In this document: positions 1 to 64,000 of the stretch, one piece after another | How positions within the stretch are numbered: position 1 is the first letter of the stretch | Layout: each line of letters starts with the position of its first letter | Origin: a virus | Taxonomy: Duplodnaviria; Heunggongvirae; Uroviricota; Caudoviricetes | IMG/VR virus record: IMGVR_UViG_3300010352_001127 | Reading direction: 5' to 3' (one strand) | DNA: 64,000 nucleotides | The notes under the pieces: generated by a model | What the model saw: only the letters and a program-made list of their open reading frames with translations | The model's database searches: none | Told to the model about the DNA's origin: nothing | Made by a program: the position numbers and the translations under genes

Positions 1-1028
1 GAACTTGAAGTTCCACTAGTTCCAGAAGTACCACCAGTTCCACTAGTTCCACTACTACCTTGTTTTCCAGAAGTACCACTTGTTCCACTAGTTCCATCGG
101 TACCACTTGTTCCACTACTACCAAGAAAACTTCCATCTTTTCCACTAGTTCCACTACTACCAAGAAAACTTCCATCTTTCCCAGATGAACCACTAGTGCC
201 GTCAGCACCAACTCCTCCTGTTCCGAAAGGAACATATGATATTAAATAACTTTCATTATTTGTTAGACTACCATTCGAGCTAATATCTGTAACTCCACTA
301 ATTTGATAAACATATAAATATGGAGTCGTGTTTATAGTAATACCACTTATTATATTATATAATCCAAATATTGAGGGGTTATTGTGCAATTCTATTTTTA
401 ACATGCCGCTTGTCCAAGTATCCAGCCAATTGCTTTGATCAACATTATCTGCATCAACTTGACTTATTCTAAAATATTCTGTAGCACTAAAGTGATCATT
501 TCCGCTGTAGAAATATTTTGAAATTGGTATTGGTTGTGTCGAATCATATACCCATCTTCTAGATGCTCCACCATATCCTGAGAATCCACTAGTTCCGCTA
601 CTACCAAAAAAATCTCCATCTACTCCCGAAGATCCACTTGTTCCAGTAAAACCACTAGACCCACTAGACCCACTAGTACCTTTTCCGCTAGTTCCACTGG
701 TTCCAGTTGTACCACTGGATCCTGTTTTTCCGCTAGTTCCACTAGTTCCTTCTTTTCCACTTGTTCCGCTCGATCCATCCTTTCCGCTACTTCCCGAGAA
801 ACCACTGGTTCCACTTGATCCGAAAAAACTTCCATTCAATCCATCCTTACCAGAAGATCCACTTGTTCCAGCCGTTCCACTTAAAGTAATACCAGATGCT
901 ATATAAGTTATAGTTCCATCGGATTCTTTTTGCCATAAACCATAGTCATCGTGACCTAGATAAATAAAACCAACCTCGGGATTACCAATAACTGTTGGAT
1001 CAATTAATTGTAATTTCTTAAAACTCAC
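1..1028 (-). CDS. Collagen-like fibre protein, paralog of the giant 7329..16070 gene; 5' part only (3' end lies upstream of window start); GTG start
   Basis: Reverse-complement translation from 1028 gives MSFKKLQLIDPTVIGNPEVGFIYLGHDDYGLWQK..., matching the giant ORF N-terminus (MSFKKIQRVDPKLIGNPDPGHIYLGQDF...) and its ~470-aa N-terminal domain (WVYD, SYLISY blocks), then (GTS)n G-X-Y repeats. Initiator codon is GTG at 1028-1026, with an in-frame TAA just upstream and no ATG. Missed by the ORF track because it is partial and non-ATG. Confidence 0.6.
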   Translation of the reverse strand, partial: MSFKKLQLIDPTVIGNPEVGFIYLGHDDYGLWQKESDGTITYIASGITLSGTAGTSGSSGKDGLNGSFFGSSGTSGFSGSSGKDGSSGTSGKEGTSGTSGKTGSSGTTGTSGTSGKGTSGSSGSSGFTGTSGSSGVDGDFFGSSGTSGFSGYGGASRRWVYDSTQPIPISKYFYSGNDHFSATEYFRISQVDADNVDQSNWLDTWTSGMLKIELHNNPSIFGLYNIISGITINTTPYLYVYQISGVTDISSNGSLTNNESYLISYVPFGTGGVGADGTSGSSGKDGSFLGSSGTSGKDGSFLGSSGTSGTDGTSGTSGTSGKQGSSGTSGTGGTSGTSGTSS

Positions 1029-1047
1029 CTCGCGGAGATATTTTTAT

Positions 1048-1062
1048 TCTATATATTAAAAA
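1048..1062 (-). promoter_or_regulatory. Promoter-like box TCTATATATTAAAAA (coding orientation TTTTTAATATATAGA), 20 nt upstream of the GTG start of the 1..1028 gene
   Basis: One member of a recurrent motif found about 15-38 nt upstream of start codons throughout the window. Confidence 0.45.
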
Positions 1063-1082
1063 TTAAAGGAAGAAAAATAAAA

Positions 1083-1823
1083 TTACATTGTCGATGATAT
1101 TATGTTACAAACAACATCCTCGTAAACTTCATAAAATATATAAACTAGCCCGTCTCCACCAGCTCCAGGAACAGAAGCGTTTCCTGTTGTACCGTAAGCG
1201 CCACCTCCACCTCCGCCAGCTTGACGTCCATTGCCACCGAATAAAATTCCAGATGCTCCATTACCACCATTGCCCCCATATTGATTTCCACCATTTCCAC
1301 CAGCACCACCTACTACTCCGCCATTTCCACCTTTACTACCATTTTGTTCTGTTCCGGCTCCGCCTCCGCCGCCACCTCCACGAAGACTGACTCCACCAGC
1401 GCCACCATCGCCTCCATTGTAAGTAGCGTTATTTTCACCCCCTGTGCCTCCTACAGATCCAACACCACCAGCTCCACCAGCAACAGCTCTATTAACTCCT
1501 GTACCACCTCCACCAACAACTAAATTTGATGAATAATCTCCAACTTGACTTAATGATACATAACTATCACCTCCATTAATAACACTATTATTACCACCAG
1601 TACCAACAACTATTTTCATAGTTGTTGGAAGATTTGATGTGTAAGAGAACATGGCACTTCCGCCGCCTCCACCTCCTCCGCCTCCAGTGCTTGCTGCTCC
1701 TAAGGATCCTCTACCACCTCCCCCGATAACGTAAATGGTTAATCCCGTAGTTCCTTGAGGGACCTGTCGATAATAAGTTCCAGGTGTATCATACGTTAAA
1801 GTATCAGCTGGGATTGAATTCAT
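1083..1823 (-). CDS. Glycine-rich (poly-Gly/Gly-Ser/Ala) putative fibre or virion protein; start revised to ATG 1823 (the ORF-track start at 1910 is TTG and overlaps the upstream gene by 73 nt)
   Basis: Long low-complexity Gly tracts (GGGGRGSLGAASTGGGGGGGGGS, GGGGTGVNRAVAGGAGG). The internal ATG at 1823 removes the overlap with the 1838..2677 gene. Confidence 0.45.
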   Translation of the reverse strand: MNSIPADTLTYDTPGTYYRQVPQGTTGLTIYVIGGGGRGSLGAASTGGGGGGGGGSAMFSYTSNLPTTMKIVVGTGGNNSVINGGDSYVSLSQVGDYSSNLVVGGGGTGVNRAVAGGAGGVGSVGGTGGENNATYNGGDGGAGGVSLRGGGGGGGAGTEQNGSKGGNGGVVGGAGGNGGNQYGGNGGNGASGILFGGNGRQAGGGGGGAYGTTGNASVPGAGGDGLVYIFYEVYEDVVCNIISSTM

Positions 1824-1837
1824 ATTAATTATTTTTT

Positions 1838-2677
1838 TTATGTTCCTGTCAAAGTAACGACTAATTGATTGACAGTCCCTGACGCAGAAGCTATATACAA
1901 GGCTAACCAATCCCCAGCAGAAACGCTAGATCCAGTTTTTCCGCTTGCTCCACCCGTTGTTGCTACTATATCCGATCCAAACAAACTCGATGTAGATCCA
2001 ATAGCTCCATAATATATATTAAAAGTGGCACTCGTATTATTTTGAACATAAGCGTTAGCTACAGTCGGAGCATAAGACGCATTTAATCTGGGGCCTAATA
2101 TAACTCCAGGTCCCGGCGAAGACACTACCCAAGTAAAACTTCTTTCGGGGTATGTGCCAGATGTGCCTGATGAACCAGGACTACCAACGCCAGATGTTCC
2201 TGATGAACCAGGACTACCAACGCCAGATGTGCCACTTGTTCCGCTTGTTCCAGTAGTTATATTAGTTACTTCTTTCACAACATTTCCATCCAATACCAAT
2301 TTTGTACCGTTATCAGCTACAGTATCAACATTTGTCATAGTGAGAGTCGAACCAGTCATCCATATATTAGGAATATAAGATGTATTTGTCGCTGAATCCC
2401 AATAAAAATCTGGATCTGTAGCAAATGAATTATCTATAGTCTGCCATGTTCCAACTCCATTAGCATCTGAAGTTAAAACATATCCATTGGATTGTGATCC
2501 GTCCACTATTCTAATAGTGCCGCCAGAAACAACAATTTTTTGGTCTATCGACCAAGCAGCAGATGTTACACCAACACCAATTCTTTTATTGGTTTTGTCA
2601 ATCATAACAACATCCTCTAACATTAAAGATGTGTTACCAGTTTGAGTATATTCTGTATAAAATTTGGTTTGTGACAT
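1838..2677 (-). CDS. Fibre-like protein with a short collagen-like segment (GTSGTSGTSGVGSPGSSG x2) and a C-terminal Thr/Ser-rich beta-rich domain
   Basis: G-X-Y run with a duplicated PDVPDEPGLPT-encoding segment. Promoter-like box CTATATATAATTTT at 2697-2710 upstream. Confidence 0.5.
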   Translation of the reverse strand: MSQTKFYTEYTQTGNTSLMLEDVVMIDKTNKRIGVGVTSAAWSIDQKIVVSGGTIRIVDGSQSNGYVLTSDANGVGTWQTIDNSFATDPDFYWDSATNTSYIPNIWMTGSTLTMTNVDTVADNGTKLVLDGNVVKEVTNITTGTSGTSGTSGVGSPGSSGTSGVGSPGSSGTSGTYPERSFTWVVSSPGPGVILGPRLNASYAPTVANAYVQNNTSATFNIYYGAIGSTSSLFGSDIVATTGGASGKTGSSVSAGDWLALYIASASGTVNQLVVTLTGT

Positions 2678-2715
2678 TTAAAAATTTCTATTTTTACTAT
2701 ATATAATTTTTTTTG

Positions 2716-3900
2716 TTATGGAAAACATACAGCAACCGGTGTGCTTTTATTTGTAACTGAATTTATTCCTAATTCTCCAAAAGTATTTTCCCCCCAAGAC
2801 CAAGCTTTATTATTTTTATCTAAAGCCAAAGTATTATAACCACCGCTTATGAAATTGAAAGTATGATTTCCACAGACAGCGACCGGAGTTGATACACTTC
2901 CAGACGACGTGTTCGCGCCTAACTGTCCGTCGTTATTCCATCCCCAACACCACGCTTTTCCGTGATTATCTATCGCCATAGAATGATAATTACCAGCTTC
3001 TATATCGCAAAATGTATGACCTCCACAAACAGCCACCGGCGTACTTCTATTAGTTGATGTATTATCTCCCAAAGTACCAACATTGAAATTTGACCCCCAT
3101 GCCCAAGCTTTTCCATGATTGTCTATCGCTAATACGTGATGTTGTCCACAAGATATTTGACAAAATGTATGCGCTCCGCAAACAGCCACTGGTGTACTTC
3201 TATCTGTGGAAATATTATTACCTAAACATCCATACCCATTGTATCCCCATCCCCAAGCTTTGCCATGATTGTCTACGGATGACGAATGACGTTGTCCGCA
3301 ATCTATTAGACAGAATGTATGAGTCCCGTAGACTGCAATTGGTGTGCTTTTACATACCACAGTGTTATCTCCCAATTGTCCATAATTATTATCCCCCCAT
3401 GACCACAATTTACCATTATATCCTAATCCTAAAGTGTTATGACCTTCACTAGTATATCTTCCTCCTACTTTTATATAACAAAAAGTATGATCCCCGCAAA
3501 CAGCCACTGGTATAGATTTTCCATTGGTAGTATTATCTCCCAATTGTCCATAACTATTATTCCCCCAAGTCCAAGCTTTCCCGTCGGTATCTATGGCTGC
3601 GCTGTGTATCCCAGTGTCTATGGCAATAAAATTGCGATTACCAAAAACGGCTCGTGGAATACATTTATCACCGTGTTCATTAATGCCTAATTGTCCATAA
3701 CTATTATCTCCCCAAGTCCAAGCTTTGTTATAAACATCTAAAGCTATGCTATTAAAAGTTCTACCAACAATACTTACAAAATAATCAGTTGATCCAGAAT
3801 CTGTTAAATAAATTAAACAAGGAGACGATATTTCATACGCTATTTTACTATTTCGTAAAACTATTCTATAAATGGCCATAAAAAACAGATTTTTTATCAT
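2716..3900 (-). CDS. RCC1-repeat (beta-propeller) protein, probable fibre / receptor-binding component
   Basis: About 7 repeats of the W(T/A/S)WG.N.YGQLG.N pattern typical of RCC1 / alpha-tubulin-suppressor blades. Start ATG sits in the loop of an inverted repeat. Confidence 0.6.
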   Translation of the reverse strand: MIKNLFFMAIYRIVLRNSKIAYEISSPCLIYLTDSGSTDYFVSIVGRTFNSIALDVYNKAWTWGDNSYGQLGINEHGDKCIPRAVFGNRNFIAIDTGIHSAAIDTDGKAWTWGNNSYGQLGDNTTNGKSIPVAVCGDHTFCYIKVGGRYTSEGHNTLGLGYNGKLWSWGDNNYGQLGDNTVVCKSTPIAVYGTHTFCLIDCGQRHSSSVDNHGKAWGWGYNGYGCLGNNISTDRSTPVAVCGAHTFCQISCGQHHVLAIDNHGKAWAWGSNFNVGTLGDNTSTNRSTPVAVCGGHTFCDIEAGNYHSMAIDNHGKAWCWGWNNDGQLGANTSSGSVSTPVAVCGNHTFNFISGGYNTLALDKNNKAWSWGENTFGELGINSVTNKSTPVAVCFP

Positions 3901-3926
3901 TTTTATATATAAAAAATCTGTTTTCT
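3880..3926 (-). promoter_or_regulatory. Inverted repeat (16-nt arms AAAAAACAGATTTTTT / AAAAAATCTGTTTT) whose loop carries a TATATATA promoter-like box and the ATG of the 2716..3900 gene
   Basis: Arms 3880-3895 and 3911-3924 are reverse complements (14/16). The loop is ATCATTTTTATATAT. The element is homologous to the one at 16077-16120. Confidence 0.5.
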
Positions 3927-3945
3927 TAAAAACGAAATAATAGGA

Positions 3946-4830
3946 TTATATTAGTTTTTTATAATATTCTGCTGTTTTTCGCAAACCTTCCTCCAAAATT
4001 GTTACGGGCGTCCAAGATAAAATGTCTGATGATTTTTTAAAATCAATATTAACAGATTCAAAATTTTTACCGTTTTCTTTGAATATTATTTTTGAATTTG
4101 TTTTTATAACTTTCAATGTGGTATTAGCTAATTCTTTTATTGATGTAAGTGTTTGATTTCCAATATTTAATACAGTTTCAGTAGTTTCTGTATTCATAAA
4201 TTTTATAAAAACATCCAAAAAGTCGTCTATGTAACAAAAAGAATCTATTTGATTACCATCTCCAAAAATTATTAAATCCTCATTTTTTAAAGATTTCATT
4301 ATAAATTGCGGTATAACTCGCGAATCTCCAACTGCCATATTCGGACCATATATACTTTTTAGTCTTGATATTTTTACTTTTGTTGAAAATTTCTTTCTAT
4401 ATTCACTACAAAGAGTTTCAGCTACTCTCTTTCCTTCTGTATAACAAGAATTTATGCCAGTGTGATCATATTCGAAAACTCTTACTGTTGAAGAATGCAT
4501 TATTGGAATATCCAATTTTGTAGCTAATTCTAACGCATTTCTTGTTCCATAAATATTGGTTTCTAATGTTTTTAGAGGATCTTTGCGATAATGATCTGGG
4601 GCGGCAGGGCTTGCCAAATTATATATTTGATTAATATCCGATATGTTTATTTCCTTACGTATATCATGATTTATTAAATGAAAATTTTCATTTTTTGTGA
4701 AATTGATGACATTATTTTTGGAACTGGTTGAAAAATCATCCAAGCAATAAACCGTGTTGCCTTGATATAACAAACTCTTACAAAGATTAGAACCTATAAA
4801 ACCGCTACCTCCTAAAACTAAAATTTTCAT
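3946..4830 (-). CDS. NAD(P)-dependent sugar epimerase/dehydratase (extended SDR family)
   Basis: N-terminal Rossmann motif MKILVLGGSGFIGSNL, 294 aa. Last gene of the 6442->3946 operon. Confidence 0.6.
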   Translation of the reverse strand: MKILVLGGSGFIGSNLCKSLLYQGNTVYCLDDFSTSSKNNVINFTKNENFHLINHDIRKEINISDINQIYNLASPAAPDHYRKDPLKTLETNIYGTRNALELATKLDIPIMHSSTVRVFEYDHTGINSCYTEGKRVAETLCSEYRKKFSTKVKISRLKSIYGPNMAVGDSRVIPQFIMKSLKNEDLIIFGDGNQIDSFCYIDDFLDVFIKFMNTETTETVLNIGNQTLTSIKELANTTLKVIKTNSKIIFKENGKNFESVNIDFKKSSDILSWTPVTILEEGLRKTAEYYKKLI

Positions 4831-4841
4831 AATTTAACAAC

Positions 4842-5759
4842 TCATATATTTTGACAATTTTTATCTTTGAATTTTCCATCCGGATCTTTATATAAATAAG
4901 GTGTCCAAAATCCAAATTCATTAACAATTAAAAACATACCATATCTTTTGGCTATATTATTTCTGTAACGAAAATCTTTATATGAAGCAAGACTTTCTGG
5001 ATTGCCCATATAAGGCTTTCCTTCATTTAAGACGTATCTATTCATCATTATTTTTCTAGATTTACCCTTCAATTTTTCTAAGTGATAAGAAGATATATCA
5101 TCTATTTTTTCTATGCTTAATCTGCGACGGAGCGGACAAGCCATTCCGCATTTTGGGCAGAATTGTTCCATCTGCTCACGATAATCTTTGCGTGTGCGTT
5201 TCCACCAACCATGTTCAACTTCCCAACCATCGGGTCCATCATACAACATAGCGAAAGCTGCGGCCATTTCGCAGAAATAAGCCCCCTTTGGATTAATAGA
5301 AGCACTCCAAGATTCCTGCGCCCAACAATGATCTATATAATACCACATATCATCTTTATCCTTAATCACTTCATCTATAGCCACAAGAGCTGGATGATGA
5401 TATATGTCATCGCGAGTGTGATCGTTTATAAAAATATGACCGAATGTTCTTACAATAACTTCACGATAATGTTCGTATCCTTTTGGAAGAGTTGTCCAAA
5501 GACCTAATTGTTCCTTTGGAAATTTTGATGCTGCATAATCACAAAATTTTTCAAACTCTGGATGAAGGATTGGTTCGCCTCCTTGAAAACCAACCATTTT
5601 TTTAAAACCTTCAAAAGAATCTATTGCTTCTTTGAATTTTTCAAATGAAAGATAGAAAACTTTTCCATGACCGACAAATCTCGTACAATTACTACATAAA
5701 TTACGACAACAATTTGTAATTTCGATTTGAATTGTATCTTGATCCCTCAAATTTATCAT
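4842..5759 (-). CDS. Radical SAM enzyme with a C-terminal Cys cluster (SPASM/twitch-like); start revised to ATG 5759 (ATGA overlap with upstream stop)
   Basis: CxxxCxxC motif in ITNCCRNLCSNCTRF. A second Cys cluster CPKCGMACP lies near the C-terminus. The ORF-track start at 5768 is TTG. Confidence 0.55.
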   Translation of the reverse strand: MINLRDQDTIQIEITNCCRNLCSNCTRFVGHGKVFYLSFEKFKEAIDSFEGFKKMVGFQGGEPILHPEFEKFCDYAASKFPKEQLGLWTTLPKGYEHYREVIVRTFGHIFINDHTRDDIYHHPALVAIDEVIKDKDDMWYYIDHCWAQESWSASINPKGAYFCEMAAAFAMLYDGPDGWEVEHGWWKRTRKDYREQMEQFCPKCGMACPLRRRLSIEKIDDISSYHLEKLKGKSRKIMMNRYVLNEGKPYMGNPESLASYKDFRYRNNIAKRYGMFLIVNEFGFWTPYLYKDPDGKFKDKNCQNI

Positions 5760-6442
5760 AATCCCCAAGATTTTTTTCTATCTATGAGTCTTACTACTTT
5801 TTCTTCGACTGGCATGGCATAATTATGATATAAGAAGCTGAGATAATCCATGTCATATTTAGCGAAGAAATCTTTAAACATCACGAATTTTAATCCAAAT
5901 TTTGCGATGTTTCTTGACAACACATAATCGTCAATAAGACTTCTTGGAGTTACTCCATTGTCCGATTCTGATTTTGTTGGGAATATATTATTAGCTGCTT
6001 CATCGGGAGTTAGATCATCTAAAGGTCTCCATAGATCTATGCACCAATCGCTGGCTATTGTAAACCAATTGCAACTTCCGATATTCCTACCATCTCTTAG
6101 AAAATATTCATCGTAACGCCAACGAAGTGATGCCATATCCATCGCTGAGTGAGCAACCGTGTCTTTTGACATTTGTGTAGTTATATCAAATATATCTGGA
6201 TGTATTAAAGCATCACAATCTACATAAATATTCCAATCATTTTTCATTTCTTTTCCGAGTTCGTATATTTGCATTTTTTCATATGTTATATACCACTCTG
6301 GAAATTTACGCTCTTTTATGACATAAAAATCAGCTCCTATTTTATGAGCGTATTTTTTTATATATGGATATGTAATATCTGTTATATCCTTTGAATATTC
6401 ATCGTTAATATTCAAAGTGAAAATTGTTTTCTTTAATCTCAC
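5756..6442 (-). CDS. GT-A-like nucleotide-sugar transferase candidate (DxD-type motif IYVDCDALI); GTG start
   Basis: Hydrophobic stretch + D-C-D + hydrophobic context resembles the DXD motif of GT-A fold transferases. No other family signature is visible. First gene of the operon. Confidence 0.3.
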   Translation of the reverse strand: MRLKKTIFTLNINDEYSKDITDITYPYIKKYAHKIGADFYVIKERKFPEWYITYEKMQIYELGKEMKNDWNIYVDCDALIHPDIFDITTQMSKDTVAHSAMDMASLRWRYDEYFLRDGRNIGSCNWFTIASDWCIDLWRPLDDLTPDEAANNIFPTKSESDNGVTPRSLIDDYVLSRNIAKFGLKFVMFKDFFAKYDMDYLSFLYHNYAMPVEEKVVRLIDRKKSWGL

Positions 6443-6541
6443 TGTAAAAGATTTTTTGATTTATATAAGAAAAAAAATTGAAAAGTTTTATTTTATATTT
6501 TGATTTTTAATATAATATGATTAATTATATTAATATCGATT

Positions 6542-6913
6542 TTATGCATAAGCATCGTCGTCAACAGTTATTAGTGTATTATCTACAGTAACATAAGTAG
6601 TATCTACTAGTACATGAAAACGAGCTTCACACGCACCGCCAAGTAAATTAATAAATTTATCTGTTGCTCCGAGTAAAGTATCACCCAGAGTAGTTCCACT
6701 CAAGCTTATTATTATTGTATCTCCATACAATGTTACACCGGTGTCCCCAGCCAAATCAGATATGAATTTTTGACCTATTAATGTTGTTGATTTATCAGCA
6801 TCTCCTATTAAGTCATCAATTTCTTTTTGACCGGAAAGAGAGCTTGTATATTTGGTACCACCCTCAATAACAATTTTATCTGCAGTAACATCATATAAAT
6901 TACAAGTAGCCAT
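6542..6913 (-). CDS. Hypothetical small fibre-associated protein (internal LIGD/LAGD repeats)
   Basis: ORF packed tandemly between fibre genes; Thr/Gly/Asp-rich with short internal repeats. Confidence 0.35.
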   Translation of the reverse strand: MATCNLYDVTADKIVIEGGTKYTSSLSGQKEIDDLIGDADKSTTLIGQKFISDLAGDTGVTLYGDTIIISLSGTTLGDTLLGATDKFINLLGGACEARFHVLVDTTYVTVDNTLITVDDDAYA

Positions 6914-6930
6914 ATACTTTATATTTTATT

Positions 6931-7269
6931 TTATGATGTTAATAAAACAGGCAAAATTGTAACCGTGCCGATAGCTGGTGTTGTTGGTTGACCAACAGTG
7001 TCAACAAGTCTTAACTCATGATAATAACTACCAGCTGTAATTCCAGTTGTATCAGCAGGTTCTAATGTCACTGTAACATTCTTACCAGACAATGTTATAC
7101 CAAAGCCACCAGACGTTTTTAAAATAGCCTGTGATCCAGTAGCTTCTTCTGTAGTGGACATAGCCCATTCGGCTGTTCCGCCAGTAACAGTAGATACATC
7201 CTCGATATAAAACACAATTTGTCTGTAGTTACCTTTCCATGTTGTAAAATCTTGATTTGTTTTTCCCAT
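6931..7269 (-). CDS. Hypothetical Thr/Gly-rich beta-rich (Ig-like?) small virion protein
   Basis: ORF directly downstream of the giant fibre gene; promoter-like box at 7291-7305. Confidence 0.35.
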   Translation of the reverse strand: MGKTNQDFTTWKGNYRQIVFYIEDVSTVTGGTAEWAMSTTEEATGSQAILKTSGGFGITLSGKNVTVTLEPADTTGITAGSYYHELRLVDTVGQPTTPAIGTVTILPVLLTS

Positions 7270-7290
7270 TTTATTTTTTATTTTTTATTT

Positions 7291-7305
7291 TTATATATTA
7301 AAAAA
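7291..7305 (-). promoter_or_regulatory. Promoter-like box TTATATATTAAAAA upstream of 6931..7269
   Basis: Motif family member. Confidence 0.4.
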
Positions 7306-7328
7306 TATATTTTTTTAATTCTATTCTA

Positions 7329-10300
7329 TTATATTTCAGTGTTGTTAGCAGAAACATAGGAGTATTCAATGACATCAACAGTATATTTCAATTGAAGTTT
7401 ATAACTTGGCGATGGATCCCATCCAGTAGCACTCCTTAAATTATTTTTTAATAATAGATACGGTTTACTGCTATATATTAGAGCTTCCGCATCTATATCA
7501 TTAGGACCTATTTGTCCTTGTGTATCTATCGATGCGTGACGACCCGGAGATGGTGTTTCTGAATTATACTTAACCCAATACCCAGAATGTTGAACTGTTT
7601 TAGTATCTGTTACATAATTAGTATAGCTACCAGTTTGATCTACAAAGACGTTGAAACGATATTCTCTCATCGCTGCCAATGAATAATCGATTGCTGTCAT
7701 TTGTGAAGTAGTGCCAGTATCCATTAAGTGATCCATATAGTAGTAACAATTAACCTTAACAGAGAATCCACTAGTTCCATTTCCACCTGTAACTCCGTGT
7801 GTTGTGGATAAGTCTATTTTACTTTGTGAAGCCCAAGCTGTGGCCCAACTAAACGGAGGTATATCATTTACATAATAATACGTTACTCCAATTCCAGAGG
7901 TTCCACTACTGCCTGTTATTCCTGATGTTCCACTAGTTCCTGAAGTGCCACTAACGCCACTAGTTCCACTGGTGCCATCATTTCCAGATGTTCCGCTTGT
8001 TCCTCTAGCTCCAGATGTTCCGCTAGTTCCACTACTGCCTTGTTTTCCAGATGTTCCACTAGTTCCACTAGTGCCACCTGTTCCACTGGTTCCTGATGTA
8101 CCTCCAGTTCCACTAGTTCCACTACTACCTGTTATTCCAGCGGTTCCGCTAGTTCCTGATGTACCGCCAGTGCCGCTAGTTCCACTACTGCCTTGTTTTC
8201 CAGATGTTCCACTAGTTCCACTTGTACCGCCTGTGCCTGAAGTACCACCAGTGCCATCATGTCCAGATGTTCCGCTTGTTCCACTACTACCATCATTTCC
8301 AGATGTTCCACTTGTACCGCCAGTACCATTTGTTCCTGATGTACCTCCAGTTCCACTAGTTCCACTACTACCTTGTCTTCCAGAAGTACCACTGGTTCCA
8401 CTTGTACCGCCTGTACCATTTGTTCCTGATGTACCTCCAGTTCCACTGGTTCCGCTACTACCATCATTTCCAGATGTGCCTGAAGTACCACCTGTTCCGC
8501 TAGTTCCAGAAGTACCACTACTACCATCATTACCAGATGTTCCACTGGTTCCGCTACTACCATCATTTCCAGATGTTCCGCTAGTTCCACTACTACCATC
8601 ATGTCCGGATGTTCCACTAGTTCCACTAGTTCCACCTGTGCCATTTGTTCCTGATGTACCACCAGTTCCACTAGTTCCACTACTGCCTTGTTTTCCAGAA
8701 GTACCACTTGTGCCACTAGTTCCACCCGTACCATTTGTTCCTGATGTACCACCAGTTCCACTGGTTCCACTACTTCCATCATGTCCTGATGTGCCTGAAG
8801 TTCCTCCAGTACCACTAGTTCCACTACTGCCATCATGTCCAGATGTTCCTGAAGTTCCACCCGTGCCTGAAGTACCGCTTGTACCACCAGTGCCATCATG
8901 TCCAGAAGTACCACTAGTTCCACTACTGCCATCGTGACCAGACGTACCTGAAGTACCACTTGTTCCACTAGTTCCTGATGTACCACTTGTTCCTGATGTA
9001 CCACTACTGCCATCGTGACCAGACGTACCTGAAGTACCACTTGTTCCGCTTGTACCACTACTTCCATCATGTCCTGATGTACCTGAAGTTCCTCCAGTAC
9101 CTGAAGTTCCACTACTTCCATCATGACCAGATGTGCCTGCTGTTCCTGAAGTACCACCAGTACCATTGGTTCCTGAAGTTCCGCCCGTTCCTGATGTACC
9201 ACTACTACCATCATTTCCAGATGTTCCACTAGTTCCACCAGTTCCGTTTGTTCCTGAAGTTCCACCAGTTCCACTAGTTCCACTACTCCCTGAAGTACCG
9301 TTTGTTCCAGAAGTGCCTGAAGTGCCTCCAGTTCCACTTGTACCACTACTACCTTGTTTTCCAGAAGTACCACTTGTACCACTACTACCAGAAGCACCTG
9401 AAGTGCCTGAAGTTCCTCCAGTTCCACTAGTTCCACCTGTTCCATTTGTTCCTGATGTCCCACCAGTTCCACTAGTCCCACTACTTCCTGTTAAACCTGA
9501 AGTTCCGCCAGTTCCTGAAGTTCCTCCTGTTCCCGAGGTACCACTACTACCTTGTTTTCCAGAAGTTCCGCTAGTTCCTGAAGTTCCTCCTGTTCCGCTG
9601 GTACCTGAAGTTCCACCAGTGCCACTAGTTCCACTACTACCATCGTGTCCAGATGTTCCACTTGTTCCACTAGTTCCACTACTTCCTGAAGTTCCTCCAG
9701 TTCCACTAGTTCCACTGCTTCCAGAAGTTCCACTAGTCCCAGAAGTACCACTAGTACCTCCAGTACCACTAGTTCCACTACTACCTTGTTTTCCAGAAGT
9801 TCCGCTGGTTCCTGAAGTACCGCTTGTGCCGCCTGTTCCGCTAGTACCTGAAGTACCACCTGTACCACTAGTTCCACTACTGCCATCGTGTCCCGAAGTA
9901 CCACTAGTACCTCCAGTTCCGCTAGTTCCACTACTACCATCATGTCCAGATGTTCCACTAGTTCCACTGCTACCTGAAGTTCCTGAAGTACCATTTGTTC
10001 CACTTGTACCTGAAGTTCCACTTGTACCACTACTACCTTGTTTTCCAGAAGTACCATTTGTACCACTTGTACCACTACTACCTGAAGTTCCACCAGTTCC
10101 AGAAGTACCGCCAGTTCCATTTGTTCCTGAAGTGCCTCCAGTTCCGCTAGTTCCACTAGTTCCACTAGTTCCATCATGACCCGATGTTCCCGAAGTTCCA
10201 CCTGTACCAGATGTTCCTGATGTCCCGCCTGTTCCGCTTGTTCCACTACTTCCATCATGACCCGATGTTCCTGAAGTGCCACCCGTGCCTGAAGTACCAC

Positions 10301-13300
10301 CTGTACCAGATGTTCCTGATGTCCCGCCTGTTCCGCTTGTTCCACTACTTCCATCATGACCCGATGTTCCTGAAGTGCCACCCGTGCCTGAAGTACCACC
10401 TGTGCCACCAGTTCCACTAGTTCCACTACTTCCAGAAGTTCCACTAGTTCCACTACTTCCAGAAGTTCCGCTTGTTCCACTACTACCATCGTGGCCAGAA
10501 GTTCCACTAGTTCCGCTTGTTCCACTACTACCATCGTGGCCAGAAGTTCCACTAGTTCCAGCAGTTCCACTTGTGCCAGAAGTGCCACCTGTTCCGCTTG
10601 TACCACTACTTCCATCATGTCCAGATGTACCTGATGTTCCACTTGTTCCGGAAGTACCACCTGTTCCACTTGTACCACTACTTCCATCATGTCCAGATGT
10701 ACCTGATGTTCCACTTGTTCCTGCTGTACCTGATGTTCCACTTGTACCGCCTGTACCTGAAGTTCCACTACTACCTGATGTTCCACTCGTGCCACTAGTT
10801 CCCGAAGTACCACTACTACCTTGTTTTCCAGAAGTACCACTTGTACCACTAGTTCCACTACTTCCTGAAGTTCCACCAGTTCCAGAAGTACCACCTGTTC
10901 CATTTGTACCTGATGTACCACTTGTCCCGCTAGTTCCGCTAGTCCCACTACTACCATCATGTCCAGATGTTCCAGAAGTTCCAGAAGTACCACCTGTTCC
11001 GTTAGTTCCTGAAGTACCACCTGCTCCACTAGTTCCACTACTTCCATCATGACCTGAAGTTCCAGAAGTACCACTTGTCCCGCTAGTTCCGCTAGTCCCA
11101 CTACTACCATCATGTCCAGATGTTCCTGAAGTTCCAGAAGTACCACCTGTTCCACTAGTTCCACTACTTCCATCACGACCTGAAGTTCCTGAAGTGCCGC
11201 CTGTTCCGTTAGTTCCTGAAGTACCACCTGTTCCACTAGTTCCACTAGTTCCGCTTGTTCCACTACTACCACTAGTACCGCCAGTTCCGCCTGTACCAGA
11301 AGTACCACTTGTTCCCGATGTGCCACTGCTACCATCATGACCGGAAGTTCCACTAGTTCCACTTGTTCCACTAGTTCCACTACTACCATCATGTCCAGAA
11401 GTACCACTAGTTCCTGAAGTACCACCTGTTCCACTAGTTCCTGAAGTGCCGCCTGTTCCACTTGTACCACTGCTACCATCAACGCCCGAAGTTCCAGAAG
11501 TTCCTCCTGTACCTGATGTTCCATTTGTCCCACTTGTGCCTCCAGTGCCTGAAGTACCACTACTACCAGATGTGCCTGAAGTTCCTCCAGTACCACTAGT
11601 TCCACTACTACCTTGTTTTCCAGAAGTACCACTAGTTCCACTACTTCCAGAAGTTCCTGAAGTGCCAGAAGTTCCCCCAGTGCCACTTGTTCCTCCAATA
11701 CCACTAGTTCCACTACTTCCAGAAGTTCCTGAAGTGCCAGAAGTTCCCCCAGTGCCACTTGTTCCTCCAATACCACTAGTTCCACTACTTCCATCATAAC
11801 CACTTGTTCCCGAAGTTCCTCCCGTACCTGATGTTCCTGAAGTACCACCTGTACCACTAGTTCCACTACTTCCATCATGACCACTTGTTCCAGAAGTGCC
11901 ACTGCTACCACTTGTACCGCTTGTTCCGCCAGTACCAGAAGTGCCACCTGTTCCACTAGTTCCACTAGTACCGCTACTACCATCGTGTCCTGATGTACCA
12001 CTTGTTCCTGAAGTTCCTCCAGTACCACTAGTTCCGCTAGTTCCTGAAGTTCCACTACTTCCATCGTGACCAGAAGTACCACTAGTTCCACTAGTTCCGT
12101 TTGTTCCTGAAGTTCCACCAGTTCCACTACTTCCTGTCGCACCTGATGTTCCAGAGGTTCCGCCGGCACCGCTAGTTCCTGATGTACCGCCAGTTCCACT
12201 AGTTCCACTACTTCCTCCTGTACCTGATGTGCCACTAGTTCCAGAAGTTCCACTCGTACCACCAGTTCCACTAGTTCCACTACTACCTTGTTTACCGGAA
12301 GTACCACTTGTACCACTACTTCCAGAAGTTCCCGAAGTGCCTGAAGTTCCTCCAGTACCACTTGTTCCTCCAGTACCACTAGTTCCACTACTTCCTGTTG
12401 CGCCAGAAGTTCCAGATGTTCCGCCTGTTCCAGATGTACCACTAGTTCCACCTGTTCCAGATGTACCGCTACTCCCATCGTGACCTGAAGTACCTGATGT
12501 ACCTGAAGTACCACTTGTTCCTCCTGTTCCTGAAGTTCCTCCAGTTCCGCTAGTCCCACTACTTCCTGAAGTTCCGCTAGTCCCACTTGTTCCTGAAGTT
12601 CCACCTGTGCCATTTGTTCCACTAGTACCACTTGATCCTGATACTCCACTTGTTCCACTAGTTCCTCCAGTTCCACTAGTTCCACCTGTTCCACTAGTTC
12701 CAGAAGAACCAGACGTACCACTTGTTCCGCTAGTTCCCGAAGTACCACTACTACCTTTTGCGCCCGAAGTTCCACTAGTTCCAGATATACCACTAGTTCC
12801 ACCTGTACCTGATGTACCGCTCGTGCCGCCAGTTCCGCTAGTCCCGCTACTTCCACTTGTACCACTACTACCAGATGTTCCATTAGTTCCTGAAGTACCA
12901 CCAGTGCCATTCGTGCCACTCGTACCTCCAGTTCCTGAAGTACCACTACTACCTGATGTTCCACTAGTTCCACTACTTCCAGAAGTTCCACTAGTTCCAC
13001 TAGTTCCAGAAGTGCCACTGCTACCTGATGTACCGCTAGATCCAGAAGTACCACTAGTTCCTGATGTACCTGAAGTTCCACTTGTTCCTGAAGTACCGCC
13101 TGTTCCACTAGTACCGCTACTTCCTTGGGCTCCACTAGTTCCACTGGTTCCACTTGTACCCCCAGTACCGCTTGTTCCTGATGTCCCGCCTGTTCCACTA
13201 GTTCCACTACTACCTTGAGCCCCACTAGTTCCTGAAGTACCACTGCTACCTTGTGCTCCGCTGGTTCCACTTGTACCACCAGTTCCGCTAGTTCCACTAC

Positions 13301-16070
13301 TACCTTGAGCCCCGCTTGTTCCTGAAGTACCACCAGTACCACTCGTACCACTTGTACCACTTGTTCCCCCAGTACCACTAGTTCCACTACTACCTGATGT
13401 TCCACTAGTTCCACTACTTCCAGAAGTGCCTGAAGTTCCACCAGTTCCGCTTGTTCCAGATGAACCAGAAGTACCACTACTGCCCTGAGCTCCTGAAGTT
13501 CCAGATGTACCACCAGTCCCAGATGTTCCACTAGTTCCGCCAGTTCCGCTAGTTCCACTACTTCCTGAAGTACCTGATGTTCCACTACTACCAGATGTTC
13601 CCCCCGTACCTGAAGTTCCGCTAGATCCAGATGTTCCTCCTGACCCGCTTGTACCAGATGTTCCACTTGTACCGCCAGTTCCGCTAGTTCCACTACTACC
13701 TTGAGCTCCACTAGTTCCACTCGTGCCACTAGTTCCTGAAGTTCCACTACTACCTTGAGCTCCACTAGTTCCACTTGTTCCGCTAGATCCGCTAGTTCCA
13801 CTAGTACCGCTTGTGCCCGATGTACCTGAAGTTCCACTAGAACCACTTGTACCGCTGGTTCCACTGATACCAGTCAATCCACTAGTTCCACTTGTTCCTG
13901 AGGTGCCCCCAGTTCCGCTCGTACCGCTAGATCCAGAAGTACCACTACTACCAGAAGTACCTGAAGAACCTGATGTTCCGCTAGTTCCACTACTACCTGA
14001 TGTTCCACTTGTTCCAGACGTACCACTAGTCCCGCTAGTACCTGAAGTTCCACTAGTTCCACTGGATCCTGAAGTTCCCCCAGTGCCACTAGTTCCACTA
14101 CTACCTTGAGCTCCACTAGTTCCAGAAGTCCCACTACTACCTGATGTTCCACTTGTTCCAGAAGTACCACTACTACCCGATGTTCCAGATGTACCACCAG
14201 TCCCAGATGTTCCACTACTTCCACTAGTCCCTGAAGTTCCTGATGTTCCAGACGAACCACTCGTTCCTGATGTTCCTCCTGTACCTGATGTTCCTCCGGT
14301 TCCACTACTTCCTTGTGCTCCACTAGTTCCACTGGTTCCTGAAGTTCCGCTACTACCTGTTAAACCACTGGTTCCACTAGAACCACTAGTACCACTACTA
14401 CCACTAGTTCCTGATGTTCCGCTTGTACCACTGCTGCCAGATGTTCCACTAGTACCACTACTTCCTGAAGTTCCACTAGTACCACTAGTTCCTGATGTTC
14501 CGCTTGTACCACTGCTGCCAGATGTTCCACTAGTACCACTACTTCCTGAAGTTCCACTAGTTCCGCTACTACCACTAGTTCCAGATGTACCACTACTACC
14601 TTGTGCTCCACTAGTTCCACTACTACCAGTTTCTCCTGATGTTCCGCTGGTTCCGCTTGTACCTGAAGTTCCACTGGAACCAAAACCACTAGTACCAGAT
14701 GTTCCTAAACCAGCATCAGTATAAGTAAAAACAATAGGTTCGTCTAATATAAAATTGTTATTTGAATCTATCGGTGTAACATCTAATGTCCACCAAGATC
14801 CATTATCTGTTTTAGCATCTAAATAAAAAGTTGCAAATTTAGTAGAATCGTATTCATCGAATATTCTGATTCTAGACATTCCATTGGCATTAAGACTACT
14901 TAACCAAGAACTTATATCAACACCATCTTTACTTGTCTGACTTATGTATATTTGAGTTACTGAACCGTATACAGTATTATCAAATTTTAAATATCCAGAT
15001 AGAGGATTTGATGCTGTTGTTCCTGTTAAGAAATAATATGGTTGGCTATCACCTCCAAATATTCCAGATAAACCAGAAGATCCAGGAGAACCCATACCTG
15101 ATGTTCCACTAGTTCCACTTACACCACTACTTCCATAAAACCATCCATCAACACCAGATGATCCTGAAGTCCCACTACTTCCAGTTCCACCTTGAATATA
15201 AGATATTAAATACGATTTCCCGTTTGTAGCTGAACCTCCTCCTGATGCGTAAACTGAAAATCCAGTTATTTCATAAAAATTGCCACCTAATCCAAGATTA
15301 ACACTATTAATGGGAACATTATATATGCCTACAACTGAAAGATTTTCTCTCTCTTCTATTTTTAATACGCCTTGAATATTCCACGAACTTAACCAATTAT
15401 TTACAAGATCTCCATTCGCGTCCCATTTATTTATTCTTATATTTGTTACAGCCCCTAAATTTGAATTATTTATGTAGAATTTTCCATTCCCAGGAGTTGA
15501 TGTACTATTATCATAAACCCATTTACGCGTAGCTCCACCATAACCACCATCTATACCGCTACTTCCACTAGTTCCACTACTACCTCCGAGTCCTGATGTA
15601 CCACTTGATCCACTAGAGCCTGATGTACCTGAAGATCCTGCTTCGCCGCTACTTCCACTTGTTCCGGATGTACCACTTGTGCCACTTGTTCCTCTACCGC
15701 TTGTTCCGCTTGTGCCACCTGTTCCACTCGTACCTCCAGTTCCACTGGTTCCGCCAGTTCCGTCTCTGCCGCTGCTACCACTTGATCCATCTCTACCACT
15801 ACTACCACTTGTTCCATCAGCTCCGCTTGATCCAAAGAAAACACCATCAACACCCGATGTACCGTCTTTTCCAGATGTGCCACTAGTTCCACCTCCACCA
15901 CTTCCTGAAGATGTCGCACCAGTACATGGCAAATAATAAATATTTCCCCACTCGTCCTTTTGCCAAAGGCCGCAAAAACCATCTATAAAATCTTGACCTA
16001 AGTATATATGCCCCGGATCTGGATTACCAATTAGTTTCGGGTCTACTCTTTGGATTTTTTTGAAACTCAT
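7329..16070 (-). CDS. Giant collagen-like fibre protein (2913 aa): N-terminal ~470-aa duplicated beta-rich domain, ~2250 aa of (G-T/S-S/G)n collagen triplets, C-terminal ~190-aa globular domain
   Basis: Uninterrupted G-X-Y periodicity over about 6.7 kb with no Pro and with periodic charged triplets (GHD, GKQ, GND, GAQ, GRD). The conserved N-terminus is shared with the paralog at 1..1028. Codons GGN-ACT-AGT dominate. Confidence 0.8.
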   Translation of the reverse strand: MSFKKIQRVDPKLIGNPDPGHIYLGQDFIDGFCGLWQKDEWGNIYYLPCTGATSSGSGGGGTSGTSGKDGTSGVDGVFFGSSGADGTSGSSGRDGSSGSSGRDGTGGTSGTGGTSGTGGTSGTSGRGTSGTSGTSGTSGSSGEAGSSGTSGSSGSSGTSGLGGSSGTSGSSGIDGGYGGATRKWVYDNSTSTPGNGKFYINNSNLGAVTNIRINKWDANGDLVNNWLSSWNIQGVLKIEERENLSVVGIYNVPINSVNLGLGGNFYEITGFSVYASGGGSATNGKSYLISYIQGGTGSSGTSGSSGVDGWFYGSSGVSGTSGTSGMGSPGSSGLSGIFGGDSQPYYFLTGTTASNPLSGYLKFDNTVYGSVTQIYISQTSKDGVDISSWLSSLNANGMSRIRIFDEYDSTKFATFYLDAKTDNGSWWTLDVTPIDSNNNFILDEPIVFTYTDAGLGTSGTSGFGSSGTSGTSGTSGTSGETGSSGTSGAQGSSGTSGTSGSSGTSGTSGSSGTSGTSGSSGTSGTSGTSGTSGTSGSSGTSGTSGSSGTSGTSGTSGSSGTSGSSGTSGLTGSSGTSGTSGTSGAQGSSGTGGTSGTGGTSGTSGSSGTSGTSGTSGSSGTSGTGGTSGTSGSSGTSGTSGTSGSSGTSGTSGAQGSSGTSGTGGTSGSSGTSGTSGTSGTSGTSGTSGTSGSSGTSGTSGSSGTSGSSGTSGSSGTSGTGGTSGTSGTSGLTGISGTSGTSGSSGTSGTSGTSGTSGTSGSSGTSGTSGAQGSSGTSGTSGTSGTSGAQGSSGTSGTGGTSGTSGTSGSGGTSGSSGTSGTGGTSGSSGTSGTSGSSGTSGTGGTSGTSGTGGTSGTSGAQGSSGTSGSSGTSGTGGTSGTSGSSGTSGTSGSSGTSGTGGTSGTSGTSGTGGTSGTSGAQGSSGTSGTGGTSGTSGAQGSSGTSGTSGAQGSSGTSGTGGTSGTSGTGGTSGTSGTSGAQGSSGTSGTGGTSGTSGTSGTSGTSGTSGSSGTSGSSGTSGTSGTSGTSGSSGTSGTSGSSGTSGTGGTSGTNGTGGTSGTNGTSGSSGTSGSSGTSGTGGTSGTSGTGGTSGISGTSGTSGAKGSSGTSGTSGTSGTSGSSGTSGTGGTSGTGGTSGTSGVSGSSGTSGTNGTGGTSGTSGTSGTSGSSGTSGTGGTSGTGGTSGTSGTSGTSGHDGSSGTSGTGGTSGTSGTGGTSGTSGATGSSGTSGTGGTSGTGGTSGTSGTSGSSGTSGTSGKQGSSGTSGTGGTSGTSGTSGTSGTGGSSGTSGTGGTSGTSGAGGTSGTSGATGSSGTGGTSGTNGTSGTSGTSGHDGSSGTSGTSGTSGTGGTSGTSGTSGHDGSSGTSGTSGTGGTSGTGGTSGTSGSSGTSGTSGHDGSSGTSGTGGTSGTSGTGGTSGTSGYDGSSGTSGIGGTSGTGGTSGTSGTSGSSGTSGIGGTSGTGGTSGTSGTSGSSGTSGTSGKQGSSGTSGTGGTSGTSGSSGTSGTGGTSGTNGTSGTGGTSGTSGVDGSSGTSGTGGTSGTSGTGGTSGTSGTSGHDGSSGTSGTSGTSGTSGHDGSSGTSGTSGTSGTGGTGGTSGSSGTSGTSGTSGTGGTSGTNGTGGTSGTSGRDGSSGTSGTGGTSGTSGTSGHDGSSGTSGTSGTSGTSGTSGHDGSSGTSGAGGTSGTNGTGGTSGTSGTSGHDGSSGTSGTSGTSGTSGTNGTGGTSGTGGTSGSSGTSGTSGTSGKQGSSGTSGTSGTSGTSGSSGTSGTGGTSGTSGTAGTSGTSGTSGHDGSSGTSGTGGTSGTSGTSGTSGHDGSSGTSGTGGTSGTSGTAGTSGTSGHDGSSGTSGTSGTSGHDGSSGTSGTSGSSGTSGTSGSSGTSGTGGTGGTSGTGGTSGTSGHDGSSGTSGTGGTSGTSGTGGTSGTGGTSGTSGHDGSSGTSGTGGTSGTSGTGGTSGTSGHDGTSGTSGTSGTGGTSGTNGTGGTSGTGGTSGSSGTSGTNGTSGKQGSSGTSGTSGTSGTNGTSGTSGSSGTSGTSGHDGSSGTSGTGGTSGTSGHDGSSGTSGTGGTSGTSGTGGTSGTSGTSGTSGKQGSSGTSGTGGTSGTSGTSGTSGSSGTSGTGGTSGSSGTSGTSGTSGHDGSSGTSGTGGTSGTSGTGGTSGTSGTSGKQGSSGTSGTGGTSGTGGTSGLTGSSGTSGTGGTSGTNGTGGTSGTGGTSGTSGASGSSGTSGTSGKQGSSGTSGTGGTSGTSGTNGTSGSSGTSGTGGTSGTNGTGGTSGTSGNDGSSGTSGTGGTSGTNGTGGTSGTAGTSGHDGSSGTSGTGGTSGTSGHDGSSGTSGTSGTSGTSGHDGSSGTSGTSGTSGTSGTSGTSGTSGHDGSSGTSGTSGHDGTGGTSGTSGTGGTSGTSGHDGSSGTSGTGGTSGTSGHDGSSGTSGTGGTSGTNGTGGTSGTSGTSGKQGSSGTSGTGGTSGTNGTGGTSGTSGTSGHDGSSGTSGTSGNDGSSGTSGTSGNDGSSGTSGTSGTGGTSGTSGNDGSSGTSGTGGTSGTNGTGGTSGTSGTSGRQGSSGTSGTGGTSGTNGTGGTSGTSGNDGSSGTSGTSGHDGTGGTSGTGGTSGTSGTSGKQGSSGTSGTGGTSGTSGTAGITGSSGTSGTGGTSGTSGTGGTSGTSGTSGKQGSSGTSGTSGARGTSGTSGNDGTSGTSGVSGTSGTSGTSGITGSSGTSGIGVTYYYVNDIPPFSWATAWASQSKIDLSTTHGVTGGNGTSGFSVKVNCYYYMDHLMDTGTTSQMTAIDYSLAAMREYRFNVFVDQTGSYTNYVTDTKTVQHSGYWVKYNSETPSPGRHASIDTQGQIGPNDIDAEALIYSSKPYLLLKNNLRSATGWDPSPSYKLQLKYTVDVIEYSYVSANNTEI
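7900..14700. repeat. Collagen-triplet nonamer-based repeat region containing perfect in-frame tandem duplications (99 bp at 10171-10403, 72 bp at 11627-11793, 81 bp at 14401-14562)
   Basis: Direct comparison of the sequence lines shows exact 99-, 72- and 81-nt units repeated 2-2.3 times. All are multiples of 9 nt, so Gly phase is preserved. Confidence 0.7.
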
Positions 16071-16076
16071 TTAAAA

Positions 16077-16120
16077 AGAAAAACGGTTTTTTATACCTAT
16101 ATATAAAAAACCGTTTTTCT
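16077..16120 (-). terminator. Perfect 16-bp-arm hairpin (AGAAAAACGGTTTTTT / AAAAAACCGTTTTTCT) followed by a U-run on the minus-strand transcript. Likely a terminator of the pncA-nadR operon; its loop carries the TATATATA promoter-like box for the giant fibre gene
   Basis: Arms 16077-16092 and 16105-16120 are exact reverse complements. Loop ATACCTATATAT. On the minus strand the hairpin is followed by TTTTTAA then ATG. Confidence 0.55.
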
Positions 16121-16147
16121 TTTTGGTGTGGAGTTGTTATGAAGTTA

Positions 16148-16738
16148 TTATCTTTGCATATCAAAGAAAATTTTATATTTAAATATTTCATCGTCAGATA
16201 GAAAAATATCCAGATCCATTGAATTTATAATCATAACGCCGTCTTTAGCCATATCTTCGACGATGGGAGTCATTTGATCGAAAAAACGTGTTGCATCTAC
16301 AATCAAAAAAGTTTTGAAAAATACAGAGCAATCTTTGGCCGTTTCTTTTACATTGAAATCTCCTGGAAGTCCAACTACATAAACTTCTTTTACATCGTTT
16401 TTATCTAAAAAATCATAAAGATTTAAACCATCTTCATTAACTCCAACAAAACCGCTCAAATCTATGGTTTTCTCACCTTTTGTGAAAATAGTAGTTTCTT
16501 TTAAATCTAAATCTGGATGAAAATCTGCGCCTTCAGTATTTTGAATACAATGAGGAGGAATTTCATCAGTGAAAGATTTATGATTGACTGGATGCCAATC
16601 TCTTGATGCTACAGTTAAATCAAATTTATCTTTGATTTCGTTAATTATAGGAATAATTCTATCTCCGAAAGGAACAGGATATGTTCCACCGGGCATAAAA
16701 TCCTTTTGAACATCAACAATAAATAAAGCTCTTTTCAT
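16148..16738 (-). CDS. pncA: PncA-like isochorismatase-family protein (nicotinamidase/pyrazinamidase homolog); the expected nucleophile Cys appears to be replaced by Asn
   Basis: Motifs ALFIVDVQKDFMPGG, DWHPVNH, PPHC, GADFHPDLD, SGFVGVNEDG and VYVVGLPGDFNVKETAKD are co-linear with PncA (…VVGIATDHCVRQTAED…); D and K of the triad and the metal-binding His/Asp residues are conserved. Confidence 0.6.
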   Translation of the reverse strand: MKRALFIVDVQKDFMPGGTYPVPFGDRIIPIINEIKDKFDLTVASRDWHPVNHKSFTDEIPPHCIQNTEGADFHPDLDLKETTIFTKGEKTIDLSGFVGVNEDGLNLYDFLDKNDVKEVYVVGLPGDFNVKETAKDCSVFFKTFLIVDATRFFDQMTPIVEDMAKDGVMIINSMDLDIFLSDDEIFKYKIFFDMQR

Positions 16739-16739
16739 A

Positions 16740-17105
16740 TTATTCTAATCTAATAACACCACTATCAACTTCAAATGTTTTCTTTTCTACCAGAGTGTCT
16801 GGCAAAACAAAAGTTTTTCCATCCTGTAAAACCATAACAGTTCCTTTCTTTGGAAAATGAACAGGATTTTTGCATGTTTCGCTATGGAATAAAAAGGAAT
16901 TAAATGCTGGTTTTAATGAAAGACGTCCATTGGTTTTCAAATAACCCATGTATTCGTGCCCTTCAATTTCATAAACATATAAGGTGATCCCATTCACGAC
17001 AACATGTCTTTTAGCATTCATTTCTTTATCAATATCAACTTTCTGTTTACAACCAGTAAACAGAAAAAGACACATTATTACTAATAATCCTAAAAATTTT
17101 TTCAT
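16740..17105 (-). CDS. Lipoprotein (signal peptide + lipobox LFTGC)
   Basis: MKKFLGLLVIMCLFLFTGCKQK N-terminus. Confidence 0.5.
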   Translation of the reverse strand: MKKFLGLLVIMCLFLFTGCKQKVDIDKEMNAKRHVVVNGITLYVYEIEGHEYMGYLKTNGRLSLKPAFNSFLFHSETCKNPVHFPKKGTVMVLQDGKTFVLPDTLVEKKTFEVDSGVIRLE

Positions 17106-17125
17106 TTTACAAATATATTAATTTT

Positions 17126-18106
17126 TTAATAGTTAAAAAAATTCTTTTTAACTATATCTATAGCTTTTTGTGTTCTTTCTTCCCAATCAGTTCCACTCAC
17201 AACCTCCATTTTTAAATTTTTAGATTTAAAAAAGTTGTATTGGAAATCACCAAGATCATCTCTTTTTTCTTTTGAAAGGCGAGTTCCATCTTGTATATAA
17301 GGGGCATCTTTATCTAAGAAAATGTATAAATCGAATTTGTTTGCTTCTTCAATCCAATTATCGAATACGGGTTCAAGATCGAAGAAAAATTTAGAATAAG
17401 ATTTTGTTGTATTTAAATTTGTGTCGCTAAATAATATCCTATTAGCGTGTTTTATTTCTTCGATTATGCCACTAGCATGAGCTTTTCCAACATTCATGAT
17501 ATCTTTTATAGTTGTATTGTCTGAATGTTCGATTATATCTCTACCCCACTCTTTTACATAAGATGTTTGAAAAACTTTTGACAATTTTTCTGTAAGAACT
17601 GTTTTTCCAGTACTTTCTGTTCCACACAGACATATTTTCTTAACAAAATAAGGTCTTGCTACAAGTGATATATAATCCCAATACTTGAAAGGATTTTCTC
17701 TTATCTGAGTGCCACTTATTGGAACAGTTTCACGTTTTTCGTCAAATATTACATATCCACAATTCATATACTCAGCAACATACTCTGCGTAAGGTTCTGA
17801 AGCAAACACAACATCTACATTATCTAAAGTTTTACTTATGTGATCAGCCCATAGTTTAGATACTTCCCTATCAGAAACAGAAGTATATGGAAGTTTTACA
17901 TCGGTATATCTTATAATAACTTTATAATCATCCCTATATTTATCCGTAAGCCAGTGAAGTCTCACGTAACCTGGTATGGTTTCTTTTTCGTCATTCATAC
18001 ATAAAAGAACATATAAGAGATCACATTTCTCTTTAGCAAAATTTATAAGTGCTTCGTGACCTAAAGAAATTGGTTCTGCTTTTAAAATTATCAGTCCTCT
18101 TATCAT
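17126..18106 (-). CDS. nadR: NadR-type bifunctional NMN adenylyltransferase / ribosylnicotinamide kinase (no HTH domain)
   Basis: Nucleotidyltransferase (H/T)xGH-type motif (GLIILKAEPISLGHEALI) near the N-terminus. Later P-loop LCGTESTGKT (GxESxGKS/T of the NadR RNK domain). 326 aa. Confidence 0.7.
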   Translation of the reverse strand: MIRGLIILKAEPISLGHEALINFAKEKCDLLYVLLCMNDEKETIPGYVRLHWLTDKYRDDYKVIIRYTDVKLPYTSVSDREVSKLWADHISKTLDNVDVVFASEPYAEYVAEYMNCGYVIFDEKRETVPISGTQIRENPFKYWDYISLVARPYFVKKICLCGTESTGKTVLTEKLSKVFQTSYVKEWGRDIIEHSDNTTIKDIMNVGKAHASGIIEEIKHANRILFSDTNLNTTKSYSKFFFDLEPVFDNWIEEANKFDLYIFLDKDAPYIQDGTRLSKEKRDDLGDFQYNFFKSKNLKMEVVSGTDWEERTQKAIDIVKKNFFNY

Positions 18107-18942
18107 TCAAATATTTTTTTTATATTTTTGAAGTTGTTATTTATAATCAGATTATAATCATAATATTTCTTGGATTCATTCATTTTAATTTCATTAATAT
18201 TTCTTTTCTTATTCCACAAATAACTTGATTTTATTTCAAAGACTATGTTTGTATTTTTTATTCTATAGTCTATATAATAATTATGTTCTTTTCCGCTATC
18301 ATCAAAATAACTTATACGAGGTCCTCTTTCAATCAAATCAAATTTACCGATGGATTCAACAAATTTTAAAAATTTTAATTCATAACTGCTTTGATAATCT
18401 ATGCCATTATATTGTTTTATTCTTATTCTTCCCCATCCACTATTAGGTTTTCTTCTCCCTTCTTTAAAAGCTTTAATGGCTGCATCACTCATTCTTTTTT
18501 TAATATCATCAGATAGTTTAGTCCCCTTTCTTTTTTCTGCCATTTTTATCCATCCTTGTTTTTCTTTTATTTTTTGTTTAGAAGATTCCCAAGTAAAAGG
18601 GTTTCCGTTCTCATTCAACCATTTTTTAAGCCCTATTTTAGCATTATTGTTTGGTTTTCCAAAATTTCCGTTTCTATCTCCTTTATTTTGACATTTGGTA
18701 CAAAAATGTTCATTTTTATCTGGTTTTAGATCTCTTATTCTTCTTTCGAATATTACACCACAATCATCACATTTTACTTTTATAAATTTTATTCTATAAT
18801 CTCTTTTTGATTTTAGTAATGACCAATGAACTAAAAAAGGTTCGTTTATATTTGGTCTATAACCGAGTGTTTTTTTCCATCTGTCGGGTTGAGTGTAATG
18901 TGTTAAGACAACTTCAACGTTTTCATATTCTTTTATATACAT
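18103..18942 (-). CDS. Freestanding homing-endonuclease-like protein: N-terminal Zn-ribbon (KVKCDDCG…CTKCQ) + C-terminal PD-(D/E)XK-like domain
   Basis: The N-terminal CxxC…CxxC segment is paralogous to those of 42922..44574 and 46691..47581. C-terminal …IDYRIKNTNIVFEIKSSY… resembles a D…E.K nuclease core. ATGA overlap with nadR. Confidence 0.4.
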   Translation of the reverse strand: MYIKEYENVEVVLTHYTQPDRWKKTLGYRPNINEPFLVHWSLLKSKRDYRIKFIKVKCDDCGVIFERRIRDLKPDKNEHFCTKCQNKGDRNGNFGKPNNNAKIGLKKWLNENGNPFTWESSKQKIKEKQGWIKMAEKRKGTKLSDDIKKRMSDAAIKAFKEGRRKPNSGWGRIRIKQYNGIDYQSSYELKFLKFVESIGKFDLIERGPRISYFDDSGKEHNYYIDYRIKNTNIVFEIKSSYLWNKKRNINEIKMNESKKYYDYNLIINNNFKNIKKIFE

Positions 18943-18956
18943 AAGAACTTTTTATT

Positions 18957-18971
18957 CTTATATATTAAAAA
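18957..18971 (-). promoter_or_regulatory. Promoter-like box CTTATATATTAAAAA upstream of 18103..18942
   Basis: Motif family member, 15 nt upstream of the ATG. Confidence 0.45.
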
Positions 18972-19008
18972 CTAAAAATCACTTTTAACCTTTTCATTGT
19001 GGTCATTT

Positions 19009-19434
19009 TCATTCACTCCAATCTTCTTCACCATACGGATCCAAATCATTAATTATTCTTTTATTGAGTTTATATTCTCTTTTATGTTCTCTCTTTTTTT
19101 CTTTCCATTCACTATAACTTCCACAATGATGATGTCTTATCATATTACATATATCTGGGAAACTTCTAACTACTTTAGTTGGCAAACTATATATATTTAT
19201 ATCTGATGATGCACAATTATCTAATAGATGTAATATATAATCAATAACATAATCTTCATTTTGATCTTTATAATGTTTTAAAAATTTTATAATGTCATCG
19301 ACATTCTTCCAGCTTAACTCGATTTTTTTTAAATCTAATATAGCTTGTGCGGCTTCTTCGCGTGTTAAATCTGTTCGATAACCATATTTATCGAAATCTT
19401 TAAAATCTTCAAATTTAGATAAATTACTTATCAT
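19009..19434 (-). CDS. Hypothetical protein ending in the DPYGEEDW motif
   Basis: C-terminus …NDLDPYGEEDWSE* (motif at 19018-19041). Confidence 0.45.
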   Translation of the reverse strand: MISNLSKFEDFKDFDKYGYRTDLTREEAAQAILDLKKIELSWKNVDDIIKFLKHYKDQNEDYVIDYILHLLDNCASSDINIYSLPTKVVRSFPDICNMIRHHHCGSYSEWKEKKREHKREYKLNKRIINDLDPYGEEDWSE

Positions 19435-19437
19435 ATG

Positions 19438-19758
19438 TCATTTAACTTTTTTAGTTTCATAAATATAACACTCATACCATCTTGAAGATACTCCATATTC
19501 ACATAATACATTTTCAAGAGATTGTTTGGGGAATTTAGTAAAAGATCCTTTTATTTCCAAGAACCAAGAATCTGGCACATATTTTTCTTTTATCCATTCT
19601 CTTGGATCTTTTTCCCATCCATTTAATATATTATACCAACCTTCACTTTTATATTTATTTGTGAGTTCTCCAACGAGAATTTCTTCGCCATTATTATGTT
19701 TAAGAATTATAATATCTTCAATTTCAATTTCGTCAAAACTTACTTTTTTCAATTTCAT
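19438..19758 (-). CDS. Hypothetical protein
   Basis: ORF in an operon context, with 4-nt overlaps on both sides. Confidence 0.4.
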   Translation of the reverse strand: MKLKKVSFDEIEIEDIIILKHNNGEEILVGELTNKYKSEGWYNILNGWEKDPREWIKEKYVPDSWFLEIKGSFTKFPKQSLENVLCEYGVSSRWYECYIYETKKVK

Positions 19759-20324
19759 TGTTGTTTTTTATATATTTTTGTCCAATTAATTAACCCGTAG
19801 ACGGCTACAAAAGTTATCACAATATATTCTAAAGATACTAAATATATTCCTTTTGAATAGAATAACCACACGCTTAACATATCCAATAATATCCATAGAA
19901 ACCATCCATATAAATATTTTTTAGATAGAAATACCACAGCAAATATACTCATTGTTGTGACAATAGCATCTAGTAAAGCAAATTGTGGTTGAAAGAATCC
20001 CAATACATAACCTCCTAATAAACAAAGAATTAGTATAACAATTCCAGTTATTATTACATTTTTTAATGAAGATATTTTTATCTTTTTACCTATATCTCTT
20101 CCCCAATATGTCCAACCGTATATTGAAACAATCGTAAAAAAGACTTGAAGCGCAACTTGTCCAAACAATTGATTTTTTAAAAAAAGTATAAAGAAAAATA
20201 TCTGTCCGATTATACCAACAGGCCAATTCCAAATTTTGTTTCTAGCAGCCAAAACTACTGCAGCAAAAGAAAACAATGTTCCAAATAATTCTAAATAAGA
20301 AAGTGTATATCCTAGTAATACCAT
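19755..20324 (-). CDS. pnuC: PnuC-family nicotinamide riboside transporter
   Basis: 189-aa polytopic membrane protein with Trp-rich TM helices typical of PnuC. Genomic association with nadR and pncA. Confidence 0.6.
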   Translation of the reverse strand: MVLLGYTLSYLELFGTLFSFAAVVLAARNKIWNWPVGIIGQIFFFILFLKNQLFGQVALQVFFTIVSIYGWTYWGRDIGKKIKISSLKNVIITGIVILILCLLGGYVLGFFQPQFALLDAIVTTMSIFAVVFLSKKYLYGWFLWILLDMLSVWLFYSKGIYLVSLEYIVITFVAVYGLINWTKIYKKQQ

Positions 20325-20779
20325 TATTTATTTATCTTAATATACTTACCAATAATAGCTGATTTATCCAACACATGTCCATCAATTTCTTTCAAAAGTT
20401 CGGCTTTAGTATATCCTTCTTTGTTCAAAAAACAATCTAAAGCAAATATCTTAAAGAAATATCTATGAACACCATTTGGAGGGCATGGACCTTTATAATC
20501 AAATTGTTTATAGTCATTTTTTCCAAATAAAATTGGTGGTTGTGAATCTCCTTTTGTAAAGTGTTCATTAAACATAGTTGTAGTTGGTGGAATATTATAT
20601 ACAATCCAATGTACCCAATCTCCAACTGGAGCGTCGGGATCATCAACTAATAAAGCTAGACTAACAGTCGCTTTTGGAAAACCACTCCATTCTAGCTGAG
20701 GTGATACATTTACTCCCTCGCAAGTAAATTTGGAAGGAATAAATTCACCATGTCTAAACGCGTTACTTCTTATTTCCAT
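20324..20779 (-). CDS. PEBP-family protein (YbhB/YbcL-like)
   Basis: LVDDPDAP…W.HW and GPCPP.G.HRY motifs of bacterial phosphatidylethanolamine-binding proteins. Confidence 0.7.
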   Translation of the reverse strand: MEIRSNAFRHGEFIPSKFTCEGVNVSPQLEWSGFPKATVSLALLVDDPDAPVGDWVHWIVYNIPPTTTMFNEHFTKGDSQPPILFGKNDYKQFDYKGPCPPNGVHRYFFKIFALDCFLNKEGYTKAELLKEIDGHVLDKSAIIGKYIKINK

Positions 20780-22847
20780 CTTTTTCTTTTAACATTATTT
20801 TTAATTGAGCAAAACAATTAAATGGTACTCCTACAAAATAAAGTGGTTGATCTCCACTCCAATTTAATTGACCGCTCGCGAAATATTTTTGATTTGTTAT
20901 ATTATTAAAATAGATATTAAAATCTATCCAGTTCCAACTAACACCCAATTTTCCATTTAAAGTGTAATAAGAATCAATAGTTTCGGCTAAATCCGTCCCC
21001 AACCATTTTGTATATCCGATGATACTTCCATCTTGATATCTACAAGATAAACCTACTACAAACCATTTATATTTATAATGACCTTCTATGTTACCTATCC
21101 ATTTTGGAGATAATATTGGTTTATTTATTTGATTATTAGATTGTTTTATACCACAATCATTATACGAACCATTTACACCAATTCCTAAACCAAAATCCCA
21201 TTTGTATTTGAAATCTGCTTCAATTCCTCTTCTATAACTCTGTTTTACGTTATCGTGTAATGGAACTCCACTCATACCTATTTTACCATTTAAAACAATT
21301 TCATTACTAAAATTCATATGGAAAAAATTGAAATTTATATAAAAATTTTTTTCTACTACACGAATACCAAGTTCATTATCTCGCGATTGTTCGGAATTAA
21401 GATTGTTATAAACAGCGTTACCAAGAGTATCACATGGTAAGTAGTTATACCCATTTAATACATCATTTCTTGATGGTTCACGATTATTTACACCATAACT
21501 ATAATAAAACACAGTTCTATTTAAATTGTAATCTATTCCTAAATCATAATTTATAAAATTCCAATGTAAATCTGGCATAACAACATTATAATGAGGAGTA
21601 AAGTTCTCATCATAAGAAACATCGCCTTTATATTTAAAATCTGTATATCTATATTGAACATCGCCAAAAAGATTCAGATCTTTCCAAACATTATATTTAA
21701 CTTTCAAATAACTACTTATTTCATTTCTATATCCAGTGTTTGTGTATTGATATCCATAAATATCATTATTCCCTATATGTTCTCTATCATATGTAAAACC
21801 GTGAGTTCCTAAATCGAAATAAAATCCTTTTATATTTTTTGAAAAATTTAAATATCCACCATACCAATTAGATTTAAAAGTATATTTGTCTATACCATAA
21901 TTAATATTATTCTGTAAGAAATTCTGTAAATCAAAAGTATAATAGCCGTGAAGATAATTATAATAAAGAGCATAATTCAATTTCGTTTCTTTATTGAAAT
22001 TTATTATGTGGTGAAATTGAACGTGTGTCTGAGCAAAATTATCTTGTTCTTTGTCTGTCGCACCGTTTGTTTTCCTATCTTCTCGAACTTTTTCCAACGG
22101 AACGCCCAACCACGCTAACTGATTATTTTGGGCTCCTATAAAAGATACTATTTTGAATGTATGTTTTTTTACATTAAAATATGAATTTAAAAATAAACTC
22201 TGTCCTTTATTACTGGAATGATATTTATATCCTTTTGTTTCTATATCTGATAATTGAAAGTAATAACCGCCACGTTTAAAATTTTGATCGACCTCTGCTC
22301 CAATATTAAAACTATTGAAAGATCCGTATCCAAATTTAGCCGTCGCTTTATCATAAGTAGGGAAATGGGAATCAAAATTTAAACCACCTCCAAAACAAGA
22401 TGATCCATTTTTTGTTAAACTATTACCTCTTTGTATTTGAATCAAATCTAATGAATTAAAGAAATCTGGATAGTTTGAAAAATACAATCCTTGATCTTCG
22501 GGCTCATTCATTGGCACTCCGTTTAGAGTGAAATTAATACGAGTTTGATCAATTCCTCTCATACGAATATAAGAATATCCATAGGGGCTACCAGCATCAG
22601 AATAAGATGTGATAGAGGGTGTTGTAATAAGAATATCAGAAGGCTCTTGCCCGTGATATTTAAAATTTATTTCGTTCTTATTTAAATTTGTAAAAGTAAT
22701 AGGAGTAAGATGATTCGCCTTGTATGGCGCTGTAATATTAACCTCTTTTAATTCTATCGTGTCCTTACCAATATGATAAATAGTGTCTTGACTATAACCC
22801 CCGATAGCGAAGATAAATAGAATAATAATAAATAATGTTCTTTTCAT
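20763..22847 (-). CDS. TonB-dependent outer-membrane receptor (signal peptide, plug, ~22-strand barrel; 694 aa)
   Basis: N-terminal signal peptide plus TonB-box/plug region (LKEVNITA…, SYIRMRGIDQTRINFTLNGVPMNEPEDQGLYFSNYPDF). Long Tyr/Asn/Gly-rich beta-barrel body. Overlaps the PEBP gene by 17 nt (operon). Confidence 0.65.
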   Translation of the reverse strand: MKRTLFIIILFIFAIGGYSQDTIYHIGKDTIELKEVNITAPYKANHLTPITFTNLNKNEINFKYHGQEPSDILITTPSITSYSDAGSPYGYSYIRMRGIDQTRINFTLNGVPMNEPEDQGLYFSNYPDFFNSLDLIQIQRGNSLTKNGSSCFGGGLNFDSHFPTYDKATAKFGYGSFNSFNIGAEVDQNFKRGGYYFQLSDIETKGYKYHSSNKGQSLFLNSYFNVKKHTFKIVSFIGAQNNQLAWLGVPLEKVREDRKTNGATDKEQDNFAQTHVQFHHIINFNKETKLNYALYYNYLHGYYTFDLQNFLQNNINYGIDKYTFKSNWYGGYLNFSKNIKGFYFDLGTHGFTYDREHIGNNDIYGYQYTNTGYRNEISSYLKVKYNVWKDLNLFGDVQYRYTDFKYKGDVSYDENFTPHYNVVMPDLHWNFINYDLGIDYNLNRTVFYYSYGVNNREPSRNDVLNGYNYLPCDTLGNAVYNNLNSEQSRDNELGIRVVEKNFYINFNFFHMNFSNEIVLNGKIGMSGVPLHDNVKQSYRRGIEADFKYKWDFGLGIGVNGSYNDCGIKQSNNQINKPILSPKWIGNIEGHYKYKWFVVGLSCRYQDGSIIGYTKWLGTDLAETIDSYYTLNGKLGVSWNWIDFNIYFNNITNQKYFASGQLNWSGDQPLYFVGVPFNCFAQLKIMLKEKDGNKK

Positions 22848-23362
22848 TTGTGATATTTTTCGTTAAATTTAAAACTCCATTCTGGATTTGGCCTGTATTT
22901 AGTGTTTAGAAAATATTTATATACATATTTCCAATCCTTTTTTGGATTAAATCCAGCCTTGTCTTCCCAAAGAGAATTGAAATATGGTTTTTTGTCATAA
23001 AATCCAAAACTTCCTTTAGCGTCAGAAATTTCTGGATTATCATTCACGTACTTAAAATATATACCATCTTCTTCGAATTGTTTCATATACTTTTCAATCT
23101 CGTTTTTATAAGAAGATGTGAATATAAACAATATCATATCACGGCGGTTCTTTGTAAGATATTGTAAAGTTTCTTTGGCATAAGGATAGTAATTTATTCT
23201 AAATTCACCTTCACCTTTTTCAGATTTACGATAATCTGGCTCGGATATAACTCCATGAATATCAAAGCAATGATAGGTTTCATACCACTGCCTTTCTTTG
23301 GCGTGTTTAAACATTTTATCCATCCAAACAAGTAAAGATGGTTTATAGCAAGGATTTAGCAT
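22844..23362 (-). CDS. Hypothetical protein, possibly HAD-like 5'(3')-deoxyribonucleotidase-like with an altered motif I (FDIHGVI instead of DxDG)
   Basis: Weak resemblance only. First gene of the TonB-receptor operon; TATATA box at about 23374-23388. Confidence 0.3.
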   Translation of the reverse strand: MLNPCYKPSLLVWMDKMFKHAKERQWYETYHCFDIHGVISEPDYRKSEKGEGEFRINYYPYAKETLQYLTKNRRDMILFIFTSSYKNEIEKYMKQFEEDGIYFKYVNDNPEISDAKGSFGFYDKKPYFNSLWEDKAGFNPKKDWKYVYKYFLNTKYRPNPEWSFKFNEKYHK

Positions 23363-23499
23363 ATAAATATTTTTTTATATAACTTTTTTATTTTTAAGCC
23401 ATATAATTCGAACAAAATTAAATATTTTTTTATTAATAAAAAAATTTTGTAACCGATAAGAAAAATTAGCGTCTAATCTAGAAAATAAAAACATAAAAT

Positions 23500-23793
23500 A
23501 TGAACAGATTGTATAGAGCATCTAAAGATCGCATTTTCGGTGGAGTTTGCGGAGGAATTGGGAAGTATTTCGATATTGATCCAGTTATTATAAGACTTAT
23601 TTGGCTATTGTTTGCCCTTTGTGCTGGCTTTGCTATTTTCATTTATATTATAGCATGGATAATAATTCCAAATGAACCTTTGGAAATAAAACCAGAAAAA
23701 CCTATTAAAGAAAAGGAAGTTAAAGAAGACCCAATAGAAGAGCAGACCTTTGAAAAGCCAAGAGCTAGAAAAAAGGGAAATAATACAAAATAA
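23500..23793 (+). CDS. PspC-domain membrane protein
   Basis: LYRS.DRIFGGVCGGIGKYFDIDPVIIRLIWLL followed by a TM helix. Confidence 0.65.
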   Translation: MNRLYRASKDRIFGGVCGGIGKYFDIDPVIIRLIWLLFALCAGFAIFIYIIAWIIIPNEPLEIKPEKPIKEKEVKEDPIEEQTFEKPRARKKGNNTK

Positions 23794-23802
23794 TTCTTCT
23801 GT

Positions 23803-25257
23803 TTAAGCTGCAGGCGTAGCTGGTGCTGGAGGTTGATCTTCTTTAAATCCGTAAGTCACCTCAGTCTTCGTTTTACCAGGAGTTTTACCTGGCACTTTCT
23901 TAGAATCTATAGCATATAAAAGATCTATGTCATAGTAATCCTCACCAACTTTACCTATAGTTTTATTTAACTCAAATCTGTGTGTGACATCAGGAGGTGT
24001 TCGTTTATTCTTATCGTGATAAACATCAACAGCATATTTTTTCCAAATCCATGTATTTAAAGGTTTTGAGAAAACCGAATCTTCTTTAGCATACCATTTC
24101 TTTGTATATTCACACCAAACGATGTGTGGGGATCGTGGGAAAGCATATTCATTATTGTAAGAAAGTCTTATCACGTCTTCTGTGGCACAATAAGCATTAT
24201 CATACCTACACCAAGTAGCTCTACTTTCGGGAATATCTTCATCGTTATAACCATCGTGAACAATTGGATCATAATCATCGTCGTCTCTCCATTGTTCATA
24301 ATGCCCTTCGGTGTCAGTTAAAGTATAATATTCTCCCTCAAGATCATCGACACTCGATAGTTTCTTTTGTTCATGATAAAAATATCTTAAAGTATCCACA
24401 TAAGGAAATAAATCAAAGTTCGTATTTTCTAAAATAACTTCCATCTCAATATCCTGAGATCCTTTACCAGGAACAATTATATAAGTTCCACCATATTTTT
24501 GTTCGTCTTTACAATACCATCCTTCACGTTTAGCATAATTGGTGAATAATATTTCATCTTCGTCTTTATTAGTATAAACTCTATCCATAAAAATAGCTCC
24601 TTCCGGTTTTGATAATTTCCAAACTAACGCTCTTCCTCTAATCTTATTACCATCGCTATTTTTAAGTATGAACAATTTACATTGTTTTGGATTGTTTCTA
24701 TAGATGTTTAAAAATCTTCCACAATCCTCGTGTGACATACAAGAAGCTCCCATAGTACCGCGTAGACTATCATAATTTCTTGCATCATACCAATAAACAA
24801 TGTTGTCTCCATCAACCAATTCAAAATTACCAGATTCTTCAGTTTCTTTTACTATGGTTTTAAACTTCTTCACGAACTTTTGGACAGAATCCTCACTAAA
24901 TTTTGGAAGATTTTGAATGATGAATCTTCCAATTTTTTGAGTAGTTCTCATTTTAGAAGTCCAAAATTCTTCCTTGGGCTTACCTTCTTTTTTGAGTCTT
25001 TCTATTCTAGAAGATTGTAAAAAAGAAACACTCTCACCGTCATCTTCTACATCAACGTAAGAGAAATCAAAGAGACGATCGACTTCTTCGAGTTCTAAAA
25101 TACGTTTTGATATATTACTTTGTTTTATGTTCTGAATAGAAATTAAAACATCTTTAAATCTATCAGATAATATCATTTTTTGATCGGGCTGCTTTACTTT
25201 TTTCTCTCCTTTTTCGGCAGCTTCTTTCAAATAATCAAAATATTTATTAATACTCAT
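23803..25257 (-). CDS. Family-X paralog A (unknown function; conserved R…SC(M/A)…NPD…GRA..W…FMDRVY…YPYVDTL core) with C-terminal aromatic WCxYD repeats
   Basis: Core aligns with 27098.., 28342.., 29344.., 40330.. and 41404... C-terminal repeats TWCRYDNAYCATEDVIRL / VWCEYTKKWYAKEDSVFS / TWIWKKYAVDVY. Confidence 0.55.
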   Translation of the reverse strand: MSINKYFDYLKEAAEKGEKKVKQPDQKMILSDRFKDVLISIQNIKQSNISKRILELEEVDRLFDFSYVDVEDDGESVSFLQSSRIERLKKEGKPKEEFWTSKMRTTQKIGRFIIQNLPKFSEDSVQKFVKKFKTIVKETEESGNFELVDGDNIVYWYDARNYDSLRGTMGASCMSHEDCGRFLNIYRNNPKQCKLFILKNSDGNKIRGRALVWKLSKPEGAIFMDRVYTNKDEDEILFTNYAKREGWYCKDEQKYGGTYIIVPGKGSQDIEMEVILENTNFDLFPYVDTLRYFYHEQKKLSSVDDLEGEYYTLTDTEGHYEQWRDDDDYDPIVHDGYNDEDIPESRATWCRYDNAYCATEDVIRLSYNNEYAFPRSPHIVWCEYTKKWYAKEDSVFSKPLNTWIWKKYAVDVYHDKNKRTPPDVTHRFELNKTIGKVGEDYYDIDLLYAIDSKKVPGKTPGKTKTEVTYGFKEDQPPAPATPAA

Positions 25258-25276
25258 TTTCTATACAAAATATTTT

Positions 25277-26773
25277 TTAGAATTTCATGTCACCGACATC
25301 AACTCTTATGTCTTTTTCTCCTTTATTCTTAAATGAAATTTTAATGATCAGTTTGTCTGGTCGAATTCCAATAATTTTTCCTTCACCAAAAATGGGGTGG
25401 AAAATTACTAATCCTTCTTTCAAATCTTTTTCTGTGAGTTTCCTACTACCACCGGATTCAGATTTTTTCTTAAAATCGTACTTTGAGAATTTATCTGGTG
25501 GAAGAATGAATTTGCTATTCATAGTGGTTGTTATAATCACTTTTGGATGAGGTCCTTCATTATCCACTTCTGTTATTGTTCCAAAAAGTTCACCTGTTTT
25601 ACTATAAATTTCCATATCCTTTTTGGCTTCATCGAAAGTAACAGGACTCATTCCCTTACTATCAACAACTTCTTCTCTCTTAACTTTCGTAGGATCAAAA
25701 TCTGGTGTTGTGTAGAATCCTACGTAATCAACCCAAATAGCGTCTTTCTTTAGACACCATTGTTTGTCGTGTTCGCACCATTGAGCATCGGCCACCTTAA
25801 CGGTATTTCCGAGATAGTCTTTGACCTCTGTTTGACCCGGTGCTAATTGTCCTGGTCCTGTTGTTGTAGATCTTGCGGATGTAGTTTGTCCGTAACCTCC
25901 GCCTTCCCACCAACGATCATCACGTTCCCAATCTGAATAATATTTACCACGACGTGAGTAAGAATATTGATGCTCAACTTTAGTTGGATCTCTTTTCACT
26001 GGAAGAGTTTCCCAATCTACTTTACAACAAGCTTCTGCTAACTTTTCCAAAAAAACTATATTTTGTTTTTCGCGAACTGAGTGTTGATCATCATAACCAA
26101 CACTAAGATTTGTACACTCGGGGAATTTTTCAGCAACTTGATGTGAATCTGTTACAGCTCCTGTTGGATCTTGTTTATATTTAAATCCACCAGCTTCATT
26201 TAACCTTTTAGCTAATTCATCTGCAAATTCAGCCGAACAACATCTTTCACCCATTTGGAAAGTAATAACACTATCATAATCTCTACGGTCTAATGAAATT
26301 ACTTTATTTATTTTTTTATATAATTCGTCATCTTTATTGCTACCCAAATATGTATTTAGAGCTCTAGATCCAACGCAACCATGTTCTTCACCATGAAAGA
26401 AATAATAAAGACCTTGAATACCTTTCCCTATCATATATATCATAATAGTAGCGCCAGCTTTATCGTCCGCACCAAGTAGGGTTTTTCCGTCTGTTTCGAT
26501 GTAATCTCCTTTGATGACATGCTTAACTTCTTTTGGTTGTCCGCTGTCTGCTGTATCCATATGGCAAGCAAACATAACGGTAGGATCTCCAATTTTGAAA
26601 TAATAATTTCCATTGGCATCCTTTTTCCACCCGCTAGGCAAATAAGGTTCTATCAACTTTTCGTTGCCTCCTGGCATTGTGGTACTTGTTAATTTTAAAA
26701 ATAGGTCTTTGATTGTGGACATTTTATTTATGCTTATTTTTTTATCTTCTTTATTTTCAACAAAATCTTTCAT
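25277..26773 (-). CDS. M20/M28-type co-catalytic zinc metallopeptidase-like protein with a C-terminal aromatic WCxHD module shared with family X
   Basis: HMDTA…DGKTLLGADDKAG…HGEEHG…DSH…DDQH pattern (the H, D, EE, D, H ligand set of M20/M28 peptidases). Paralog of 30891..32039. C-terminal AQWCEHDKQWCLKKDAIWVDY resembles the repeats in 23803... Confidence 0.5.
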   Translation of the reverse strand: MKDFVENKEDKKISINKMSTIKDLFLKLTSTTMPGGNEKLIEPYLPSGWKKDANGNYYFKIGDPTVMFACHMDTADSGQPKEVKHVIKGDYIETDGKTLLGADDKAGATIMIYMIGKGIQGLYYFFHGEEHGCVGSRALNTYLGSNKDDELYKKINKVISLDRRDYDSVITFQMGERCCSAEFADELAKRLNEAGGFKYKQDPTGAVTDSHQVAEKFPECTNLSVGYDDQHSVREKQNIVFLEKLAEACCKVDWETLPVKRDPTKVEHQYSYSRRGKYYSDWERDDRWWEGGGYGQTTSARSTTTGPGQLAPGQTEVKDYLGNTVKVADAQWCEHDKQWCLKKDAIWVDYVGFYTTPDFDPTKVKREEVVDSKGMSPVTFDEAKKDMEIYSKTGELFGTITEVDNEGPHPKVIITTTMNSKFILPPDKFSKYDFKKKSESGGSRKLTEKDLKEGLVIFHPIFGEGKIIGIRPDKLIIKISFKNKGEKDIRVDVGDMKF

Positions 26774-26837
26774 TTTAGTAGATAATTTTGTTGTTGGTTC
26801 TTTCTTTTTATATCGCGTTTCCTTTTCCTCTTCTTCT

Positions 26838-27068
26838 TCAATTTCTTTGGTACATTTGATTTCTATACGGCGTGAAATCTTTATCTGATAAAAAATTTTC
26901 TACTCTTTTGTTCGATTCACTTTTACCGCCTAATTTATATTCGTCATCTAAAACTCTGCTTAAAAATTTAGCAACTTCTTTTGCACTGGAATTTAACAAT
27001 TGTTTTTTGAGTTCCCCCAATTCACTTTCAGATAGATCTCCTACTTTAGTTTTTGACAAATCGAACAT
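26838..27068 (-). CDS. Small hypothetical protein (76 aa)
   Basis: CTATATATTAAAAA box at 27091-27104, 23 nt upstream of the ATG. Confidence 0.4.
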   Translation of the reverse strand: MFDLSKTKVGDLSESELGELKKQLLNSSAKEVAKFLSRVLDDEYKLGGKSESNKRVENFLSDKDFTPYRNQMYQRN

Positions 27069-27090
27069 TTATATTCTATTATTTTTTATT

Positions 27091-27104
27091 CTATATATTA
27101 AAAA
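27091..27104 (-). promoter_or_regulatory. Promoter-like box CTATATATTAAAAA upstream of 26838..27068 (overlaps the stop codon of the 27098 gene)
   Basis: Motif family member. Confidence 0.45.
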
Positions 27105-28303
27105 TTTTTTTTGAGTATGTACTCACCAGTTTCTTCGTCTTTCATCATATCGTCTTTCAAATATATTTTTGAACCCAATCTGACAAATTCGTGTTCGGGT
27201 GTTACATAATCATCTCTATATTTTAATGGAACAGCATCATTTTTGTGTACATAGACATTATCATATTCCGACCAAATCAGAAAATCACGATAAACCATTC
27301 TACCCAAATAATCTATTCCGAAATTATAATTACTATCTACTAGTGGTTCTCCGTTAGCCATAACCAAAGCTAACCAACCAGTTTTATTAAATTTTTCAAC
27401 GTCACTTGTAAGAATCGCTTCTTCTGGATTATAAAATTGTAAAGTATCTACATATGGATAATGTTCGTGATTAATTTTATTCAGATTTACTGTCATTATA
27501 ATTTTTTCTTCTTTCCCTTTATTCACAACTGGAATAACACTTCCTCCATACATTTGTTTACTTTTATAAATATAATCATTTCTTATTGCATAATCTATAA
27601 AAAGTTTAATTTGCCAATCATAAGTGGTGTATATCCTATCCATAAAAATTCTTCCAGCCGGCTCATCCAGATACCATAAATTGGCTCTTCCGTATATCTT
27701 ATCTTCATTTGGATCTTTCAGTATTAACATTTTCATTTTATCGGGATTCTTCTCGTATAAAGAAAAGAATATTTTAGAATCATCATATCTCATACAAGAT
27801 CTCTGTAGTTGACCCGTGGCTTCCCCACTATACATTCTCCCACTATAATATTTAATAATTTCTTTTCCTTCAATTACAGAAAAATTTTCTACCTCACCTT
27901 TTAAAGCTACTTTATAATTCTTTATAAATTCTTCTATTTGCTGTTGAGTGAATTTATTTCCAAAAATTCTAGTTATAAACCTAGACAATCTCTGTTTTTG
28001 ACGATAATGCACCCAGCAATAATTTATACCTTCTTGATCTTTTCCTATAGATTTATATTTATCTAATATTTGTTTTGCTTTATTTGATGCTGTATAAGAA
28101 ACAAAATCATCCTTTTCTTCTTCCACATCCACAAAAGAAATATCATATTTTTTATTATCATATTGAATATTCATTAGTTCATCTAGAATGGGATCTTCTG
28201 GCATATCGGCCAAAACTTCCTTAAAAGTGTGAGAAAAAATCATGGGTAGATTATTCTCATCTTTCGATTCATTCAAAAATGATTTAAAACCGTATAATAT
28301 CAT
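27098..28303 (-). CDS. Family-X paralog B; start revised to ATG 28303 (the ORF-track start at 28315 is TTG)
   Basis: RSCMRYDD…KNPDKMKMLILK…GRANLWYLDEPAGRIFMDRIYT…YPYVDTLQFY; promoter-like box 28329-28340. Confidence 0.55.
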   Translation of the reverse strand: MILYGFKSFLNESKDENNLPMIFSHTFKEVLADMPEDPILDELMNIQYDNKKYDISFVDVEEEKDDFVSYTASNKAKQILDKYKSIGKDQEGINYCWVHYRQKQRLSRFITRIFGNKFTQQQIEEFIKNYKVALKGEVENFSVIEGKEIIKYYSGRMYSGEATGQLQRSCMRYDDSKIFFSLYEKNPDKMKMLILKDPNEDKIYGRANLWYLDEPAGRIFMDRIYTTYDWQIKLFIDYAIRNDYIYKSKQMYGGSVIPVVNKGKEEKIIMTVNLNKINHEHYPYVDTLQFYNPEEAILTSDVEKFNKTGWLALVMANGEPLVDSNYNFGIDYLGRMVYRDFLIWSEYDNVYVHKNDAVPLKYRDDYVTPEHEFVRLGSKIYLKDDMMKDEETGEYILKKNF

Positions 28304-28341
28304 TAATAAAATCAATTATTTTCTGTTTCTATATATAAAAT

Positions 28342-29298
28342 TTAAAATTCAAAATCACTTCTTAATTCATAACTGCCTGTATGATCACAAAGATCGTAAA
28401 ATTGTTTACATCCTATGCTTTTTAAGAATCTCGGATCGTTTGTCAAACTGCCACTTTTTGGATCATAGAAACCTAGATTGTCAACAAAAGGATAAAATTC
28501 ATAATCTTTTGGGTTTATTTTTACAACCATAGTTTCTTTGATAATTTTATTATTAGATACAACTTGCAATACGTTATCCATACTCTCGAGTTTATACAGC
28601 CAATTATTTTTTATTGCGAAATTTATAAACATATTTAGTATGAAGTCATCAGAGAAATATACTCTATCCATGAATGTTTTGTCGGGTCGATCCAAATTCC
28701 ATAATAAAGCTCTACCAAGAATTTTCTGTTTATCATCATCCAATAAAATTAATAATTTGATTTTATCTGGATTTTCTGCGTAGATATTTAAAAAAGCTTG
28801 ACAAAATCTATATCTCATACAAGAATTTTTGAGATTTCCACCACCAACAGCATAATTTTCTTGACGATACCAATTCTTTATTTCATCTCCGATTACAGTT
28901 TTAAAATTTCTGTTTAAATGTTTTGCTTTTATAATAGATTTATATTTATTTATAAAATTCTCTATTTCTTGCGGTTGAACTTTATCACCAACCAATCTAA
29001 CAATCAATCTTCCGATTCTTATTTCAATTCTTTGGGGATTGGACCAGCATTCTGATTCAATATCAGTCACTTTATCTTCTATCATTTTATTTACTTTATC
29101 GCCAGTGATAAAAGTGACAGTATCTTCTTTTTCTGTTCTATCTATGAATGTTTCTTTTGATAAAAATCTTTGAGTCGCCAATTTAAATAGTTCTCTTGAT
29201 ACATTATCGTCTATTCTATTTAAAATTTTAGAAATTCTCTTAGACAAAACGAGTGGAAACAAGTCTGGATTTGAGATGTTGTACTTATCAAAGTTCAT
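28342..29298 (-). CDS. Family-X paralog C (shortest; lacks the C-terminal aromatic module)
   Basis: NSCMRYRF…ENPDKIKLLILL…GRALLWNLDRPDKTFMDRVYF…YPFVDNLGFY. Confidence 0.55.
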   Translation of the reverse strand: MNFDKYNISNPDLFPLVLSKRISKILNRIDDNVSRELFKLATQRFLSKETFIDRTEKEDTVTFITGDKVNKMIEDKVTDIESECWSNPQRIEIRIGRLIVRLVGDKVQPQEIENFINKYKSIIKAKHLNRNFKTVIGDEIKNWYRQENYAVGGGNLKNSCMRYRFCQAFLNIYAENPDKIKLLILLDDDKQKILGRALLWNLDRPDKTFMDRVYFSDDFILNMFINFAIKNNWLYKLESMDNVLQVVSNNKIIKETMVVKINPKDYEFYPFVDNLGFYDPKSGSLTNDPRFLKSIGCKQFYDLCDHTGSYELRSDFEF

Positions 29299-29343
29299 TT
29301 CAAATAATCATTTTCGCGTATATATTTTATTTTGTATCTGGTT

Positions 29344-30762
29344 TTATATTGACTTTCTTTTTTTCTTTTTTTCTTTATTACTTCCCATCATTTCTCTTAC
29401 GAAGCTATTCTTTTTTATCAGTTCTTCTAACGCTTTTTTGTCATTGTTATTGATTTCAATTATTTTATTTTCATCATATTCATCTTTAAAATAGTATTCA
29501 TCATCGATTCCTTTTATTAGAAGATCCATTATATAAAATTTACCATCAACATATTCATATTCTTTATTTATATCGTTTCTTAAAAGATAATCAAAGGTTT
29601 TCCTATCCTTGTCAAAATAAACTCTATACACATCGCCTTCCATCATAAAAGAACCAATCTTTTTAGAATAAACACTAGATTGTGAGGTTAGAAACCTTTT
29701 ATGATGAGTAGAATATCTTAATTCTGATGGATAAGAATATTCGTCAAATTCTTTTATAAAGAAAGCGTTGTTTTTATGCGTATAACCATCACCATAATAA
29801 CAGAATATAGAATCTTCTATGTTGATAAATTCTTTATTTAAAACATCGTAAACAAAATTTTCGTTTCCAGAATCCGCTCCGTTTGTTTCACGAAGCTTTA
29901 CAATATTAGAAATCTCTTCATATTCCTTATCTATATTTGTTAGATATTTTTCTTTCGCGTTATAATAAAATAAAGTATCCATATAAGGAAAGTATTTAAA
30001 ATCTCCCTTAACATGAACTTTCATATCAATATTGATTTCAAAACCATCTTTTACGACTTTTACGGCATCAAATGTCTGGGCTGCTTTATACAACCATCCT
30101 TGTTTTTCAGCGTGTTTCTTGAAAAGAATAGCGTCAGAATCTTCCTTAACGTATATTCTATCTAAAAGCCAAGTATCACTTGGTTCGTCTAATTTCCAAA
30201 GAATGGCTCTTCCACCAATAAGATCTCTACTTTCCTGAAGAATTAACATTTTTATTTTATCTGGATTCTTTGTATATAAATCCATATATTGCTCACATTG
30301 ATCGTAACGCATGCAAGACTTATTCAGTGAACCATTGCCTCTTGAATATCTTTTACCGTTATAGTATTTTGCAATTTCACAGCCTTCAACAATCTTAAAT
30401 TTAATATTTTTTAAAGCATTCTTATATTCAGCTTTAAATGAATTTACCCATCTTTCAATTTCTGATGGTGTATAAAAAGGAGCAATTTTGTTTATTAATC
30501 TACCAACTCGAATTTCGTTTCTAGAACCGCACGACCATACCATATCACCGTTTCCTCTCACTTGAGGAATTTCTTGGTATTTATTAGCTTGAATAAAAGA
30601 TACTGTAGATTCATCATCCGTTATATCGAAAAAAGAATACTGGAAAGCGTAGTCTTGATTGTTCTCCATAGAAAGAATGAAAATAGATATATTGTCATTG
30701 ATTCTCGTGAGAATATCTCTAAATCTTGATGATAAAATTACTGGTAAATATACATTTTCCAT
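29344..30762 (-). CDS. Family-X paralog D
   Basis: KSCMRYDQ…KNPDKIKMLILQ…GRAILWKLDEP…LDRIYV…FPYMDTLFYY; C-terminal Tyr/Asp-rich extension with a degenerate aromatic repeat. Confidence 0.55.
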   Translation of the reverse strand: MENVYLPVILSSRFRDILTRINDNISIFILSMENNQDYAFQYSFFDITDDESTVSFIQANKYQEIPQVRGNGDMVWSCGSRNEIRVGRLINKIAPFYTPSEIERWVNSFKAEYKNALKNIKFKIVEGCEIAKYYNGKRYSRGNGSLNKSCMRYDQCEQYMDLYTKNPDKIKMLILQESRDLIGGRAILWKLDEPSDTWLLDRIYVKEDSDAILFKKHAEKQGWLYKAAQTFDAVKVVKDGFEINIDMKVHVKGDFKYFPYMDTLFYYNAKEKYLTNIDKEYEEISNIVKLRETNGADSGNENFVYDVLNKEFINIEDSIFCYYGDGYTHKNNAFFIKEFDEYSYPSELRYSTHHKRFLTSQSSVYSKKIGSFMMEGDVYRVYFDKDRKTFDYLLRNDINKEYEYVDGKFYIMDLLIKGIDDEYYFKDEYDENKIIEINNNDKKALEELIKKNSFVREMMGSNKEKKKKRKSI

Positions 30763-30890
30763 AAATGAAAATTAATTTTTAATATATAATGCAAATTGCG
30801 GATTATAAATTGTTTTACAAAATTAATAAATTTAATTTAGATATTAAAAAATTTTATTAATTTTGTAAAAATAAAAGAATAAAAATATTT

Positions 30891-32039
30891 ATGGACATTA
30901 GAGCGAAGTTTTTAGAATTGACATCAAAAACATATCCTATGGGGAAAGAAAAGGAAGTATATAAATTTTTACCAGACGATTTTATTAAGGACCCATTTGA
31001 TAATTTATATTGGATAATAGGACATCCAGACACTTTATTCTGTGCTCATCTTGATACTGTCGGCGAGTCATCTGAAGTTGTACATGTTTTTGATGGAAAT
31101 GTGGTCAAAACAAATGGGAAAACCGTTCTTGGAGCAGATGATAAAGCGGGAGTTGTTATTATGCTAAATATGATAGAAAAAAACATCCCTGGTTTTTATT
31201 TATTCACTGTGGGCGAAGAAAAGGGGTGTCAAGGTTCGGCTAAATTATCTCAAAAATTACAGACAAAAGGAGACGATAAATTCAAAGGTATCAAAAAAAT
31301 AATAGCCTTCGATAGAAGTGGATATAGTAGTATTATTACACACCAAATGGAACAAAGATGTTGTAGTGATGAATTTGCAAATGCCTTAATTAGAGAATTT
31401 GGAAAAGTAGGTCTCCAATACACATTAGACACGGGTGGTGTATATTGTGATTCTGCTGAGTTTGCGGATCTAATTCCCGAATGCACTAATATTTCTGTTG
31501 GTTATTTCGATCAACACAACGTAGTGGAAAAACAAGACATGGCTTTTTTGGAAAGGTTATCAGATGCTTGTTGTAAAGTAGATTGGAAATCATTACCAGT
31601 AAAAAGAGATCCTAAAAAAGTAGAATATATTGATAGTTATTATACTAGTAGAAAGAAAAGAACTATTGTAGGTGAAGATGAATCCGAATTTGATGATTAT
31701 GATTTTCATCCAATGGCAGTTGAAGATAATAAAGATGTGGAAGTTTTCTATTTCGAAGATAAAAGATATAATTATATATCTGATATATCTTATCTAAATG
31801 GTGAAATTGTAGATATTACTTTAAGTCAAAAACGCATTGAGCATGAATTAGAGGCAATAACAAAATATATAGAAGATAGTGGAATAATATATGATTTCGC
31901 TGTTTGGGATGGACTCATTTTGGTCGTCGAACACGACAAACACGAAACAAAAATATCAAGAAACGATCTCATCAAATACGTACCAATTCTCGATATAGAA
32001 TTTATCAAGAAAGAGGTAAGACCAATTAGAAAATTTTAA
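30891..32039 (+). CDS. M20/M28-type metallopeptidase-like protein (short paralog of 25277..26773)
   Basis: AHLDTV…NGKTVLGADDKAG…TVGEEKGCQGS…YCDSAEF…FDQHN…CCKVDWKSLPVKRDPKKVE, co-linear with 25277... Confidence 0.5.
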   Translation: MDIRAKFLELTSKTYPMGKEKEVYKFLPDDFIKDPFDNLYWIIGHPDTLFCAHLDTVGESSEVVHVFDGNVVKTNGKTVLGADDKAGVVIMLNMIEKNIPGFYLFTVGEEKGCQGSAKLSQKLQTKGDDKFKGIKKIIAFDRSGYSSIITHQMEQRCCSDEFANALIREFGKVGLQYTLDTGGVYCDSAEFADLIPECTNISVGYFDQHNVVEKQDMAFLERLSDACCKVDWKSLPVKRDPKKVEYIDSYYTSRKKRTIVGEDESEFDDYDFHPMAVEDNKDVEVFYFEDKRYNYISDISYLNGEIVDITLSQKRIEHELEAITKYIEDSGIIYDFAVWDGLILVVEHDKHETKISRNDLIKYVPILDIEFIKKEVRPIRKF

Positions 32040-32083
32040 ACAAGACTGACCTTCTTTAATATATAAAGAAAAAAGGAAGTGTT

Positions 32084-32545
32084 ATGTTTGTGTATCAACT
32101 AGTAAACGCTAAAAAAGCGTTAGATAATGTATCTCATTATCAAGGTTTAGAATTTGCTTATGCTGTATTTAAGAATAAACAATTAATTGATAATAAATTA
32201 ATGGAAGTTGATTTCATTAAAAATGTATCACCTGAAGTTGTTGAATATGAAAATCAAAGAATAAAACTCTGTGAAGATTATTCTAAGAAGAATAATGAAG
32301 GCGTGCCTATAATAGAGAACGATCTTTATCTCATTGAAAATCAAGATGAATTTAAAGAAAAAATGAAAGATTTAGTGGAAAAATATAAACCTTTCGTTGA
32401 AGAAAGACAAAAACAAATTGAAATTTTTAATGAAAAAATGAATAATCAAGCTAATATTGATTGGATAAAGATTAAAAAAGATCAAATTCCGCCAGATATT
32501 AAAACAGCGAACGAACTTCAAGAAATATCATTTATGATAGACTAA
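32084..32545 (+). CDS. Hypothetical protein
   Basis: Preceded by TTAATATATAAAGAAAAAAGGAAG (box + SD-like). Confidence 0.4.
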   Translation: MFVYQLVNAKKALDNVSHYQGLEFAYAVFKNKQLIDNKLMEVDFIKNVSPEVVEYENQRIKLCEDYSKKNNEGVPIIENDLYLIENQDEFKEKMKDLVEKYKPFVEERQKQIEIFNEKMNNQANIDWIKIKKDQIPPDIKTANELQEISFMID

Positions 32546-32558
32546 TTTTCATTAGTGA

Positions 32559-33227
32559 TTAATTCATATTTAATTCTTTTAACAGATTGTCTATGTTATA
32601 CTGAGCTTCTTCTAAAAGTTTGACCTCCGGTATAATGATATTATTACCAACTTTTCTTACGCTATCAAATAAGATTTTTTCCTGATTGGTATAAATGGAA
32701 GCTGACGCTGTATATAAAACAGCTGATATTTCAGGATTAGATTTTTCTACTTGACTGGCTAAAAAATTTAACTTCTCAATCAACTTGTCCTTCTTCATAT
32801 TTATCTGCTTTTTAGTGTTGCAATTATAACAAAGAGTTTGATAATTATCAATATTATTTTCTCCGCCCTTACTTTTTGGTTTTACATGATCTTTTGTGAG
32901 CATTACTTCATCTCCGTTCTCATTGTATCCATATAAATTAAAGTGCCATTTGTAATTTTCTTTTACTTCGTTGGCGTGTCTTTCCAAAGCGAAGAATTTT
33001 CCTTCTAGACCACATTCAACGCAGGATACACCACTTTTTTTAAATGTTTGATATCTGTGAGATGCCAAACTAACTAAATTACCCAAATATTCTTTTACTG
33101 TTTTGGGCACTCTTTCTTTTCCTTTTTGATTTCCTTTTTTAATCACAATAGGATCTGGAACAAAATCCAAAACTTCATTTATGGAAAAAGTTCCAATTCT
33201 TATATACCGGTTGTTTTTATTTTTCAT
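32559..33227 (-). CDS. HNH endonuclease (freestanding, homing-type)
   Basis: LTKDHVKPKSKGGENNIDNYQTLCYNCNTKK HNH motif; CVECG Zn-finger upstream. Confidence 0.7.
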   Translation of the reverse strand: MKNKNNRYIRIGTFSINEVLDFVPDPIVIKKGNQKGKERVPKTVKEYLGNLVSLASHRYQTFKKSGVSCVECGLEGKFFALERHANEVKENYKWHFNLYGYNENGDEVMLTKDHVKPKSKGGENNIDNYQTLCYNCNTKKQINMKKDKLIEKLNFLASQVEKSNPEISAVLYTASASIYTNQEKILFDSVRKVGNNIIIPEVKLLEEAQYNIDNLLKELNMN

Positions 33228-33856
33228 TAATAACTATAATTTTTTGTTGACTTGCGAACCTTGAGTTGTGAGTGGGTGTTATTTTTTTCAGTAAGTCCAG
33301 GCTCCAATCCAGCTTCTTTTCTTTTTAAGACTAATCCTTCAATCATATCAATCTTAGTAAGACTATCCCAAATTTCTCCAAATCCTTTGTAAAAAGTTTT
33401 TGTCATGTATATATTATCAGTTATTTTATAAGAATATTCATTTTCATCGACGAATTTAAACATATCTGTTAAAATATCCAATCTTTGCTGAAAAGTTTTT
33501 CCAATAAGATGATCATTATCTAATACAAGAATATCAAAGATAACAAGTTTGTGATTAAAAATTTTTCCAAACTCATCTTTCTTCGATTTATTCATATATT
33601 CACCAACTATGAGATTTGAGCCGGTGTTTGGAATTAACTTTTTAATTTCTTCCCTAGAAATTTTAAAACCGCTAAGTTCGGCTTTGTGACGATTCATCAC
33701 TCTCCAAAGATCATTTCCGATGTAAACTTCTGCGCACGAACCATTAAATTTAGGTTGTGCTAAAAAAGTTCCATCATCAAATTTATCCATTCCAGATCTT
33801 GGAAAGGTGTTCTCTGGGCGAGGAGGATAAACGTATTTTGAATCTTTATAAATCAT
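33227..33856 (-). CDS. Rnl2-like RNA ligase / nucleotidyltransferase-domain protein (minimal, no C-terminal domain); start revised to ATG 33856
   Basis: Motif I-like KFNGSCAEVY (cf. Rnl2 KIHGTNFS) and motif IV-like IEGLVLKRKE (cf. EGYVLK). The ORF-track N-terminal 38 aa derive from a TTG start and overlap the 33846..34031 ORF. Confidence 0.4.
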   Translation of the reverse strand: MIYKDSKYVYPPRPENTFPRSGMDKFDDGTFLAQPKFNGSCAEVYIGNDLWRVMNRHKAELSGFKISREEIKKLIPNTGSNLIVGEYMNKSKKDEFGKIFNHKLVIFDILVLDNDHLIGKTFQQRLDILTDMFKFVDENEYSYKITDNIYMTKTFYKGFGEIWDSLTKIDMIEGLVLKRKEAGLEPGLTEKNNTHSQLKVRKSTKNYSY

Positions 33857-34031
33857 TAGAATCTTTACTGTTATTTTTGTTCTTTTTTGAGGTTTGAGAT
33901 GAAGGTACAACAGTGGTAATGACAGCAGCAAATACAACCCAACCCCAACCTGGTTTTCCCCAATAAGCAAGCAATCCAGCTAAAACTACAAAACTTATTG
34001 ATACAATATTGTAAAATAAATATCTAAACAT
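33846..34031 (-). CDS. Small membrane protein (61 aa, one or two TM helices)
   Basis: Hydrophobic segments ISFVVLAGLLAYW and WVVFAAVITTVV; translationally coupled to the ligase-like gene. Confidence 0.3.
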   Translation of the reverse strand: MFRYLFYNIVSISFVVLAGLLAYWGKPGWGWVVFAAVITTVVPSSQTSKKNKNNSKDSNDL

Positions 34032-34043
34032 TTTTCTTATTTT

Positions 34044-34080
34044 TTTAAAAAAGTCCCTCAGTGTTTTCTGAGGGACTTTT
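34044..34080 (-). terminator. Rho-independent terminator (AAAGTCCCTCAG-tgttttc-CTGAGGGACTTT + U-run) downstream of 34092..34706
   Basis: 12-bp GC-containing stem at 34048-34060 / 34068-34079 followed by T6 on the minus strand. Confidence 0.65.
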
Positions 34081-34091
34081 GGTTAAATTTA

Positions 34092-34706
34092 TTACTTAAC
34101 TTTAGCGCCCTTAGTCGCGAAGATGGGCTGAATATCCCTGATAAAGTCAGCGACTTTACCCTTACCCCAAGTGAAAGCCTTTTCAATTGCTCCCTTGCTT
34201 ACAGAGTAAGCGACCCTTGCCTGAATGAGTTCACCTTTATCGTCGTCGGTGATATCGGGGCAATTTTCAATCATTGTGGAAAGAACTTCACCGTATTTGT
34301 CAACCAATGCTGCATTGAGAACAAACTCAGTCTTTTCGGTAACAACATCATCACCATAAGTATCTTTGAGTTCGTTGAAGCGATTTTCATCACACTTGAT
34401 ATATCGATCGGATGGCACGAACATGACGGAAGAGTTGGTATCAGAAGTGAGAATGAAAGAACCAGGATATCCACCAGTCTTGGTATAGACATCTTCGAAA
34501 GCCTTGATGCCCATATCCTTCACTACGCCTTTAGCCATTTCAAGTTCAGCGGTGAGCTGATCAATCTGAGCTTCGAGCTGAGCCATTTTGGTAAGATTCT
34601 GATCGAATTCTTTACCAGCAATGTTGATGCTAAGCTTGTCATTCTTTTTGTCAGCTTTTGCAGCCCCTTTTTCTTTTGCTTTGTTGAAAAGATTACCTTT
34701 TGTCAT
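34092..34706 (-). CDS. Hypothetical Lys-rich coiled-coil protein, probably highly expressed (locally elevated GC, strong terminator, 180-nt leader)
   Basis: Codon/GC composition differs from neighbours. N-terminal K-rich + heptad region QLEAQIDQLTAELEMAK. Confidence 0.5.
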   Translation of the reverse strand: MTKGNLFNKAKEKGAAKADKKNDKLSINIAGKEFDQNLTKMAQLEAQIDQLTAELEMAKGVVKDMGIKAFEDVYTKTGGYPGSFILTSDTNSSVMFVPSDRYIKCDENRFNELKDTYGDDVVTEKTEFVLNAALVDKYGEVLSTMIENCPDITDDDKGELIQARVAYSVSKGAIEKAFTWGKGKVADFIRDIQPIFATKGAKVK

Positions 34707-34885
34707 TTTCTTTAAATATTAGGTTGTTTGACTTCGATTTTGATAATACGAAGATACGCCAATGTCCCGACATAAAAAAATCATACCGAAAATTTTTTTA
34801 CCAATAAAATCAATATTTTCAGAATTATTTTTCAGTATAAAAGGAACTTGGAAGTATCTTTTATACTTATTTCTTAAATACCCCG

Positions 34886-35314
34886 TTATAAATTGGGTTC
34901 ATCATATATTATTTTAGCCTTGACATTTTGTTTCTTACCATTCTTGAAGTAAAATCTACTACAATTAGGATCTCCATCGCCATCACTAAAACCACTATCC
35001 CAGTCTATGTCAAGTCTAAAAACAAGTTCTGGAAACTTTTTAGAGAATTTTTGTATGTCGTTTTCGATATCATATCCACTACAACCTTCATTAGCTTTTC
35101 CACTATCTTTCAAAGCAACATAACAATCTTCACTTTCCTGTCTTAATTGTTTTATGATTTCTTCACTTTTAAATGGAACTTGTTCCACAACTAGTTTTGT
35201 ACCACAATCAGCACAGAAATTCCCAATTCTTTCTTCGTTACATGTTTTACAAAACATTACGGGTTTTGTCATCTCGCCAGCTATTTTCAAACTAAATGTA
35301 TTATCGTACCCCAT
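34886..35314 (-). CDS. Zn-ribbon protein (CKTCN…CADCG)
   Basis: CxxC-x10-CxxC near the N-terminus; acidic C-terminal part. Confidence 0.4.
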   Translation of the reverse strand: MGYDNTFSLKIAGEMTKPVMFCKTCNEERIGNFCADCGTKLVVEQVPFKSEEIIKQLRQESEDCYVALKDSGKANEGCSGYDIENDIQKFSKKFPELVFRLDIDWDSGFSDGDGDPNCSRFYFKNGKKQNVKAKIIYDEPNL

Positions 35315-35452
35315 GGCTTTTTATTTTAGTTCATTATCTAATCTTTCTTTCAATTCACTTAATGCCTTTGTGGTAGTATGTCCTTAACATACTTAGCGTC
35401 ACCTGTTCGATTAGTTAATATCGCTCTTAATCTGATTTCTTCTCTGTCCATA

Positions 35453-35803
35453 TTATTCTAATTTTCCTTTATTATACCATTTAACTATCGTTTTTTCTTC
35501 TTCAACTTGTTTGTATCCCATTCTTCGCTTAAAATCCTCATGCCATATTTCACAATATTCATCAAGAGTTACTTCTTTTCCTCTATAATACCATTTAGTA
35601 TTAATAAGATCATTATTATCAAGATCTTTATAATATTCTTCTAATTTTTTCAATCTACTCAAATCTTTTACAAAAACTTTACGCCATTGGGGATCGCTTA
35701 CAATAACCGCAGATCCTGGTCCTTTTGATGTTACAACTCCAGGAAAAGATATGGTTACTCCTTTATAAAATACTTTATCTCCTATTTCAAAATTACTTTT
35801 CAT
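35453..35803 (-). CDS. Hypothetical protein
   Basis: ORF; overlaps the ppk2 end by 11 nt. Confidence 0.4.
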   Translation of the reverse strand: MKSNFEIGDKVFYKGVTISFPGVVTSKGPGSAVIVSDPQWRKVFVKDLSRLKKLEEYYKDLDNNDLINTKWYYRGKEVTLDEYCEIWHEDFKRRMGYKQVEEEKTIVKWYNKGKLE

Positions 35804-36653
35804 TAATTAATTGATGTTTGTAAGTTAATAACATATCTTCCTTTTCTTTTGGAAGAACTGGATAAGCTAAATCCAATGCTTTCATTCTTTCAATCAAAAT
35901 CTTAGAAACCAAAAGACGAGACAGTTTCTTTTTGTCAGCTGGAATAACATACCAGGGACTCTTTTCAGTTGAAGTATTGTTGATCATATCTTCATATGCT
36001 TCCATATAATCATTCCAATAACAACGCTCTTTTAAATCCGCTTCTGAAAATTTCCAATTTTTAGCTTCATCTTCAATTCTTTCAAGAAGACGATTCTTCT
36101 GCTCTTCTTTTGAAATATTTAAAAATATTTTAACTACTTCAATTCCATTACGATTTAAATGTTTTTCAAAGTTACGAATATCATCATAACGCTCTTCCCA
36201 AACTTTATCTGTGATAAGATCTGATGGTATCTTCTGTTTAGTTAATAAATTGTGAACTTTTACCACTAAAACCTCTTCATAATAAGAGCGATTGAATATT
36301 GCAATATTTCCTTTATTTGGAGCAAAAACTTGAGCCTTCCAAAGCCATGTGTGATCAAGTTGCTCGGGCCCGGGTTGTTTAAAACTCATAACTTGTGTAG
36401 CTTGCGGATTCAATCCGCTCATAACATGCTTTATGATTCCATCTTTACCGCACGTATCCATCCCCTGAATTATCATCAGCATACCATATTTATCTTGTGC
36501 ATAAAGCATGTCCTGCATAAGAGCAAGTTCTTTAATATGATCTACAAGATTTTGCTCAATATCTTCTTTGCTAAGATCAGATTTAATGGAAGTATCAAAA
36601 TTTTTAATTTTGAATTTATCTCTACCGTCAACAGTGTAATCTTTGATTTTCAT
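35793..36653 (-). CDS. ppk2: Polyphosphate kinase 2 (PPK2) family protein
   Basis: Walker A-like MIIQGMDTCGKDGII (PPK2 GxDAAGKGG pattern) plus the downstream conserved lid region; 286 aa. Confidence 0.7.
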   Translation of the reverse strand: MKIKDYTVDGRDKFKIKNFDTSIKSDLSKEDIEQNLVDHIKELALMQDMLYAQDKYGMLMIIQGMDTCGKDGIIKHVMSGLNPQATQVMSFKQPGPEQLDHTWLWKAQVFAPNKGNIAIFNRSYYEEVLVVKVHNLLTKQKIPSDLITDKVWEERYDDIRNFEKHLNRNGIEVVKIFLNISKEEQKNRLLERIEDEAKNWKFSEADLKERCYWNDYMEAYEDMINNTSTEKSPWYVIPADKKKLSRLLVSKILIERMKALDLAYPVLPKEKEDMLLTYKHQLINEK

Positions 36654-36655
36654 TA

Positions 36656-37597
36656 TTATTTGTTGTTAATGAATAACTTACTCAATGATTTATGATTTAC
36701 TATGTTGCGAATAGCTCTTGATAAAAGAGTTGATGCAGAAACCACCGTAATCTTACTGCTATTCTCTTTTAACGGAACGGTATCTGTTACAACTAGCTCG
36801 GTTAAAGCTGATTTATTTACGTTATCATAAGCGTCTCCACTTAAAATAGGATGAGTAACAACCGCTCTTACGCTGTTTGCTCCTCTTTCCATCATCAATT
36901 TGGCTGATCTACAGAGAGTTCCACCTGTATCTATAATATCATCAACAATCACAACATCCTTGCCTTTGACATCACCTATGAGAATCATTTCATCTATTTT
37001 ATTTTCTTTTGGTCTGTGTTTGTAACAAAGAACCATTTCGCATCCAAGACTTTCTGATAAATATTTTGCCTTTTTTGTTCCACCAGTATCAGGAGCTGCT
37101 ACTACAAGATTTTGAAGACCCAATTCTTTTAGATAAGGAACAAACATATAAGAAGCTAGGAGCATATCTACAGGAATGTTGAAGAATCCACCAATTTGAT
37201 CGGCGTGAAGGTCAATAGTAACGATTCTAGTCGCGCCGGCGGTTTCTAAAAAGTTGGCAACTAATTTAGCTCCAATGCCGCATCTTGGTTTATCTTTTCT
37301 ATCCTGTCTTCCATAACCGAAGTATGGAACAACAGCAATGATTCTTGCAGCGGACGCTTTCTTTGCAGCATCAATCATCTGGAACAACTCCCAATAATTA
37401 TCAATAGGAGCATATCCCGACTGAATGATGAACACTGAACGTCCTCTAATATTTTCTTTGAAAACTGGTTGGAATTCGCCGTCAGAAAACTTTGTAAGTT
37501 CTACCTGACCCAATCCCATTTTAAGATTTTTGGCTACATTTTCAGCAAGCGCTTTACTAGCTGAGCCAGCGAAGATCTTTACTTCACTTTTATCCAT
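36656..37597 (-). CDS. prs: Ribose-phosphate pyrophosphokinase (PRPP synthetase)
   Basis: VPYFGYGRQDRK, DLHADQIGGFFNIPVD and VVDDIIDTGGTLCRSA motifs; 313 aa. Confidence 0.85.
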   Translation of the reverse strand: MDKSEVKIFAGSASKALAENVAKNLKMGLGQVELTKFSDGEFQPVFKENIRGRSVFIIQSGYAPIDNYWELFQMIDAAKKASAARIIAVVPYFGYGRQDRKDKPRCGIGAKLVANFLETAGATRIVTIDLHADQIGGFFNIPVDMLLASYMFVPYLKELGLQNLVVAAPDTGGTKKAKYLSESLGCEMVLCYKHRPKENKIDEMILIGDVKGKDVVIVDDIIDTGGTLCRSAKLMMERGANSVRAVVTHPILSGDAYDNVNKSALTELVVTDTVPLKENSSKITVVSASTLLSRAIRNIVNHKSLSKLFINNK

Positions 37598-37700
37598 AAT
37601 GAGTTTTTTTGAGTTATATTAAAAAAACGTATTCTTGTTTTCTTTTACAAAATTAAAAAATATTTCATTAAATAAAAAATTTAATTAAGCTTATATTATT

Positions 37701-37714
37701 TTAATATATAAATA
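37701..37714 (+). promoter_or_regulatory. Promoter-like box TTAATATATAAATA (contains the exact T4 late consensus TATAAATA) upstream of 37732..38880
   Basis: Motif family member, 18 nt upstream of the ATG. Confidence 0.5.
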
Positions 37715-37731
37715 GAAACAACATTTCATCA

Positions 37732-38880
37732 ATGGGACAAGTTGAAACATTAATAAAAAACATAGATTCATTAACAGCTACTATTTACAAATTAAAAGAA
37801 AAGACTTTTCTAACTCCTTCTATTCCACAAATAGATATTACTAGTATGGTTATGACTCCGCGTCAAATAGCAAAAAGAGTTTTATTAGTTGGAAGTGGTG
37901 TTGTGAACACATCGGGTCAAATTGTTGAAACACTAACGTCAACGGGAATATATACCGCGCAATCATTGGGGGCTGATACAACTTTAGCCCAAGAGGCTTT
38001 GAACTCACCCGAGGCTCTTACAGCACTAACAGCGATTAAAATATCAGGTATGGTCACGACAGAAGAAGAAGCTCATTTGATAGTCTATGGAAAAATAATG
38101 AGAGACGCCAACGGAAAAATAATAGACAATGAAAAATTATATCCCGAATGTGTTGATGATCGTTTAGGAATGCCTAAAATTCATCCAACATTGACCGAAG
38201 TTAAAAAATATGTAACTTTAGCCACAAAAGCCGTTAAAATGATAGGAATTAAAGAACAGGATTTATTAGATGATATAATGCAAGCTGCAATTTCAATACC
38301 GGCAAACATAACAGCGATGGTTTCTGCGACAGCTATAATGCCACCGGGCTCAGGTCTTCCAGTCGCTTTCGCGGCTTTTCAATCTATGGTCGCTACAATA
38401 ATGGGGTTAACGTCTAAAATAGCCGACATTACAGGAATATTACCAGACCTAGAATATGTTCCTTTAATACTACCGAAAGAAATGGTTGATGCCGTACTTA
38501 TTCCAGTAAATGCTATTCTTACAGCATTGATTACTGTTATGGGTACAATAGAAGGTATAACGAGTCTTATTCCAAGCACGTCATCATTATCGTCAATGTC
38601 TGGTGGAGCCGTAATACCCCCAGCGGCTTATGTTGGCGGAACAGTCACTGGGACAGTTAAAAGAAGTTCGGATAATGTTTCTATACCTAACGCTACTGTA
38701 ACTGTTGGAAATAAACCAGAAGTAAAGACAGACGCAGCTGGAAAATATACAGTTGAAAAAGTAGATACAGGAAAACAAAATATAACAGTATATCACGCCT
38801 CTTTCCAAGGATATACTAGTTCGGTGGATGTTCAAAACGATCAAACAATAACAGTAGATGTTCTGTTACTTCCTTTATGA
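37732..38880 (+). CDS. Putative virion/surface protein with a C-terminal carboxypeptidase-regulatory-like (transthyretin-fold) beta-sandwich domain
   Basis: C-terminal GGTVTGTVKRSSDNVSIPNATVTVGNKPEVKTDAAGKYTVEKVDTGKQNITVYHASFQGYTS. A TATAAATA box at 37707-37714 is 18 nt upstream. Confidence 0.4.
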   Translation: MGQVETLIKNIDSLTATIYKLKEKTFLTPSIPQIDITSMVMTPRQIAKRVLLVGSGVVNTSGQIVETLTSTGIYTAQSLGADTTLAQEALNSPEALTALTAIKISGMVTTEEEAHLIVYGKIMRDANGKIIDNEKLYPECVDDRLGMPKIHPTLTEVKKYVTLATKAVKMIGIKEQDLLDDIMQAAISIPANITAMVSATAIMPPGSGLPVAFAAFQSMVATIMGLTSKIADITGILPDLEYVPLILPKEMVDAVLIPVNAILTALITVMGTIEGITSLIPSTSSLSSMSGGAVIPPAAYVGGTVTGTVKRSSDNVSIPNATVTVGNKPEVKTDAAGKYTVEKVDTGKQNITVYHASFQGYTSSVDVQNDQTITVDVLLLPL

Positions 38881-38934
38881 AAACAACCAGAAATAGGACC
38901 TCATCAAATTAATTTATATTAATAAAAAAATAAT

Positions 38935-39504
38935 ATGAAATATAATAACGAAGAGGACGAATTTCTAATAAAGAATTATGAAAATAAAGGACTTTCTTGG
39001 TGTTCTAAAGAATTAAATAGAACAAAATATTCAATCAAAAACAGAGCTAAAATTCTTAAATTGAAAGTCGATAGAAGAGTCGCCAATTCGAATTTTACAA
39101 AAGAAGATATAGATTTTTTATGCAATAATTATTCTACTATGGGAACTGAAATCATTTCGGTAAAATTAAATAAATCTAAAAGACAAATTAGAAGGAAAAT
39201 CAATGAATTAAAACTAAGAGTAAACAAAGATTATATTAGTGAAATTCATAGAAAAGTAACGCAAAATTATTGGAATAATTTTGAAAAACCATTTAATAAA
39301 TTTAAAGTCAACCCTGAAAATTTCATGAAACCATCAACACCAGAAGTATCCTATATACTAGGAATTTTATGGGCGGACGGTTTTATTAAAAACAGCGGGA
39401 AAGGAAAGGAGAATTCAGTCGGAATTGAAAATTTAACTGACGATGTACTCGATATTAAATGGATTTTTGATAAAACCGGAATTATCTTTTACTGGAAATT
39501 ATGA
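38935..39504 (+). CDS. LAGLIDADG-like homing endonuclease remnant with two N-terminal Myb/SANT-like HTH repeats (single LAGLIDADG-like motif, C-terminally short)
   Basis: Repeats EDEFLIKNYENKGLSWCSKELNRTKYSIKNRAKILKL / KEDIDFLCNNYSTMGTEIISVKLNKSKRQIRRKINELKL; then SYILGILWADGFIKNSG (cf. LAGLIDADG). Confidence 0.35.
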   Translation: MKYNNEEDEFLIKNYENKGLSWCSKELNRTKYSIKNRAKILKLKVDRRVANSNFTKEDIDFLCNNYSTMGTEIISVKLNKSKRQIRRKINELKLRVNKDYISEIHRKVTQNYWNNFEKPFNKFKVNPENFMKPSTPEVSYILGILWADGFIKNSGKGKENSVGIENLTDDVLDIKWIFDKTGIIFYWKL

Positions 39505-39530
39505 GCAAGATTGGAAATGAAATTTTATAA

Positions 39531-40280
39531 TTATATGTCCATTTTATGAAATTCCGTTTTCACACCTAAACAATCGCAAAAAGTCAATTTGGTTAAATCA
39601 TGAAAATCGTATGTTTTTATTTCAGGTACAGGGTTGTGACCTATTAGCTGATGATAACCAGGTAAAGGCTTTGTATAGATTTCTTGTTTACCAGCCCAAA
39701 GTGGTCCTCCAACTTTATCATGTCCTCCGCGTAAATGACCTACCATAAAAATAGGATCATAATTAAATTCAAACATCAAATTTAAAATATCAGCGATGTT
39801 CTTACAATCATCTAAATATGGAGTAAAACGATTGTTAGTTTTTCTGTCTAAAACAGGTTGAACAAAATATTGCCACCAACCACGATGAATTCCAGCGTGA
39901 GTCCAGATATTATATCCTTCTTGATAAGCTAACTGAAATAAATTACGATTTTCACGAAATAATTCATTTAAGTCGTGATACATCTCGGGGCGAAATCCGC
40001 TAATATTTTCATTTCTTACATAAGCTATTTCATGATTTCCCCACAGCAAAACAACATTATCTGGATAATCTTTTTTTAATTGAATGATTTCCAATAAATT
40101 ATCTAAAATTTGATCGTTTGTTCTCTCATAAGCATCAACATAATCACCCAAGAAAACAACTTTATCTATAGCCATTCCTAGACGGCAATACATGATTTCA
40201 TCAGTATCTTCATTGATACGATAAACCGCGTTTTTCCATCTATCGCGACCATGAACGTCACCTATTGTAACAATTCGCAT
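39531..40280 (-). CDS. Calcineurin-like metallophosphoesterase (Ser/Thr phosphatase-like)
   Basis: GDVHG…GDYVD…GNHE motif series. Confidence 0.7.
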   Translation of the reverse strand: MRIVTIGDVHGRDRWKNAVYRINEDTDEIMYCRLGMAIDKVVFLGDYVDAYERTNDQILDNLLEIIQLKKDYPDNVVLLWGNHEIAYVRNENISGFRPEMYHDLNELFRENRNLFQLAYQEGYNIWTHAGIHRGWWQYFVQPVLDRKTNNRFTPYLDDCKNIADILNLMFEFNYDPIFMVGHLRGGHDKVGGPLWAGKQEIYTKPLPGYHQLIGHNPVPEIKTYDFHDLTKLTFCDCLGVKTEFHKMDI

Positions 40281-40329
40281 ATTATTAGAGATTTAAGCAA
40301 ATTTAAGAAAAATATTGAAATCTAAAAAA

Positions 40330-41385
40330 TTATTCTTGTTTTATTTCCACTTCTTTAGATTCAGCTTTAGTTTTTTCTTCGTCTTCTCTTTCTGTAACAT
40401 ATTTTCTGGGGCATTCTGCATGATAGGTATTATTCCATTGATAATTTCTATAAGGCTGTGGTAATCTTGTATAGTTGTCTGTTAATAAATTATGCTCGAA
40501 ATTAACATACATCGAATCAAACGGACAATAATTCAGGAATCTGGTTTCTAATGATATTAAGAGGGTAGAGTAGTTTGGAGCGGTTGATTTTTCAATAGCG
40601 TTATATTTATTTCTTAAATATTCTCTTATCATAATATCATATTTTCCCCCCACTCCATAAGCATTACCCCACACTGTATGAACTTCGCCCTTTTTCCAAT
40701 CTCCAACGGTTTCTACTTGTGGACCTTGTTGGAACGATCTACGTGCTACTATAACATCATTATCCCAAACAACAGCGACTCCACAATTATCTGGATTTTT
40801 TGTATAAATGTGAAATTGTGCTAAAGTTGGTTCTGGATAATTTCCAAACGCATTCTCGGCTTGTTTGAAATTAGCACAACTATAACCAAAATTTTTTATA
40901 AGTTCGTTGTTGTAATTGTAACCTCTGAGAAGTTCTTCGCCTCTATATTCTACAACTCGAGCGGATTTGTTTTTTATTTCAATGTTCCATTTATTTATAA
41001 AAGACTCTAAATCAACTGGTTTAATATAACTGTTTAAATAAGCTTCATTATACACTTCACGTAAAACTTTTGTTGATTTCATTTTAACTCTGCGCGGTGA
41101 TGTCCATAAATTTCCTTCGCTGAAAAAACGCGGTTTAATAAAAGAGATATTTCCTTCAGCGTCAACATCAAAATAATCTGGAGGTTCTTTTGTTGAATAT
41201 TTTCTTTCAATACCTTCTTTTAATCTCAAATAAAATTCAGCCACTTTATATTCGTTTTTCATTGGCATTAAAATTTTCAAAAGTTTATTGGATATTTGAA
41301 AGAATATCTTTTCATCTGGATCTTTTGGAGGAAGATCAGATTGAATTTGCTCATTAAGAAAATCTAAATAGTGTTTTATTATCAT
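40330..41385 (-). CDS. Family-X paralog E (divergent subfamily: YSCANF…KNPDNCGV…GRRSFQQG…YCPFDSM)
   Basis: Co-linear with 41404.. (about 55% identity by eye) and more distantly with A-D (R…SC, NPD, GR, YP.D.M blocks). Confidence 0.5.
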   Translation of the reverse strand: MIIKHYLDFLNEQIQSDLPPKDPDEKIFFQISNKLLKILMPMKNEYKVAEFYLRLKEGIERKYSTKEPPDYFDVDAEGNISFIKPRFFSEGNLWTSPRRVKMKSTKVLREVYNEAYLNSYIKPVDLESFINKWNIEIKNKSARVVEYRGEELLRGYNYNNELIKNFGYSCANFKQAENAFGNYPEPTLAQFHIYTKNPDNCGVAVVWDNDVIVARRSFQQGPQVETVGDWKKGEVHTVWGNAYGVGGKYDIMIREYLRNKYNAIEKSTAPNYSTLLISLETRFLNYCPFDSMYVNFEHNLLTDNYTRLPQPYRNYQWNNTYHAECPRKYVTEREDEEKTKAESKEVEIKQE

Positions 41386-41403
41386 TTCATTATTATTGTT
41401 TTT

Positions 41404-42432
41404 TTACCCCATACTTAATCCTCTTGTAAAATAATATGGATCTCTTTCAAAATTTAAATCTGGTTCTGGTTTTGGTTCGTTTAGATGTTTTTCTTCTTCT
41501 ATTCTTTTTTTAACAAGTTTTGTAGGACAACTTGCTCCATAAGCTCTTGTCCATTTATGATTTCCTCCTCCACCATCGGATAATAAATTATCTTCAAAAC
41601 ACACTTCCATTCCATCGAAAGGAGGGTATGTAAGAAATCTGGTTTCAAATTTAATAATAAAAGATCCATCTTTTGTATGCATTCCATTGGCGTTGTATTC
41701 TTCCCTTAAATAATCTCTTATCATAACGTCATACACACCACCACATCCATAATGATTTCCATAAACAGTATAATATTGTCCTTTTTTATAATATCCTCTA
41801 TTTTCAACTTGAATTCCTTGTTGATAAGTTCTTCTTCCCATTATTTTTCCTTTATCGACAACTACCACAACTCCACAATTATCTGGATTTTTAACATAAA
41901 CATCATAAATATTGGTGTTTCTACCTTTATACCAATTAGCGCAAGAAAGACCGAAATTAGAAGATAACTCTCCTGTTACACCATAAGCTCTAAGAACATC
42001 TTCACCTCTTAGATCTTCTATGTGAGGTTTGTTATCTTCTTTTCTGTGTAATATCGACCACTTATTTACAAAAGCTTCGATATCAGTTTGCTTTATCTGA
42101 CTATTTATATAAGACTCGTTGTATATGTCGCGTAATATTTTTGAAGCTTTAGATTTTTGTCTTCTTTGTGAAGAAAATTCATTTCCTTTAAATTCTTCAA
42201 AATATCTAGATTTTAAAAAACTTATATTTCCTTCTGTGTCAACATCTAAAAAATCAACTGGATCTGTCACCAAATATTTCCTATCTACTCCTTCTTTCAA
42301 GCTAATAAGAAGCATGGCTACTTTATATTCATCCATCATTTTTGTGAGATCTTTCACTAAATTTTGAGATAAATTAAAGACTCTTCTATCTTCAACTTGC
42401 TCATTTATAAATCTATCAAATCTAGTTATCAT
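41404..42432 (-). CDS. Family-X paralog F (divergent subfamily)
   Basis: LSCANW…KNPDNCGVVVVV…GRRTYQQG…YPPFDGM; C-terminus …ERDPYYF. Confidence 0.5.
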   Translation of the reverse strand: MITRFDRFINEQVEDRRVFNLSQNLVKDLTKMMDEYKVAMLLISLKEGVDRKYLVTDPVDFLDVDTEGNISFLKSRYFEEFKGNEFSSQRRQKSKASKILRDIYNESYINSQIKQTDIEAFVNKWSILHRKEDNKPHIEDLRGEDVLRAYGVTGELSSNFGLSCANWYKGRNTNIYDVYVKNPDNCGVVVVVDKGKIMGRRTYQQGIQVENRGYYKKGQYYTVYGNHYGCGGVYDVMIRDYLREEYNANGMHTKDGSFIIKFETRFLTYPPFDGMEVCFEDNLLSDGGGGNHKWTRAYGASCPTKLVKKRIEEEKHLNEPKPEPDLNFERDPYYFTRGLSMG

Positions 42433-42441
42433 ATTTAATTC

Positions 42442-42681
42442 TTATCTTTTTGCTAGTCCATACAAATATCCATTAACAAAAGTACTGATTATTAATGGAG
42501 ATTCACTTCCCCTGGTCGTAAATACGACTTTTCCCTCAATAGACACACTTCCGTTGGGACCATTCACATTCACGTTAAAACTTGGAACTCTTCTTTGTAT
42601 CAATCTACACATCAGAGTTAAATTTTCAGTGTCTTGTTGAGACCATTCTTCATTTACTTTAAAATCTTCAAAATTTTTCAT
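42442..42681 (-). CDS. Small hypothetical protein; start revised to ATG 42681 (ORF-track start 42726 is GTG and would place the promoter-like box inside the CDS)
   Basis: TATATATATTAAAAAAA box at 42703-42719 lies 22 nt upstream of the ATG at 42681. Confidence 0.35.
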   Translation of the reverse strand: MKNFEDFKVNEEWSQQDTENLTLMCRLIQRRVPSFNVNVNGPNGSVSIEGKVVFTTRGSESPLIISTFVNGYLYGLAKR

Positions 42682-42781
42682 TAGTTCTTTTATTTTCTTA
42701 GTATATATATTAAAAAAATTAAACACATTTTATAAAAGGTAATATAAATAAGAAAATTATGATTTTTATAAAATAATATAT

Positions 42782-42925
42782 ATGAATATGATAAACAAAG
42801 AAAAAATAACTATTTCCTTAGATAAAGAAATTATAGAAAAATTGGAAAAAATATCTGATGAACAATGCGTTAATAAAAGCAAATTCATAAATAAAATATT
42901 AAAAGAACATTTTAAAAAATTATGA
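42782..42925 (+). CDS. Ribbon-helix-helix (CopG/Arc-like) small DNA-binding protein, 47 aa; not in the ORF track; ATGA-coupled to 42922..44574
   Basis: MNMINKEKITISLDKEIIEKLEKISDEQCVNKSKFINKILKEHFKKL: beta-strand KITISL, helix, N-capped second helix. Paralogous to 47562..47702. Confidence 0.45.
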   Translation: MNMINKEKITISLDKEIIEKLEKISDEQCVNKSKFINKILKEHFKKL

Positions 42926-44574
42926 TATTGTCAGAAAAAATTGATATAACGATATCAGCCAATAATAAAAAACATTATTTACAATGGTTTGATGATATCA
43001 AAGTAGGTGATAAGAAACAAGTATCTATCGAAATGATTCCTACGGGAAGTCATAAAATAATTACTTGTAAATGTGATATTTGTGGCGATGAAAAAAATAT
43101 TCCATATCGAGATTACATTAAGAGTTTAAATAATGGTAATATTTTTACATGCAATAAATGTAAAGATTTTAAAGTCAAAAAAACTAATCTGGAAAAATAT
43201 GGAGCAAAAAATTATTATAACAAAGAAAAAAGTAAAAGAACATGTTTAGAAAAATATGGTGTCGAAAACGTTTTTCAAAATGAGGGCATAAAGAAAAGAA
43301 TAAAGGAAAATAATTTGGAAAAATATGGAGTTGAATATACTTCACAAACAGAACATAATAAAAAGAAGTCGAAAGAAACTTGTATAGAGAAATATGGCGT
43401 AGAGCATCATTTAAAAAACAAAGATATTTTAGATAAGCAACATCAAACTAATTTGGAGAGATATGGAGTCGAACACACTTCTCAAAATAAAGAGGTGATG
43501 AAAAAAATAATAGAAAATTCAAAAAAGACAAGAAAAGAAACATTTTTAAATAAATATAAAAATAATCCAAATATTTTAGAAATAGATTACGAGAATAAAA
43601 TTTTTAAAATGACATGTAACAAAGGTCATGTCTTTGAAATAAATTTTGGTCTATTTCATAATAGAAAAGTCTTGAAAAACGAATTTTGTGTCGTTTGTAA
43701 TCCAATAGATTCATCAACGAGTGATCTAGAAAATCAATTATTAAAATTCATCGGAGAAAATTATAATGGAACAATTAAAAAAAATAAAAAAATTCTAGAA
43801 GATTTCGAAATAGATATTTATCTGCCAGATTTAAAACTTGGATTTGAATTTAACGGATTATACTGGCATAGCGAATTGTTCAAAGATAAAAAATATCATC
43901 TAAATAAAACCGAAGAATCTGAAAGAAACGGAATAAAATTGATTCACATTTATGAGGACGACTGGTTATATAAACAAGAAATAGTAAAATCTAGAATATT
44001 AAATCTTTTGGGCAAATCCGAAAAAATTCACGCTAGAAAATGTGAAATTAAAGAAATAGAAAACAATGATTTGATTAGAGAATTTCTCAATAAGAATCAT
44101 TTACAAGGATTCGTTGGGTCAAAAGTAAAAATAGGACTATTTTATAACGATGAGTTAGTTTCTTTGATGACGTTTGGTGCTCTTAGAAAATCCTTGGGAC
44201 AATCAAAAGTAAAAGATGTTTATGAAATGATAAGATTTTGTAATAAATTAAATACCAATGTAATAGGAGGGGCTGGTCGCATGTTTAAATATTTTATAGA
44301 AAAATATAATCCCAAAGAAATTATAAGTTATGCAGATAGAAGTTGGTCATCCGGTGGTTTATATGAGAAACTAGAATTTAAATTGGTGCATAAAACGAGG
44401 CCAAATTATTATTATTTTAAAAATAAAAACAAATATCATAGATTTAACTTTAGAAAAGATATTTTAATAAAAAACGGAGCTGATCCAAATAAAACAGAGT
44501 ACGATATAATTGTTGAGAAAGGATATTATAGAATATATGACTCTGGAAATCTAAAATTTATCTGGACATCTTAA
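42922..44574 (+). CDS. Homing-endonuclease-like protein: N-terminal Zn-ribbon, five tandem ~30-aa (L)EKYGVE..SQ..KKK..ET repeats (NUMOD3-like DNA-binding modules), C-terminal Vsr/DUF559-like PD-(D/E)XK nuclease domain
   Basis: Repeats LEKYGAKNYYNKEKSKRTC / LEKYGVENVFQNEGIKKRIKENN / LEKYGVEYTSQTEHNKKKSKETC / IEKYGVEHHLKNKDILDKQHQTN / LERYGVEHTSQNKEVMKK. Nuclease block IDIYLPDLKLGFEFNGLYWHSE…ERNGIKLIHIYEDDW. Confidence 0.5.
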   Translation: MILSEKIDITISANNKKHYLQWFDDIKVGDKKQVSIEMIPTGSHKIITCKCDICGDEKNIPYRDYIKSLNNGNIFTCNKCKDFKVKKTNLEKYGAKNYYNKEKSKRTCLEKYGVENVFQNEGIKKRIKENNLEKYGVEYTSQTEHNKKKSKETCIEKYGVEHHLKNKDILDKQHQTNLERYGVEHTSQNKEVMKKIIENSKKTRKETFLNKYKNNPNILEIDYENKIFKMTCNKGHVFEINFGLFHNRKVLKNEFCVVCNPIDSSTSDLENQLLKFIGENYNGTIKKNKKILEDFEIDIYLPDLKLGFEFNGLYWHSELFKDKKYHLNKTEESERNGIKLIHIYEDDWLYKQEIVKSRILNLLGKSEKIHARKCEIKEIENNDLIREFLNKNHLQGFVGSKVKIGLFYNDELVSLMTFGALRKSLGQSKVKDVYEMIRFCNKLNTNVIGGAGRMFKYFIEKYNPKEIISYADRSWSSGGLYEKLEFKLVHKTRPNYYYFKNKNKYHRFNFRKDILIKNGADPNKTEYDIIVEKGYYRIYDSGNLKFIWTS

Positions 44575-45319
44575 ACCAAGATACGGTGCTTTGTTCCTTT
44601 ATATAAGTTTTTACTTCTTCTACCATTTCTTTTCCTTGTGTGATAATATCATTAGCGTTATAAGTAAAGTTACCTGGCATGTTGAAATTAAAACGACCAA
44701 TCAATTCGCCCATTCTGCTTCTACACATTCCAATAACAAATCTTTTAAACATTTCAAAATCAAATAATTCTTCTTCTTGAATTCTTACCCAGCATTCCAA
44801 CATTAAATTGGATTGATCTTTAATTTCTGATAAAAAGTGCAATCTTTTGTTTATGTGATTGTAGTTATGAGCTATGGTGTTTTTTGTAAGTTTATTAATT
44901 TCATCAGCAAAATAACTAATAGTAGATCTATAAAGCGCCAAATCACCAGCTGTAGTTACAAAAGAAGTCAAGAATGGTTGATTGGTTACACCAAGATTGA
45001 TGGATAGATTTGGCGCTTGAATACCTAATCTGAACAAAGATGTATCTTCCATTTTCACTATCTTTGTTATATTTTCAACTTCCTCGGGTAATTGAAAATA
45101 TTGAAACATCGCATATGTTTCTCTCGCCAGTTTGTCATATTTTAGAAAATAATAAAATTTTTGAACTGCGTATTGATAATTCTTATAAAACCACTCCAGA
45201 GCAATTTCTTTAATAACACGTCTAACTTCTTGATCGGGAAGAACTTTTGGAAGTGATCCAGAGAATGTTAAATCCTGTTGTACAATATCTATTAACTGCT
45301 CAAATGTTATTGAAGCCAT
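44558..45319 (-). CDS. Hypothetical protein (possible structural/assembly protein)
   Basis: ORF with promoter-like box TCTATATATTAATT at 45338-45350. Confidence 0.4.
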   Translation of the reverse strand: MASITFEQLIDIVQQDLTFSGSLPKVLPDQEVRRVIKEIALEWFYKNYQYAVQKFYYFLKYDKLARETYAMFQYFQLPEEVENITKIVKMEDTSLFRLGIQAPNLSINLGVTNQPFLTSFVTTAGDLALYRSTISYFADEINKLTKNTIAHNYNHINKRLHFLSEIKDQSNLMLECWVRIQEEELFDFEMFKRFVIGMCRSRMGELIGRFNFNMPGNFTYNANDIITQGKEMVEEVKTYIKEQSTVSWFKMSR

Positions 45320-45344
45320 GTAATAATGTCTTTTTTTCTATATA

Positions 45345-45788
45345 TTAATTTTTATTATCTAAATATTTTTTAATTACAAAATCAAATAAATCTTTGTGTT
45401 TATTAAAATAATCATGTATTGGAATTAATAGAATATCTAGAACAATACGATATATATTGTCATCGTCTATTTTTTTAATGTTACCTTTTTTTATATTATA
45501 AGAAGGTCTGAATTCGAAATCCGATATCATATCCCACTCTCCGATTGTTCCAAAATAAACATATTCATTATCTCGTATTTTTAAATAAATTTCAAAAGAT
45601 GCTGATGTTAGAACAATTCGCGTTTTAGAAGTTTTTTTTACATATAAAGAGTTATCTAATTCTTTAAAATCAATTTCATCCCAGTCTTCCTCGCCATAAG
45701 GATCTAATGGATTATATGCGATAATTCGTTTTTTATTTCCAATAAATTTCAATTCTTCTGATATAACAAATTCTTCAAAAGTTACCAT
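45345..45788 (-). CDS. Hypothetical protein with an N-terminal DPYGEEDW motif
   Basis: …AYNPLDPYGEEDWDEIDF… (motif 45681-45704). Confidence 0.45.
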   Translation of the reverse strand: MVTFEEFVISEELKFIGNKKRIIAYNPLDPYGEEDWDEIDFKELDNSLYVKKTSKTRIVLTSASFEIYLKIRDNEYVYFGTIGEWDMISDFEFRPSYNIKKGNIKKIDDDNIYRIVLDILLIPIHDYFNKHKDLFDFVIKKYLDNKN

Positions 45789-45804
45789 TTCTTCTAATTT
45801 GCCT

Positions 45805-46053
45805 TTATTCCACCATCTTATTTTGGGAGTAAAAAATTCTTTTTTTTAATTCAAAATGACCGAGAGTCATTCTCATGTCTTTTTGTACATCATTTTCAAA
45901 TTTTATCGTAGCAATATGTCCACCTGGACGAATTTTTACTATTTCCCCTATTCCAGGATCATCTTGATATCCTACAAGACCCGTGTATCTTACAATATCC
46001 CCAACTTGTAATAAATCGACATTATCTACTGTTATTCTAATCCATCTTTTCAT
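45805..46053 (-). CDS. Small hypothetical protein (ATG at 46053; the ORF-track start at 46056 is TTG)
   Basis: Promoter-like box CTTTATATATTAAA at 46057-46070. Confidence 0.35.
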   Translation of the reverse strand: MKRWIRITVDNVDLLQVGDIVRYTGLVGYQDDPGIGEIVKIRPGGHIATIKFENDVQKDMRMTLGHFELKKRIFYSQNKMVE

Positions 46054-46112
46054 CAACTTTATATATTAAATTTTGAAAAATTTTTTTTAATATATAAAAC
46101 TAAAACTCGTAA

Positions 46113-46712
46113 ATGAAAATGATAAGATTTTCTGACTACATAAAAGAAGCAGCAAACATAAAAAGCAACGACGGGATACTTGTTATAGTTGATGTTCAAA
46201 AACAATTTGATAAGTTTACTCCACAGAATTTTGAAGGAAATATTTCAAAATATTGCAAAGAATTTCCAAAAGATGATAACTCGGGCAAAGGAGTCTATCA
46301 AATATGGGACGCTAACAAAGCTCAAAATTTTAGTTACAACTTCCCAAACACTTTACAAGTTATTAAAAAAAATTATGGAACTAAATTTGATAATAGAATA
46401 AGGAAAATAGCAGAAAATTTATCCAAAAAATATCCAAATGCTAAAGAAGGACAACAATTCAAATTAAAAGATAGCAATTCATTTTTGGTTAGAGTTAACA
46501 ACAATCACAAATGGTTTTATGTCAACGAAGATTTATATAATCTTTATTTGAAATTAAAAGGAAAAACTATTATATTGGTTGGTGGAGCCTCGGAAGAATG
46601 TCTCTCAGATTTATATGTCTCCATGAAATCCTTCGGGATTAATCCAATCTACAACCACGATTATATTTATAGTGCTCAAACCAACGATAATCAGGTAGCT
46701 GCCCCCAAATAA
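46113..46712 (+). CDS. Hypothetical protein
   Basis: ORF preceded by TTAATATATAAAAC at 46096-46109. Confidence 0.4.
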   Translation: MKMIRFSDYIKEAANIKSNDGILVIVDVQKQFDKFTPQNFEGNISKYCKEFPKDDNSGKGVYQIWDANKAQNFSYNFPNTLQVIKKNYGTKFDNRIRKIAENLSKKYPNAKEGQQFKLKDSNSFLVRVNNNHKWFYVNEDLYNLYLKLKGKTIILVGGASEECLSDLYVSMKSFGINPIYNHDYIYSAQTNDNQVAAPK

Positions 46713-47581
46713 TCTTCATAATTTCTATTATATTTCTTAGAATTAATACGTCTCTTTGTTAAACACAAATTTTTAATGTCTGCTATATCTTCAGCATTAA
46801 TTTTATTTTTAAATCCCTCAAAAATTGTTATTTTATGATCGATCGTTGGATAATTCCCATCGTGATATGGTAAACTAAAATTATCTCTTATATATTCACC
46901 GTCATAATAATCTAATCCGTTCCAATTTTCTAATAATTTATTTTTGACTTTTTTTGTCAACGAATAAACTTTACTTTTATATAAATCGAACTCGTTTGTT
47001 AAAATATTATATCCCATTTTTTTGTGATATTCAAGTCTTTTCTCCGCCATTTCTTTCGACATTTGCGGATGTGGAACACCATAATTTTTCATACTAGTTT
47101 CTTCACTTTTTCCTTTAAAATCTTTATTTAACACATAATATTCAACACCATGTTTCTCCAACATCGTTTTCTTTCTCTTCTTTTTAATATTTTCACATTT
47201 AGAAGGATTATCCACTCCATAGTTTTTGATATTAGTTTCTTTGACTCTTTTTTTAGATTCTTCTGTTTTAGAATAATATTCCACTCCAAATTTATTCAAA
47301 GAGGTCAATTTAGCTTTCATTCTACCACATTTTGATCCACAAACATAAATGTTGTGTTTATTGAAACTTTTTAGGTAGTGTCTATACATCAAATCTTTTT
47401 CTTTTCCACAGACATCACATTTAACTTTAACTATACTATGACTTCCTTTGTTTAAATGCTCTACCGGAACTATCAATTTTTCTCCCTTTTTTAGATTTGA
47501 ATATCCAAGTGATATAAAATGTTTAAAATTGGCTGAATTTAAAGTCACCTCAGCTTCTTTACTTATTATCATTTTTATCAT
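46691..47581 (-). CDS. Homing-endonuclease-like paralog (Zn-ribbon + KYGVE/NYGV repeats; no Vsr-like domain)
   Basis: VKVKCDVCGKEKD…CGSKCG; repeats LNKFGVEYYSKTEESKKRVKETN / IKNYGVDNPSKCENIKKKRKKTM / LEKHGVEYY… / MKNYGVPHPQMSKEM. Confidence 0.45.
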   Translation of the reverse strand: MIKMIISKEAEVTLNSANFKHFISLGYSNLKKGEKLIVPVEHLNKGSHSIVKVKCDVCGKEKDLMYRHYLKSFNKHNIYVCGSKCGRMKAKLTSLNKFGVEYYSKTEESKKRVKETNIKNYGVDNPSKCENIKKKRKKTMLEKHGVEYYVLNKDFKGKSEETSMKNYGVPHPQMSKEMAEKRLEYHKKMGYNILTNEFDLYKSKVYSLTKKVKNKLLENWNGLDYYDGEYIRDNFSLPYHDGNYPTIDHKITIFEGFKNKINAEDIADIKNLCLTKRRINSKKYNRNYEDYLGAAT

Positions 47582-47702
47582 TTTTATTTTTTAAAAATTC
47601 TTTTATCAATATTTCTGTTAATTTATTAATTTGATATCCATTTTCTTTACAAAAGATTTTGAATTCTTCGTGGGTTTCATTTTCAATGTGTAGAGTTTTC
47701 AT
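47559..47702 (-). CDS. Ribbon-helix-helix-like small protein (47 aa), not in the ORF track; overlaps the start of 46691..47581
   Basis: MKTLHIENETHEEFKIFCKENGYQINKLTEILIKEFLKNKNDKNDNK; same beta-helix-helix layout and length as 42782..42925. Confidence 0.4.
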   Translation of the reverse strand: MKTLHIENETHEEFKIFCKENGYQINKLTEILIKEFLKNKNDKNDNK

Positions 47703-47765
47703 ATGACGATATTTTATTATTATATATTAAAATAAAAAGTCAAAAAATACCAATTTTGATAGCAT

Positions 47766-47797
47766 AAAAAAGGGAACCAAAATTTGGTTCCCTTTTT
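47766..47797 (-). terminator. Symmetric rho-independent terminator AAAAAGGGAACCAAAATTTGGTTCCCTTTTT (bidirectional in form), downstream of the SPFH gene
   Basis: 9-bp stem GGGAACCAA/TTGGTTCCC with a 3-nt loop, flanked by A5 and T5. Confidence 0.65.
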
Positions 47798-47816
47798 AAT
47801 TGAGGACTTCTAATTA

Positions 47817-48452
47817 TTACTGGATTGGCATCATCATTGTCATGTTTGTTCCCTGCCCCATCATATAATTTGGAAGCTGTCCATCCCATTTATTAATCCA
47901 TTCGAGAGTAATAATCTTTGGATTTTTATTAATAGCATCTCCCTTGATCTGAAGAGCTTTAGCTTCACCTTCGGCTGTCTGAATGACAATTTCCTTATCA
48001 ATCTTAGCCTGAATTAGGAGTTCCGACTTTTGTTTGGTCACTTCAATAAGAGTGAGAGCTTTCTGTTCCTGAACCTTTTTATTCTTGATTTCCTCTTCGT
48101 ATTTTGGATCGTAATAAACTTCACGAATGTCTATCTGTTCAAGAATGATACGCCAAGATGCCAATTCTTGCTTCATTTTGGCAAGAACCTTATCCTGAAT
48201 TTCCTTACGTTTCATAGAATAAGTTTGAATAGGAGTATACTCAGAAACAGTCAAAGCGAGACAAGATTTCAGTTTAGCTCTAATAACATTCTCTTCCAAC
48301 CAAAGATAACGACTCGATTCATTTCCATCTTGGGGAGTTACGTTCTGATAAATCCAGGGAGCTTGATTAGCATCGATCTTCCATGATGCAGAAATGTCAA
48401 ATCCCATTTTAATACCTTCTGATGTTGGAGCCCAAATAGCATCGTCATTCAT
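47817..48452 (-). CDS. SPFH/band-7 (prohibitin/HflC-like) domain protein without a TM anchor
   Basis: C-terminal …QTAEGEAKALQIKGDAINKNPKIITLEWINKWDG… typical of the SPFH C-terminal helical region; ATGA overlap with 48449... Confidence 0.5.
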   Translation of the reverse strand: MNDDAIWAPTSEGIKMGFDISASWKIDANQAPWIYQNVTPQDGNESSRYLWLEENVIRAKLKSCLALTVSEYTPIQTYSMKRKEIQDKVLAKMKQELASWRIILEQIDIREVYYDPKYEEEIKNKKVQEQKALTLIEVTKQKSELLIQAKIDKEIVIQTAEGEAKALQIKGDAINKNPKIITLEWINKWDGQLPNYMMGQGTNMTMMMPIQ

Positions 48453-49489
48453 TGTGAATAAATTTTGTCATAAAATCTTGTTATAATATCAATCAATTTT
48501 TTAATTTTTCCTTCTTTTCTTAATTTCTTAAAAACAAGATTTTCTATTGAAAATTCTCCTTCCTCGGTAAGACCTTCTTTTCTAGATTTCATTATTTTAG
48601 CTTTCAAATCTCTAGATCCATTATAATATTCATCGCTTTCCTCGGGAGTGAGATTCATTTTGGATAATTTTTCAAATTTATTTATGTCATAAACTCTAGC
48701 TTCATATTTAATATTAACATCTTTGGTATCTACATCAGGTGGATTATAAACGGGTTTGATTATCCATTTATCATTCATCAATGAATATAAACCAGATGCG
48801 CAATGCTCTTCTTTTTCATCTTGTATATAAAGCTCAACATCGTGACCTTTTATAGTTATATTGTGTCTTAAATTCCATATAAATCTTTGACCATCAATAG
48901 CCTTTTTAACAAGCTCGGTATCTTCATTAACATCAGAGTAATCTATAACTACATGAACATCTATGTCAGATTCATCATTATAATTATAATTAGCCATCGA
49001 CCCTGTTAAATAAATATCTTTTATCTCTGTTTCTAATTCAACATCATTGTAGAAATCTTTGGCTATTTTTATTAATTTGATTTTGATTCTTTCAATTATA
49101 ACTCCACTTTCCCAAATGTCAGGACATAAAGTTTTTTTATATGGTATGCGTCTTTCTAGAACTTGGTCGTTTTTTCTTTTACACATTAAATCTATGGTTC
49201 TATAATTACGGGTATTGCCATTATCGAATCTAACATCCCATTCAAATGCTTCGGGCCATGTTCTCTTTTTTGGTTTATTTAAGATAAATCCAGCTCTTCC
49301 GACTAATCCAGCGTTTATTCCACCTCTATTAGCATAAAAACCTTCCGGTCTTAATCTTATCTCTTCACCTTGTTGAAATTTATAATCGTCAGGAGCATTT
49401 ATCCAAATATTATCGTAATCCCATTCTTCTTCACCGTAAGGATCGATTTCTGATGTGTTTTCTTTTATGAATTTACCGTATTTCAACAT
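48449..49489 (-). CDS. Pol-beta-superfamily nucleotidyltransferase-domain protein with an N-terminal DPYGEEEW motif
   Basis: LTGSMANYNYNDESDIDVHVVID matches GS…(9-13)…DxD…h; N-terminal …EIDPYGEEEWDYDNIW (49421-49444). Confidence 0.5.
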   Translation of the reverse strand: MLKYGKFIKENTSEIDPYGEEEWDYDNIWINAPDDYKFQQGEEIRLRPEGFYANRGGINAGLVGRAGFILNKPKKRTWPEAFEWDVRFDNGNTRNYRTIDLMCKRKNDQVLERRIPYKKTLCPDIWESGVIIERIKIKLIKIAKDFYNDVELETEIKDIYLTGSMANYNYNDESDIDVHVVIDYSDVNEDTELVKKAIDGQRFIWNLRHNITIKGHDVELYIQDEKEEHCASGLYSLMNDKWIIKPVYNPPDVDTKDVNIKYEARVYDINKFEKLSKMNLTPEESDEYYNGSRDLKAKIMKSRKEGLTEEGEFSIENLVFKKLRKEGKIKKLIDIITRFYDKIYSQ

Positions 49490-49545
49490 GAGTCTATATA
49501 TAAAAAACAGATATTAAAAAAAATAAAAACCAATTTGATTTTATT

Positions 49546-49559
49546 CTATATATAAAAGA
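49546..49559 (+). promoter_or_regulatory. Promoter-like box TCTATATATAAAAG upstream of the AAA+ gene; the divergent partner box GTCTATATATAAAAAA at 49494-49509 serves 48449..49489
   Basis: Motif family members in a divergent intergenic region. Confidence 0.45.
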
Positions 49560-49578
49560 AAAAGAAAATTCATAATCT

Positions 49579-50853
49579 ATGACAAGAAACAATGATATCA
49601 TTTCAACTCTTAAAACTATAGTAGATAAAAGCTATTTTAGAGATATGACTTCAGCTCTGCGATCTAATGGAAAAAGTAAGGCTGTAGAAGATTTTAATAT
49701 TTTAGAAGCCTATCAAACATACTTCGATGAAACTCCAAGTCTATTAAAAATAACTCACGACGATTGTGATATTTTTTTATACGAAAAATTAAAAGCTCAA
49801 ATAAAGAAGGAATTTAAAAATTCGAAAGTTCTTTTTAACGATACTGAATATAATTTAAAAAGAGATAAGTATATTCCAAATCGTGAAGTCTGGTATTTGG
49901 ATGAAGGTTATTTATTAAATATATGGACAAGTGAATCTTTAAATATTTACGCCGAACCCGAGATTGATATTCGTATGAGTAAACACGATCAACTCGTCGA
50001 AGGAAATACACTTTTAGTGCCACCGAAGGAATCAGCAAAAGAAAATAAAGAAATAGAAAAGAAAATTATTGATACCTTTAAAAACACTACTATCAAAGAA
50101 TATGAAAGAAACACAATCGGTATGATGAGTGTAGATGGTGGTGGTGAGCTCTTCGTTAAAGAATTTACATTGGATAAAAAATTTAAGATTCAAGATTTGG
50201 ATGTTCATTATGGTGAAGGATTCAAAGAATTTGATGCAGCTCTTCAAAAGAAATTAAGAAGCGATACAAAGGGTCTTATTCTTCTTCATGGAGAGCCAGG
50301 TGTTGGCAAAACTTATTATATAAGATATTTACTTCAAAAATTATCCAAAACGAAAAAGAAGGTTTTATACTTCCCGCCAAGCATGGTTGAATCTGTAACA
50401 GATCCGGCCTTCTTTAATTTTATTACAAATTGGACAATGGATAATGGAAAAAATTCTGTTTTATTAATTGAAGATGCCGAGCCTCTTCTCGTGTCAAGAG
50501 ATTCTGGTAGAAACATGGGCATTACGAATCTTTTAAATCTAACAGATGGTATATTAAATGACATACTATCCATACAAATCATAGCCACTTTCAATACAAA
50601 ATTCGAAGAATTGGACGGAGCTTTACTTCGCCCGGAAAGACTTATAGCAAGAAAAGAATTTAAAAAATTGAGCATAGAAAATTCTAAAAAATTAGTAGAA
50701 TTATTGAAAATGGATCCATCAAAAGTCACAAAAGAAATGTCATTAGCTGAAATTTATTCCATAAAAAATGACAATGGAATTCTTTTACATGGAGTAGATA
50801 AATCAAATCCTAATGGAGAGAGAAAGAAAATAGGTTTCACAAATAAAGAATAA
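49579..50853 (+). CDS. AAA+ ATPase
   Basis: Walker A LLHGEPGVGKTY, Walker B SVLLIEDAEPLL, then an arginine-finger region; 424 aa. Confidence 0.6.
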   Translation: MTRNNDIISTLKTIVDKSYFRDMTSALRSNGKSKAVEDFNILEAYQTYFDETPSLLKITHDDCDIFLYEKLKAQIKKEFKNSKVLFNDTEYNLKRDKYIPNREVWYLDEGYLLNIWTSESLNIYAEPEIDIRMSKHDQLVEGNTLLVPPKESAKENKEIEKKIIDTFKNTTIKEYERNTIGMMSVDGGGELFVKEFTLDKKFKIQDLDVHYGEGFKEFDAALQKKLRSDTKGLILLHGEPGVGKTYYIRYLLQKLSKTKKKVLYFPPSMVESVTDPAFFNFITNWTMDNGKNSVLLIEDAEPLLVSRDSGRNMGITNLLNLTDGILNDILSIQIIATFNTKFEELDGALLRPERLIARKEFKKLSIENSKKLVELLKMDPSKVTKEMSLAEIYSIKNDNGILLHGVDKSNPNGERKKIGFTNKE

Positions 50854-50939
50854 ACTGACAAAATGACATAATTTTTCATTTATTTTTCAACGGCATAAAA
50901 TTTGATAATTAACTGAAAAAATAATAAAAGGAGGTTAAT

Positions 50940-51413
50940 ATGAAATATGCGTTAAAAAAGTACAAAGAACCATTTAATTCAATTTTCGACAATTTTGGAG
51001 AAGATATAGGAAGATTTGGAGAAGATATAGGAAAAATACTTGAAGATTTTCGCCCCTTTGAGTATCCATATTACAAAACAGTAAAAAATGTCGGTTATGT
51101 TAATATGGAATCCACTGATAAAGAATATAAAATCGAAATTGCTGCTCCTGGTTTTTCTAAAGAAGAATTGAGCGTTAGTCTTGAAGATGGTGTTATGACT
51201 ATAAAGGGAGAACGCGCCAATGAAACAAAAGAAGAAAAGAAAAATTATACAAGACGTGAATTCTCGAAAAGTTCGTTTAAGAGATCTTTCAGTATTCCTG
51301 ATGACGCTTCAGATGATATCAAAGCTCAATTTGAAAATGGAATCCTATTAGTTTCTCTAAATAAAAAGGCTCTTCCTCCAAAAGAAGAACCAAAGAAAAT
51401 TGATATTAAATAA
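50940..51413 (+). CDS. Small heat-shock protein (Hsp20/alpha-crystallin domain)
   Basis: KEYKIEIAAPGFSKEELSVSLEDGVMTIKGER…FSRSFSIPDD…ENGILLVSL; strong SD AAAGGAGGT 7 nt upstream; no TATATA box. Confidence 0.8.
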   Translation: MKYALKKYKEPFNSIFDNFGEDIGRFGEDIGKILEDFRPFEYPYYKTVKNVGYVNMESTDKEYKIEIAAPGFSKEELSVSLEDGVMTIKGERANETKEEKKNYTRREFSKSSFKRSFSIPDDASDDIKAQFENGILLVSLNKKALPPKEEPKKIDIK

Positions 51414-51414
51414 A

Positions 51415-51445
51415 AAAGGGGAGTTAAACTCCCCTTTTTTTATTA
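51415..51445 (+). terminator. Rho-independent terminator AAAAAGGGGAGTTaaACTCCCCTTTTTTT after hsp20
   Basis: 8-bp GC-rich stem plus T7. Confidence 0.75.
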
Positions 51446-51483
51446 GAAAAACAACTACATCTTTGGTGTTGATTGAGTCTGAG

Positions 51484-51600
51484 TCATTGGAATTGAATAT
51501 ATGCTCCAGCTCCCAAAACAATTGGAACAGCGGCTGTAAGAAGAGATTTCCTACTTATTTCTTCATTAACAAATTCGTCGTATTTTGAAAGATTATCCAT
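51484..51600 (-). CDS. Possible 38-aa membrane peptide (MDNLSKYDEFVNEEISRKSLLTAAVPIVLGAGAYIQFQ), TAATG-coupled to 51600..52631
   Basis: ATG shares one nt with the upstream stop; one TM-like segment. Not in the ORF track. Confidence 0.25.
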   Translation of the reverse strand: MDNLSKYDEFVNEEISRKSLLTAAVPIVLGAGAYIQFQ

Positions 51601-52631
51601 TAGAATCCTCCTATTTCTTCTTTAAATTTAGCTGGATCTTTTCCTTGGGCTGTTGCTATAGCATCTCTTACTTTAGCTAAAGCATCTTTATCTGGAAGAT
51701 TTACTATATTTCTTAAAAGTTTGGATAAATTTTGTGTGTTTGTAGTAGCTTTTGTGTTTTTTGCTACAGCGTCAAATGGATCTGCTCCACCTGCTCCTGC
51801 TGCTGGCGGTTTAACTTCTTTCAATTTCTTCAACGAATAACCATATAGATTGTTTGTCATCCATTCATTTCCACTTTGCTTTAGTTTATTAACATCTCCT
51901 TGTGGAGCTCCACCTTGATTTGTCGTGGTTGGATCGGCCGTTGTAGTTTTAGTTGTGTCTGTTTTTGGAGGATTTGGAGTATTCGGTTGAGCGGGATTAC
52001 GATTTGGCTCGTTCGCAGCCAGTTGTTCAAAAAGTTTACTAGAAAATTTTTGAGTGTAATTATCAAAAGTTGCCGCTGTTGTTGGAGCGGTTTCAACTTT
52101 ACTCACATCAACATTGGCTTTCAAATATTTGTCTAATTCATCGTTTTTATAAGCCTGTGTTTGTTTATTTATTTCCATTATTTTCGCATTTACAGCGTTT
52201 AAAGCGTTCTTTGTGAAATCTTCGGCTTTATCAAAATTAAACATTTGCTCTTCGGGTTGCCCCTTGAATATAGTTTTTGCCATTAAAGCTGGTGTTTGAT
52301 ATTTATTAGACATTTCCTGCAATTCAACAAAAACAACAGACGCGTTGTCGTGAAGAACTTTTCTAAGACCTAGTGGTCCTGTTACTCCCTGCATCTGTTG
52401 AGCGGCTATAGCTTGTCTATCCTTTGTGGATTGCTCGAATATTCTAACAGAATCGTTCCAATCTTTTGAAGCATCCAACTTTTTTGTAAAATTTGCTACA
52501 GCGTCAGCTAATTTTTTATCAATTTTTCCAAATAATTTGCTAAATAAATTTTTAACAGCACCCCATAATAATTCTTCATTCAAAGCGTCTTTGAATTCTT
52601 CAAAATGTCTAATATTTTTTAATTCTTCCAT
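51600..52631 (-). CDS. Hypothetical protein with a Pro/Thr/Asn-rich low-complexity linker
   Basis: ORF; the linker reads NEPNRNPAQPNTPNPPKTDTTKTTTADPTTTNQ. Confidence 0.4.
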   Translation of the reverse strand: MEELKNIRHFEEFKDALNEELLWGAVKNLFSKLFGKIDKKLADAVANFTKKLDASKDWNDSVRIFEQSTKDRQAIAAQQMQGVTGPLGLRKVLHDNASVVFVELQEMSNKYQTPALMAKTIFKGQPEEQMFNFDKAEDFTKNALNAVNAKIMEINKQTQAYKNDELDKYLKANVDVSKVETAPTTAATFDNYTQKFSSKLFEQLAANEPNRNPAQPNTPNPPKTDTTKTTTADPTTTNQGGAPQGDVNKLKQSGNEWMTNNLYGYSLKKLKEVKPPAAGAGGADPFDAVAKNTKATTNTQNLSKLLRNIVNLPDKDALAKVRDAIATAQGKDPAKFKEEIGGF

Positions 52632-52641
52632 ATCTTTTTAA

Positions 52642-52776
52642 TTATTTTTCTTTTGCTTCTTCTTCATCTTTTTCGAGTTTTTCTTTCTCCTCTTTAGATT
52701 TGGTTTTCTTAGTTTTTTTATATATTACTTTGCCTTTTGAATAGGTAAATCCTTCAAACGTTTTTAAGTGTTTCAT
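52642..52776 (-). CDS. Possible 44-aa Lys/Glu-rich protein (MKHLKTFEGFTYSKGKVIYKK…), not in the ORF track
   Basis: Promoter-like box ACTATATATTAATT at about 52800-52814, 24 nt upstream. Stop lies 10 nt before the next ATG. Confidence 0.3.
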   Translation of the reverse strand: MKHLKTFEGFTYSKGKVIYKKTKKTKSKEEKEKLEKDEEEAKEK

Positions 52777-52886
52777 GACATTTAATTTTTTTTCTTGTAA
52801 CTATATATTAATTTAATTTTATCGATTTTTTTGTTGAAAAGAGGTCTCCATTTTTAATATATACAAATAAAAAGAAATTAAAAGAG

Positions 52887-55800
52887 ATGGAATCTGTAAA
52901 TTCGTTCATAACTCTAGCGGAGAAAATAACAAGGTTAAACGCTAATTGCGTTGAAATTTTAACAAAAACAAATGATTTAGTATCCAGTGAAAGCGATTCT
53001 GTTAAAATAGCTTATGATAATAATGGGGCTGTTAACACTTATTCACAACCAACTGTGGGATACTTAAAAAATCAAATAGACATTCTTAATCAGAATATGA
53101 AAAGAATGGCTTCTATTGAAGGATATACATATATAAGAGATGGTCAATCGTATAAGAGAATAATGACTTCCGACTTAAATAAAGAGCCAGCCCCTATCTC
53201 TGGCGTGGCTCAAGTCACTACATTCACCCCAATAAATAATCACTTTTTTGAGTCTCTTATGAATCCAATGTTGGCTGTTACTATAGATCTAACAGACAAA
53301 GTTGAGGAGGCTGTAAGAAAAATATTATCACGTAGATATATAGTAAGATTTGAAAAAAATGCTGATGGGAGTTTAACAGAAGCAGGATTAAGATCATTCA
53401 ACAGTTTCGCATCCACCTTTTTAAATAGAAGCGACATAAACATTACAGATTTCTTAGCTTGGTATAATAATCCAACAAATGACGGATTGGTTGTTGACAC
53501 TGTTGAACCTTATGACGAGCAAATATACGATCTTAAATTAAAGGAATTGAATTATTATGGAGTCTTTTCTGTTATTAAAGTTGAAATAGATGATATTAAT
53601 AATAAAATGTGGTATCACGTTAATGACATAAAATATTATGGAAAAGACGGTACAATAAAATCATTAGTCATTGGAGATGAATTAATTGTAAACAAATTAA
53701 ATGCAGGAACAAGGTATAGAGTAGTGGAAGTAAATACAGACTCTTCAAATACTAAAATAAGATTAGAAAATATAGAAGGATACGATCCAGTGGTTGTTGG
53801 TACTAATGTTTTAAAATATTATAGTGATATATCCAATCAGAAAAGTGTACAAATTGATATAGGTTTTGATGAATATATTGTTCAATTTGTTAAACCAATT
53901 AATACGGATGACAATATTATGGGAAGCCTTTGGAGTAATGGTATAAGTTTTTATACAAATGATTTGTTATTAGATACAAATAATAATATCAATTTATCTA
54001 ATTATTATATTCAAGCTGTTTATGATTATGGAACATGGCTTAGAGATAAACTCACTAAAAGCATGCCAACTGTTTACGGCACAACTCCTAATATTCCTGT
54101 TTTAGATGCCGATAATTTTAAAGTTGTTCAAATAAATAAACATTTGACAGATGATACAGATCAAGACACTTTGAAAAAATTACATTCTGACAAGTCTTCT
54201 GTTAAAACTAAGATATCTCAATTAAACTCTTCCATTGTTCAAAAAACTTCAAAATTAAATGCAGGCGGATTAACGACCAATGAAAAACAAACATACTTAA
54301 GTGAAATTAATAAATTGAAGACAGATTTGAGTGTTTCATCCAGTAATCTTTCTTCTTTATTAACTCAAATAAACGATCTTAATGTTGGAACTACTTCATC
54401 TACTGTATCTCCTAAATATAGAGTAAGAGGATTTTGGCGTATGCCCGAACCAATCATATCTGATAAAACATCACCACAACACGTTGTTCAATTTAGAATT
54501 CAATATAGATATAGCTCAAAGAGTGGCAATTCAAATAATATTCAAACTTTCAATTATGCGAAAGTTCAATCAACTTCAACTGTTTCTGTGACGCCAACAT
54601 CAACTTCAACAAATACAAATCTAAGTTCTAAAATTAGTGGTTCGGCTGCGGTCGCCGCGACTTCGACTGAAAATGTAGGCAAAACTGTTCCTGTTGCATC
54701 AACACAAGTTTCTACAACAACAGAAAATCCAGACAACGGACCTCAATATGCTAACTTCTCTAACTGGGTTGAAATTCTATCAGATGTTCGTAAACGTTAT
54801 TATGATGAAACCACTAAACAATGGTATTGGAAAATTGAAGACGTGTCTGATGCGGAAACTCCAAATATCAATCAATTAGATATCCCAATATCTGCAAATG
54901 AAAAAGTAGAAATCAGAGTTAAATCCATATCAGAAGTTGGATGGCCTGATTCTTTGATAGAATCAGACTGGAGTAATGTCTTAGCAGTAGATTTTCCAGA
55001 TGACTTAAAAGATGTTCTAAACGACAATCAATTCATTTTGGCGGAAGCTTCTCAAGATTCAACGACAGTAGCTTTGGAAACCACTTTAAGTAGTAAGGGT
55101 GTTGATAAACATGTCGCAGATAGTTATAATGTGAATCAAGATTATGTCGCTCATAAAGACACTAGTATAGCGGTAAGTATTAAATCAGATAATAGTCAAA
55201 ATATGAATTTATTCCAATATTTAACATATTTAACTAATAGAGTAGCTGCATTAGAGCAACAAATTGCTGGAACTCGTGGTACGCTTAACATCACACTTTA
55301 CAAAAAATCCACACTTCTTAAAAATATTACAAATAATACTACAACTAATATAAATATTGAGTGTGAAGATTATGGTACACAGTTAACTGGAACTGGTAGA
55401 ACTTATGTAAATTCCGTCTATGTTGTAGATGATTATGTAGTTTCTTTTGAAAATACAAATCAAAGCGGAAATCTCGGATTCTTATCAGCCAGATCGTATA
55501 CTAGTGGTGGAACAAATGCTTTCTATACAGATAACTTACATAAGATTTTGTTGGTTGATTACAATAGTAATTTATACACACAAAAAGATAATCAATTTAT
55601 ATGGTTTGCCGACAGGGATAGTAACGATTGGTTATCTAGTGGAGCAACAAATTTAAATCAAATTCAATATTATTTATCACATTCAACTTATAATATAGGA
55701 ACTTCCGGCTCATCTTCAACTGCGTTATATAATGTAAATAATTTATTCGTTGGTGGAGCGCCTCAAGTAAACGATCTTTTGTGTGCGGTATTTCCATATC

Positions 55801-56096
55801 TACCTGATTTGAGCACTTTTGTAGAAAATGGTCAAGATAAAACAAAGATTATAAAACCGCAGACTAAATTTAGTGTAGGTTTGAAAATATTCTTCAAATT
55901 CCAAGGAAATAAAACATCTTCAGAAACATTTTTAGTTGATGGAGCGACAAATAGCACTAAATCAAGAAAAATAAAATTCTGGTTTGAAACAAATGATAAT
56001 ACTACTTATCAATTTGTTATCAATTTCAATTTAAATAGATTTAGAACTTATTTAAAACCAAAAACTGATGTAAGTGCTGTTACTGACATTGTTTAA
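52887..56096 (+). CDS. Large virion structural protein candidate (1069 aa; baseplate or fibre class)
   Basis: Size, Thr/Ser/Asn-rich beta composition, and tandem position with 56113..60162 next to uvsW; no enzymatic motifs. Confidence 0.45.
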   Translation: MESVNSFITLAEKITRLNANCVEILTKTNDLVSSESDSVKIAYDNNGAVNTYSQPTVGYLKNQIDILNQNMKRMASIEGYTYIRDGQSYKRIMTSDLNKEPAPISGVAQVTTFTPINNHFFESLMNPMLAVTIDLTDKVEEAVRKILSRRYIVRFEKNADGSLTEAGLRSFNSFASTFLNRSDINITDFLAWYNNPTNDGLVVDTVEPYDEQIYDLKLKELNYYGVFSVIKVEIDDINNKMWYHVNDIKYYGKDGTIKSLVIGDELIVNKLNAGTRYRVVEVNTDSSNTKIRLENIEGYDPVVVGTNVLKYYSDISNQKSVQIDIGFDEYIVQFVKPINTDDNIMGSLWSNGISFYTNDLLLDTNNNINLSNYYIQAVYDYGTWLRDKLTKSMPTVYGTTPNIPVLDADNFKVVQINKHLTDDTDQDTLKKLHSDKSSVKTKISQLNSSIVQKTSKLNAGGLTTNEKQTYLSEINKLKTDLSVSSSNLSSLLTQINDLNVGTTSSTVSPKYRVRGFWRMPEPIISDKTSPQHVVQFRIQYRYSSKSGNSNNIQTFNYAKVQSTSTVSVTPTSTSTNTNLSSKISGSAAVAATSTENVGKTVPVASTQVSTTTENPDNGPQYANFSNWVEILSDVRKRYYDETTKQWYWKIEDVSDAETPNINQLDIPISANEKVEIRVKSISEVGWPDSLIESDWSNVLAVDFPDDLKDVLNDNQFILAEASQDSTTVALETTLSSKGVDKHVADSYNVNQDYVAHKDTSIAVSIKSDNSQNMNLFQYLTYLTNRVAALEQQIAGTRGTLNITLYKKSTLLKNITNNTTTNINIECEDYGTQLTGTGRTYVNSVYVVDDYVVSFENTNQSGNLGFLSARSYTSGGTNAFYTDNLHKILLVDYNSNLYTQKDNQFIWFADRDSNDWLSSGATNLNQIQYYLSHSTYNIGTSGSSSTALYNVNNLFVGGAPQVNDLLCAVFPYLPDLSTFVENGQDKTKIIKPQTKFSVGLKIFFKFQGNKTSSETFLVDGATNSTKSRKIKFWFETNDNTTYQFVINFNLNRFRTYLKPKTDVSAVTDIV

Positions 56097-56112
56097 AAAT
56101 TAAAATAACTTA

Positions 56113-59100
56113 ATGATAAATAAGAGTTTTCAGTTAATTAGAACAAATCCGTTATTAACATCAAATTTAAAAGTTGTTGTTGATTCTAATTATAAATTAT
56201 ACTTAGAAAGTTTTAATTCTAACAGTGATCTTAGCAATGTTAAATTCAAACATATGACTATGACTAAAACAGAATATTTGGAAGATAAAATTCCGAAATT
56301 CTATAAAGGTCTTCCGATAGATTTGGCTTTCGATGTTAAATACGATAACGATAATAAGGTTATTCAAAGTAAATACGATCATCAATTTGACACCACTTAT
56401 TTCTCGGGTGGAGCTTACGTTGAAGATCAATGGTATTCAGAAGAATTCGATTATTTGGCCCCTCTTTATATAAGAAAAGATTCTCTTCCAAAGGGATTTG
56501 TGATATTAAGAGTGGATGATCCTTCGGGATATAATCTTAATGTTAATAATTATTTTGAACTAAATAGTCTTTCATCTAGTAATTTTAAAGAAATAGTTGA
56601 TAACTGGAAATGTATAAAATTCTTTGATATGTCATATTCTTCTGATTTGGGATCGTGGTTAACTAATAATTACACCAACAACGCAAGATTTCCAAAGACT
56701 GCTTTTGAATATCATCCCGAACGCGCTGAATTTTCATATTGGTATGGAATGGATTATAAAACAGGTATTTATACATCACACCCAATATTTATGGATGATC
56801 GTGATGAAATTGAAACTCCTCATTTTAGATGGGAGAAATATATTACTGAGGGATACAAACAGAGTGGTATTATTTTCCCATTTATTTTAAATTTAAAATT
56901 TCTTTTTGATGACACACCAGCTACACCAGATACTCTTAGAAAATATTCTATGAATAGATATTTTGGTTTTTATGTTGATAGTATGGATTATGTTGGAAGT
57001 GTAACTTCATATAGAAGTCCTGCGATGATAGAGAATACTTATTTGGTTAATAATATTATAGTTTCTGGTTTCACTGGAATGACAACTGATCAAATATGTA
57101 GATTAGATTATTATGATATTCCAACGGTAAATCCTTTTACTGGAACATGGGATGATAGTAAACAATATTACGTTTTTGTTGACAATACTTCTGATTTTGA
57201 TCGAACAAAAACAATTTCTGGTTTATATCAAGTTCAAAGAGTTATGCAAAACAACAAATATGTCTATAAAGTTATTAGTGATGAAATATTAGATCCATAT
57301 TGGAACACTGGTTATACGAACATAAAAACAGTAGATATTAATTATACTGGAAATTATAACATAATAAGTGGAATCACAGACGATTTCTTCGTCGACAAAT
57401 ATATTGATTGTAATGGCTATGAAAAATATATGTATGGAGATCTTTATTTAATTGAAATAGGTGATAAATATCATGTTTTAAAATATAGTTCTGGAATGAC
57501 AGAAGAAAACGAACTGACTGTAGATCCATTAACGGGCGATCTTGAAGATTGGAAATACTATATTCAAACAGATTACGCTATAAATTTAGACTCTAAAAAT
57601 CTAGAATATTGGATATTAGGAAAAAATTCTGATTATTATAAACAAGTTCCTGTAGAAACGACTGTTGCTCCTCCTCTAACTTTTCCAATTTATAGAGTAA
57701 AATTTTCTGATATAAAAGATTTTGATTTTGAAAGAATTCATACTGGATATTCTGATTTCGATTATGAAAAATCTGAATATGTAGATACTACCGAAGAAAA
57801 ATTATGGGCTTTTGATTATAATGATCCGAGCATTCCACCAAGCAAACGCGTGGAAGAACCTGGTACTCCAGCCCAATATAAAATTAGTAACATTTCTTCC
57901 GAATACATCGCAGACGACGAGCTTTATGAAGTTTTTGACTTGGGGCAACAAAATACTTTTGCTGGAAGTAATAATACTGAAAATAAATTATACGAATTAA
58001 CAGACATATGGCGTAAAAATCAATCTATTTGTAAGTGGGGATTTATGGGGTCAATATCTCATTCTGACTACCCATATAAACTTAATAACAATTATGAAGT
58101 TGGTGGTCCTTATAATCGCACCTGTGATCCATTCTATACCATTCCCGATCCAGTATCAAAAAATATGGATTATTTTTACAGGCTTGGCAATTTTTATGAT
58201 GGAACAAGTGGAAGTACTGTTTATTATAAAAACCAAACGACCAATATTCAATATGATTTTGTAACAGGTCAAATAGGAAGCGGTTTTGATTTAGATGCGT
58301 ATTTTACTTTGAATTTTGACTATTTTACTTACTGGTTTAAAAACAAAGAATATTATGAAGAAAATGCTCAATTATATACAAGAAGTTATGACAAATATTC
58401 TGTATTTAATTATGGCGATGATAATGTTCCTTCTGTTACTTTATTTAAAGGGTTGAAAATCAAACTAAATGAAGTTCAAAATATTTATACAACAGAAGAC
58501 GGGAAAACAATAAACAAAATTCTTTTTGGAACCAAGTCCTATAATAATTATAAATTATCTATAATTTTTAATGAAAATTATGCGGGATTAAATACAGGTT
58601 TGTTGAATAACAAATATATTGATACTTCTAGAAATAGTATTAGTGTTATATTAAATGAAAAATATCAAAATGTATTAATCATATTAAATGCTATGATGTC
58701 GGGTGACACTATTGATAGTGGCACATTGAATGACACTAGTTTATTTAATGAAAAAGACGGATTATATTATGGAAAAAAATTAGATGGAAGTTTTATAACT
58801 GGAAATAATAGTTATAATCCTAATATATTTACAGCTTCTAATTTTATTAATGCTATAAATGATTACAATGTAGATTATGGATTATCAGTCAAATACTATT
58901 GGATAAAGGAATCAGATGAGATAATCTATACTGGAAACACAACAGCCAATAATTTTGGAAACTCTTCGATGTCTAATATTCCAGAATGGCCTTATAATTT
59001 TATGCCTTTTATTCTAACAATAGAAACTCCCGTACCGATGAGTTTGAATAATAACTGTTACACAACATATCCCTATTATGTGAATAGTGTTCAAGATGAT

Positions 59101-60162
59101 TATGTTGCTACATTACTAACATTTAACGAAAATAGAAACGAAAAAACTTTAATATACAGATTTTCTGGTCCATACGAACCAGTTTTCAAAGACATAAGTT
59201 TATTTGAAGGTGGATATTTTTGTTATAATAATATACAAGCTACAACGGGAGTTACAATGAGTGGCGCAACTCAATCAAACGCTTCAGCTTCTTTTGAATT
59301 TCCATCAACTCCGCCCGCTCAATGGGAAGGATTTGAAAAAATATGTAGCGTTGATGGTGGATACATTCAAATTAACTTTCCTCCCACAGGAGGCGATACT
59401 ACTTCAAAATTCTTATGTATAAGAGGTTTTGATTTTTCAATAATTCCTCCAGATGCTATAATAAATGGAATAGAAATGTCATTGACAAGAAAATCCTTTG
59501 CTTATGTGCCTCAAAACGATCCACTTGGAATTTATGTTCAAGATAGTGTTGTATGCCTAGCAAGAACTTGTTATGATACTACTTTATTATCGGACAACAA
59601 AGCTAATCAGGGATCTATTTTAGATAATCCATTAATTCCATATTGGTCGACAACACAGCAAACAGTAAAATATGGTAGTCCTACAGACTTTTGGGGCGAT
59701 GGTCCGACTCCACCAGGAACTCCCGGTGCTTGGAGTGGATCGACTTTAAAAGGAATAGATGTGAGCAATCCTTTATTTGGAATAGTTATGGCTGTTAGTA
59801 TGAGAAATAGTGGAACTACTGATAAGAGTATGATATTGCCACAAATACAATGTGCCCAATTGAAAATATATTACTCATGGAATACGGTTGTTTATACTGC
59901 AACGGACACAGTTTATTTTGATAATAACTATAAATTCGATACAAACTTAAATGATTTTGGTGAAATAGATGAGTTAATTTATTCAAAAGTGAATGAAAAT
60001 TCTGATATATTGAAAGATTCACCAGATATATATCATATATATCCATCGATAGACGAGTTTGGATATGAATATGGTGAAAGATTTATATTCAAATCTTCGT
60101 GGGATAAAGAATTCTTTACTAAAACCAATAACAGTTTAAAAGAGGATTCAGGACATGTGTGA
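56113..60162 (+). CDS. Large virion structural protein candidate (1349 aa)
   Basis: As above; 16-nt spacing implies co-transcription. Confidence 0.45.
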   Translation: MINKSFQLIRTNPLLTSNLKVVVDSNYKLYLESFNSNSDLSNVKFKHMTMTKTEYLEDKIPKFYKGLPIDLAFDVKYDNDNKVIQSKYDHQFDTTYFSGGAYVEDQWYSEEFDYLAPLYIRKDSLPKGFVILRVDDPSGYNLNVNNYFELNSLSSSNFKEIVDNWKCIKFFDMSYSSDLGSWLTNNYTNNARFPKTAFEYHPERAEFSYWYGMDYKTGIYTSHPIFMDDRDEIETPHFRWEKYITEGYKQSGIIFPFILNLKFLFDDTPATPDTLRKYSMNRYFGFYVDSMDYVGSVTSYRSPAMIENTYLVNNIIVSGFTGMTTDQICRLDYYDIPTVNPFTGTWDDSKQYYVFVDNTSDFDRTKTISGLYQVQRVMQNNKYVYKVISDEILDPYWNTGYTNIKTVDINYTGNYNIISGITDDFFVDKYIDCNGYEKYMYGDLYLIEIGDKYHVLKYSSGMTEENELTVDPLTGDLEDWKYYIQTDYAINLDSKNLEYWILGKNSDYYKQVPVETTVAPPLTFPIYRVKFSDIKDFDFERIHTGYSDFDYEKSEYVDTTEEKLWAFDYNDPSIPPSKRVEEPGTPAQYKISNISSEYIADDELYEVFDLGQQNTFAGSNNTENKLYELTDIWRKNQSICKWGFMGSISHSDYPYKLNNNYEVGGPYNRTCDPFYTIPDPVSKNMDYFYRLGNFYDGTSGSTVYYKNQTTNIQYDFVTGQIGSGFDLDAYFTLNFDYFTYWFKNKEYYEENAQLYTRSYDKYSVFNYGDDNVPSVTLFKGLKIKLNEVQNIYTTEDGKTINKILFGTKSYNNYKLSIIFNENYAGLNTGLLNNKYIDTSRNSISVILNEKYQNVLIILNAMMSGDTIDSGTLNDTSLFNEKDGLYYGKKLDGSFITGNNSYNPNIFTASNFINAINDYNVDYGLSVKYYWIKESDEIIYTGNTTANNFGNSSMSNIPEWPYNFMPFILTIETPVPMSLNNNCYTTYPYYVNSVQDDYVATLLTFNENRNEKTLIYRFSGPYEPVFKDISLFEGGYFCYNNIQATTGVTMSGATQSNASASFEFPSTPPAQWEGFEKICSVDGGYIQINFPPTGGDTTSKFLCIRGFDFSIIPPDAIINGIEMSLTRKSFAYVPQNDPLGIYVQDSVVCLARTCYDTTLLSDNKANQGSILDNPLIPYWSTTQQTVKYGSPTDFWGDGPTPPGTPGAWSGSTLKGIDVSNPLFGIVMAVSMRNSGTTDKSMILPQIQCAQLKIYYSWNTVVYTATDTVYFDNNYKFDTNLNDFGEIDELIYSKVNENSDILKDSPDIYHIYPSIDEFGYEYGERFIFKSSWDKEFFTKTNNSLKEDSGHV

Positions 60163-60615
60163 TCACTCGAGATCGGTTAACTGATATAGAGTTATTTTAT
60201 TTTTAACCGCAAAATTCAAATTATCTATATTTTTGAGAGTTTCTCTCAAGAACTCTATATGATTATCTAATATGTCCTTTTTATGATCATGAGACGCTAA
60301 TTCCCACTCAATCAATTTCATTCTTTCGGAAGCGTTTGTGATATATGGAGCTTGATTTCCAATATAATATTCAAATCTTTGCTTTCTAAAAGATTTGATT
60401 TTCGGCATCATTTTATATATCTGATAAGACATATTTTTTATTTGCTCTGATACTTGTTGGCGAAGACTTATAATCTCAGCCTGAAGTGGAACAACTTCTT
60501 TTGCACTACAAACCATTTTCTTTGTCAGAGATTCAACTGTAGCATTCCAATAATTTTCAGATTCTTCTAATTTTGATATTAATTTATCGACACCTTCTTC
60601 TTCGAGTTCGGCCAT
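60163..60615 (-). CDS. Hypothetical coiled-coil protein
   Basis: Heptad-rich sequence; convergent with the structural genes. Confidence 0.4.
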   Translation of the reverse strand: MAELEEEGVDKLISKLEESENYWNATVESLTKKMVCSAKEVVPLQAEIISLRQQVSEQIKNMSYQIYKMMPKIKSFRKQRFEYYIGNQAPYITNASERMKLIEWELASHDHKKDILDNHIEFLRETLKNIDNLNFAVKNKITLYQLTDLE

Positions 60616-60657
60616 ATTGATTTTTTTATTTTTATAGGACTTTAATATAAAATTGTT

Positions 60658-61401
60658 TTATATTTTCTTATAAGAAATTGTAAAATAGTAATCAAACTTA
60701 AATTGACTAACATCTTTTGTTTGATTATAAATTATTTTAACTGTGTCCAAATTGCTTAGATAATCTGGAGTTATTATGTTAACGTTCGGAATTCTATATT
60801 TAACACTAAAAACAGATTTATTAAAATTTGGGCGCTTTAAAGCTTGATTCTTATCGAAAATAGTAGCACTATTAACAACATCGAAATAATTCGCATAGAA
60901 TACTAATTCTGATATATTATATCTGTTTAGCATATTAACATCAATATAATTATTGATATAGGTGTCTATATTTCTTTCCACCAAATCTTCACTTCTAACA
61001 GTCTTAAACACTCTGTTTTCTTTTAATCTTAAAAATAAATATTCTCTTAATATATTTTTAGCGTTAATGATTATTATCCATTCAAAATTTAGATTCTTAT
61101 CTGAAGTAGTTTCGTTTTGACTATAAATATCAATTGAATGATTTTCATATTTAATATCATCCAACCCTCTTGTTATATTAATTTCTGGATGTAAAATATT
61201 GGTATCATAATATTGATAATGATCGTTTTGAATATTTACTTTATCAACTATTTCTGAATATTGTATAGACATATCATTAATATAAATTTGATCTTCGATA
61301 TCAATAAGTTTACTTCCAAAGAAACTTTTTATTTCTGTAGCTGAGCGAGTGCCGTTTGTTGGAACGGTTTCATATTTTCTTATTATTAAATTACTTTTCA
61401 T
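60658..61401 (-). CDS. Hypothetical protein; start revised to ATG 61401 (ATGA overlap with upstream stop; ORF-track start is TTG)
   Basis: MKSNLIIRKYETV… after the revision. Confidence 0.4.
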   Translation of the reverse strand: MKSNLIIRKYETVPTNGTRSATEIKSFFGSKLIDIEDQIYINDMSIQYSEIVDKVNIQNDHYQYYDTNILHPEINITRGLDDIKYENHSIDIYSQNETTSDKNLNFEWIIIINAKNILREYLFLRLKENRVFKTVRSEDLVERNIDTYINNYIDVNMLNRYNISELVFYANYFDVVNSATIFDKNQALKRPNFNKSVFSVKYRIPNVNIITPDYLSNLDTVKIIYNQTKDVSQFKFDYYFTISYKKI

Positions 61402-61733
61402 CTCCAAATTTCCTCTCCATAAGGATCTATATTATATTGTTCGTAATTTTTTACTAAATTCACTTTTTCGTTTGTTAATTCTACATCACCGTTATCATAA
61501 AGTGTAAATACTCCATATTGATAACTCATCCAGTCATAATTAAAAGCCATATCCTTTATCGCGTTTACATCTTTATCATGAATCTTGGGATTATTTTTTT
61601 CTAAATAATCTTTCGGATCTTTTTTTTTAGCTACAAAATATCCAACGATTTTTCTATTCGGATCTTCCCATTTCTCTTCGCTGTAAGGATCTAATTCATT
61701 AGTTTCGTTTAAAAATCTCTTCACGTGTTTCAT
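61398..61733 (-). CDS. Hypothetical protein carrying the DPY(G/S)EE.W motif at both termini
   Basis: N-terminal …NELDPYSEEKWEDP (61668-61691) and C-terminal …NIDPYGEEIWR* (61404-61427). Confidence 0.45.
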   Translation of the reverse strand: MKHVKRFLNETNELDPYSEEKWEDPNRKIVGYFVAKKKDPKDYLEKNNPKIHDKDVNAIKDMAFNYDWMSYQYGVFTLYDNGDVELTNEKVNLVKNYEQYNIDPYGEEIWR

Positions 61734-61757
61734 TTCTTCTATCGATATCTTTTCTTC

Positions 61758-61771
61758 TATATATTAAAATG
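61758..61771 (-). promoter_or_regulatory. Promoter-like box TTCTATATATTAAAATG upstream of 61398..61733; partner box TTAATATATATATTTT at 61808-61823 lies directly upstream of uvsW
   Basis: Motif family members. Confidence 0.45.
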
Positions 61772-61827
61772 TCAAAAGCTAATTTCAAAAAATAAACATT
61801 TGGCTCATAATTTAATATATATATTTT

Positions 61828-62865
61828 ATGAAATTTAAACTCAACGAAAATAATACCAAACTTCAATTAATAGAAGCGAATAGAGACGAGTATGCTCAAC
61901 TCAAATTAAGCCTGAGCAAGTACGTGAAAAATTATTTCTTTCAGGCTAAATACAAAATGACCAAGTGGGACGGGAAAATAGAATTCATGAAAATGGATAA
62001 GATTAACTTTGGTCTTTGGTATGAAGTTTATAAGGTTTGTAAAGAATATGGTTATCCATTTCAAATAGTTAATAAAGAGCAATTTCCGATAGATAAGAAT
62101 ATTAAAAGAGAAGAAGTTGAAAAATTTTGTTTAGAATTCTTTAAAGATCATAAGTCTAAAGAAGATATTAACAAATCATTCAATCTTTATGAACATCAAA
62201 TTGAAGCGATATATAAAATTCTAAAACATAAATATGGTTTAGTTGAAGTGGCGACAGCTGGCGGAAAGTCCCTCGTTTTCGGGACTTTAATTTTTTATTA
62301 TCTTAATAATATTAATCCAGACGCTAAATTTTTACTTATTGTCCCGAGCATTGGTCTGGTTACTCAATTTTATAATGATTTAATGGACTACAATCTTGGA
62401 TTTCATATGGAAAATAAAACCCCGTCTAATATAAAAATAGATGAGATTATGAGTGAAAGACCAAGAAAACATTTCGACGGAGAACCAAATATATATATTG
62501 GTACATATCAGAGTTTGGAGAAATGGCCAGATGAATTTTTCAAACAATTTGACGTCGTTGCAGTAGACGAATGCCTTCACCCAGACACTTTAATAGAAAC
62601 AACATCAGGAAAAAAGAAAATATGCGATATTAAAAAAGGAGAATCGGTATTTACTTTAAATGAAAAAACAGGCAATAAAGAAATAAAAGAAGTGGATTTT
62701 ATATATAGAAATATAAGTAAAAATGAGCAGATGTTTGAGTTGGAATTTGAGAATGACAATAAAATAAAAATCACTGGGAATCATCAAGTTATTTTAAAAA
62801 ATAAAAAAAGAAAAAGAGTTGATCAGTTAACGGAAGAAGATGAAATTTTTGACATCAATATATGA
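61828..62865 (+). CDS. uvsW: UvsW-type SF2 DNA helicase N-extein (to …VVAVDE, 61828-62571) fused to an N-terminal split-intein half (CLHPDTLIETTSG…ITGNHQVIL…, 62572-62865)
   Basis: WDGKIEF, GLWYEVYKVCKEYGYPF, Walker A VATAGGKSLVFG and LLIVPSIGLVTQF blocks co-linear with T4 UvsW. Intein block A (C-L-x-x-D-T-x-I) begins right after DE of motif II. Block B is TGNHQV. A stop follows 98 intein residues. Confidence 0.65.
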   Translation: MKFKLNENNTKLQLIEANRDEYAQLKLSLSKYVKNYFFQAKYKMTKWDGKIEFMKMDKINFGLWYEVYKVCKEYGYPFQIVNKEQFPIDKNIKREEVEKFCLEFFKDHKSKEDINKSFNLYEHQIEAIYKILKHKYGLVEVATAGGKSLVFGTLIFYYLNNINPDAKFLLIVPSIGLVTQFYNDLMDYNLGFHMENKTPSNIKIDEIMSERPRKHFDGEPNIYIGTYQSLEKWPDEFFKQFDVVAVDECLHPDTLIETTSGKKKICDIKKGESVFTLNEKTGNKEIKEVDFIYRNISKNEQMFELEFENDNKIKITGNHQVILKNKKRKRVDQLTEEDEIFDINI

Positions 62866-63310
62866 ATTTAATAATCAGAATGTAATCGTTCTTGATGATA
62901 ATTCCGATAAAAATGATAAGGAAGAGGTATTTAATTTTTTAAAGAAGAATGTTTTTAGATTTATGAATAGGAAAAACACTGATGAATCTATAAATAGATT
63001 TTTGAAAAAAAATAATATAGTTATAGATATAAATAGGAACTTAACATACAAAAATATATTCGATTTTCTCAATAATACTACTTACGATAATTGTCATTGT
63101 GACAATATAAATTGTGATAATGAAACTAAATTCACTGGATTTTATTCACTTAAATATTTTCCTAGTGGATATCATAAATTTTGTTCTAAAAAATGTATGA
63201 ATGAATGGTTTAGTGATAAACAAAAAGGAGAGAACAATACTTTTCATAGAATGAACAAAGACAGAATTATGAAAAATTTAAAACGTTATGAAAATAAAAA
63301 AAATATCTAA
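62840..63310 (+). CDS. Freestanding ORF between the split-intein halves (frame 2); Cys/His-rich (DNCHCDNINCDNE…GYHKFCSKKCMNEW). Possible small endonuclease/Zn-binding protein or a degenerated HEN domain
   Basis: ATG with the GGAAGAAG SD-like sequence; overlaps both flanking ORFs by ~25 nt; no clear GIY-YIG/HNH/EDxHD signature. Confidence 0.3.
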   Translation: MKFLTSIYEFNNQNVIVLDDNSDKNDKEEVFNFLKKNVFRFMNRKNTDESINRFLKKNNIVIDINRNLTYKNIFDFLNNTTYDNCHCDNINCDNETKFTGFYSLKYFPSGYHKFCSKKCMNEWFSDKQKGENNTFHRMNKDRIMKNLKRYENKKNI

Positions 63311-64000
63311 AATTGATTATGACGGTGACGTATATAATCTTAGAATAAAAGACGACGACGGGTATAACCATAATTATTTTGCTAATGATTTGTGTGTGTC
63401 TAATTGTCATATAGCAAAGGCTAAAACCGTAATATCTATTATGGATAGAACATTTGAATCATCTAAAATTCGTTTTGGTATGAGTGGTAGTTATCCGTCG
63501 GAAGGGAGCGCTGAGCTTTTCACAATAGAATCTTTAACTGGTCCAAAACTCATAAACATTAAGGCTAAAGATTTAATGGAAAAAGGTATCATATCAAAAG
63601 TAAAAATAAAAGGATTGATATTAAATCATAATGAAAAAAGTTTTGCCGAGAACGTTTATGCTATAAAAAGATCTGGTAATGGTAAAAAGGCGTGGGAGTT
63701 GGAGCGCAATTTTGCTCAAGCATCACTTCCTAGAAAAATCTTTTTAGCCAAACTAGTGTCCAAATTTAAGCAAAATTCCATAGTTTTGTTTCAGAATATA
63801 AATTATGGAACAGAGTTATATAATTATTTTAGAGATAATATACCAGGAAAAGATTTCTTCTATATTGATGGAAGCACTTCAAAAGATAAACGTGAGGCTA
63901 TTCGCAAAGAACTAGAGAAGACTGATGGAAATGTAAAGATATTGGTTGGTTCGTTTGGAACAATGAGCACAGGCATAAACATTAAAGCTATTGTAAATCT
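63288..64000 (+). CDS. uvsW: C-terminal split-intein half (63288-63404: MKIKKISKIDYDGDVYNLRIKDDDGYNHNYFANDLCVSN) fused to the UvsW C-extein (from CHIAKAKT…, 63405 onward; runs off the window end)
   Basis: Intein blocks F/G (VYNL…DGYNHNYFANDL…SN|C). The extein restores motif II DE|CH and continues co-linear with T4 UvsW (CHIAKAKTVISIM…FGMSGS…). Confidence 0.65.
   Translation, partial: MKIKKISKIDYDGDVYNLRIKDDDGYNHNYFANDLCVSNCHIAKAKTVISIMDRTFESSKIRFGMSGSYPSEGSAELFTIESLTGPKLINIKAKDLMEKGIISKVKIKGLILNHNEKSFAENVYAIKRSGNGKKAWELERNFAQASLPRKIFLAKLVSKFKQNSIVLFQNINYGTELYNYFRDNIPGKDFFYIDGSTSKDKREAIRKELEKTDGNVKILVGSFGTMSTGINIKAIVN

Follow-up and report, generated by a model that had tools for sequence, protein, structure and literature searches.

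The window analyzed here, a 64-kb (64,000-nucleotide) stretch of DNA, is part of the genome of a Bacteroidota-infecting, T4-core "Mahaphage" megaphage. It contains about 24-25 intergenic copies of the box tttT(A/T)ATATATA(G/A), which heads some 24 of its roughly 33 transcription units. Genes headed by the box include those for the neck protein gp13, collagen-like fibers, large proteins of 1069 and 1349 aa, and UvsW and UvsY. The individual sites, with the distance from box to start codon, are as follows:

1050..1058, minus strand: box TAATATATA, 21 nt to the start codon GTG (1028-1026); the collagen-like ORF runs off the start of the window
2698..2706, minus strand: variant TTATATATA, 20 nt to the ATG of a 279-aa gene (1838-2677)
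3904..3912, minus strand: box TTATATATA at a hairpin apex, upstream of an RCC1-repeat gene (2716-3900); first ATG at 3 nt, second at 27 nt
7292..7300, minus strand: box TAATATATA, 22 nt to the ATG of 6931-7269, first gene of a two-gene unit
16098..16106, minus strand: box TTATATATA, 27 nt to the ATG of a 2913-aa collagen-repeat gene (7329-16070); a 24-bp hairpin has the box at its apex
18959..18967, minus strand: box TAATATATA, 16 nt to the ATG of 18103-18942, followed by a NadR-like gene (17126-18106)
27092..27100, minus strand: box TAATATATA, 23 nt to the ATG of a 76-aa ORF (26838-27068); the unit includes an M28-type peptidase gene
28330..28338, minus strand: box TTATATATA, 26 nt to the ATG of a 401-aa gene (27098-28303)
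29319..29327, minus strand: weak variant AAATATATA, 20 nt to the ATG of 28342-29298; variant shared with the capsid gene of relatives
30780..30788, plus strand: distal box TAATATATA, 102 nt to the ATG of a peptidase gene (30891); a host-type promoter lies closer to that gene
32057..32065, plus strand: box TAATATATA, 18 nt to the ATG of 32084-32545
37702..37710, plus strand: box TAATATATA, 21 nt to the ATG of 37732-38880, a CarboxypepD_reg domain protein
42704..42712, minus strand: box TAATATATA, 22 nt to the ATG of 42442-42681, first gene of a three-gene unit
42774..42782, plus strand: box TAATATATA, leaderless class, exactly 5 nt to the ATG (42788) of a small ORF
45339..45347, minus strand: box TAATATATA, 19 nt to the ATG of a T4 gp13-like neck gene (44558-45319); kept in LR756501
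46060..46068, minus strand: box TAATATATA, 6 nt to the ATG of 45805-46053; forms a back-to-back pair with the 46088 box
46088..46096, plus strand: box TAATATATA, 16 nt to the ATG of 46113-46712
47721..47729, minus strand: box TAATATATA, 18 nt to the ATG of a 47-aa ORF (47559-47702), with a DUF7487 gene (46691-47581) next
49495..49503, minus strand: box TTATATATA, leaderless class, exactly 5 nt to the ATG of 48449-49489; kept in LR756501
49546..49554, plus strand: variant CTATATATA, 24 nt to the ATG of an AAA ATPase gene (49579)
49547..49555, minus strand: box TTATATATA, second distal copy for 48449-49489, at 57 nt; kept in LR756501
52802..52810, minus strand: box TAATATATA, 25 nt to the ATG of a 44-aa ORF (52642-52776); the unit includes 51600-52631
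52855..52863, plus strand: box TAATATATA, 23 nt to the ATG of genes for probable virion proteins of 1069 and 1349 aa (52887-60162)
61758..61766, minus strand: box TAATATATA, 24 nt to the ATG of 61398-61733; last gene of the unit UvsY-like (60163-60615)
61813..61821, plus strand: box TAATATATA, 6 nt to the ATG of the UvsW helicase gene (61828)

Variant forms of the box are found at 2698-2706 (ATTATATATA), at 3904, 16098, 28330 and 49495 (TTTATATATA), at 49546 (TCTATATATA) and at 29319-29327 (AAAATATATA). The plus-strand variant at 49546 has a palindromic core in common with the minus-strand box at 49547-49555. By eye, the small ORF at 42788 has a ribbon-helix-helix look, and an HNH endonuclease gene (42922-44574) lies next to it; homing endonuclease genes are common near copies of the box.

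The original prediction claimed at least 25 intergenic boxes, always oriented with the downstream gene. The coordinates it listed are nearly all right within 1-4 nt, but several correspond to variants of the consensus it gave. The orientation holds for 23 of the 24 curated sites, which have a same-strand start codon 3-57 nt downstream; the seemingly orphan site at 1058 precedes the GTG-start collagen-like ORF by 21 nt. The box placed on the minus strand at 30779 really lies on the plus strand, 102 nt upstream of the plus-strand gene at 30891. Back-to-back copies at divergent gene pairs were recovered as described (46060/46088, 49546/49555, 52802/52855, 61758/61813 and 42704/42774).

The exact sequence TTAATATATA occurs 17 times in the window against 1.04 expected, a count reached by none of 100 dinucleotide shuffles. 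A 22-nt matrix trained on the related genome LR756501 alone, with which the window was scanned at 12 bits or more, yielded 22 noncoding matches against 0.44 expected under a first-order Markov model of the window's own noncoding DNA (24% GC) and a maximum of 3 in 100 simulations. For all but one of these sites, a start codon follows within 60 nt. The same scan gave 5 matches against 1.45 expected in "coding" DNA, two of which (27100 and 45347) are actually intergenic. Equal density inside coding regions, which had been named as an argument against the promoter reading, is thus not what is seen.

The phage in the window is known from a 93-kb contig, and its closest complete relative is the 735-kb genome LR756501 (71% protein identity for one shared protein), where the box is genome-wide and interspersed along the whole sequence. 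T[AT]ATATATA occurs there 289 times, with 233 copies in the 8% of the genome that is noncoding and 191 having a same-strand gene start within 60 nt. The box is also carried by LR756502 and LR756500. Across seven intergenic regions orthologous between the window and LR756501, the core of the box is 97% identical, as opposed to 58% for the sequence upstream and 67% for that downstream.

The distance from box to ATG in LR756501 is bimodal, with a broad peak at 15-24 nt and 34 sites, the leaderless class (about 18% of box sites), at exactly 5 nt. The genes following these 34 sites fall into 24 BLAST clusters, and hence the 5-nt spike does not stem from one duplicated family. An A located 6 nt past the box is conserved in both spacing classes, and the sole conserved downstream positions of the leadered class (A, A) align with the A of the ATG in the leaderless class; in the window, A is found at the putative +1 in 21 of 24 sites, as against 10 of 24 at -1. 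The spike and the matching A together place the box at -14 to -6, with its final A on -6, so that transcription would start on the A 6 nt after it. The T4-type TATAAATA that had been pointed out inside the 37701 copy is out of this register and a coincidence. The box sites share no conserved -35 hexamer; upstream they show just a T-run and, around -33 to -31, a weak AAA. Taken together, the orientation, fixed spacing, A at the presumed +1, phylogenetic footprint and terminators directly preceding many copies support the original reading of the box as a promoter.

A second promoter class, TTTTTTTA-N16-17-TAnnTTTG, precedes most genes for replication and metabolism and corresponds to the sigma-A type of Bacteroidota, whose -7 box is TAnnTTTG (PMC9723704). 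The TA..TTTG element is found 54 times in sense against 19 in antisense upstream of box-less genes, and 26 against 26 otherwise. These promoters lie 14-30 nt before start codons, with an A-rich leader devoid of a Shine-Dalgarno sequence, and in the window they serve, for instance, the TonB/PnuC and PRPP-synthase units. The sigma70-like contexts originally attributed to box-less genes are really of this type, with a T-run upstream of TAnnTTTG; sigma-70 sites of the E. coli type number 125 against 122.6 expected and so show no enrichment.

The division of genes between the two classes supports the proposed early versus late distinction. The box directly precedes the portal, protease/scaffold and terminase genes of LR756501 and L033, and the capsid gene of both has the variant AAATATATA. 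Neck and collagen-fiber genes are also preceded by it, as are gp13 and the collagen-repeat proteins in the window. The box is absent before the genes for DNA polymerase, primase, gp46, NrdA, gp32 and RNase H. Among T4 homologs, 7 of 11 late-type genes carry it against 3 of 15 early-type ones (Fisher p = 0.043). Exceptions that carry the box are topoisomerase II and the clamp-loader unit in LR756501 and, in the window, the AAA ATPase gene, the homing-endonuclease cassettes and the unit of the NadR-like gene.

LR756501 encodes, at 69450-69824 and adjoining the gp4, portal and capsid genes, a 124-aa protein whose identity as a gp55-like sigma is supported by several searches. It matches the gp55 HMM with E = 0.003, family-to-family HHalign comparison gives a probability of 93% (E = 3e-7), and T4 gp55 is its best match among 177,635 distinct PDB sequences. 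The best fold match of its AlphaFold model (pLDDT 84) is also T4 gp55 (7d7c_F; probability 1.00, TM 0.68), followed by sigma region-2 domains. The gp55-type sigma of the original prediction thus has a counterpart in the relative; none of the scanned window ORFs is gp55-like. The gp33 homolog suggested along with it was not detected with a 44-sequence profile, nor was gp45 with phmmer. Neither an RpoD-like sigma nor any ORF resembling RpoB, RpoC or T7 RNAP turned up in LR756501 or the window with single-sequence queries, which could miss very divergent proteins. This agrees with the picture of group 2 jumbo phages (including Lak-B8 and PTm1), which encode minimal sigma factors but no RNA polymerase (Iyer et al. 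2021, PMC7824862).

We consider it probable that the box acts as the -10-like part of a phage-specific, T4-late-type promoter that lacks a -35 element. Its most likely reader is a small gp55-family sigma encoded by the phage, with the 124-aa protein as the candidate in LR756501. The promoter would comprise a T-run, T(-14), A/T(-13), A T A T A T A ending at -6, usually G/A at -5, and a start A 6 nt past the box. The RNA polymerase core of the Bacteroidota host would join the phage sigma, little more than a region-2-like domain, in a holoenzyme that recognizes the box and initiates at that A. Most transcripts would then carry an A-rich leader of 15-20 nt that lacks a Shine-Dalgarno sequence, and a minority would begin on the AUG itself. 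Host sigma-A-type promoters would drive fewer units, with metabolic and replication genes, and these would presumably be expressed earlier.

It is also conceivable, if rather unlikely, that the promoter is phage-specific but not gp55-dependent or not late. Other phage-directed machinery, for instance a modified host holoenzyme or an RNA polymerase or sigma too divergent to have been recognized, would then use it as a general promoter, continuously or from middle to late infection. The box is the majority class in LR756501 (it precedes 187 genes, the host-type box 69), so a general phage promoter active from mid-infection would fit too. The exceptional non-structural genes listed above point in the same direction, as do the failure to detect gp33 and gp45 and the lack of recognizable function in more than half of the ORFs of these genomes. 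Against this stand the gp55-like sigma encoded by the lineage, the agreement of the box with the gp55 target in sequence and register, the undetectable polymerase and RpoD-like sigma, and the presence of the box before core virion genes and its absence from most replication genes. Recognition by an alternative Bacteroidota sigma, or by a variant mode of sigma-A, seems improbable: several sigma factors can bind AT-rich -10-like boxes, but sigma-A promoters form a separate class upstream of box-less genes in the same genomes, and the box has neither their G nor a -33 element, nor are sigma-70 sites enriched.

Least probable, and by our estimate very improbable, is a non-promoter role for an AT-rich palindrome, be it as terminator apex, site for a regulator or nucleoid protein, recombination or homing target, or translation signal. 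In favor of such a role, TATATA reads the same on both strands, long hairpins (z = -8.8 and -5.1) have a copy at their apex in two cases, many copies come directly after terminators, and homing endonuclease genes are frequent nearby. Most copies, however, have no hairpin, and the asymmetric flanks (T-run, G/A at -5, A at +1) match the orientation of the downstream gene in 23 of the 24 window sites. The 5-nt ATG spike and the matching A of leadered sites suggest an initiation point rather than a binding site, and in the leadered class the box is too distant and too fixed in sequence for a ribosome-binding signal.

Among known systems, the early promoters of phiKZ and AR9 consist of AT-rich TATATTAC- and TATATTAT-like boxes served by phage multisubunit RNA polymerases; these phages encode their own polymerases and are not known to encode a sigma. 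The likeness lies in a short AT-rich box after a T/A run, used genome-wide in a giant phage, but the present lineage has no detected RpoB/RpoC-like ORF and belongs to a T4-core group without RNA polymerase (PMC7824862). Bacteroidota sigma-A promoters (PMC9723704) share the type of A-rich leader. They differ from the box in the G at the 3' end, the T-run 16-17 nt upstream and a metabolic and replicative gene set.

T4 late promoters, on which gp55 acts together with gp33 and the gp45 clamp, are a close parallel. The T4 element TATAAATA, T/A(-13) A T A A A T A(-6), and the box are both A/T-only, lack a -35 element and lie at the same presumed distance from the start point, with seven of eight positions identical once either A or T is accepted at -13, where T4 is known to vary (PMC1524935). 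As in T4, genes for head, neck and tail as well as UvsW have the box upstream, and a gp55-family sigma is encoded in the lineage. In this register only -9 differs (T instead of A, creating an alternating TATATA core), which bears out the description of the box as a T4 variant, and a conserved T at -14 and the upstream T-run are additional. The sigma has 124 aa against 185 for T4 gp55 and lacks the C-terminal clamp-binding tail SLDFLYEAND, ending instead in a conserved ISLDS..G.HNF of its own; undetected gp33 and gp45, the leaderless sites and a host in the Bacteroidota also set this lineage apart from T4. Lineage-specific drift of the late box alongside a diverged gp55 has precedent (PMC1524935), as in the T4-related and jumbo phages Aeh1 (CTAAATA), CBB and GAP32 (both ATAAATA). 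The jumbo phage CBB, where gp33 and gp45 are also undetected, encodes a gp55-like sigma and has its box, with A/T-rich downstream sequence, before structural genes (PMC5259590). These boxes retain the AAATA half, inside which the change seen here falls (ATATA), and belong to phages of Proteobacteria with Shine-Dalgarno-led mRNAs and no reported leaderless class. The box is a lineage-specific variant of an already known promoter type, a useful but fairly ordinary addition to it.

The promoter-like box TWATATATA is present in the window well beyond chance expectation. The exact string TTAATATATA occurs 17 times, against 1.04 expected copies, and a 22-nt matrix, trained exclusively on the closest complete genome (LR756501, 735 kb) to avoid circularity and then used to scan the window with a cut-off of at least 12 bits, yields 22 matches in noncoding DNA, where a first-order Markov model of this 24%-GC fraction predicts 0.44. 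The same scan gives five nominally coding matches versus 1.45 expected, and two of these five are in truth intergenic. Our curated set for the window comprises 24 strong sites and one weak variant. Numbered from the putative transcription start, ATATATA at -12 to -6 is invariant in 24 of 24 sites, position -14 is T in 23 of them, position -13 is either A (17 sites) or T (7 sites), and positions -16 and -15 are mostly T. Every curated site but one is followed, 3-57 nt further on, by a start codon on the same strand; the single exception, 30780(+), is 102 nt away from its gene, which has in addition a proximal promoter of a second, host-type class. We count about 24 units headed by the box among the roughly 33 transcription units of the window. 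The box coordinates of the original prediction were essentially right, with the copy at 30779 assigned to the wrong strand (it is on the plus strand) and several sites being variants of the proposed consensus. The pattern T[AT]ATATATA occurs 289 times in LR756501, with 233 copies within the noncoding 8% of the genome, and 191 box copies are followed within 60 nt by the start of a gene on the same strand; the T4 box TATAAATA is found 253 times in this genome, 44 of them in noncoding DNA.

Comparison of the window with LR756501 over seven orthologous intergenic regions reveals that the 9-nt core is 97% identical, with 58% identity in the 30 nt upstream of it and 67% in the 30 nt downstream. The box is likewise enriched upstream of genes in LR756502 and LR756500. 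No clear enrichment of TWATATATA was detected in a region of Prevotella phage Lak-A2 (155939-198014), which is 50% coding with the standard code and 92% coding when TAG is read as sense, and TATAAATA shows there at most a weak sense bias upstream of genes that is not significant at 25% GC. We consider it very probable that the box is a real, conserved and oriented promoter element; that it should have some role other than a promoter appears very unlikely.

Some sites in the window display a peculiar architecture. At 49546-49555, a single palindromic TATATATA core is common to two overlapping, oppositely oriented boxes, read as CTATATATA on the plus strand for an AAA ATPase gene and as TTATATATA on the minus strand for a 346-aa gene. 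Two further boxes sit at the apex of long, AU-rich minus-strand hairpins, each followed by a U-run, one at 16071-16135 (24-bp perfect stem, -26.7 kcal/mol, z = -8.8) and one at 3874-3935 (-16.4 kcal/mol, z = -5.1). These hairpins look like terminators that close the preceding unit and enclose the promoter of the next one, and transcripts begun at the apex boxes would carry the descending hairpin arm only. Scans of the window for tRNA genes and Rfam families found nothing, and hence the 'orphan' site at 1058 is not an RNA-gene promoter.

The window (64 kb, 33% GC, 93% coding) corresponds, in reverse complement, to a portion of the 93-kb metagenomic contig k141_908908 (ENA ERZ27257423). Its 1069-aa protein shares 71% identity with homologues in the 735-kb 'uncultured phage' genomes LR756501 and LR756503, 36% with those of the 630-640-kb genomes LR756502 and LR745206, about 30% with Prevotella Lak megaphages and 27% with Sphingomonas phage PAU. 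These phages belong to the Mahaphage clade, for which Bacteroidetes have been predicted as hosts (PMC7162821). A T4-like core is apparent in the window, and includes the gp13 neck protein, an intein-bearing UvsW, a UvsY-like protein and a DNA ligase interrupted by an HNH gene. The archaeal TATA box and giant-virus promoter that the AT-rich box had first brought to mind were dropped, since the proteins match megaphages and T4 core genes. The N/S/T-rich composition of the 1069-aa and 1349-aa proteins suggests that they may be virion proteins; the possibility that they are divergent RNA polymerase subunits was rejected on finding neither PDB sequence hits nor catalytic motifs.

The accessory repertoire of the window includes a TonB receptor, PnuC, a NadR-like protein, PRPP synthetase, PPK2, M28 peptidases, HSP20, PspC, RCC1 repeats and two collagen-repeat proteins. 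A NAD-salvage set, made up of the NadR-like protein (17126-18106, minus strand; cytidylyltransferase-like and AAA_28 domains), PnuC (19755-20324, minus) and PRPP synthetase (36656-37597, minus), adjoins the TonB-dependent receptor. The larger collagen triple-helix repeat protein (7329-16070, minus; 2913 aa; Pfam Collagen E = 8e-189) is encoded at about 50% GC inside a 33%-GC window, with long overlapping alternative-frame ORFs within the gene, and the second collagen-like ORF (3-1028, minus) has a GTG start (1028-1026) and continues past the window edge. Mobile elements are dense (42788-44574, plus; 46691-47702, minus; 32559-33856, minus; 61828-62865, plus). Two HNH/DUF7487 endonuclease genes each lie behind a small ORF with its own box, whose product looks by eye like a ribbon-helix-helix protein; an HNH gene also adjoins the short DNA-ligase ORF, and Hint/intein domains are found inside UvsW.

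In LR756501, the spacing between the final A of the box and the first base of the ATG follows a bimodal distribution, with a spike of 34 sites at exactly 5 nt and a second, broad peak spanning 15-24 nt. By BLAST, the 34 genes of the spike form 24 clusters, and an origin of this spike in a single duplicated gene family was rejected for this reason. Among the sites of the broad, leadered peak, conservation downstream of the box is limited to two A's, exactly at the offset taken by the A of the leaderless ATG. The inferred +1 is A in 21 of the 24 window sites, versus 10 of 24 one base upstream. The simplest reading is that initiation would take place 6 nt after the box, in which case the 5-nt class would correspond to leaderless mRNAs. 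Taken together, the 5-nt spike, the conserved A of leadered sites and the A found in the window place the box at a predicted register of -14 to -6 from the start. The 5-nt spike would allow a transcription start to be located on sequence evidence alone, a prediction that metatranscriptomes already available could be used to check. Bacteroidota are known to make leaderless mRNAs, though uncommonly, with a share of about 5.5% in Flavobacterium psychrophilum (PMC9723704). Examples of the 5-nt class occur at 132555, 176557, 669514 and 681149 of LR756501 and at 42788 and 48449-49489 of the window. Many leaderless-class proteins of LR756501 begin with M-[IL]-K-K-Y-x-x-F despite their 24 BLAST clusters, and conservation in the DNA logo of this class persists about 20 nt past the ATG, which may reflect either a signal acting at the nucleotide level in leaderless initiation or an N-terminal motif common to these proteins.

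Genes devoid of the box tend to carry a second type of promoter. The pattern TA..TTTG appears upstream of box-less genes of LR756501 in 54 sense versus 19 antisense instances and shows no sense bias upstream of box-carrying genes (26 versus 26). Its full form, aTTTTTTtA-N16-17-TAnnTTTG, is located 14-30 nt before the ATG, and Bacteroidota sigma-A has TAnnTTTG as its -7 box (PMC9723704). Seven sites of this class were identified in the window.

Host-type (TAnnTTTG) promoter sites in the window
17110-17117, minus strand: TAnnTTTG-type site of the unit starting at 17105
23413-23420, minus strand: TAnnTTTG-type site of the TonB/PBP/PnuC unit
30818-30825, minus strand: TAnnTTTG-type site of a 472-aa gene
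30858-30865, plus strand: TAnnTTTG-type site, the proximal site of a peptidase gene
34749-34756, minus strand: variant TATCTTCG, GC-rich 204-aa gene
37648-37655, minus strand: TAnnTTTG-type site of the PRPP synthetase-PPK2 unit
40298-40305, minus strand: TAnnTTTG-type site of a metallophosphatase gene

The sigma70-like contexts originally ascribed to box-less genes did not hold up, and host-type promoters of the Bacteroidota kind were found instead. E. coli-type sigma-70 sites (TTGACA-N16-18-TATAAT) are not enriched in 42001-62000 of the window (125 versus 122.6 expected). Recognition of the box itself by a host sigma factor is very improbable. As an E. coli-type sigma-70 promoter it was rejected on this lack of enrichment and on the want of a conserved -35; as a Bacteroidota sigma-A promoter, because it contains no G and TAnnTTTG constitutes a class of its own ahead of other genes. 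Sites of the two classes are intermingled throughout LR756501, where 187 genes carry the box, 69 the host-type box and 18 both, which led us to reject their regional segregation. A strong Shine-Dalgarno sequence (AAAGGAGGT) sets the hsp20 gene (50940-51413, plus) apart from its neighbours, and the region upstream of it (50854-50939) contains no exact match to either promoter class; this gene may be a recent acquisition from a non-Bacteroidota bacterium.

T4 proteins were placed on LR756501 by phmmer, counting direct or operon-head boxes, and the box was found in 7 of 11 late-gene homologues versus 3 of 15 early-gene homologues (Fisher p = 0.043). It directly precedes the portal (spacing 22), protease/scaffold (24) and terminase (20) genes, and the major capsid gene has it as the variant AAATATATA (spacing 21); another relative maintains the same arrangement at its portal, protease/scaffold, terminase and capsid genes. 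No box was found in LR756501 before the genes for primase, DNA polymerase, gp46, NrdA, DHFR, gp32 and RNase H. The early versus late distinction drawn in the original prediction is supported: the box is on virion genes and mostly absent from replication genes, with topoisomerase II and the clamp-loader unit of LR756501, which carry it, as exceptions. Window genes behind the box include gp13, both collagen-repeat proteins, the 1069-aa and 1349-aa proteins, UvsW (a late gene in T4) and the UvsY unit, and the PRPP-synthase, ligase and TonB units are without it.

Queries with T4 gp55 by tblastn and phmmer did not reach the megaphage genomes. An HMM built from 120 gp55 homologues picked a single ORF of LR756501 (69450-69824, 124 aa, E = 0.003), immediately ahead of the genes for gp4, portal, protease and capsid. 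The encoded protein has 93 metagenomic homologues, some of them on megaphage-sized contigs, and the adjoining portal and capsid genes are kept in other contigs. HHalign relates this family to the gp55 family with a probability of 93% (E = 3e-7), covering gp55 residues 7-107, and T4 gp55 (7d7c_F) is the best match of the family profile among 177,635 distinct PDB sequences (E = 0.034). The AlphaFold model of the 124-aa protein (pLDDT 84) likewise resembles 7d7c_F most closely in fold (probability 1.00, TM 0.68), and sigma region-2 domains come next, among them sigma-E region 2 on a -10 element. The PHROGs 'late sigma transcription factor' is the best family, weakly (E = 0.19), and Pfam returned nothing useful for this protein. 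A gp55-family sigma is thus encoded by the nearest complete genome, LR756501, and not by the window itself. The C-terminal clamp-binding motif of T4 gp55, SLDFLYEAND, is absent from the 124-aa protein, which has instead a conserved C-terminus ISLDS..G.HNF. The region upstream of its gene (225 nt; LR756501 69226-69449) contains neither promoter class, which hints at a third, perhaps middle, class.

Regarding the remaining machinery, the gp44 clamp loader was detected in LR756501 by phmmer (E = 1.4e-20), and gp45 and gp62 were not found in this search. A gp33 profile of 44 homologues, close T4 relatives only, gave nothing below E = 0.85 in LR756501 or the window. No RpoD-like sigma was found in either, and T7 RNAP, RpoB and RpoC had no match at E <= 1 in their six-frame ORFs, a search that very divergent enzymes could escape. 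The box as promoter of a phage-encoded RNA polymerase, T7-like or phiKZ/AR9-like, was rejected on finding no polymerase ORF, in agreement with the description of group 2 jumbo phages as lacking RNA polymerase and encoding minimal sigma factors and a gp33 orthologue; group 2.2 includes Lak-B8 and PTm1 (Iyer et al., PMC7824862).

We lean towards a most likely mechanism in which, judging from the sequence data, the host core polymerase equipped with a phage gp55-like minimal sigma would recognise the box, and box-driven expression would be late, or at least post-early. The gp55-type sigma put forward in the original prediction finds support in the gp55-like protein of LR756501 (HHalign, PDB and fold matches), and is weakened by the failure to detect gp33 and gp45. 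The main rival accepts a phage-specific promoter and doubts either its gp55 dependence or its late timing. It can appeal to the missing gp33 and gp45, to the box being the majority promoter and to the presence of some non-structural genes behind it, and we regard it as possible, if on the doubtful side. Extending the gp55-like mechanism, the 124-aa protein might be self-sufficient, dispensing with gp33 and the clamp, and drive most of the genome from the TWATATATA box, the virion genes being just a part of it, with about one fifth of transcripts leaderless and bearing a shared nucleotide-level signal right behind the AUG. [quoted passage not shown]

At 630-735 kb, Mahaphage genomes surpass all other phage genomes known in size; these phages are uncultured, and a function has yet to be assigned to more than half of the genes. 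The two promoter classes provide a means to sort hundreds of these genes into presumptive early (host sigma-A-type) and late (TWATATATA) sets, and help to delimit transcription units and to correct start codons, examples being the GTG at 1028 and, for the RCC1 gene, its second ATG. Both the promoter type and the sigma family were already known, and hence concepts are unchanged; the value of the box lies in the annotation of the largest phage genomes. The literature searched holds no description of this motif or of Lak/Mahaphage promoters, which makes the box a new lineage-specific variant of a known promoter type.

As originally predicted, the box is well accounted for as a variant of the T4 late promoter. 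The latter consists of TATAAATA at -13 to -6, with A or T at -13 in many T4 relatives (PMC1524935), and the megaphage box is a short, A/T-only box resembling it. When the two are aligned by their last A, WATATATA differs from the WATAAATA of T4 solely at -9, a single substitution in the inferred register. Logos of the 191 LR756501 sites show a T-run beside the box, a weak AAA near -33 to -31 and no conserved -35 hexamer, which T4 late promoters likewise lack. Such drift has a parallel in phage Aeh1, which combines the late box CTAAATA with a diverged gp55 (PMC1524935). In the jumbo phage CBB, ATAAATA stands ahead of structural genes and a gp55-like sigma is encoded, with gp33 and gp45 undetected, as in the megaphage lineage (PMC5259590). 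The T4 late-transcription model, based on a minimal sigma and a single -10-like box, would thus extend to Bacteroidota megaphages, with a drift of the late box as small as one base.

Follow-up and report, generated by a model that had tools for sequence, protein, structure and literature searches.

The gene on the minus strand at positions 7329-16070 of the 64,000-nucleotide viral DNA stretch analysed here (the window) is real and constrained, and its sequence supports a collagen-like repeat protein with 755 consecutive proline-free G-X-Y triplets. Both the repeat and the constraint on its glycines are established. On balance, the protein is probably a fibre of modular build from a huge Mahaphage-clade phage; it is most likely homotrimeric, attached to the virion and involved in host adsorption. 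The features referred to below are as follows.

7329..16070, minus strand: whole CDS, 2913 aa, ~251 kDa, pI ~5.0 (stop codon 7329-7331, ATG start)
15921..16070, minus strand: N-terminal module, aa 1-50, MSFKKIQ..P..IG.P..GHIYLG.D..GLW.K, proposed virion-docking anchor (near-invariant columns of the family alignment)
15531..15899, minus strand: proximal Pro-free GXY segments, aa 58-180, 7+16+17 triplets with two breaks of 1-2 residues (triplet count)
15192..15530, minus strand: beta-sandwich domain Nd1, aa 181-293, beginning after GGYGGATRKW (AF2 pLDDT ~90-97)
15090..15191, minus strand: short GXY linker, aa 294-327, 6+5 triplets (triplet count)
14691..15053, minus strand: Nd2, aa 340-460, distant duplicate of Nd1 (31% identity, E=3e-7)
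7887..14681, minus strand: uninterrupted (G-X-Y)755 shaft, aa 464-2728, no Pro, 1241 Ser+Thr (triplet count; Pfam Collagen)
7332..7886, minus strand: all-beta domain at the C-terminus, aa 2729-2913, putative nucleus for trimerisation and/or tip for receptor binding
1838..2677, minus strand: 279-aa ORF, fibre-tip-like, without collagen (local blastp)
1083..1910, minus strand: 275-aa Gly_rich_2 (PF21722) protein (Pfam)
1..1028, minus strand: paralog of the fibre gene, truncated at the left end of the window, sharing its anchor, proximal GXY and Nd1 (alignment)

The gene and its glycine array

The 2913-aa frame described in an earlier note on this DNA is present as a single ORF with an ATG start, to which the strand is now added. 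Alignment of the MSFKK... N-terminus with 12 homologs backs the start, both ends of the 8.7-kb frame are supported by homology, and the third codon positions are A/T-rich, as elsewhere in the genome. Long ORFs in other frames across the repeat (e.g. 9491..13864, 1457 aa) were discounted, as the repeat itself generates them.

The count of 755 unbroken triplets bears out the earlier estimate of about 750 between residues ~470 and ~2720, as well as the absence of proline: all 19 prolines of the protein lie outside the run. The commonest triplets are GTS (438), GSS (113), GTG (102) and GHD (28). Position X was correctly read as mostly T or S (T 563, S 114, H 28, A 17, K 10), and so were S and G at position Y (S 556, G 108, D 37, Q 21, N 19), but threonine, also listed for Y, occurs there only 8 times. 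Glycine makes up ~38% of the array, and the side chains are small. While X and Y vary along the array, glycine stays fixed: positions 1-2 of its codon are unchanged in 755 of 755 units, and position 3 has an entropy of 1.47 bits. Since the first two positions are invariant and the third is free, a chance origin of the periodicity is excluded. With glycine at every third residue, a 247-aa piece matches Pfam PF01391 (Collagen) at 79.7 bits and the N-terminal part at 29.2 bits, both above the gathering threshold (27.2).

The known stabilisers of the triple helix, imino acids at X or Y and KGD/KGE charge pairs, are lacking. The 2265 residues of the array include 38 D+E, 14 K+R and 28 H (~2-3% charged), without any KGD/KGE-type pair; the sole Lys at Y (GAK) precedes GSS. 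The earlier description of one charged triplet every 7-12 triplets fits the distal two-thirds, where GTS-G[HKN][DQ]-GSS motifs occur and the spacing from triplet 244 on has a median of 9.5 (IQR 7-15, range 3-25), but not the first ~240 triplets, which are nearly free of charge and in which uncharged GAQ recurs at irregular intervals of 3-41 triplets. Charged triplets cannot be the general stabiliser they had been suggested to be, since the first quarter or so of the rod (to ~triplet 213) is almost devoid of them and charge pairs of the KGD/KGE type are missing. Proline and alanine are each accessible by 818 single-mutation paths, and the array holds 0 Pro vs 21 Ala; proline is thus apparently avoided. 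The absence of so reachable a residue runs counter to simple selection for helix stability, which predicts the reverse.

Phage origin and the anchor family

The phage origin of the gene and the architecture of its family are shown by protein comparison. By this measure the window is from a huge phage related to LR756501, a manually curated 735-kb genome of an uncultured Mahaphage-clade phage whose predicted host belongs to the Bacteroidetes (Al-Shayeb et al. 2020). Neighbouring genes share 56-71% amino acid identity with LR756501 in conserved synteny, in agreement with the earlier assignment to a phage, and the common order runs from a TonB-type receptor through NadR and isochorismatase to the fibre genes. 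The relatives are found at the protein level only, a megablast search with 24 kb of the window giving no match among phage records. No tRNAs were found in the window. LR756501 also has a Gly_rich_2 domain after a collagen-like gene, and the 279-aa ORF has end domains in common with the distal parts of two of its collagen-like proteins.

On alignment evidence, the protein belongs to an unnamed modular family, the 'MSFKK-anchor' fibre family of Mahaphage-like phages, whose members comprise a conserved 47-aa N-terminus (MSFKKIQ...), short Pro-free GXY segments, a beta-sandwich (duplicated here), and a variable shaft and tip. The 47-aa N-terminus, the proximal Pro-free GXY and the GGYGGATRxW beta domain are all present in this protein, which aligns with 12 relatives at 40-56% identity; 9 IMG/VR loci add to these. 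The same N-terminus occurs in 2 genes here, in 3 of LR756501 and in ~18 further database proteins or loci, and the distal domains differ. The second copy here is the paralog noted earlier as starting at 1028; it is real, lies on the minus strand and runs past the left end of the window. Family members mostly measure 316-773 aa, and giants occur only here and in LR756501.

Two giant paralogs of LR756501 (3487 and 2830 aa), unannotated there, share the anchor, the position after NadR and isochorismatase, and Nd1/Nd2 at 56-58% identity. Their C-terminal domains differ, and their arrays, unlike the one here, are interrupted. The 3487-aa protein, the closest counterpart, has Pro-free GTS/GSS runs of 246, 308 and 238 triplets; elsewhere the runs are Pro-rich and of at most 163 triplets. 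Indeed, same-anchor paralogs of LR756501 carry classical bacterial-collagen triplets, with 73 GPQ and 52 GPT in one 163-triplet run, which supports the view that Pro-free GTS/GSS and GPQ/GPT shafts are interchangeable on a common anchor. A small ConA-like lectin ORF comes after every fibre gene of LR756501, whereas such ORFs were not found here. In the Mahaphage clade, the fibre locus beside NadR seems to be a hypervariable island for host recognition.

Among the flanking domains, the N-terminal module (aa 1-50) is modelled by AF2 as a small beta meander (pLDDT 75-85), with no match in Pfam or the PDB. The proximal Pro-free GXY is present in nearly all family members, and Nd1 is conserved throughout. 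Nd1 and Nd2 are distant duplicates, as the earlier note had proposed for the beta-rich N-terminal part; AF2 confidence is low for Nd2. This domain is 58% identical to its LR756501 counterpart and has homologs in P0006, located in a crAss-like capsid-tail block, and in the 'tail fiber' of Pelagibacter phage HTVC010P. The C-terminal globular domain, estimated earlier at about 190 aa, corresponds to 185 non-repeat residues. An exhaustive HMMER search gave it 13 relatives; a word-index search returned only its own fragment, and tblastn against phages nothing at E<=1. Searches of PDB sequences retrieved collagens alone, by virtue of the glycine periodicity, with no match to either end domain. Structure matches were weak or absent for both: Foldseek found none at E<=0.001 for the N-terminal model against the PDB or for the C-terminal model against BFVD. 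At E<=1, Collagen was the only Pfam family to match either terminal part, PF08400, PF06820 and PF03406 being absent.

The fibre model and its alternatives

The order of domains is that of a fibre: N-terminal attachment domain, collagen shaft, C-terminal globular domain. Moreover, the same anchor on several genes with differing distal domains points to fibre-type modularity. The trimeric state, triple helix, glycosylation, virion location and function of the protein are inferred. In the proposed model, the conserved 47-aa N-terminus would dock the fibre at a particle site also used by paralogous fibres, and the proximal part would form two beta-sandwich knobs with short GXY stretches. The array would fold into a collagen-type triple-helical shaft, probably thin and rather flexible given the lack of imino acids and glycine at Y in one of seven triplets. 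Its contour would be ~650 nm, a length given in the earlier note whose arithmetic is correct (2265 residues x 0.286 nm = 648 nm) and which presupposes a continuous triple helix. The 185-aa C-terminal beta domain may register the three chains and/or bind the host surface. The shaft would owe its stability to its length, the terminal trimeric domain, Ser/Thr hydration networks and possibly O-glycosylation, and not to proline or salt bridges. Such a long tether would let a very large particle that diffuses slowly capture hosts over a wider radius.

The lack of proline and of KGD/KGE clamps, together with the almost uncharged first quarter, weighs against this fibre and helix reading; on the host-guest scale of Persikov and Brodsky, Thr in position X and Ser or Gly in position Y reportedly rank among the poorer triple-helix formers. 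As to O-glycosylation, already raised in the earlier note, a (GPT)10 peptide is unable to fold unless its Thr carries glycans. The genomic evidence here is circumstantial: GT1/GT9 and GT2 genes adjoin family members in two other phage contigs (L008 and L012) and an SDR resembling nucleotide-sugar dehydratases/epimerases lies 2.5 kb downstream of the gene, but Pfam detected no glycosyltransferase in the window among almost all ORFs of at least 100 aa. That the shaft is a continuous ~0.65-micrometre collagen triple helix, free of imino acids, nearly devoid of charge pairs and stabilised by Ser/Thr hydration and/or by dense O-glycosylation directed by the phage, is possible but doubtful.

Collagen-like phage fibres are already known. 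In EPclA, a side tail fibre protein encoded by an E. coli O157:H7 prophage, experiments (Ghosh et al. 2012, PMC3368898) showed a phage-fibre domain at the N-terminus, followed by a collagen helix and a domain for trimerisation at the C-terminus. Our protein resembles it in being phage-encoded, in its attachment domain, GXY shaft and C-terminal trimerising or binding domain, and in having no hydroxyproline. Unlike EPclA, whose short collagen part has Pro at X and ~22% charged residues, it has a long, Pro-free and weakly charged array, and the PfN, PfC and Pf2 domains are absent. A Ser/Thr/Pro-rich G-X-Y protein, orf028 of the T4-like cyanophage P-SSM2, was put forward as a tail-fibre candidate (Sullivan et al. 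2005, PMC1079782), and that paper cites a 'bacteriophage collagen' (Smith et al. 1998, as cited in PMC1079782). The cyanophage proteins likewise belong to large phage genomes, have Ser/Thr-rich repeats and were read as trimeric tail-fibre shafts; by contrast they contain Pro and are shorter, and no anchor or tip homology was detected. Fibre-connector proteins of Synechococcus phages show weak domain similarity to Nd2. A further parallel is BclA, the exosporium filament of Bacillus anthracis/cereus, in which, as in other Thr-rich bacterial collagens, stability is linked to O-glycosylation. BclA also combines a Thr-rich collagen-like region with a globular C-terminal domain, but it has only tens of triplets, of the form GPT with Pro in position X and Thr in position Y, against 755 here with Thr at X and Ser at Y. 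The head of BclA is C1q/TNF-like, whereas the C-terminal model here has no C1q/TNF jelly-roll match, and a head of that kind was not found.

The earlier note had called the fibre extraordinary. This stands for the uninterrupted length but not for the composition: Pro-free GTS-type repeats of 50-80 triplets are common among metagenomic phage-like proteins and S/T-rich GXY has been known since 2005 (cyanophage P-SSM2), so that the composition is not unique and the uninterrupted length alone is exceptional.

It is unlikely that the Gly/Ser/Thr shaft serves as a flexible tether, for the most part disordered or adopting a helix only transiently, and perhaps forming a densely O-glycosylated mucin-like brush. 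Triple-helix propensity is at the low end, with no Pro, few charges and glycine at Y in 108 triplets; the apparent avoidance of Pro, the 1241 Ser/Thr per chain and the glycosyltransferases beside family genes elsewhere would also suit a tether, as would the pLDDT of ~30 that AF2 assigns to the GXY stretches, though a triple helix is beyond what a single-chain model can represent. However, disorder needs no glycine at every third residue, and none of the 755 glycines has changed while synonymous sites and X/Y sites diverged. Furthermore, paralogs with the same anchor carry canonical GPQ/GPT collagen. Such a tether would join the N-terminal anchor to the C-terminal binding domain, or coat the particle.

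The length of the array could in part be an artefact, short-read metagenome assembly having expanded, collapsed or misjoined repeats, which we consider improbable. The gene is a long degenerate tandem array whose total repeat number comes from one assembly; exact 38-50-mers from mid-gene and the 5' part retrieved no other assembly from metagenomes and viral contigs, and the sole independent contig found (L003, 1870 bp) stops inside the repeat. Yet that contig reproduces the last 1839 nt of the gene in frame with one synonymous difference, its other difference being a 1-nt indel in a 3' intergenic A-run, and independent confirmation covers only the last 1.27 kb of the repeat. At the DNA level the units are only 55-85% identical, with no exact repeat of at least 150 nt and just 8 repeated 100-mers, and the frame is held over 8.7 kb between homology-supported ends. 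Comparable Pro-free arrays (238-308 triplets) occur, moreover, in the 3487-aa paralog of the curated 735-kb genome.

There is an equally small chance that the protein, instead of being a virion component, is produced by the infected cell for export or display, for instance changing the host surface, aggregating cells or blocking superinfection. The gene is surrounded by auxiliary metabolic genes acting on host physiology or envelope (TonB-dependent receptor, PnuC transporter, NAD salvage, M28 peptidases), and no recognisable tail or baseplate gene was found in the 64-kb window; this setting weighs against a virion fibre. On the other hand, no signal peptide is evident by eye at the conserved N-terminus, and domains are shared with genes of phage structural blocks and with annotated tail fibres. 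Multiple paralogs, variable tips and adjacent lectin ORFs (in LR756501) are also typical of receptor-binding proteins.

Very improbable, finally, is a shorter, thicker body of polyproline-II/polyglycine-II helix bundles in place of a 650-nm thread: Gly-X-X arrays do resemble PGII folds such as those of the snow-flea antifreeze protein and gp38-type adhesins, an alternative fold with glycine at every third residue and small side chains, and Gly_rich_2 proteins lie in the same gene cluster, but those folds have more glycine and short helices joined by turns, whereas here turn motifs lack regular spacing, the punctuation is irregular (3-41 triplets), the register is unbroken for 2265 residues, and the Pro-rich repeats of the paralogs could not pack as PGII sheets.

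Implications for huge phages

Gene callers split or mis-frame repeat genes of this kind, and assemblies break within them; giant fibre genes are thus probably under-counted in metagenomic phage catalogues. The array is a candidate scaffold for recombinant collagen materials free of imino acids. The uninterrupted helix of vertebrate fibrillar collagen spans ~330-340 triplets. If the fibre reading is true, the helix proposed here would be more than twice as long, and would offer a natural test of the limits of the triple helix without proline, hydroxyproline or salt bridges. The fibre would then probably be exceptionally long for a phage, and would act as a long-range capture line, fibre length having grown along with particle size. 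It would show how the largest known phages, which are slow to diffuse, reach their hosts.

The probable fibre gene and its Gly-X-Y array

The ORF listing gives a single ORF of 2913 aa with an ATG start at 7329..16070; its translation is as the earlier note described, and the gene lies on the minus strand. The shaft of the protein is indeed an uninterrupted Pro-free Gly-X-Y array, counted by script at 755 consecutive triplets (aa 464-2728, 0 Pro), and the 19 Pro of the protein all fall in the end regions. The triplets comprise GTS (438), GSS (113), GTG (102), GHD (28), GTN (19), GAQ (10), GKQ (10) and GND (6), with Thr (563) or Ser (114) at X, and Ser (556), Gly (108, about one triplet in seven), Asp (37), Gln (21) and Asn (19) at Y. 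Additional shorter GXY runs occupy aa 58-180 and aa 294-327. A charged triplet every 7-12 triplets, as had been claimed, is found from triplet 244 on (median 9.5, IQR 7-15, range 3-25) and not in the first ~240 triplets, which are irregularly punctuated by uncharged GAQ, the first ~210 being essentially without charge. The punctuating triplets stand in a fixed setting, GTS-G[H/K/N][D/Q]-GSS, in which GSS comes next in 58 of 63 cases.

The N-terminal domain is duplicated (aa ~176-295 versus ~340-460, 31% identity, E=3e-7), and the paralog said to start at 1028 exists, on the minus strand and truncated by the window edge. Collagen is the only Pfam family that matches the fibre protein; no Pfam match was obtained for the 47-aa N-terminal anchor with the first beta domain, or for the C-terminal domain. 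An AF2 model of the N-terminal part, built from a 12-sequence alignment, shows the anchor as a small beta meander (pLDDT 75-85) and a beta sandwich at aa ~180-295 (pLDDT about 90-97), with low confidence elsewhere; a Foldseek search of this model against the PDB returned nothing significant.

At E<=1e-20, 35 proteins matched a 247-aa piece of the repeat. The sequences examined among them (14 of 14) are Pro-free or nearly so, of GTS/GSS type and about 50-80 triplets long. Several of the 35 matches carry a C-terminal Peptidase_S74, a domain that phage tail fibres and spikes typically use as an intramolecular chaperone. Together with the Ser/Thr-rich GXY noted in cyanophage P-SSM2 (PMC1079782), the GTS/GSS matches make this composition class a common one, for which the literature searched held no experimental study. 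What stands out is the uninterrupted 755-triplet array: no other family member comes near it, and a human collagen alpha-chain, at roughly 330 triplets (literature value), is less than half as long. The fibre is of a known kind, the phage collagen-like fibres, and we hold it somewhat more probable than an even chance that a huge phage of Bacteroidota type makes it as a modular, probably trimeric virion fibre whose shaft is collagen-type and imino-acid-free.

The anchor family and the possible fold of the shaft

The N-terminal query matched ten database proteins, and nine loci came from scanning IMG/VR with a pattern. Common to most members are the 47-aa N-terminus MSFKKIQ..P..IG.P..GHIYLG.D..GLW.K, about 35-40 GXY triplets without Pro, a beta domain beginning after GGYGGATRxW and a variable distal part; two of the ten database matches (P0006 and P0011) resemble the query in the second beta domain only. 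Member length runs from 316 to 773 aa; the GXY parts comprise 14-104 triplets and hold 0-1 Pro. Giant versions were found only in this window and in LR756501, a 735-kb genome of the Mahaphage clade with a predicted Bacteroidetes host (Al-Shayeb et al. 2020, where collagen or tail fibres receive no mention). The LR756501 cluster holds three anchor genes and a fourth collagen-like gene with a different N-terminus:

Anchor gene 1: 814 aa, mixed GSS/GTS/GPS triplets
Anchor gene 2: 2830 aa, classical GPQ/GPT triplets, 191 Pro
Anchor gene 3: 3487 aa, Pro-free GTS/GSS/GTT runs of 246, 308 and 238 triplets
Fourth gene: 1196 aa, 257 GPT/GPQ triplets

That one anchor carries either canonical bacterial-collagen or Pro-free repeats is the strongest argument for both kinds of shaft doing the same job. 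The C-terminal domains vary among paralogs and between both phages.

In bacterial collagens, Pro typically fills 19-31% of X positions and Thr 32-48% of Y positions. The triple helix of the prophage protein EPclA is stable although it lacks hydroxyproline, thanks to Pro and charged residues (PMC3368898). The window shaft has none of these stabilisers. Prokaryotic collagen-like chains reach about 2000 triplets with interruptions, in a study whose authors count a Gly in X or Y as one of these. Without galactosylation of its Thr, the peptide (Gly-Pro-Thr)10 stays a random coil. Single-nucleotide paths from the Thr/Ser codons lead to Pro and to Ala equally often (818 each), yet Ala occurs 21 times and Pro never, which suggests that Pro is excluded and not just absent; a need for Ser/Thr as modification sites, or for flexibility, is a possible cause. 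The shaft could be pictured as a glycosylated, flexible tether that forms no stable helix, a reading that we consider unlikely beside the exchange of repeat types on a shared anchor.

The grounds for suspecting glycosylation of the shaft are circumstantial and come from gene neighbourhoods. In the 243-kb phage contig L008, two multi-domain GT1/GT9 genes (GT1 and GT1+GT9, region 2108-7866) lie directly upstream of two collagen-like fibre genes, and in contig L012 a GT2 gene (4950-6137) lies 3.4 kb upstream of a family member. The window itself offers only the SDR and radical-SAM genes, 1.6-3.4 kb downstream, among these three between the two fibre genes:

2716-3900 (-), RCC1-repeat beta-propeller protein
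3946-4830 (-), nucleotide-sugar 4,6-dehydratase/epimerase-like SDR
4842-5768 (-), radical-SAM protein, under all NCBIfam cut-offs

The three proteins might modify the fibre or a sugar donor; the LR756501 fibre locus has no counterparts of them.

Coding constraint and assembly support

The repeat region has about 50% G+C against roughly 30% for the genome, because of its Gly, Thr and Ser codons; third codon positions are still A/T-rich, and the gene therefore looks native. Both gene ends are backed by homology, in one frame: 12 other proteins align with the N-terminus from Met1 on, and an exhaustive HMMER search gave 13 relatives for the C-terminal 185 aa. Across the 755 units positions 1 and 2 of the Gly codon are invariant, position 3 has an entropy of 1.47 bits, and the X and Y codons vary; thus the units diverged while the Gly register was never broken. 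Long ORFs in other frames, up to 1457 aa (9491-13864 (-), 7945-8937 (+) and 9133-10179 (+)), were rejected as spurious products of the repeat.

We give only a small chance to the array length being partly due to misassembly. Repeat units are 55-85% alike in DNA, the gene has no exact repeats of at least 150 nt, and only eight 100-mers recur. Moreover, an independent 1870-bp contig (L003, JGI sample 3300025867) runs collinearly with window 7298-9167. Inside the gene its sole difference is one synonymous change, while a 1-nt indel falls in an intergenic A-run; the contig spans 1.27 kb of repeat in frame before ending within it. Exact-match scans for further assemblies of the repeat found nothing, so the exact triplet number depends on one assembly. 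The automatic gene calls on L003 are out of frame or begin at a Met inside the gene, which helps to account for databases holding fragments only. At 10192-10407 a 99-bp unit is duplicated (98% identity, 2.2 copies, against the 55-85% typical of the array). This duplication is a sign of recent unit gain, and repeat length is thus probably polymorphic.

Genomic setting and links to host recognition

Against deposited phages, megablast of 24 kb of the window gave no close match in DNA. In protein, LR756501/LR756503 match the 1069-aa product of 52887-56096 along its entire length at 71% identity; other uncultured phages of 630-640 kb, Lak phages and Sphingomonas phage PAU give remoter matches. Synteny with LR756501 extends to three genes before the fibre genes, TonB-dependent-receptor-like (56% identity), NadR (62%) and isochorismatase-family (59%). 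Elsewhere the window has the gene content usual for a huge phage, with many ORFs lacking a family match; a phage-encoded NAD+ salvage set lies on the minus strand (16148-20324 and 36656-37597):

16148-16738 (-), isochorismatase/nicotinamidase-like; kept in LR756501
17126-18106 (-), NadR-like NMN adenylyltransferase with AAA_28 kinase domain; kept in LR756501
19755-20324 (-), PnuC NMN transporter
36656-37597 (-), PRPP synthetase

Outside this set the window encodes:

20763-22847 (-), TonB-dependent-receptor-like, 694 aa (Plug and beta-barrel)
61828-63310 (+), UvsW-type helicase; C-terminal part matches Hint/intein splicing domains
33227-33970 (-), ATP-dependent DNA ligase domain, adjoining the next
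32559-33227 (-), HNH endonuclease
42922-44574 (+) and 46691-47581 (-), less than 5 kb apart, DUF7487/homing-endonuclease family; the former matches PHROG 3339 (E=1e-127)
25277-26773 (-), 30891-32039 (+), 35793-36653 (-), 47817-48452 (-), 50940-51413 (+), two M28-family peptidases, polyphosphate kinase 2, SPFH/Band-7, Hsp20

Outer-membrane receptors are unusual among auxiliary genes, and the one encoded here agrees with a host that is Gram-negative (Bacteroidota). An intein seems to interrupt the UvsW gene, which may extend into the next ORF (62840-63310), and the ligase gene may have been invaded or split by a homing endonuclease.

Several links connect the fibre to virions. P0006, the second-beta-domain homolog, sits among the capsid, ring and muzzle genes of a crAss-like block; weak matches of the same domain are a Pelagibacter phage HTVC010P protein annotated as tail fibre and, in Synechococcus phages, genes named "baseplate wedge tail fiber connector"; and PHROG tail-fibre families match the N-terminal part, in part via its GXY stretch. 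In LR756501 a small ConA-like lectin ORF (Laminin_G_3) follows each giant collagen-like fibre gene, one additionally bearing a CBM_4_9 domain, and a Gly_rich_2 protein follows the fourth collagen gene; these are candidate separate adhesins. The ORFs concerned are:

LR756501 fibre locus, reverse complement (388873-429853): 9384-10127, 18676-19416, 29977-30873, 31529-33052, 33192-34265, 37930-39519, lectin and Gly_rich_2 ORFs
Window, 1083-1910, Gly_rich_2 ORF between the two fibre genes
Window, 1838-2677, 279-aa ORF between the fibre genes, with end domains common to distal parts of LR756501 collagen proteins

Taken together, P0006, the tail-fibre matches and these ORFs make the fibre locus look like a variable host-recognition island; against this, tail or baseplate genes could not be recognised anywhere in the 64-kb window, and the gene is directly flanked by auxiliary genes. 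With such neighbours the protein might act outside the virion, which we think improbable given the links to virion genes. Polyglycine-II-style packing of the shaft is the least probable reading of all.

For the favoured virion fibre with a collagen-type shaft, the earlier length of about 650 nm holds as a contour (2265 x 0.286 nm = 648 nm) if the triple helix is continuous, and the proximal GXY segments would add about 44 nm on the same assumption. If true, a 0.65-micrometre triple helix without proline would be of high interest.

Follow-up and report, generated by a model that had tools for sequence, protein, structure and literature searches.

A probable host-derived NAD-precursor salvage cassette with a TonB-dependent receptor, PnuC and NadR in a huge Bacteroidota phage

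Does a huge phage carry its own line for the salvage of NAD precursors, and is such a line directed against host defences that deplete NAD+? The question is raised by a 64-kb stretch of DNA (the window, analysed over its whole length of 64,000 nucleotides), in which an earlier note had named genes for a PncA-like protein, NadR, PnuC, PPK2 and Prs. All five genes were confirmed in place, on the minus strand. The window is part of a huge 'Mahaphage'-clade phage of Bacteroidota. Its closest database relative is the uncultured 735-kb phage LR756501, with which it is syntenic at 55-74% protein identity, and further synteny is found with LR745206, LR756502 and Lak phages. The window also encodes head-tail adaptor-like, UvsW-like and UvsY-like proteins; these genes and the synteny with LR756501 support the phage origin. 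The relevant features are listed here.

16077..16120, minus strand: bidirectional intrinsic terminator, a hairpin with a 20-bp stem and a T run (terminator scan)
16148..16738, minus strand: nicotinamidase (PncA) homologue without the catalytic Cys (Pfam Isochorismatase, 3e-11)
16740..17105, minus strand: predicted lipoprotein, 121 aa, lipobox LFTGC (signal peptide and lipobox Cys read from the sequence)
17126..18106, minus strand: NadR, HTH-less and bifunctional, N-terminal NMN adenylyltransferase (NMNAT) and C-terminal ribosylnicotinamide kinase (AAA_28, 1.8e-21, and CTP_transf_like)
18103..18942, minus strand: endonuclease-like gene, 279 aa, directly upstream of NadR (phrog_15137 'endonuclease', 7.5e-08; weak DUF7836 and DUF7487)
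19009..19758, minus strand: two small ORFs, 106 aa and 141 aa, between PnuC and NadR (no family matches)
19755..20324, minus strand: PnuC-family inner-membrane transporter (PF04973, 1e-44, full profile)
20324..20779, minus strand: PEBP/YbhB-family protein, 151 aa (PF01161, 1.1e-40; TIGR00481, 3.4e-36)
20763..22847, minus strand: TonB-dependent receptor (TBDR) with signal peptide, plug and beta-barrel (Pfam Plug, 4.9e-09; TonB_dep_Rec_b-barrel, 5.5e-20)
22844..23362, minus strand: capless HAD-fold protein, 172 aa, first gene of the array (weak Pfam NIF match only)
23363..23499, minus strand: putative promoter region, an AT-rich divergent intergenic stretch of 137 bp between the HAD-like start and a PspC-domain gene
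35793..36653, minus strand: PPK2 (PF03976, 6.8e-65)
36656..37597, minus strand: Prs (three Prs domains)

The cassette is a tightly packed minus-strand array that runs from about 23.4 kb to the hairpin terminator at about 16.1 kb, with overlaps of 1-17 nt or gaps of at most 66 nt between adjacent genes. The terminator closes the cassette. The same hairpin follows the PncA-like gene in the nearest relative (locus L140), and Rfam gave only spurious miRNA-like matches to it. At the other end, the intergenic region is flanked by the HAD-like gene (start at 23362, minus strand) and the PspC-domain gene (23500, plus strand). It contains TAATTTTG, which we take to resemble the Bacteroidetes -7 element TAnnTTTG of a putative promoter. 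No NrtR-box-like palindrome is present in 23363..23499, and no TPP or other riboswitch was found. PnuC and NadR are separated by three inserted ORFs, the endonuclease-like gene and the two small ORFs. The interval discussed in the earlier note, 16148-20324, ends just short of the TBDR gene of the same array (20763-22847), which its author missed.

The distinctive component of the cassette is this TBDR. Judged from its sequence, it is not SusC-like, because it has no match in NCBIfam and hence none to SusC/RagA, it is 694 aa long, and its closest solved transporters are of the siderophore, haem and PQQ types. The N-terminal carboxypeptidase-regulatory domain and a SusD neighbour are also absent. 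From the gene neighbourhood, which is the sole guide to its substrate, we propose that the receptor is the outer-membrane gate for a NAD precursor. In loci picked solely by TBDR similarity, NadR lies within 5 kb of the Bacteroidota relatives in 75/81 cases and PnuC in 62/81, and the corresponding viral counts are 49/55 and 40/55. One or the other gene sits beside the TBDR-family gene in 76 of the 81 bacterial and 50 of the 55 viral loci, often with overlapping stop and start codons. The commonest bacterial gene order is TBDR-PnuC-NadR (47 times). Three clades, of 21, 16 and 13 sequences, contain viral TBDRs only, and the grouping of the NadR proteins matches them. We found no paper that ties the TBDR of these phages to NAD genes. 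The receptor has been noticed before in related phages but was read as a sugar importer.

The window PnuC is predicted from its sequence to import nicotinamide riboside (NR). It scores 91.9 bits against TIGR01528 (cutoff 42.45), matches phrog_1880 and the Neisseria mucosa PnuC structure 4QTN (1e-05), and retains the family core residues W106, D160, W182, W185, W228 and K230. The polar NR-contact residues of NmPnuC and of the phage protein Bas30_87 are not kept (S, V, D, I and S, gap, D, respectively), and the PnuCs linked to Bacteroidota operons share this pattern at the NR-contact positions. Both TBDR and PnuC are under purifying selection relative to the nearest relative, with dN/dS values of 0.17 and 0.14.

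NadR matches TIGR01526 (6e-53) and phrog_3462 (4.5e-74). Because its match to NF005988 covers profile positions 67-406 of 411, it has no HTH domain. The solved NadRs 8x7f, 9x6f and 1lw7 cover the NMNAT domain and extend into the kinase domain or through it, 8x7f over the full length. The conserved catalytic residues, whose loss would have told against the proposal of the earlier note, give a mixed picture. The kinase motifs (Walker A GTESTGKT, DTN and the LID QDGTR) and NMNAT motif 2 (ISGTQIR) are intact, but NMNAT motif 1 is atypical, reading LKAEPISLGH against the consensus GKFxPxHxGH, with three near-invariant positions changed. Other viral NadRs also show the G-to-L and F-to-A changes; the H-to-S change is unique to the window protein among 112 aligned sequences (109 locus-derived homologues, the window NadR and two references). 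Bas30_86, which has Thr at the first His position of this motif, is active; the window NadR is identical to it at 8 of 16 studied residues. In L140, NadR has been deleted while TBDR and PnuC are kept. That lineage can therefore do without the enzyme, and the module may be undergoing erosion. PnuC and the HTH-less bifunctional NadR make up a coherent route from NR to NAD+, as had been proposed for this pair.

The PncA-like protein is a different matter. Its best solved relative is the P. horikoshii nicotinamidase 1ILW (1.8e-30), but when three solved nicotinamidases are aligned, the catalytic Cys falls on Asn. All 8 PncA homologues in related viral loci have GLA...C where the window has GLP...N, and among the 120 best database homologues the catalytic position is Cys in 117, Asn in 2 and Ser in 1. 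The Asp, the Lys and the metal ligands are still present, the oxyanion-hole Ala is lost, and dN/dS is 0.27. The protein does not qualify as a nicotinamidase: we predict from these residues that it is inactive as an amidase and is a relic of a lost Preiss-Handler branch. Sister phages have intact PncA, PncB and NadE at the same locus. In the window, neither PncB nor NadE occurs at the syntenic position or elsewhere in the 64 kb, and the PncA-like gene is degraded further in L140.

Prs and PPK2 had been brought in as suppliers of PRPP and NTPs. The genes are real and lie about 18 kb from the cassette; their counterparts in LR756501 (74% identity) are likewise close together, about 0.5 kb apart. 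They are not required for the NR route, however, because the steps from NR to NAD+ use ATP and not PRPP. The search advised for NadV, PncB, NadD and NadE returned no NAMPT, PncB or NadE in the 64 kb, and no PRPP-using NAD enzyme (NAMPT or PncB) in the 10 kb beyond the window start either. Of the 84 loci that were tabulated, 83 of which are bacterial, 10 have Prs in the same operon; it is almost always found downstream of NadR there, with NAMPT also present.

The other genes of the array are a mixed group. The HAD-fold gene overlaps the TBDR start by 4 nt, and its product is 87% identical to that of the nearest relative (dN/dS 0.065). A Foldseek search of the PDB with its AF2 model (pLDDT 81.5) gave BT_0820 and KdsC-type HAD phosphatases as the best matches, all weak. 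D-x-H-G is invariant, and D34, H36, G37, S83/S84, K125 and D134 are invariant in 36 homologues. In sister phages, this gene lies between PncB and NadE. The PEBP gene fills a variable slot between TBDR and PnuC and has no evident NAD link. It is missing from this slot in sister phages; in L001 and L089 the slot holds a 205-aa HAD protein and a zinc-finger-like ORF of 80 aa, and in L140 a 75-aa ORF. In L001 and L089, the two small ORFs are missing from between PnuC and NadR. The 141-aa ORF, the product of which ends in a DPYGEEDW motif, has a homologue of 34% identity in L140. The 279-aa gene is, from its sequence, probably a free-standing homing endonuclease. Six further viral loci (L089, L091, L093, L098, L101 and L115) have a homologue directly upstream of NadR, and L001 has only a 27-aa remnant. 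The lipoprotein gene is kept between NadR and PncA in L001, L089 and L140 at 54-57%. It has only 6 database representatives, and its single-sequence AF2 model is unusable (pLDDT 44).

We consider it probable that the window holds the trimmed form of a host-derived TBDR-PnuC-NadR salvage line for NAD precursors. Host Sec and BAM would insert the phage TBDR into the outer membrane and host TonB-ExbBD would energise it, so that it could capture scarce external NR or a close NAD precursor. By homology, PnuC would pass NR across the inner membrane. The kinase domain of NadR, judged from homology and motifs, would then trap it as NMN, and the NMNAT domain would convert this to NAD+, at a cost of two ATP and no PRPP. 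The cassette would be a Bacteroidota-type version of the phage system NARP3 with three compartments, i.e., outer membrane, inner membrane and cytoplasm. It would have been captured independently from a Bacteroidota TBDR-PnuC-NadR operon and then inherited vertically in huge phages. Here the module would have been trimmed, the PncA/PncB/NadE branch being gone and the remaining PncA homologue catalytically dead, and the homing-endonuclease-like gene and two small ORFs would have been inserted between PnuC and NadR. NAD+ would be kept up in the infected cell and, by analogy only, NAD+-depleting defences would also be blunted. NAD+ reconstitution against such defences, as put forward in the earlier note, is a reasonable inference by analogy with NARP3 (Sir2-HerA and DSR1), although nothing here links the cassette to any defence system; an anti-defence role is plausible on that analogy. 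Several points count against a three-tier line. An outer-membrane transporter made by the phage would become useful only with time and the help of host machinery, the residues that contact NR in characterised PnuCs are not kept, motif 1 of NadR is atypical, and L140 is without NadR.

The same machinery could serve general metabolic support, with any effect on NADase defences incidental, and we give this somewhat less than an even chance. Huge phages with long cycles and many NAD(P)-dependent enzymes would top up host NAD+ from external precursors. The broad toolkit of the sister phages (PncA, PncB, NadE, NadR, PnuC and TBDR) has the look of a general biosynthetic capacity, an NAD-dependent epimerase/dehydratase is encoded in the window, and in bacteria the source operon serves ordinary salvage, with NrtR linked to it in a minority of loci. 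NAD synthesis genes are also common in jumbo phages, where they are read as an independent NAD supply (PMC11662467). On the other hand, in E. coli this same core of two genes protects phages against Sir2-HerA and DSR1 (PMC13464706). Metabolic support and counter-defence are not mutually exclusive and are inseparable by sequence. An eroding module, wholly or partly non-functional and made of remnants of an ancestral toolkit, is unlikely. The missing PncB and NadE, the lost PncA nucleophile and oxyanion-hole Ala, the atypical motif 1, the mobile-element-like ORFs between PnuC and NadR and the state of NadR and the PncA-like gene in L140 would all fit it. However, every window ORF is intact, the dN/dS values of TBDR and PnuC are low, and NadR is as similar to outgroup phages (62-63%) as are TBDR (55-66%) and PnuC (61-63%). 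Its kinase motifs are perfect, two of the three motif 1 changes recur in viral NadRs, and Bas30_86 is active with Thr at the first His position.

The two readings that change the substrate are less probable again. TonB-dependent receptors are common phage receptors, which makes it conceivable that the TBDR is unrelated to NAD and remodels the surface, e.g., for superinfection exclusion. Carbohydrate uptake is the other version, since homologues in Mar_Mega_1 and LR745206 are annotated SusC and read as carbohydrate importers (PMC9723777). We regard both as very unlikely, given the missing SusC/RagA signature, regulatory domain and SusD neighbour, the length of the protein, the constancy of NadR or PnuC beside this family, and the position of the NAD regulator NrtR at the head of some bacterial operons. 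Alternatively, the transporter pair might import another compound, such as thiamine, nicotinic-acid riboside or NMN. Thiamine is carried by PnuT and riboflavin by PnuX, both members of the PnuC family, and in Bacteroides a TonB-dependent receptor accompanies PnuT; the unconserved NR-contact residues would also fit another substrate. This is the least probable reading of all: TIGR01528, the equivalog for PnuC NR transporters, is matched above its curated cutoff; the gene that invariably accompanies the pair codes for NadR, with an NR-kinase domain, and not for a thiamine kinase; bacterial loci also hold NrtR, NAMPT and Prs; and no riboswitch was found.

The proposed salvage line can be compared with several known systems. 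The PnuC-NadR route itself is not the additional variant that the earlier note supposed: it was proposed in 2024 (bioRxiv 10.1101/2024.02.11.579819), pnuC and nadR were catalogued together in some jumbo phages (Microbiome 2024, PMC11662467), and it was validated in 2026 as NARP3, which consists of the NadR-like Bas30_86 and the PnuC-like Bas30_87 and occurs in Escherichia phage TrudiRoth and T5-like Salmonella phages (Sci Adv 2026, PMC13464706). In enterobacterial phages, NARP3 was found by experiment to restore NAD+ depleted by Sir2-HerA and DSR1 (PMC13464706). Both systems combine a PnuC-family transporter with an HTH-less NadR that has NMNAT and NR-kinase domains, both have the two genes on one strand in one phage operon, and in both NR is predicted to be converted to NMN and then to NAD+. 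Against the solved structure of Bas30_86 (9x6f), the window NadR gives a match of 1.9e-31. However, the window NadR shares about 40% identity with NadR of Bacteroidota and, where it differs from Bas30_86 among the 16 residues, it follows the Bacteroidota consensus except at F11, which points to a capture independent of NARP3. The NR-binding residues N45, Q94 and N180 of Bas30_87 are S, gap and D in the window PnuC. The window has an upstream TBDR, which the T5-like locus lacks, and its pnuC and nadR are split by the three inserts. Its host phylum is Bacteroidota rather than Enterobacteriaceae.

Chromosomal operons of Bacteroidota (e.g., Mucilaginibacter phyllosphaerae, Flammeovirga and Marinilabiliaceae) carry these three genes as well, with order and orientation unchanged and reading frames that overlap. 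Bacterial TBDR relatives of about 42% identity sit in such operons, some behind NrtR. The M. phyllosphaerae operon reads NrtR-Nudix-NAMPT-TBDR-PnuC-NadR-Prs, and its TBDR, PnuC and NadR are 41%, 38% and 40% identical to those of the window; a Marinilabiliaceae MAG (4.87-Mb contig, locus L020) has NrtR-TBDR-PnuC-NadR. Upstream of six nrtR-containing bacterial loci (five distinct operons) are paired TGTGT-N7-ACACA palindromes, which are candidate NrtR boxes. The phage copy, in contrast, has no NrtR gene, NrtR-box-type palindrome, NAMPT or adjacent Prs, and it has phage-specific inserts, namely the HAD-like, PEBP, endonuclease-like and lipoprotein genes and the dead PncA. We found no paper on the bacterial TBDR-PnuC-NadR operon or one that assigns this receptor family to NAD precursors.

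Clustered NAD+ synthesis genes are also shared with the NAD clusters of jumbo and huge phages (PMC11662467), in reports of which a TBDR is not mentioned, and with NadV/NatV of KVP40 (NARP2), which uses nicotinamide and PRPP via NAMPT, an enzyme that the window lacks. The 'SusC' TBDR annotated in the megaphages Mar_Mega_1 and LR745206 was read as a carbohydrate importer (ISME Commun 2021, PMC9723777). The TBDR gene of our locus L002 is very probably the LR745206 gene annotated there, because it is the only TBDR-family match of that phage in the phage search. Contrary to the carbohydrate reading, the TBDR of LR745206 is followed immediately by PnuC and NadR, and it belongs to a family without SusC hallmarks.

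The NAD genes of the window lie in an array of ten closely spaced minus-strand ORFs, running from ~23.4 to 16.1 kb with overlaps of 1-17 nt or gaps of at most 66 nt. An earlier note, made from the sequence alone, proposed a PncA-like/NadR/PnuC salvage set with Prs and PPK2 nearby. All of its genes are present where it placed them, including PPK2 (35793-36653) and Prs (36656-37597).

Features of the array, with the evidence for each
22844-23362, minus strand: 172-aa HAD-fold protein (Pfam, AF2 model, Foldseek)
20763-22847, minus strand: TonB-dependent receptor (TBDR), Plug and barrel (Pfam)
20324-20779, minus strand: PEBP/YbhB protein (Pfam and NCBIfam families)
19755-20324, minus strand: PnuC (PF04973, 1e-44; TIGR01528 above cutoff)
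19438-19758, minus strand: ORF without family assignment (Pfam, NCBIfam)
19009-19434, minus strand: ORF without family assignment (Pfam, NCBIfam)
18103-18942, minus strand: 279-aa endonuclease-like protein (PHROG match)
17126-18106, minus strand: NadR, 326 aa, no HTH, NMNAT and AAA_28 kinase domains (family and structure matches)
16740-17105, minus strand: 121-aa lipoprotein (read from the sequence)
16148-16738, minus strand: nicotinamidase homologue, PncA-like (Pfam and solved-structure alignments)
16077-16120: terminator hairpin, 20-bp stem and T run, closing the array (terminator scan)

The HAD-like protein (22844-23362) has no PDB sequence match, and the fold search backs a generic capless HAD fold only, too general to point to a substrate. 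The lipoprotein (16740-17105) has six representatives in an exhaustive search, two of which are large repeat proteins, and its single-sequence AF2 model (pLDDT 44) is unusable.

A megablast query of 24 kb from the window had no match in the phage collection; with no close phage at the nucleotide level, protein-level searches were needed. The best matches at this level are to LR756501/LR756503 (a 735 kb uncultured phage), followed by LR745206 (634 kb), LR756502 (642 kb) and Prevotella Lak phages. LR756501, LR745206, LR756502 and the Lak phages belong to the 'Mahaphage' clade, whose predicted hosts are Bacteroidetes (PMC7162821). LR756501 is syntenic with the window, from an M28-like peptidase through the NAD genes and a collagen-like giant gene to the PPK2-Prs pair. 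The window also carries a UvsW-like gene with an intein, a UvsY-like gene and one resembling head-tail adaptors, and it is phage DNA.

Several other features of the window were recorded. The collagen-like gene (7329-16070, minus strand) encodes 2913 aa, nearly all G-x-x triplets (GTSGTSGSSG...) between non-repeat N- and C-terminal domains, and has a GC content of ~50% vs ~30% for the remaining window; its homologues come after the NAD cassette in LR756501 and in the viral loci L089 and L140. Two paralogous gene sets of 318-484 aa have no Pfam match (23803-25257, 27098-28315, 28342-29298 and 29344-30762; 40330-41385 and 41404-42432). The first set, with ~30% mutual identity, is interleaved with M28-like peptidase paralogues (25277-26773, 30891-32039), an arrangement that is kept in LR756501 and L140. 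Five copies of the motif D-P-Y-(G/S)-E-E-x-W lie on the minus strand (19018-19041, 45681-45704, 49421-49444, 61404-61427, 61668-61691), each at the very N- or C-terminus of one of four small ORFs that are otherwise unrelated. In L140, the homologue of the 141-aa ORF likewise ends in DPYGEEDWSE, and the motif may be a common terminal tag. The UvsW-like DEAD/ResIII helicase (61828-62865 and onward, plus strand) has its intein (Hint/Intein_splicing) right after the DEC motif, and the ORF as listed stops within the intein region. A cluster adjoining structural-looking genes encodes an RCC1-repeat protein, an NAD-dependent epimerase/dehydratase, a radical SAM protein and an unassigned gene (2716-3900, 3946-4830, 4842-5768, 5756-6442), and could be a glycan-modification set.

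The earlier note missed the TBDR. Its interval ends just short of this gene, which lies 439 nt upstream of PnuC with the PEBP gene alone between them. The receptor has a signal peptide (MKRTLFIIILFIFAIGGYSQ, read from the sequence), a plug (PF07715, 4.9e-09, residues 49-154) and a C-terminal beta-barrel (PF00593, 5.5e-20, residues 258-650), the features of a TonB-dependent transporter. A conserved DTIxLxEVxIxA segment is likely to be the TonB box. Receptors of the SusC/RagA type are about 1000 aa long, and have an N-terminal carboxypeptidase-regulatory-like domain, a SusC/RagA signature and a SusD partner gene. The window protein has 694 aa vs about 1000 aa, matches only Plug and barrel in Pfam and nothing in NCBIfam at E<=0.01, and is followed by the PEBP and PnuC genes with no SusD partner. 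By these features it is not SusC-like. phmmer against PDB sequences gave no match, and a profile search of the PDB returned distant siderophore, haem and PQQ receptors only. The homologue in LR745206, where PnuC and NadR follow directly, and that in Mar_Mega_1 had earlier received a SusC annotation, with carbohydrate uptake as the function (PMC9723777). Our literature searches found no paper in which a TonB-dependent transporter is connected with pnuC/nadR or with nicotinamide riboside (NR).

PnuC matches PF04973 over the whole profile (1e-44), scores 91.9 bits with TIGR01528 against a cutoff of 42.45, and belongs to phrog_1880 (4.6e-27). Its core residues W106, D160, W182, W185, W228 and K230 (N. 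mucosa numbering, taken from PMC13464706 and mapped via the 4QTN alignment) are kept. The polar NR contacts of NmPnuC and of Bas30_87, the PnuC-like protein of the published phage pathway NARP3, are not retained, and the same is true of the bacterial operon-linked PnuCs. The substrate assignment of PnuC therefore rests on its context and the TIGR01528 score.

NadR lacks the N-terminal HTH (NF005988 aligns from profile position 67 on; TIGR01526, 6e-53) and consists of NMNAT and ribosylnicotinamide kinase domains. It aligns with 8x7f over both domains and with 9x6f and 1lw7 from its N-terminus to residue ~282 of 326. The earlier note had named loss of conserved catalytic residues in NadR as a refuting result, and the alignment gives a mixed answer. 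The kinase motifs agree with the family (Walker A GTESTGKT; DTN for the DT(N/D) motif; LID QDGTR), as does NMNAT motif 2 (ISGTQIR), and NMNAT motif 1 is atypical, with LKAEPISLGH vs the consensus GKFxPxHxGH. Three other viral NadRs share the G-to-L/M and F-to-A changes in motif 1. In place of the first His of the motif, the window alone has Ser; four viral sequences have Gln, and Bas30_86, the NadR-like protein of NARP3, is active with Thr (PMC13464706). We consider NMNAT activity of the window NadR probable but not certain. Directly upstream of NadR, the endonuclease-like gene is found in seven viral loci (window 18103-18942, L089, L091, L093, L098, L101, L115), with a remnant at 12367-12447 of L001 (the LR756501 locus), and it behaves like a nadR-associated homing endonuclease. 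Its DUF7487 paralogues are at 42922-44574 and 46691-47581.

The linkage of the three genes extends well beyond this phage. Bacterial relatives of the TBDR (~42% identity) are from Bacteroidota; in Mucilaginibacter phyllosphaerae the order is NrtR-Nudix-NAMPT-TBDR-PnuC-NadR-Prs, and a 4.87-Mb contig titled as a Marinilabiliaceae MAG (locus L020) has NrtR-TBDR-PnuC-NadR with overlapping reading frames. Among loci picked by TBDR similarity alone (alignment A1), NadR lies within 5 kb of the TBDR in 75 of 81 bacterial and 49 of 55 viral cases, and PnuC in 62 of 81 and 40 of 55, respectively; the viral loci are IMG/VR contigs of up to 483 kb and four GenBank phages. TBDR-PnuC-NadR is the most frequent bacterial order (n=47). 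In neighbour-joining trees of 132 and 108 sequences, the viral TBDRs form three all-viral clades of 21, 16 and 13 sequences, NadR groups likewise, and the window groups with LR756501. The linkage and the all-viral clades together argue that the trio is old and vertically inherited in these phages, and its source is a Bacteroidota NAD salvage operon. In a viral sub-clade (L093, L097-L103, L124), PncB and PncA lie upstream, followed by TBDR and NadR, with PnuC undetected between them; several Chitinophagaceae loci have TBDR-NadR likewise without PnuC. Another inner-membrane carrier may be in use in such loci.

The PncA-like protein cannot be taken for a working nicotinamidase. Nicotinamidases act through a thioester, by the accepted mechanism, and their nucleophile is Cys. 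Aligned with three nicotinamidases of solved structure, the protein has Asn129 in place of the catalytic Cys, and GLP in place of the cis-peptide GLA of the oxyanion hole. Because the mechanism needs the lost Cys, the protein should not be able to deamidate nicotinamide, even though it keeps Asp9 and Lys87 of the Asp-Lys-Cys triad and the metal site (DWHPxNH...HC; D47, H49, H53, H63). The NCBIfam nicotinamidase model gives 90.6 bits, below its cutoff of 174. GLA...C is kept in all eight PncA homologues of related viral loci, and among the best 120 database homologues the catalytic position is Cys in 117, Asn in two and Ser in one. A 199-aa ORF elsewhere in the window (46113-46712, plus strand) has motifs that recall isochorismatase-like cysteine hydrolases (ILVIVDVQKQF ... 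LVGGASEEC) and was considered as a candidate second protein of this type; it has no Pfam match at E<=0.01.

This loss is one of several in the NAD toolkit. In the sister phages LR756501 and L089, the same locus reads PncB, HAD-like, 91-aa ORF, NadE, TBDR, zinc-finger-like ORF, second HAD, PnuC, (endonuclease), NadR, lipoprotein and PncA with its Cys, which makes up a Preiss-Handler branch as well as an NR branch. Searches for NAMPT, PncB, NadE and NrtR found none of them in the 64-kb window or in 10 kb past its start. The second Asn-bearing PncA-like protein (P0151), which has in addition lost its metal site, is encoded by L140. This contig is the window phage's nearest relative (TBDR 72%, PnuC 76%, HAD-like 87% identity). 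A deletion on L140 has left residues 1-66 of the endonuclease fused to the 20 C-terminal residues of NadR, and NadR is lost. Between the window and L140, dN/dS is 0.065 for the HAD-like gene, 0.14 for PnuC, 0.17 for the TBDR, 0.27 for the PncA-like gene, 0.38 for the lipoprotein and 0.60 for the 141-aa ORF, values that are rough since dS is ~1 for all genes. The transport genes are the best-conserved part in this sub-lineage. The enzymes are disappearing stepwise, and phosphorylation and adenylylation of NR could pass to host enzymes; partial erosion of the NAD module in the window lineage is a real possibility.

Prs and PPK2, which the earlier note had brought into the pathway, are both confirmed as genes. 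The NR route does not need PRPP, and therefore Prs is not part of it; in the sister phages it could supply PncB. With polyphosphate as the donor, PPK2 may regenerate nucleotides, and its only tie to the cassette is a conserved position ~18-20 kb apart. PPK2 has no PHROG family and is matched by only 16 of 50,697 phage records. It adjoins Prs in the window and lies ~0.5 kb from it in LR756501; LR745206 has a weaker PPK2 homologue ~5 kb upstream of its TBDR.

Paired TGTGT-N7-ACACA palindromes, ~52 bp apart, precede the nrtR-TBDR-pnuC-nadR operons of bacterial loci L007/L020, L010, L011, L016 and L040, and are candidate NrtR operators of this Bacteroidota group. The window has neither an NrtR homologue nor an NrtR-type operator: searching it with the candidate box derived from the bacterial loci gave zero exact sites and unconvincing two-mismatch matches. 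Control of the phage cassette by host NrtR and ADP-ribose is thus unsupported. In a search for riboswitches no Rfam family reached its gathering score, and the cassette gave only spurious miRNA-like matches to the terminator hairpin. A scan for sigma-70-type promoters was uninformative (54 sites vs 49.5 expected). With no NrtR gene, NrtR-type operator or riboswitch, the cassette is presumably regulated by the phage's own programme.

We suggest the following route. The TBDR would be exported and assembled by host machinery and, energized by host TonB, would raise the periplasmic concentration of NR or a close precursor. PnuC would hand this compound inward, and NadR would spend two ATP to phosphorylate and then adenylylate it, yielding NAD+. 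On balance we favor the view that the huge phages infecting Bacteroidota (the Mahaphage clade, to which the 735-kb genome and the Lak phages belong) place in the outer membrane a TonB-dependent transporter that they encode themselves and that is dedicated to NAD precursors, giving a complete virus-encoded two-membrane import line coupled to NAD+ synthesis, and that an unassigned, partly NrtR-linked TonB-dependent family of Bacteroidota imports vitamin B3 or NR. The analogy to NARP3 suggests that the cassette would act against NAD+-depleting defences, though the sequence itself does not show this. General provision of NAD+ during an infection that is long and metabolically demanding is an equally good fit, and one purpose does not rule out the other.

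The import line that we favor would have several consequences. A megaphage gene formerly read as a sugar importer would be reassigned. As far as we found, no outer-membrane transporter encoded by a virus has had its substrate predicted at the pathway level before. The line also points to an uncharacterised family of NAD-precursor transporters in Bacteroidota, a phylum with abundant members in the gut and the environment. In addition, the 735-kb phage with its full toolkit, the window with its trimmed set and dead PncA, and L140 without NadR form a natural series for the study of selection on phage NAD metabolism.

The earlier note saw here an additional, uptake-based variant of NAD+ reconstitution; its interpretation is partly supported, but its core, the PnuC-NadR route, had already been published. 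Osterman and colleagues reported in 2024 that phage NadR is usually in an operon with PnuC and might represent another NAD+ reconstitution pathway (bioRxiv 10.1101/2024.02.11.579819), and a jumbo-phage survey of the same year described pnuC and nadR clusters (PMC11662467). In August 2026, Bas30_86/Bas30_87 were named NARP3, and experiments showed that the pair takes up NR, turns it into NAD+ and saves phages from Sir2-HerA and DSR1 (PMC13464706). As in NARP3, an adjacent two-gene module, the window encodes a PnuC-family transporter and an HTH-less NadR with NMNAT and ribosylnicotinamide kinase domains, and the two genes form one operon, on one strand in a tightly packed array with a single terminator. 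Between them lie 1.65 kb with three inserted ORFs; PnuC and NadR are directly adjacent in the surveyed loci L002 (LR745206) and L003, and nearly so in LR756501. Eight of the 16 mutated or highlighted residues of Bas30_86 are identical in the window NadR, and most of the differences are Bacteroidota consensus. F11 of Bas30_86 is Ala in the window protein, and its motif-1 Thr (His in the family) is Ser. The NR-binding N45, Q94 and N180 of Bas30_87 are S, a gap and D in the window PnuC, and the Bacteroidota PnuCs are alike. What sets the cassette apart is its conserved TonB-dependent receptor, which hints at the substrate of a receptor family so far uncharacterised. Because of this receptor, the cassette would be a Bacteroidota-type, three-compartment variant of NARP3, and the concept would come to cover the largest known phages as well as the T5-like phages of enterobacteria.
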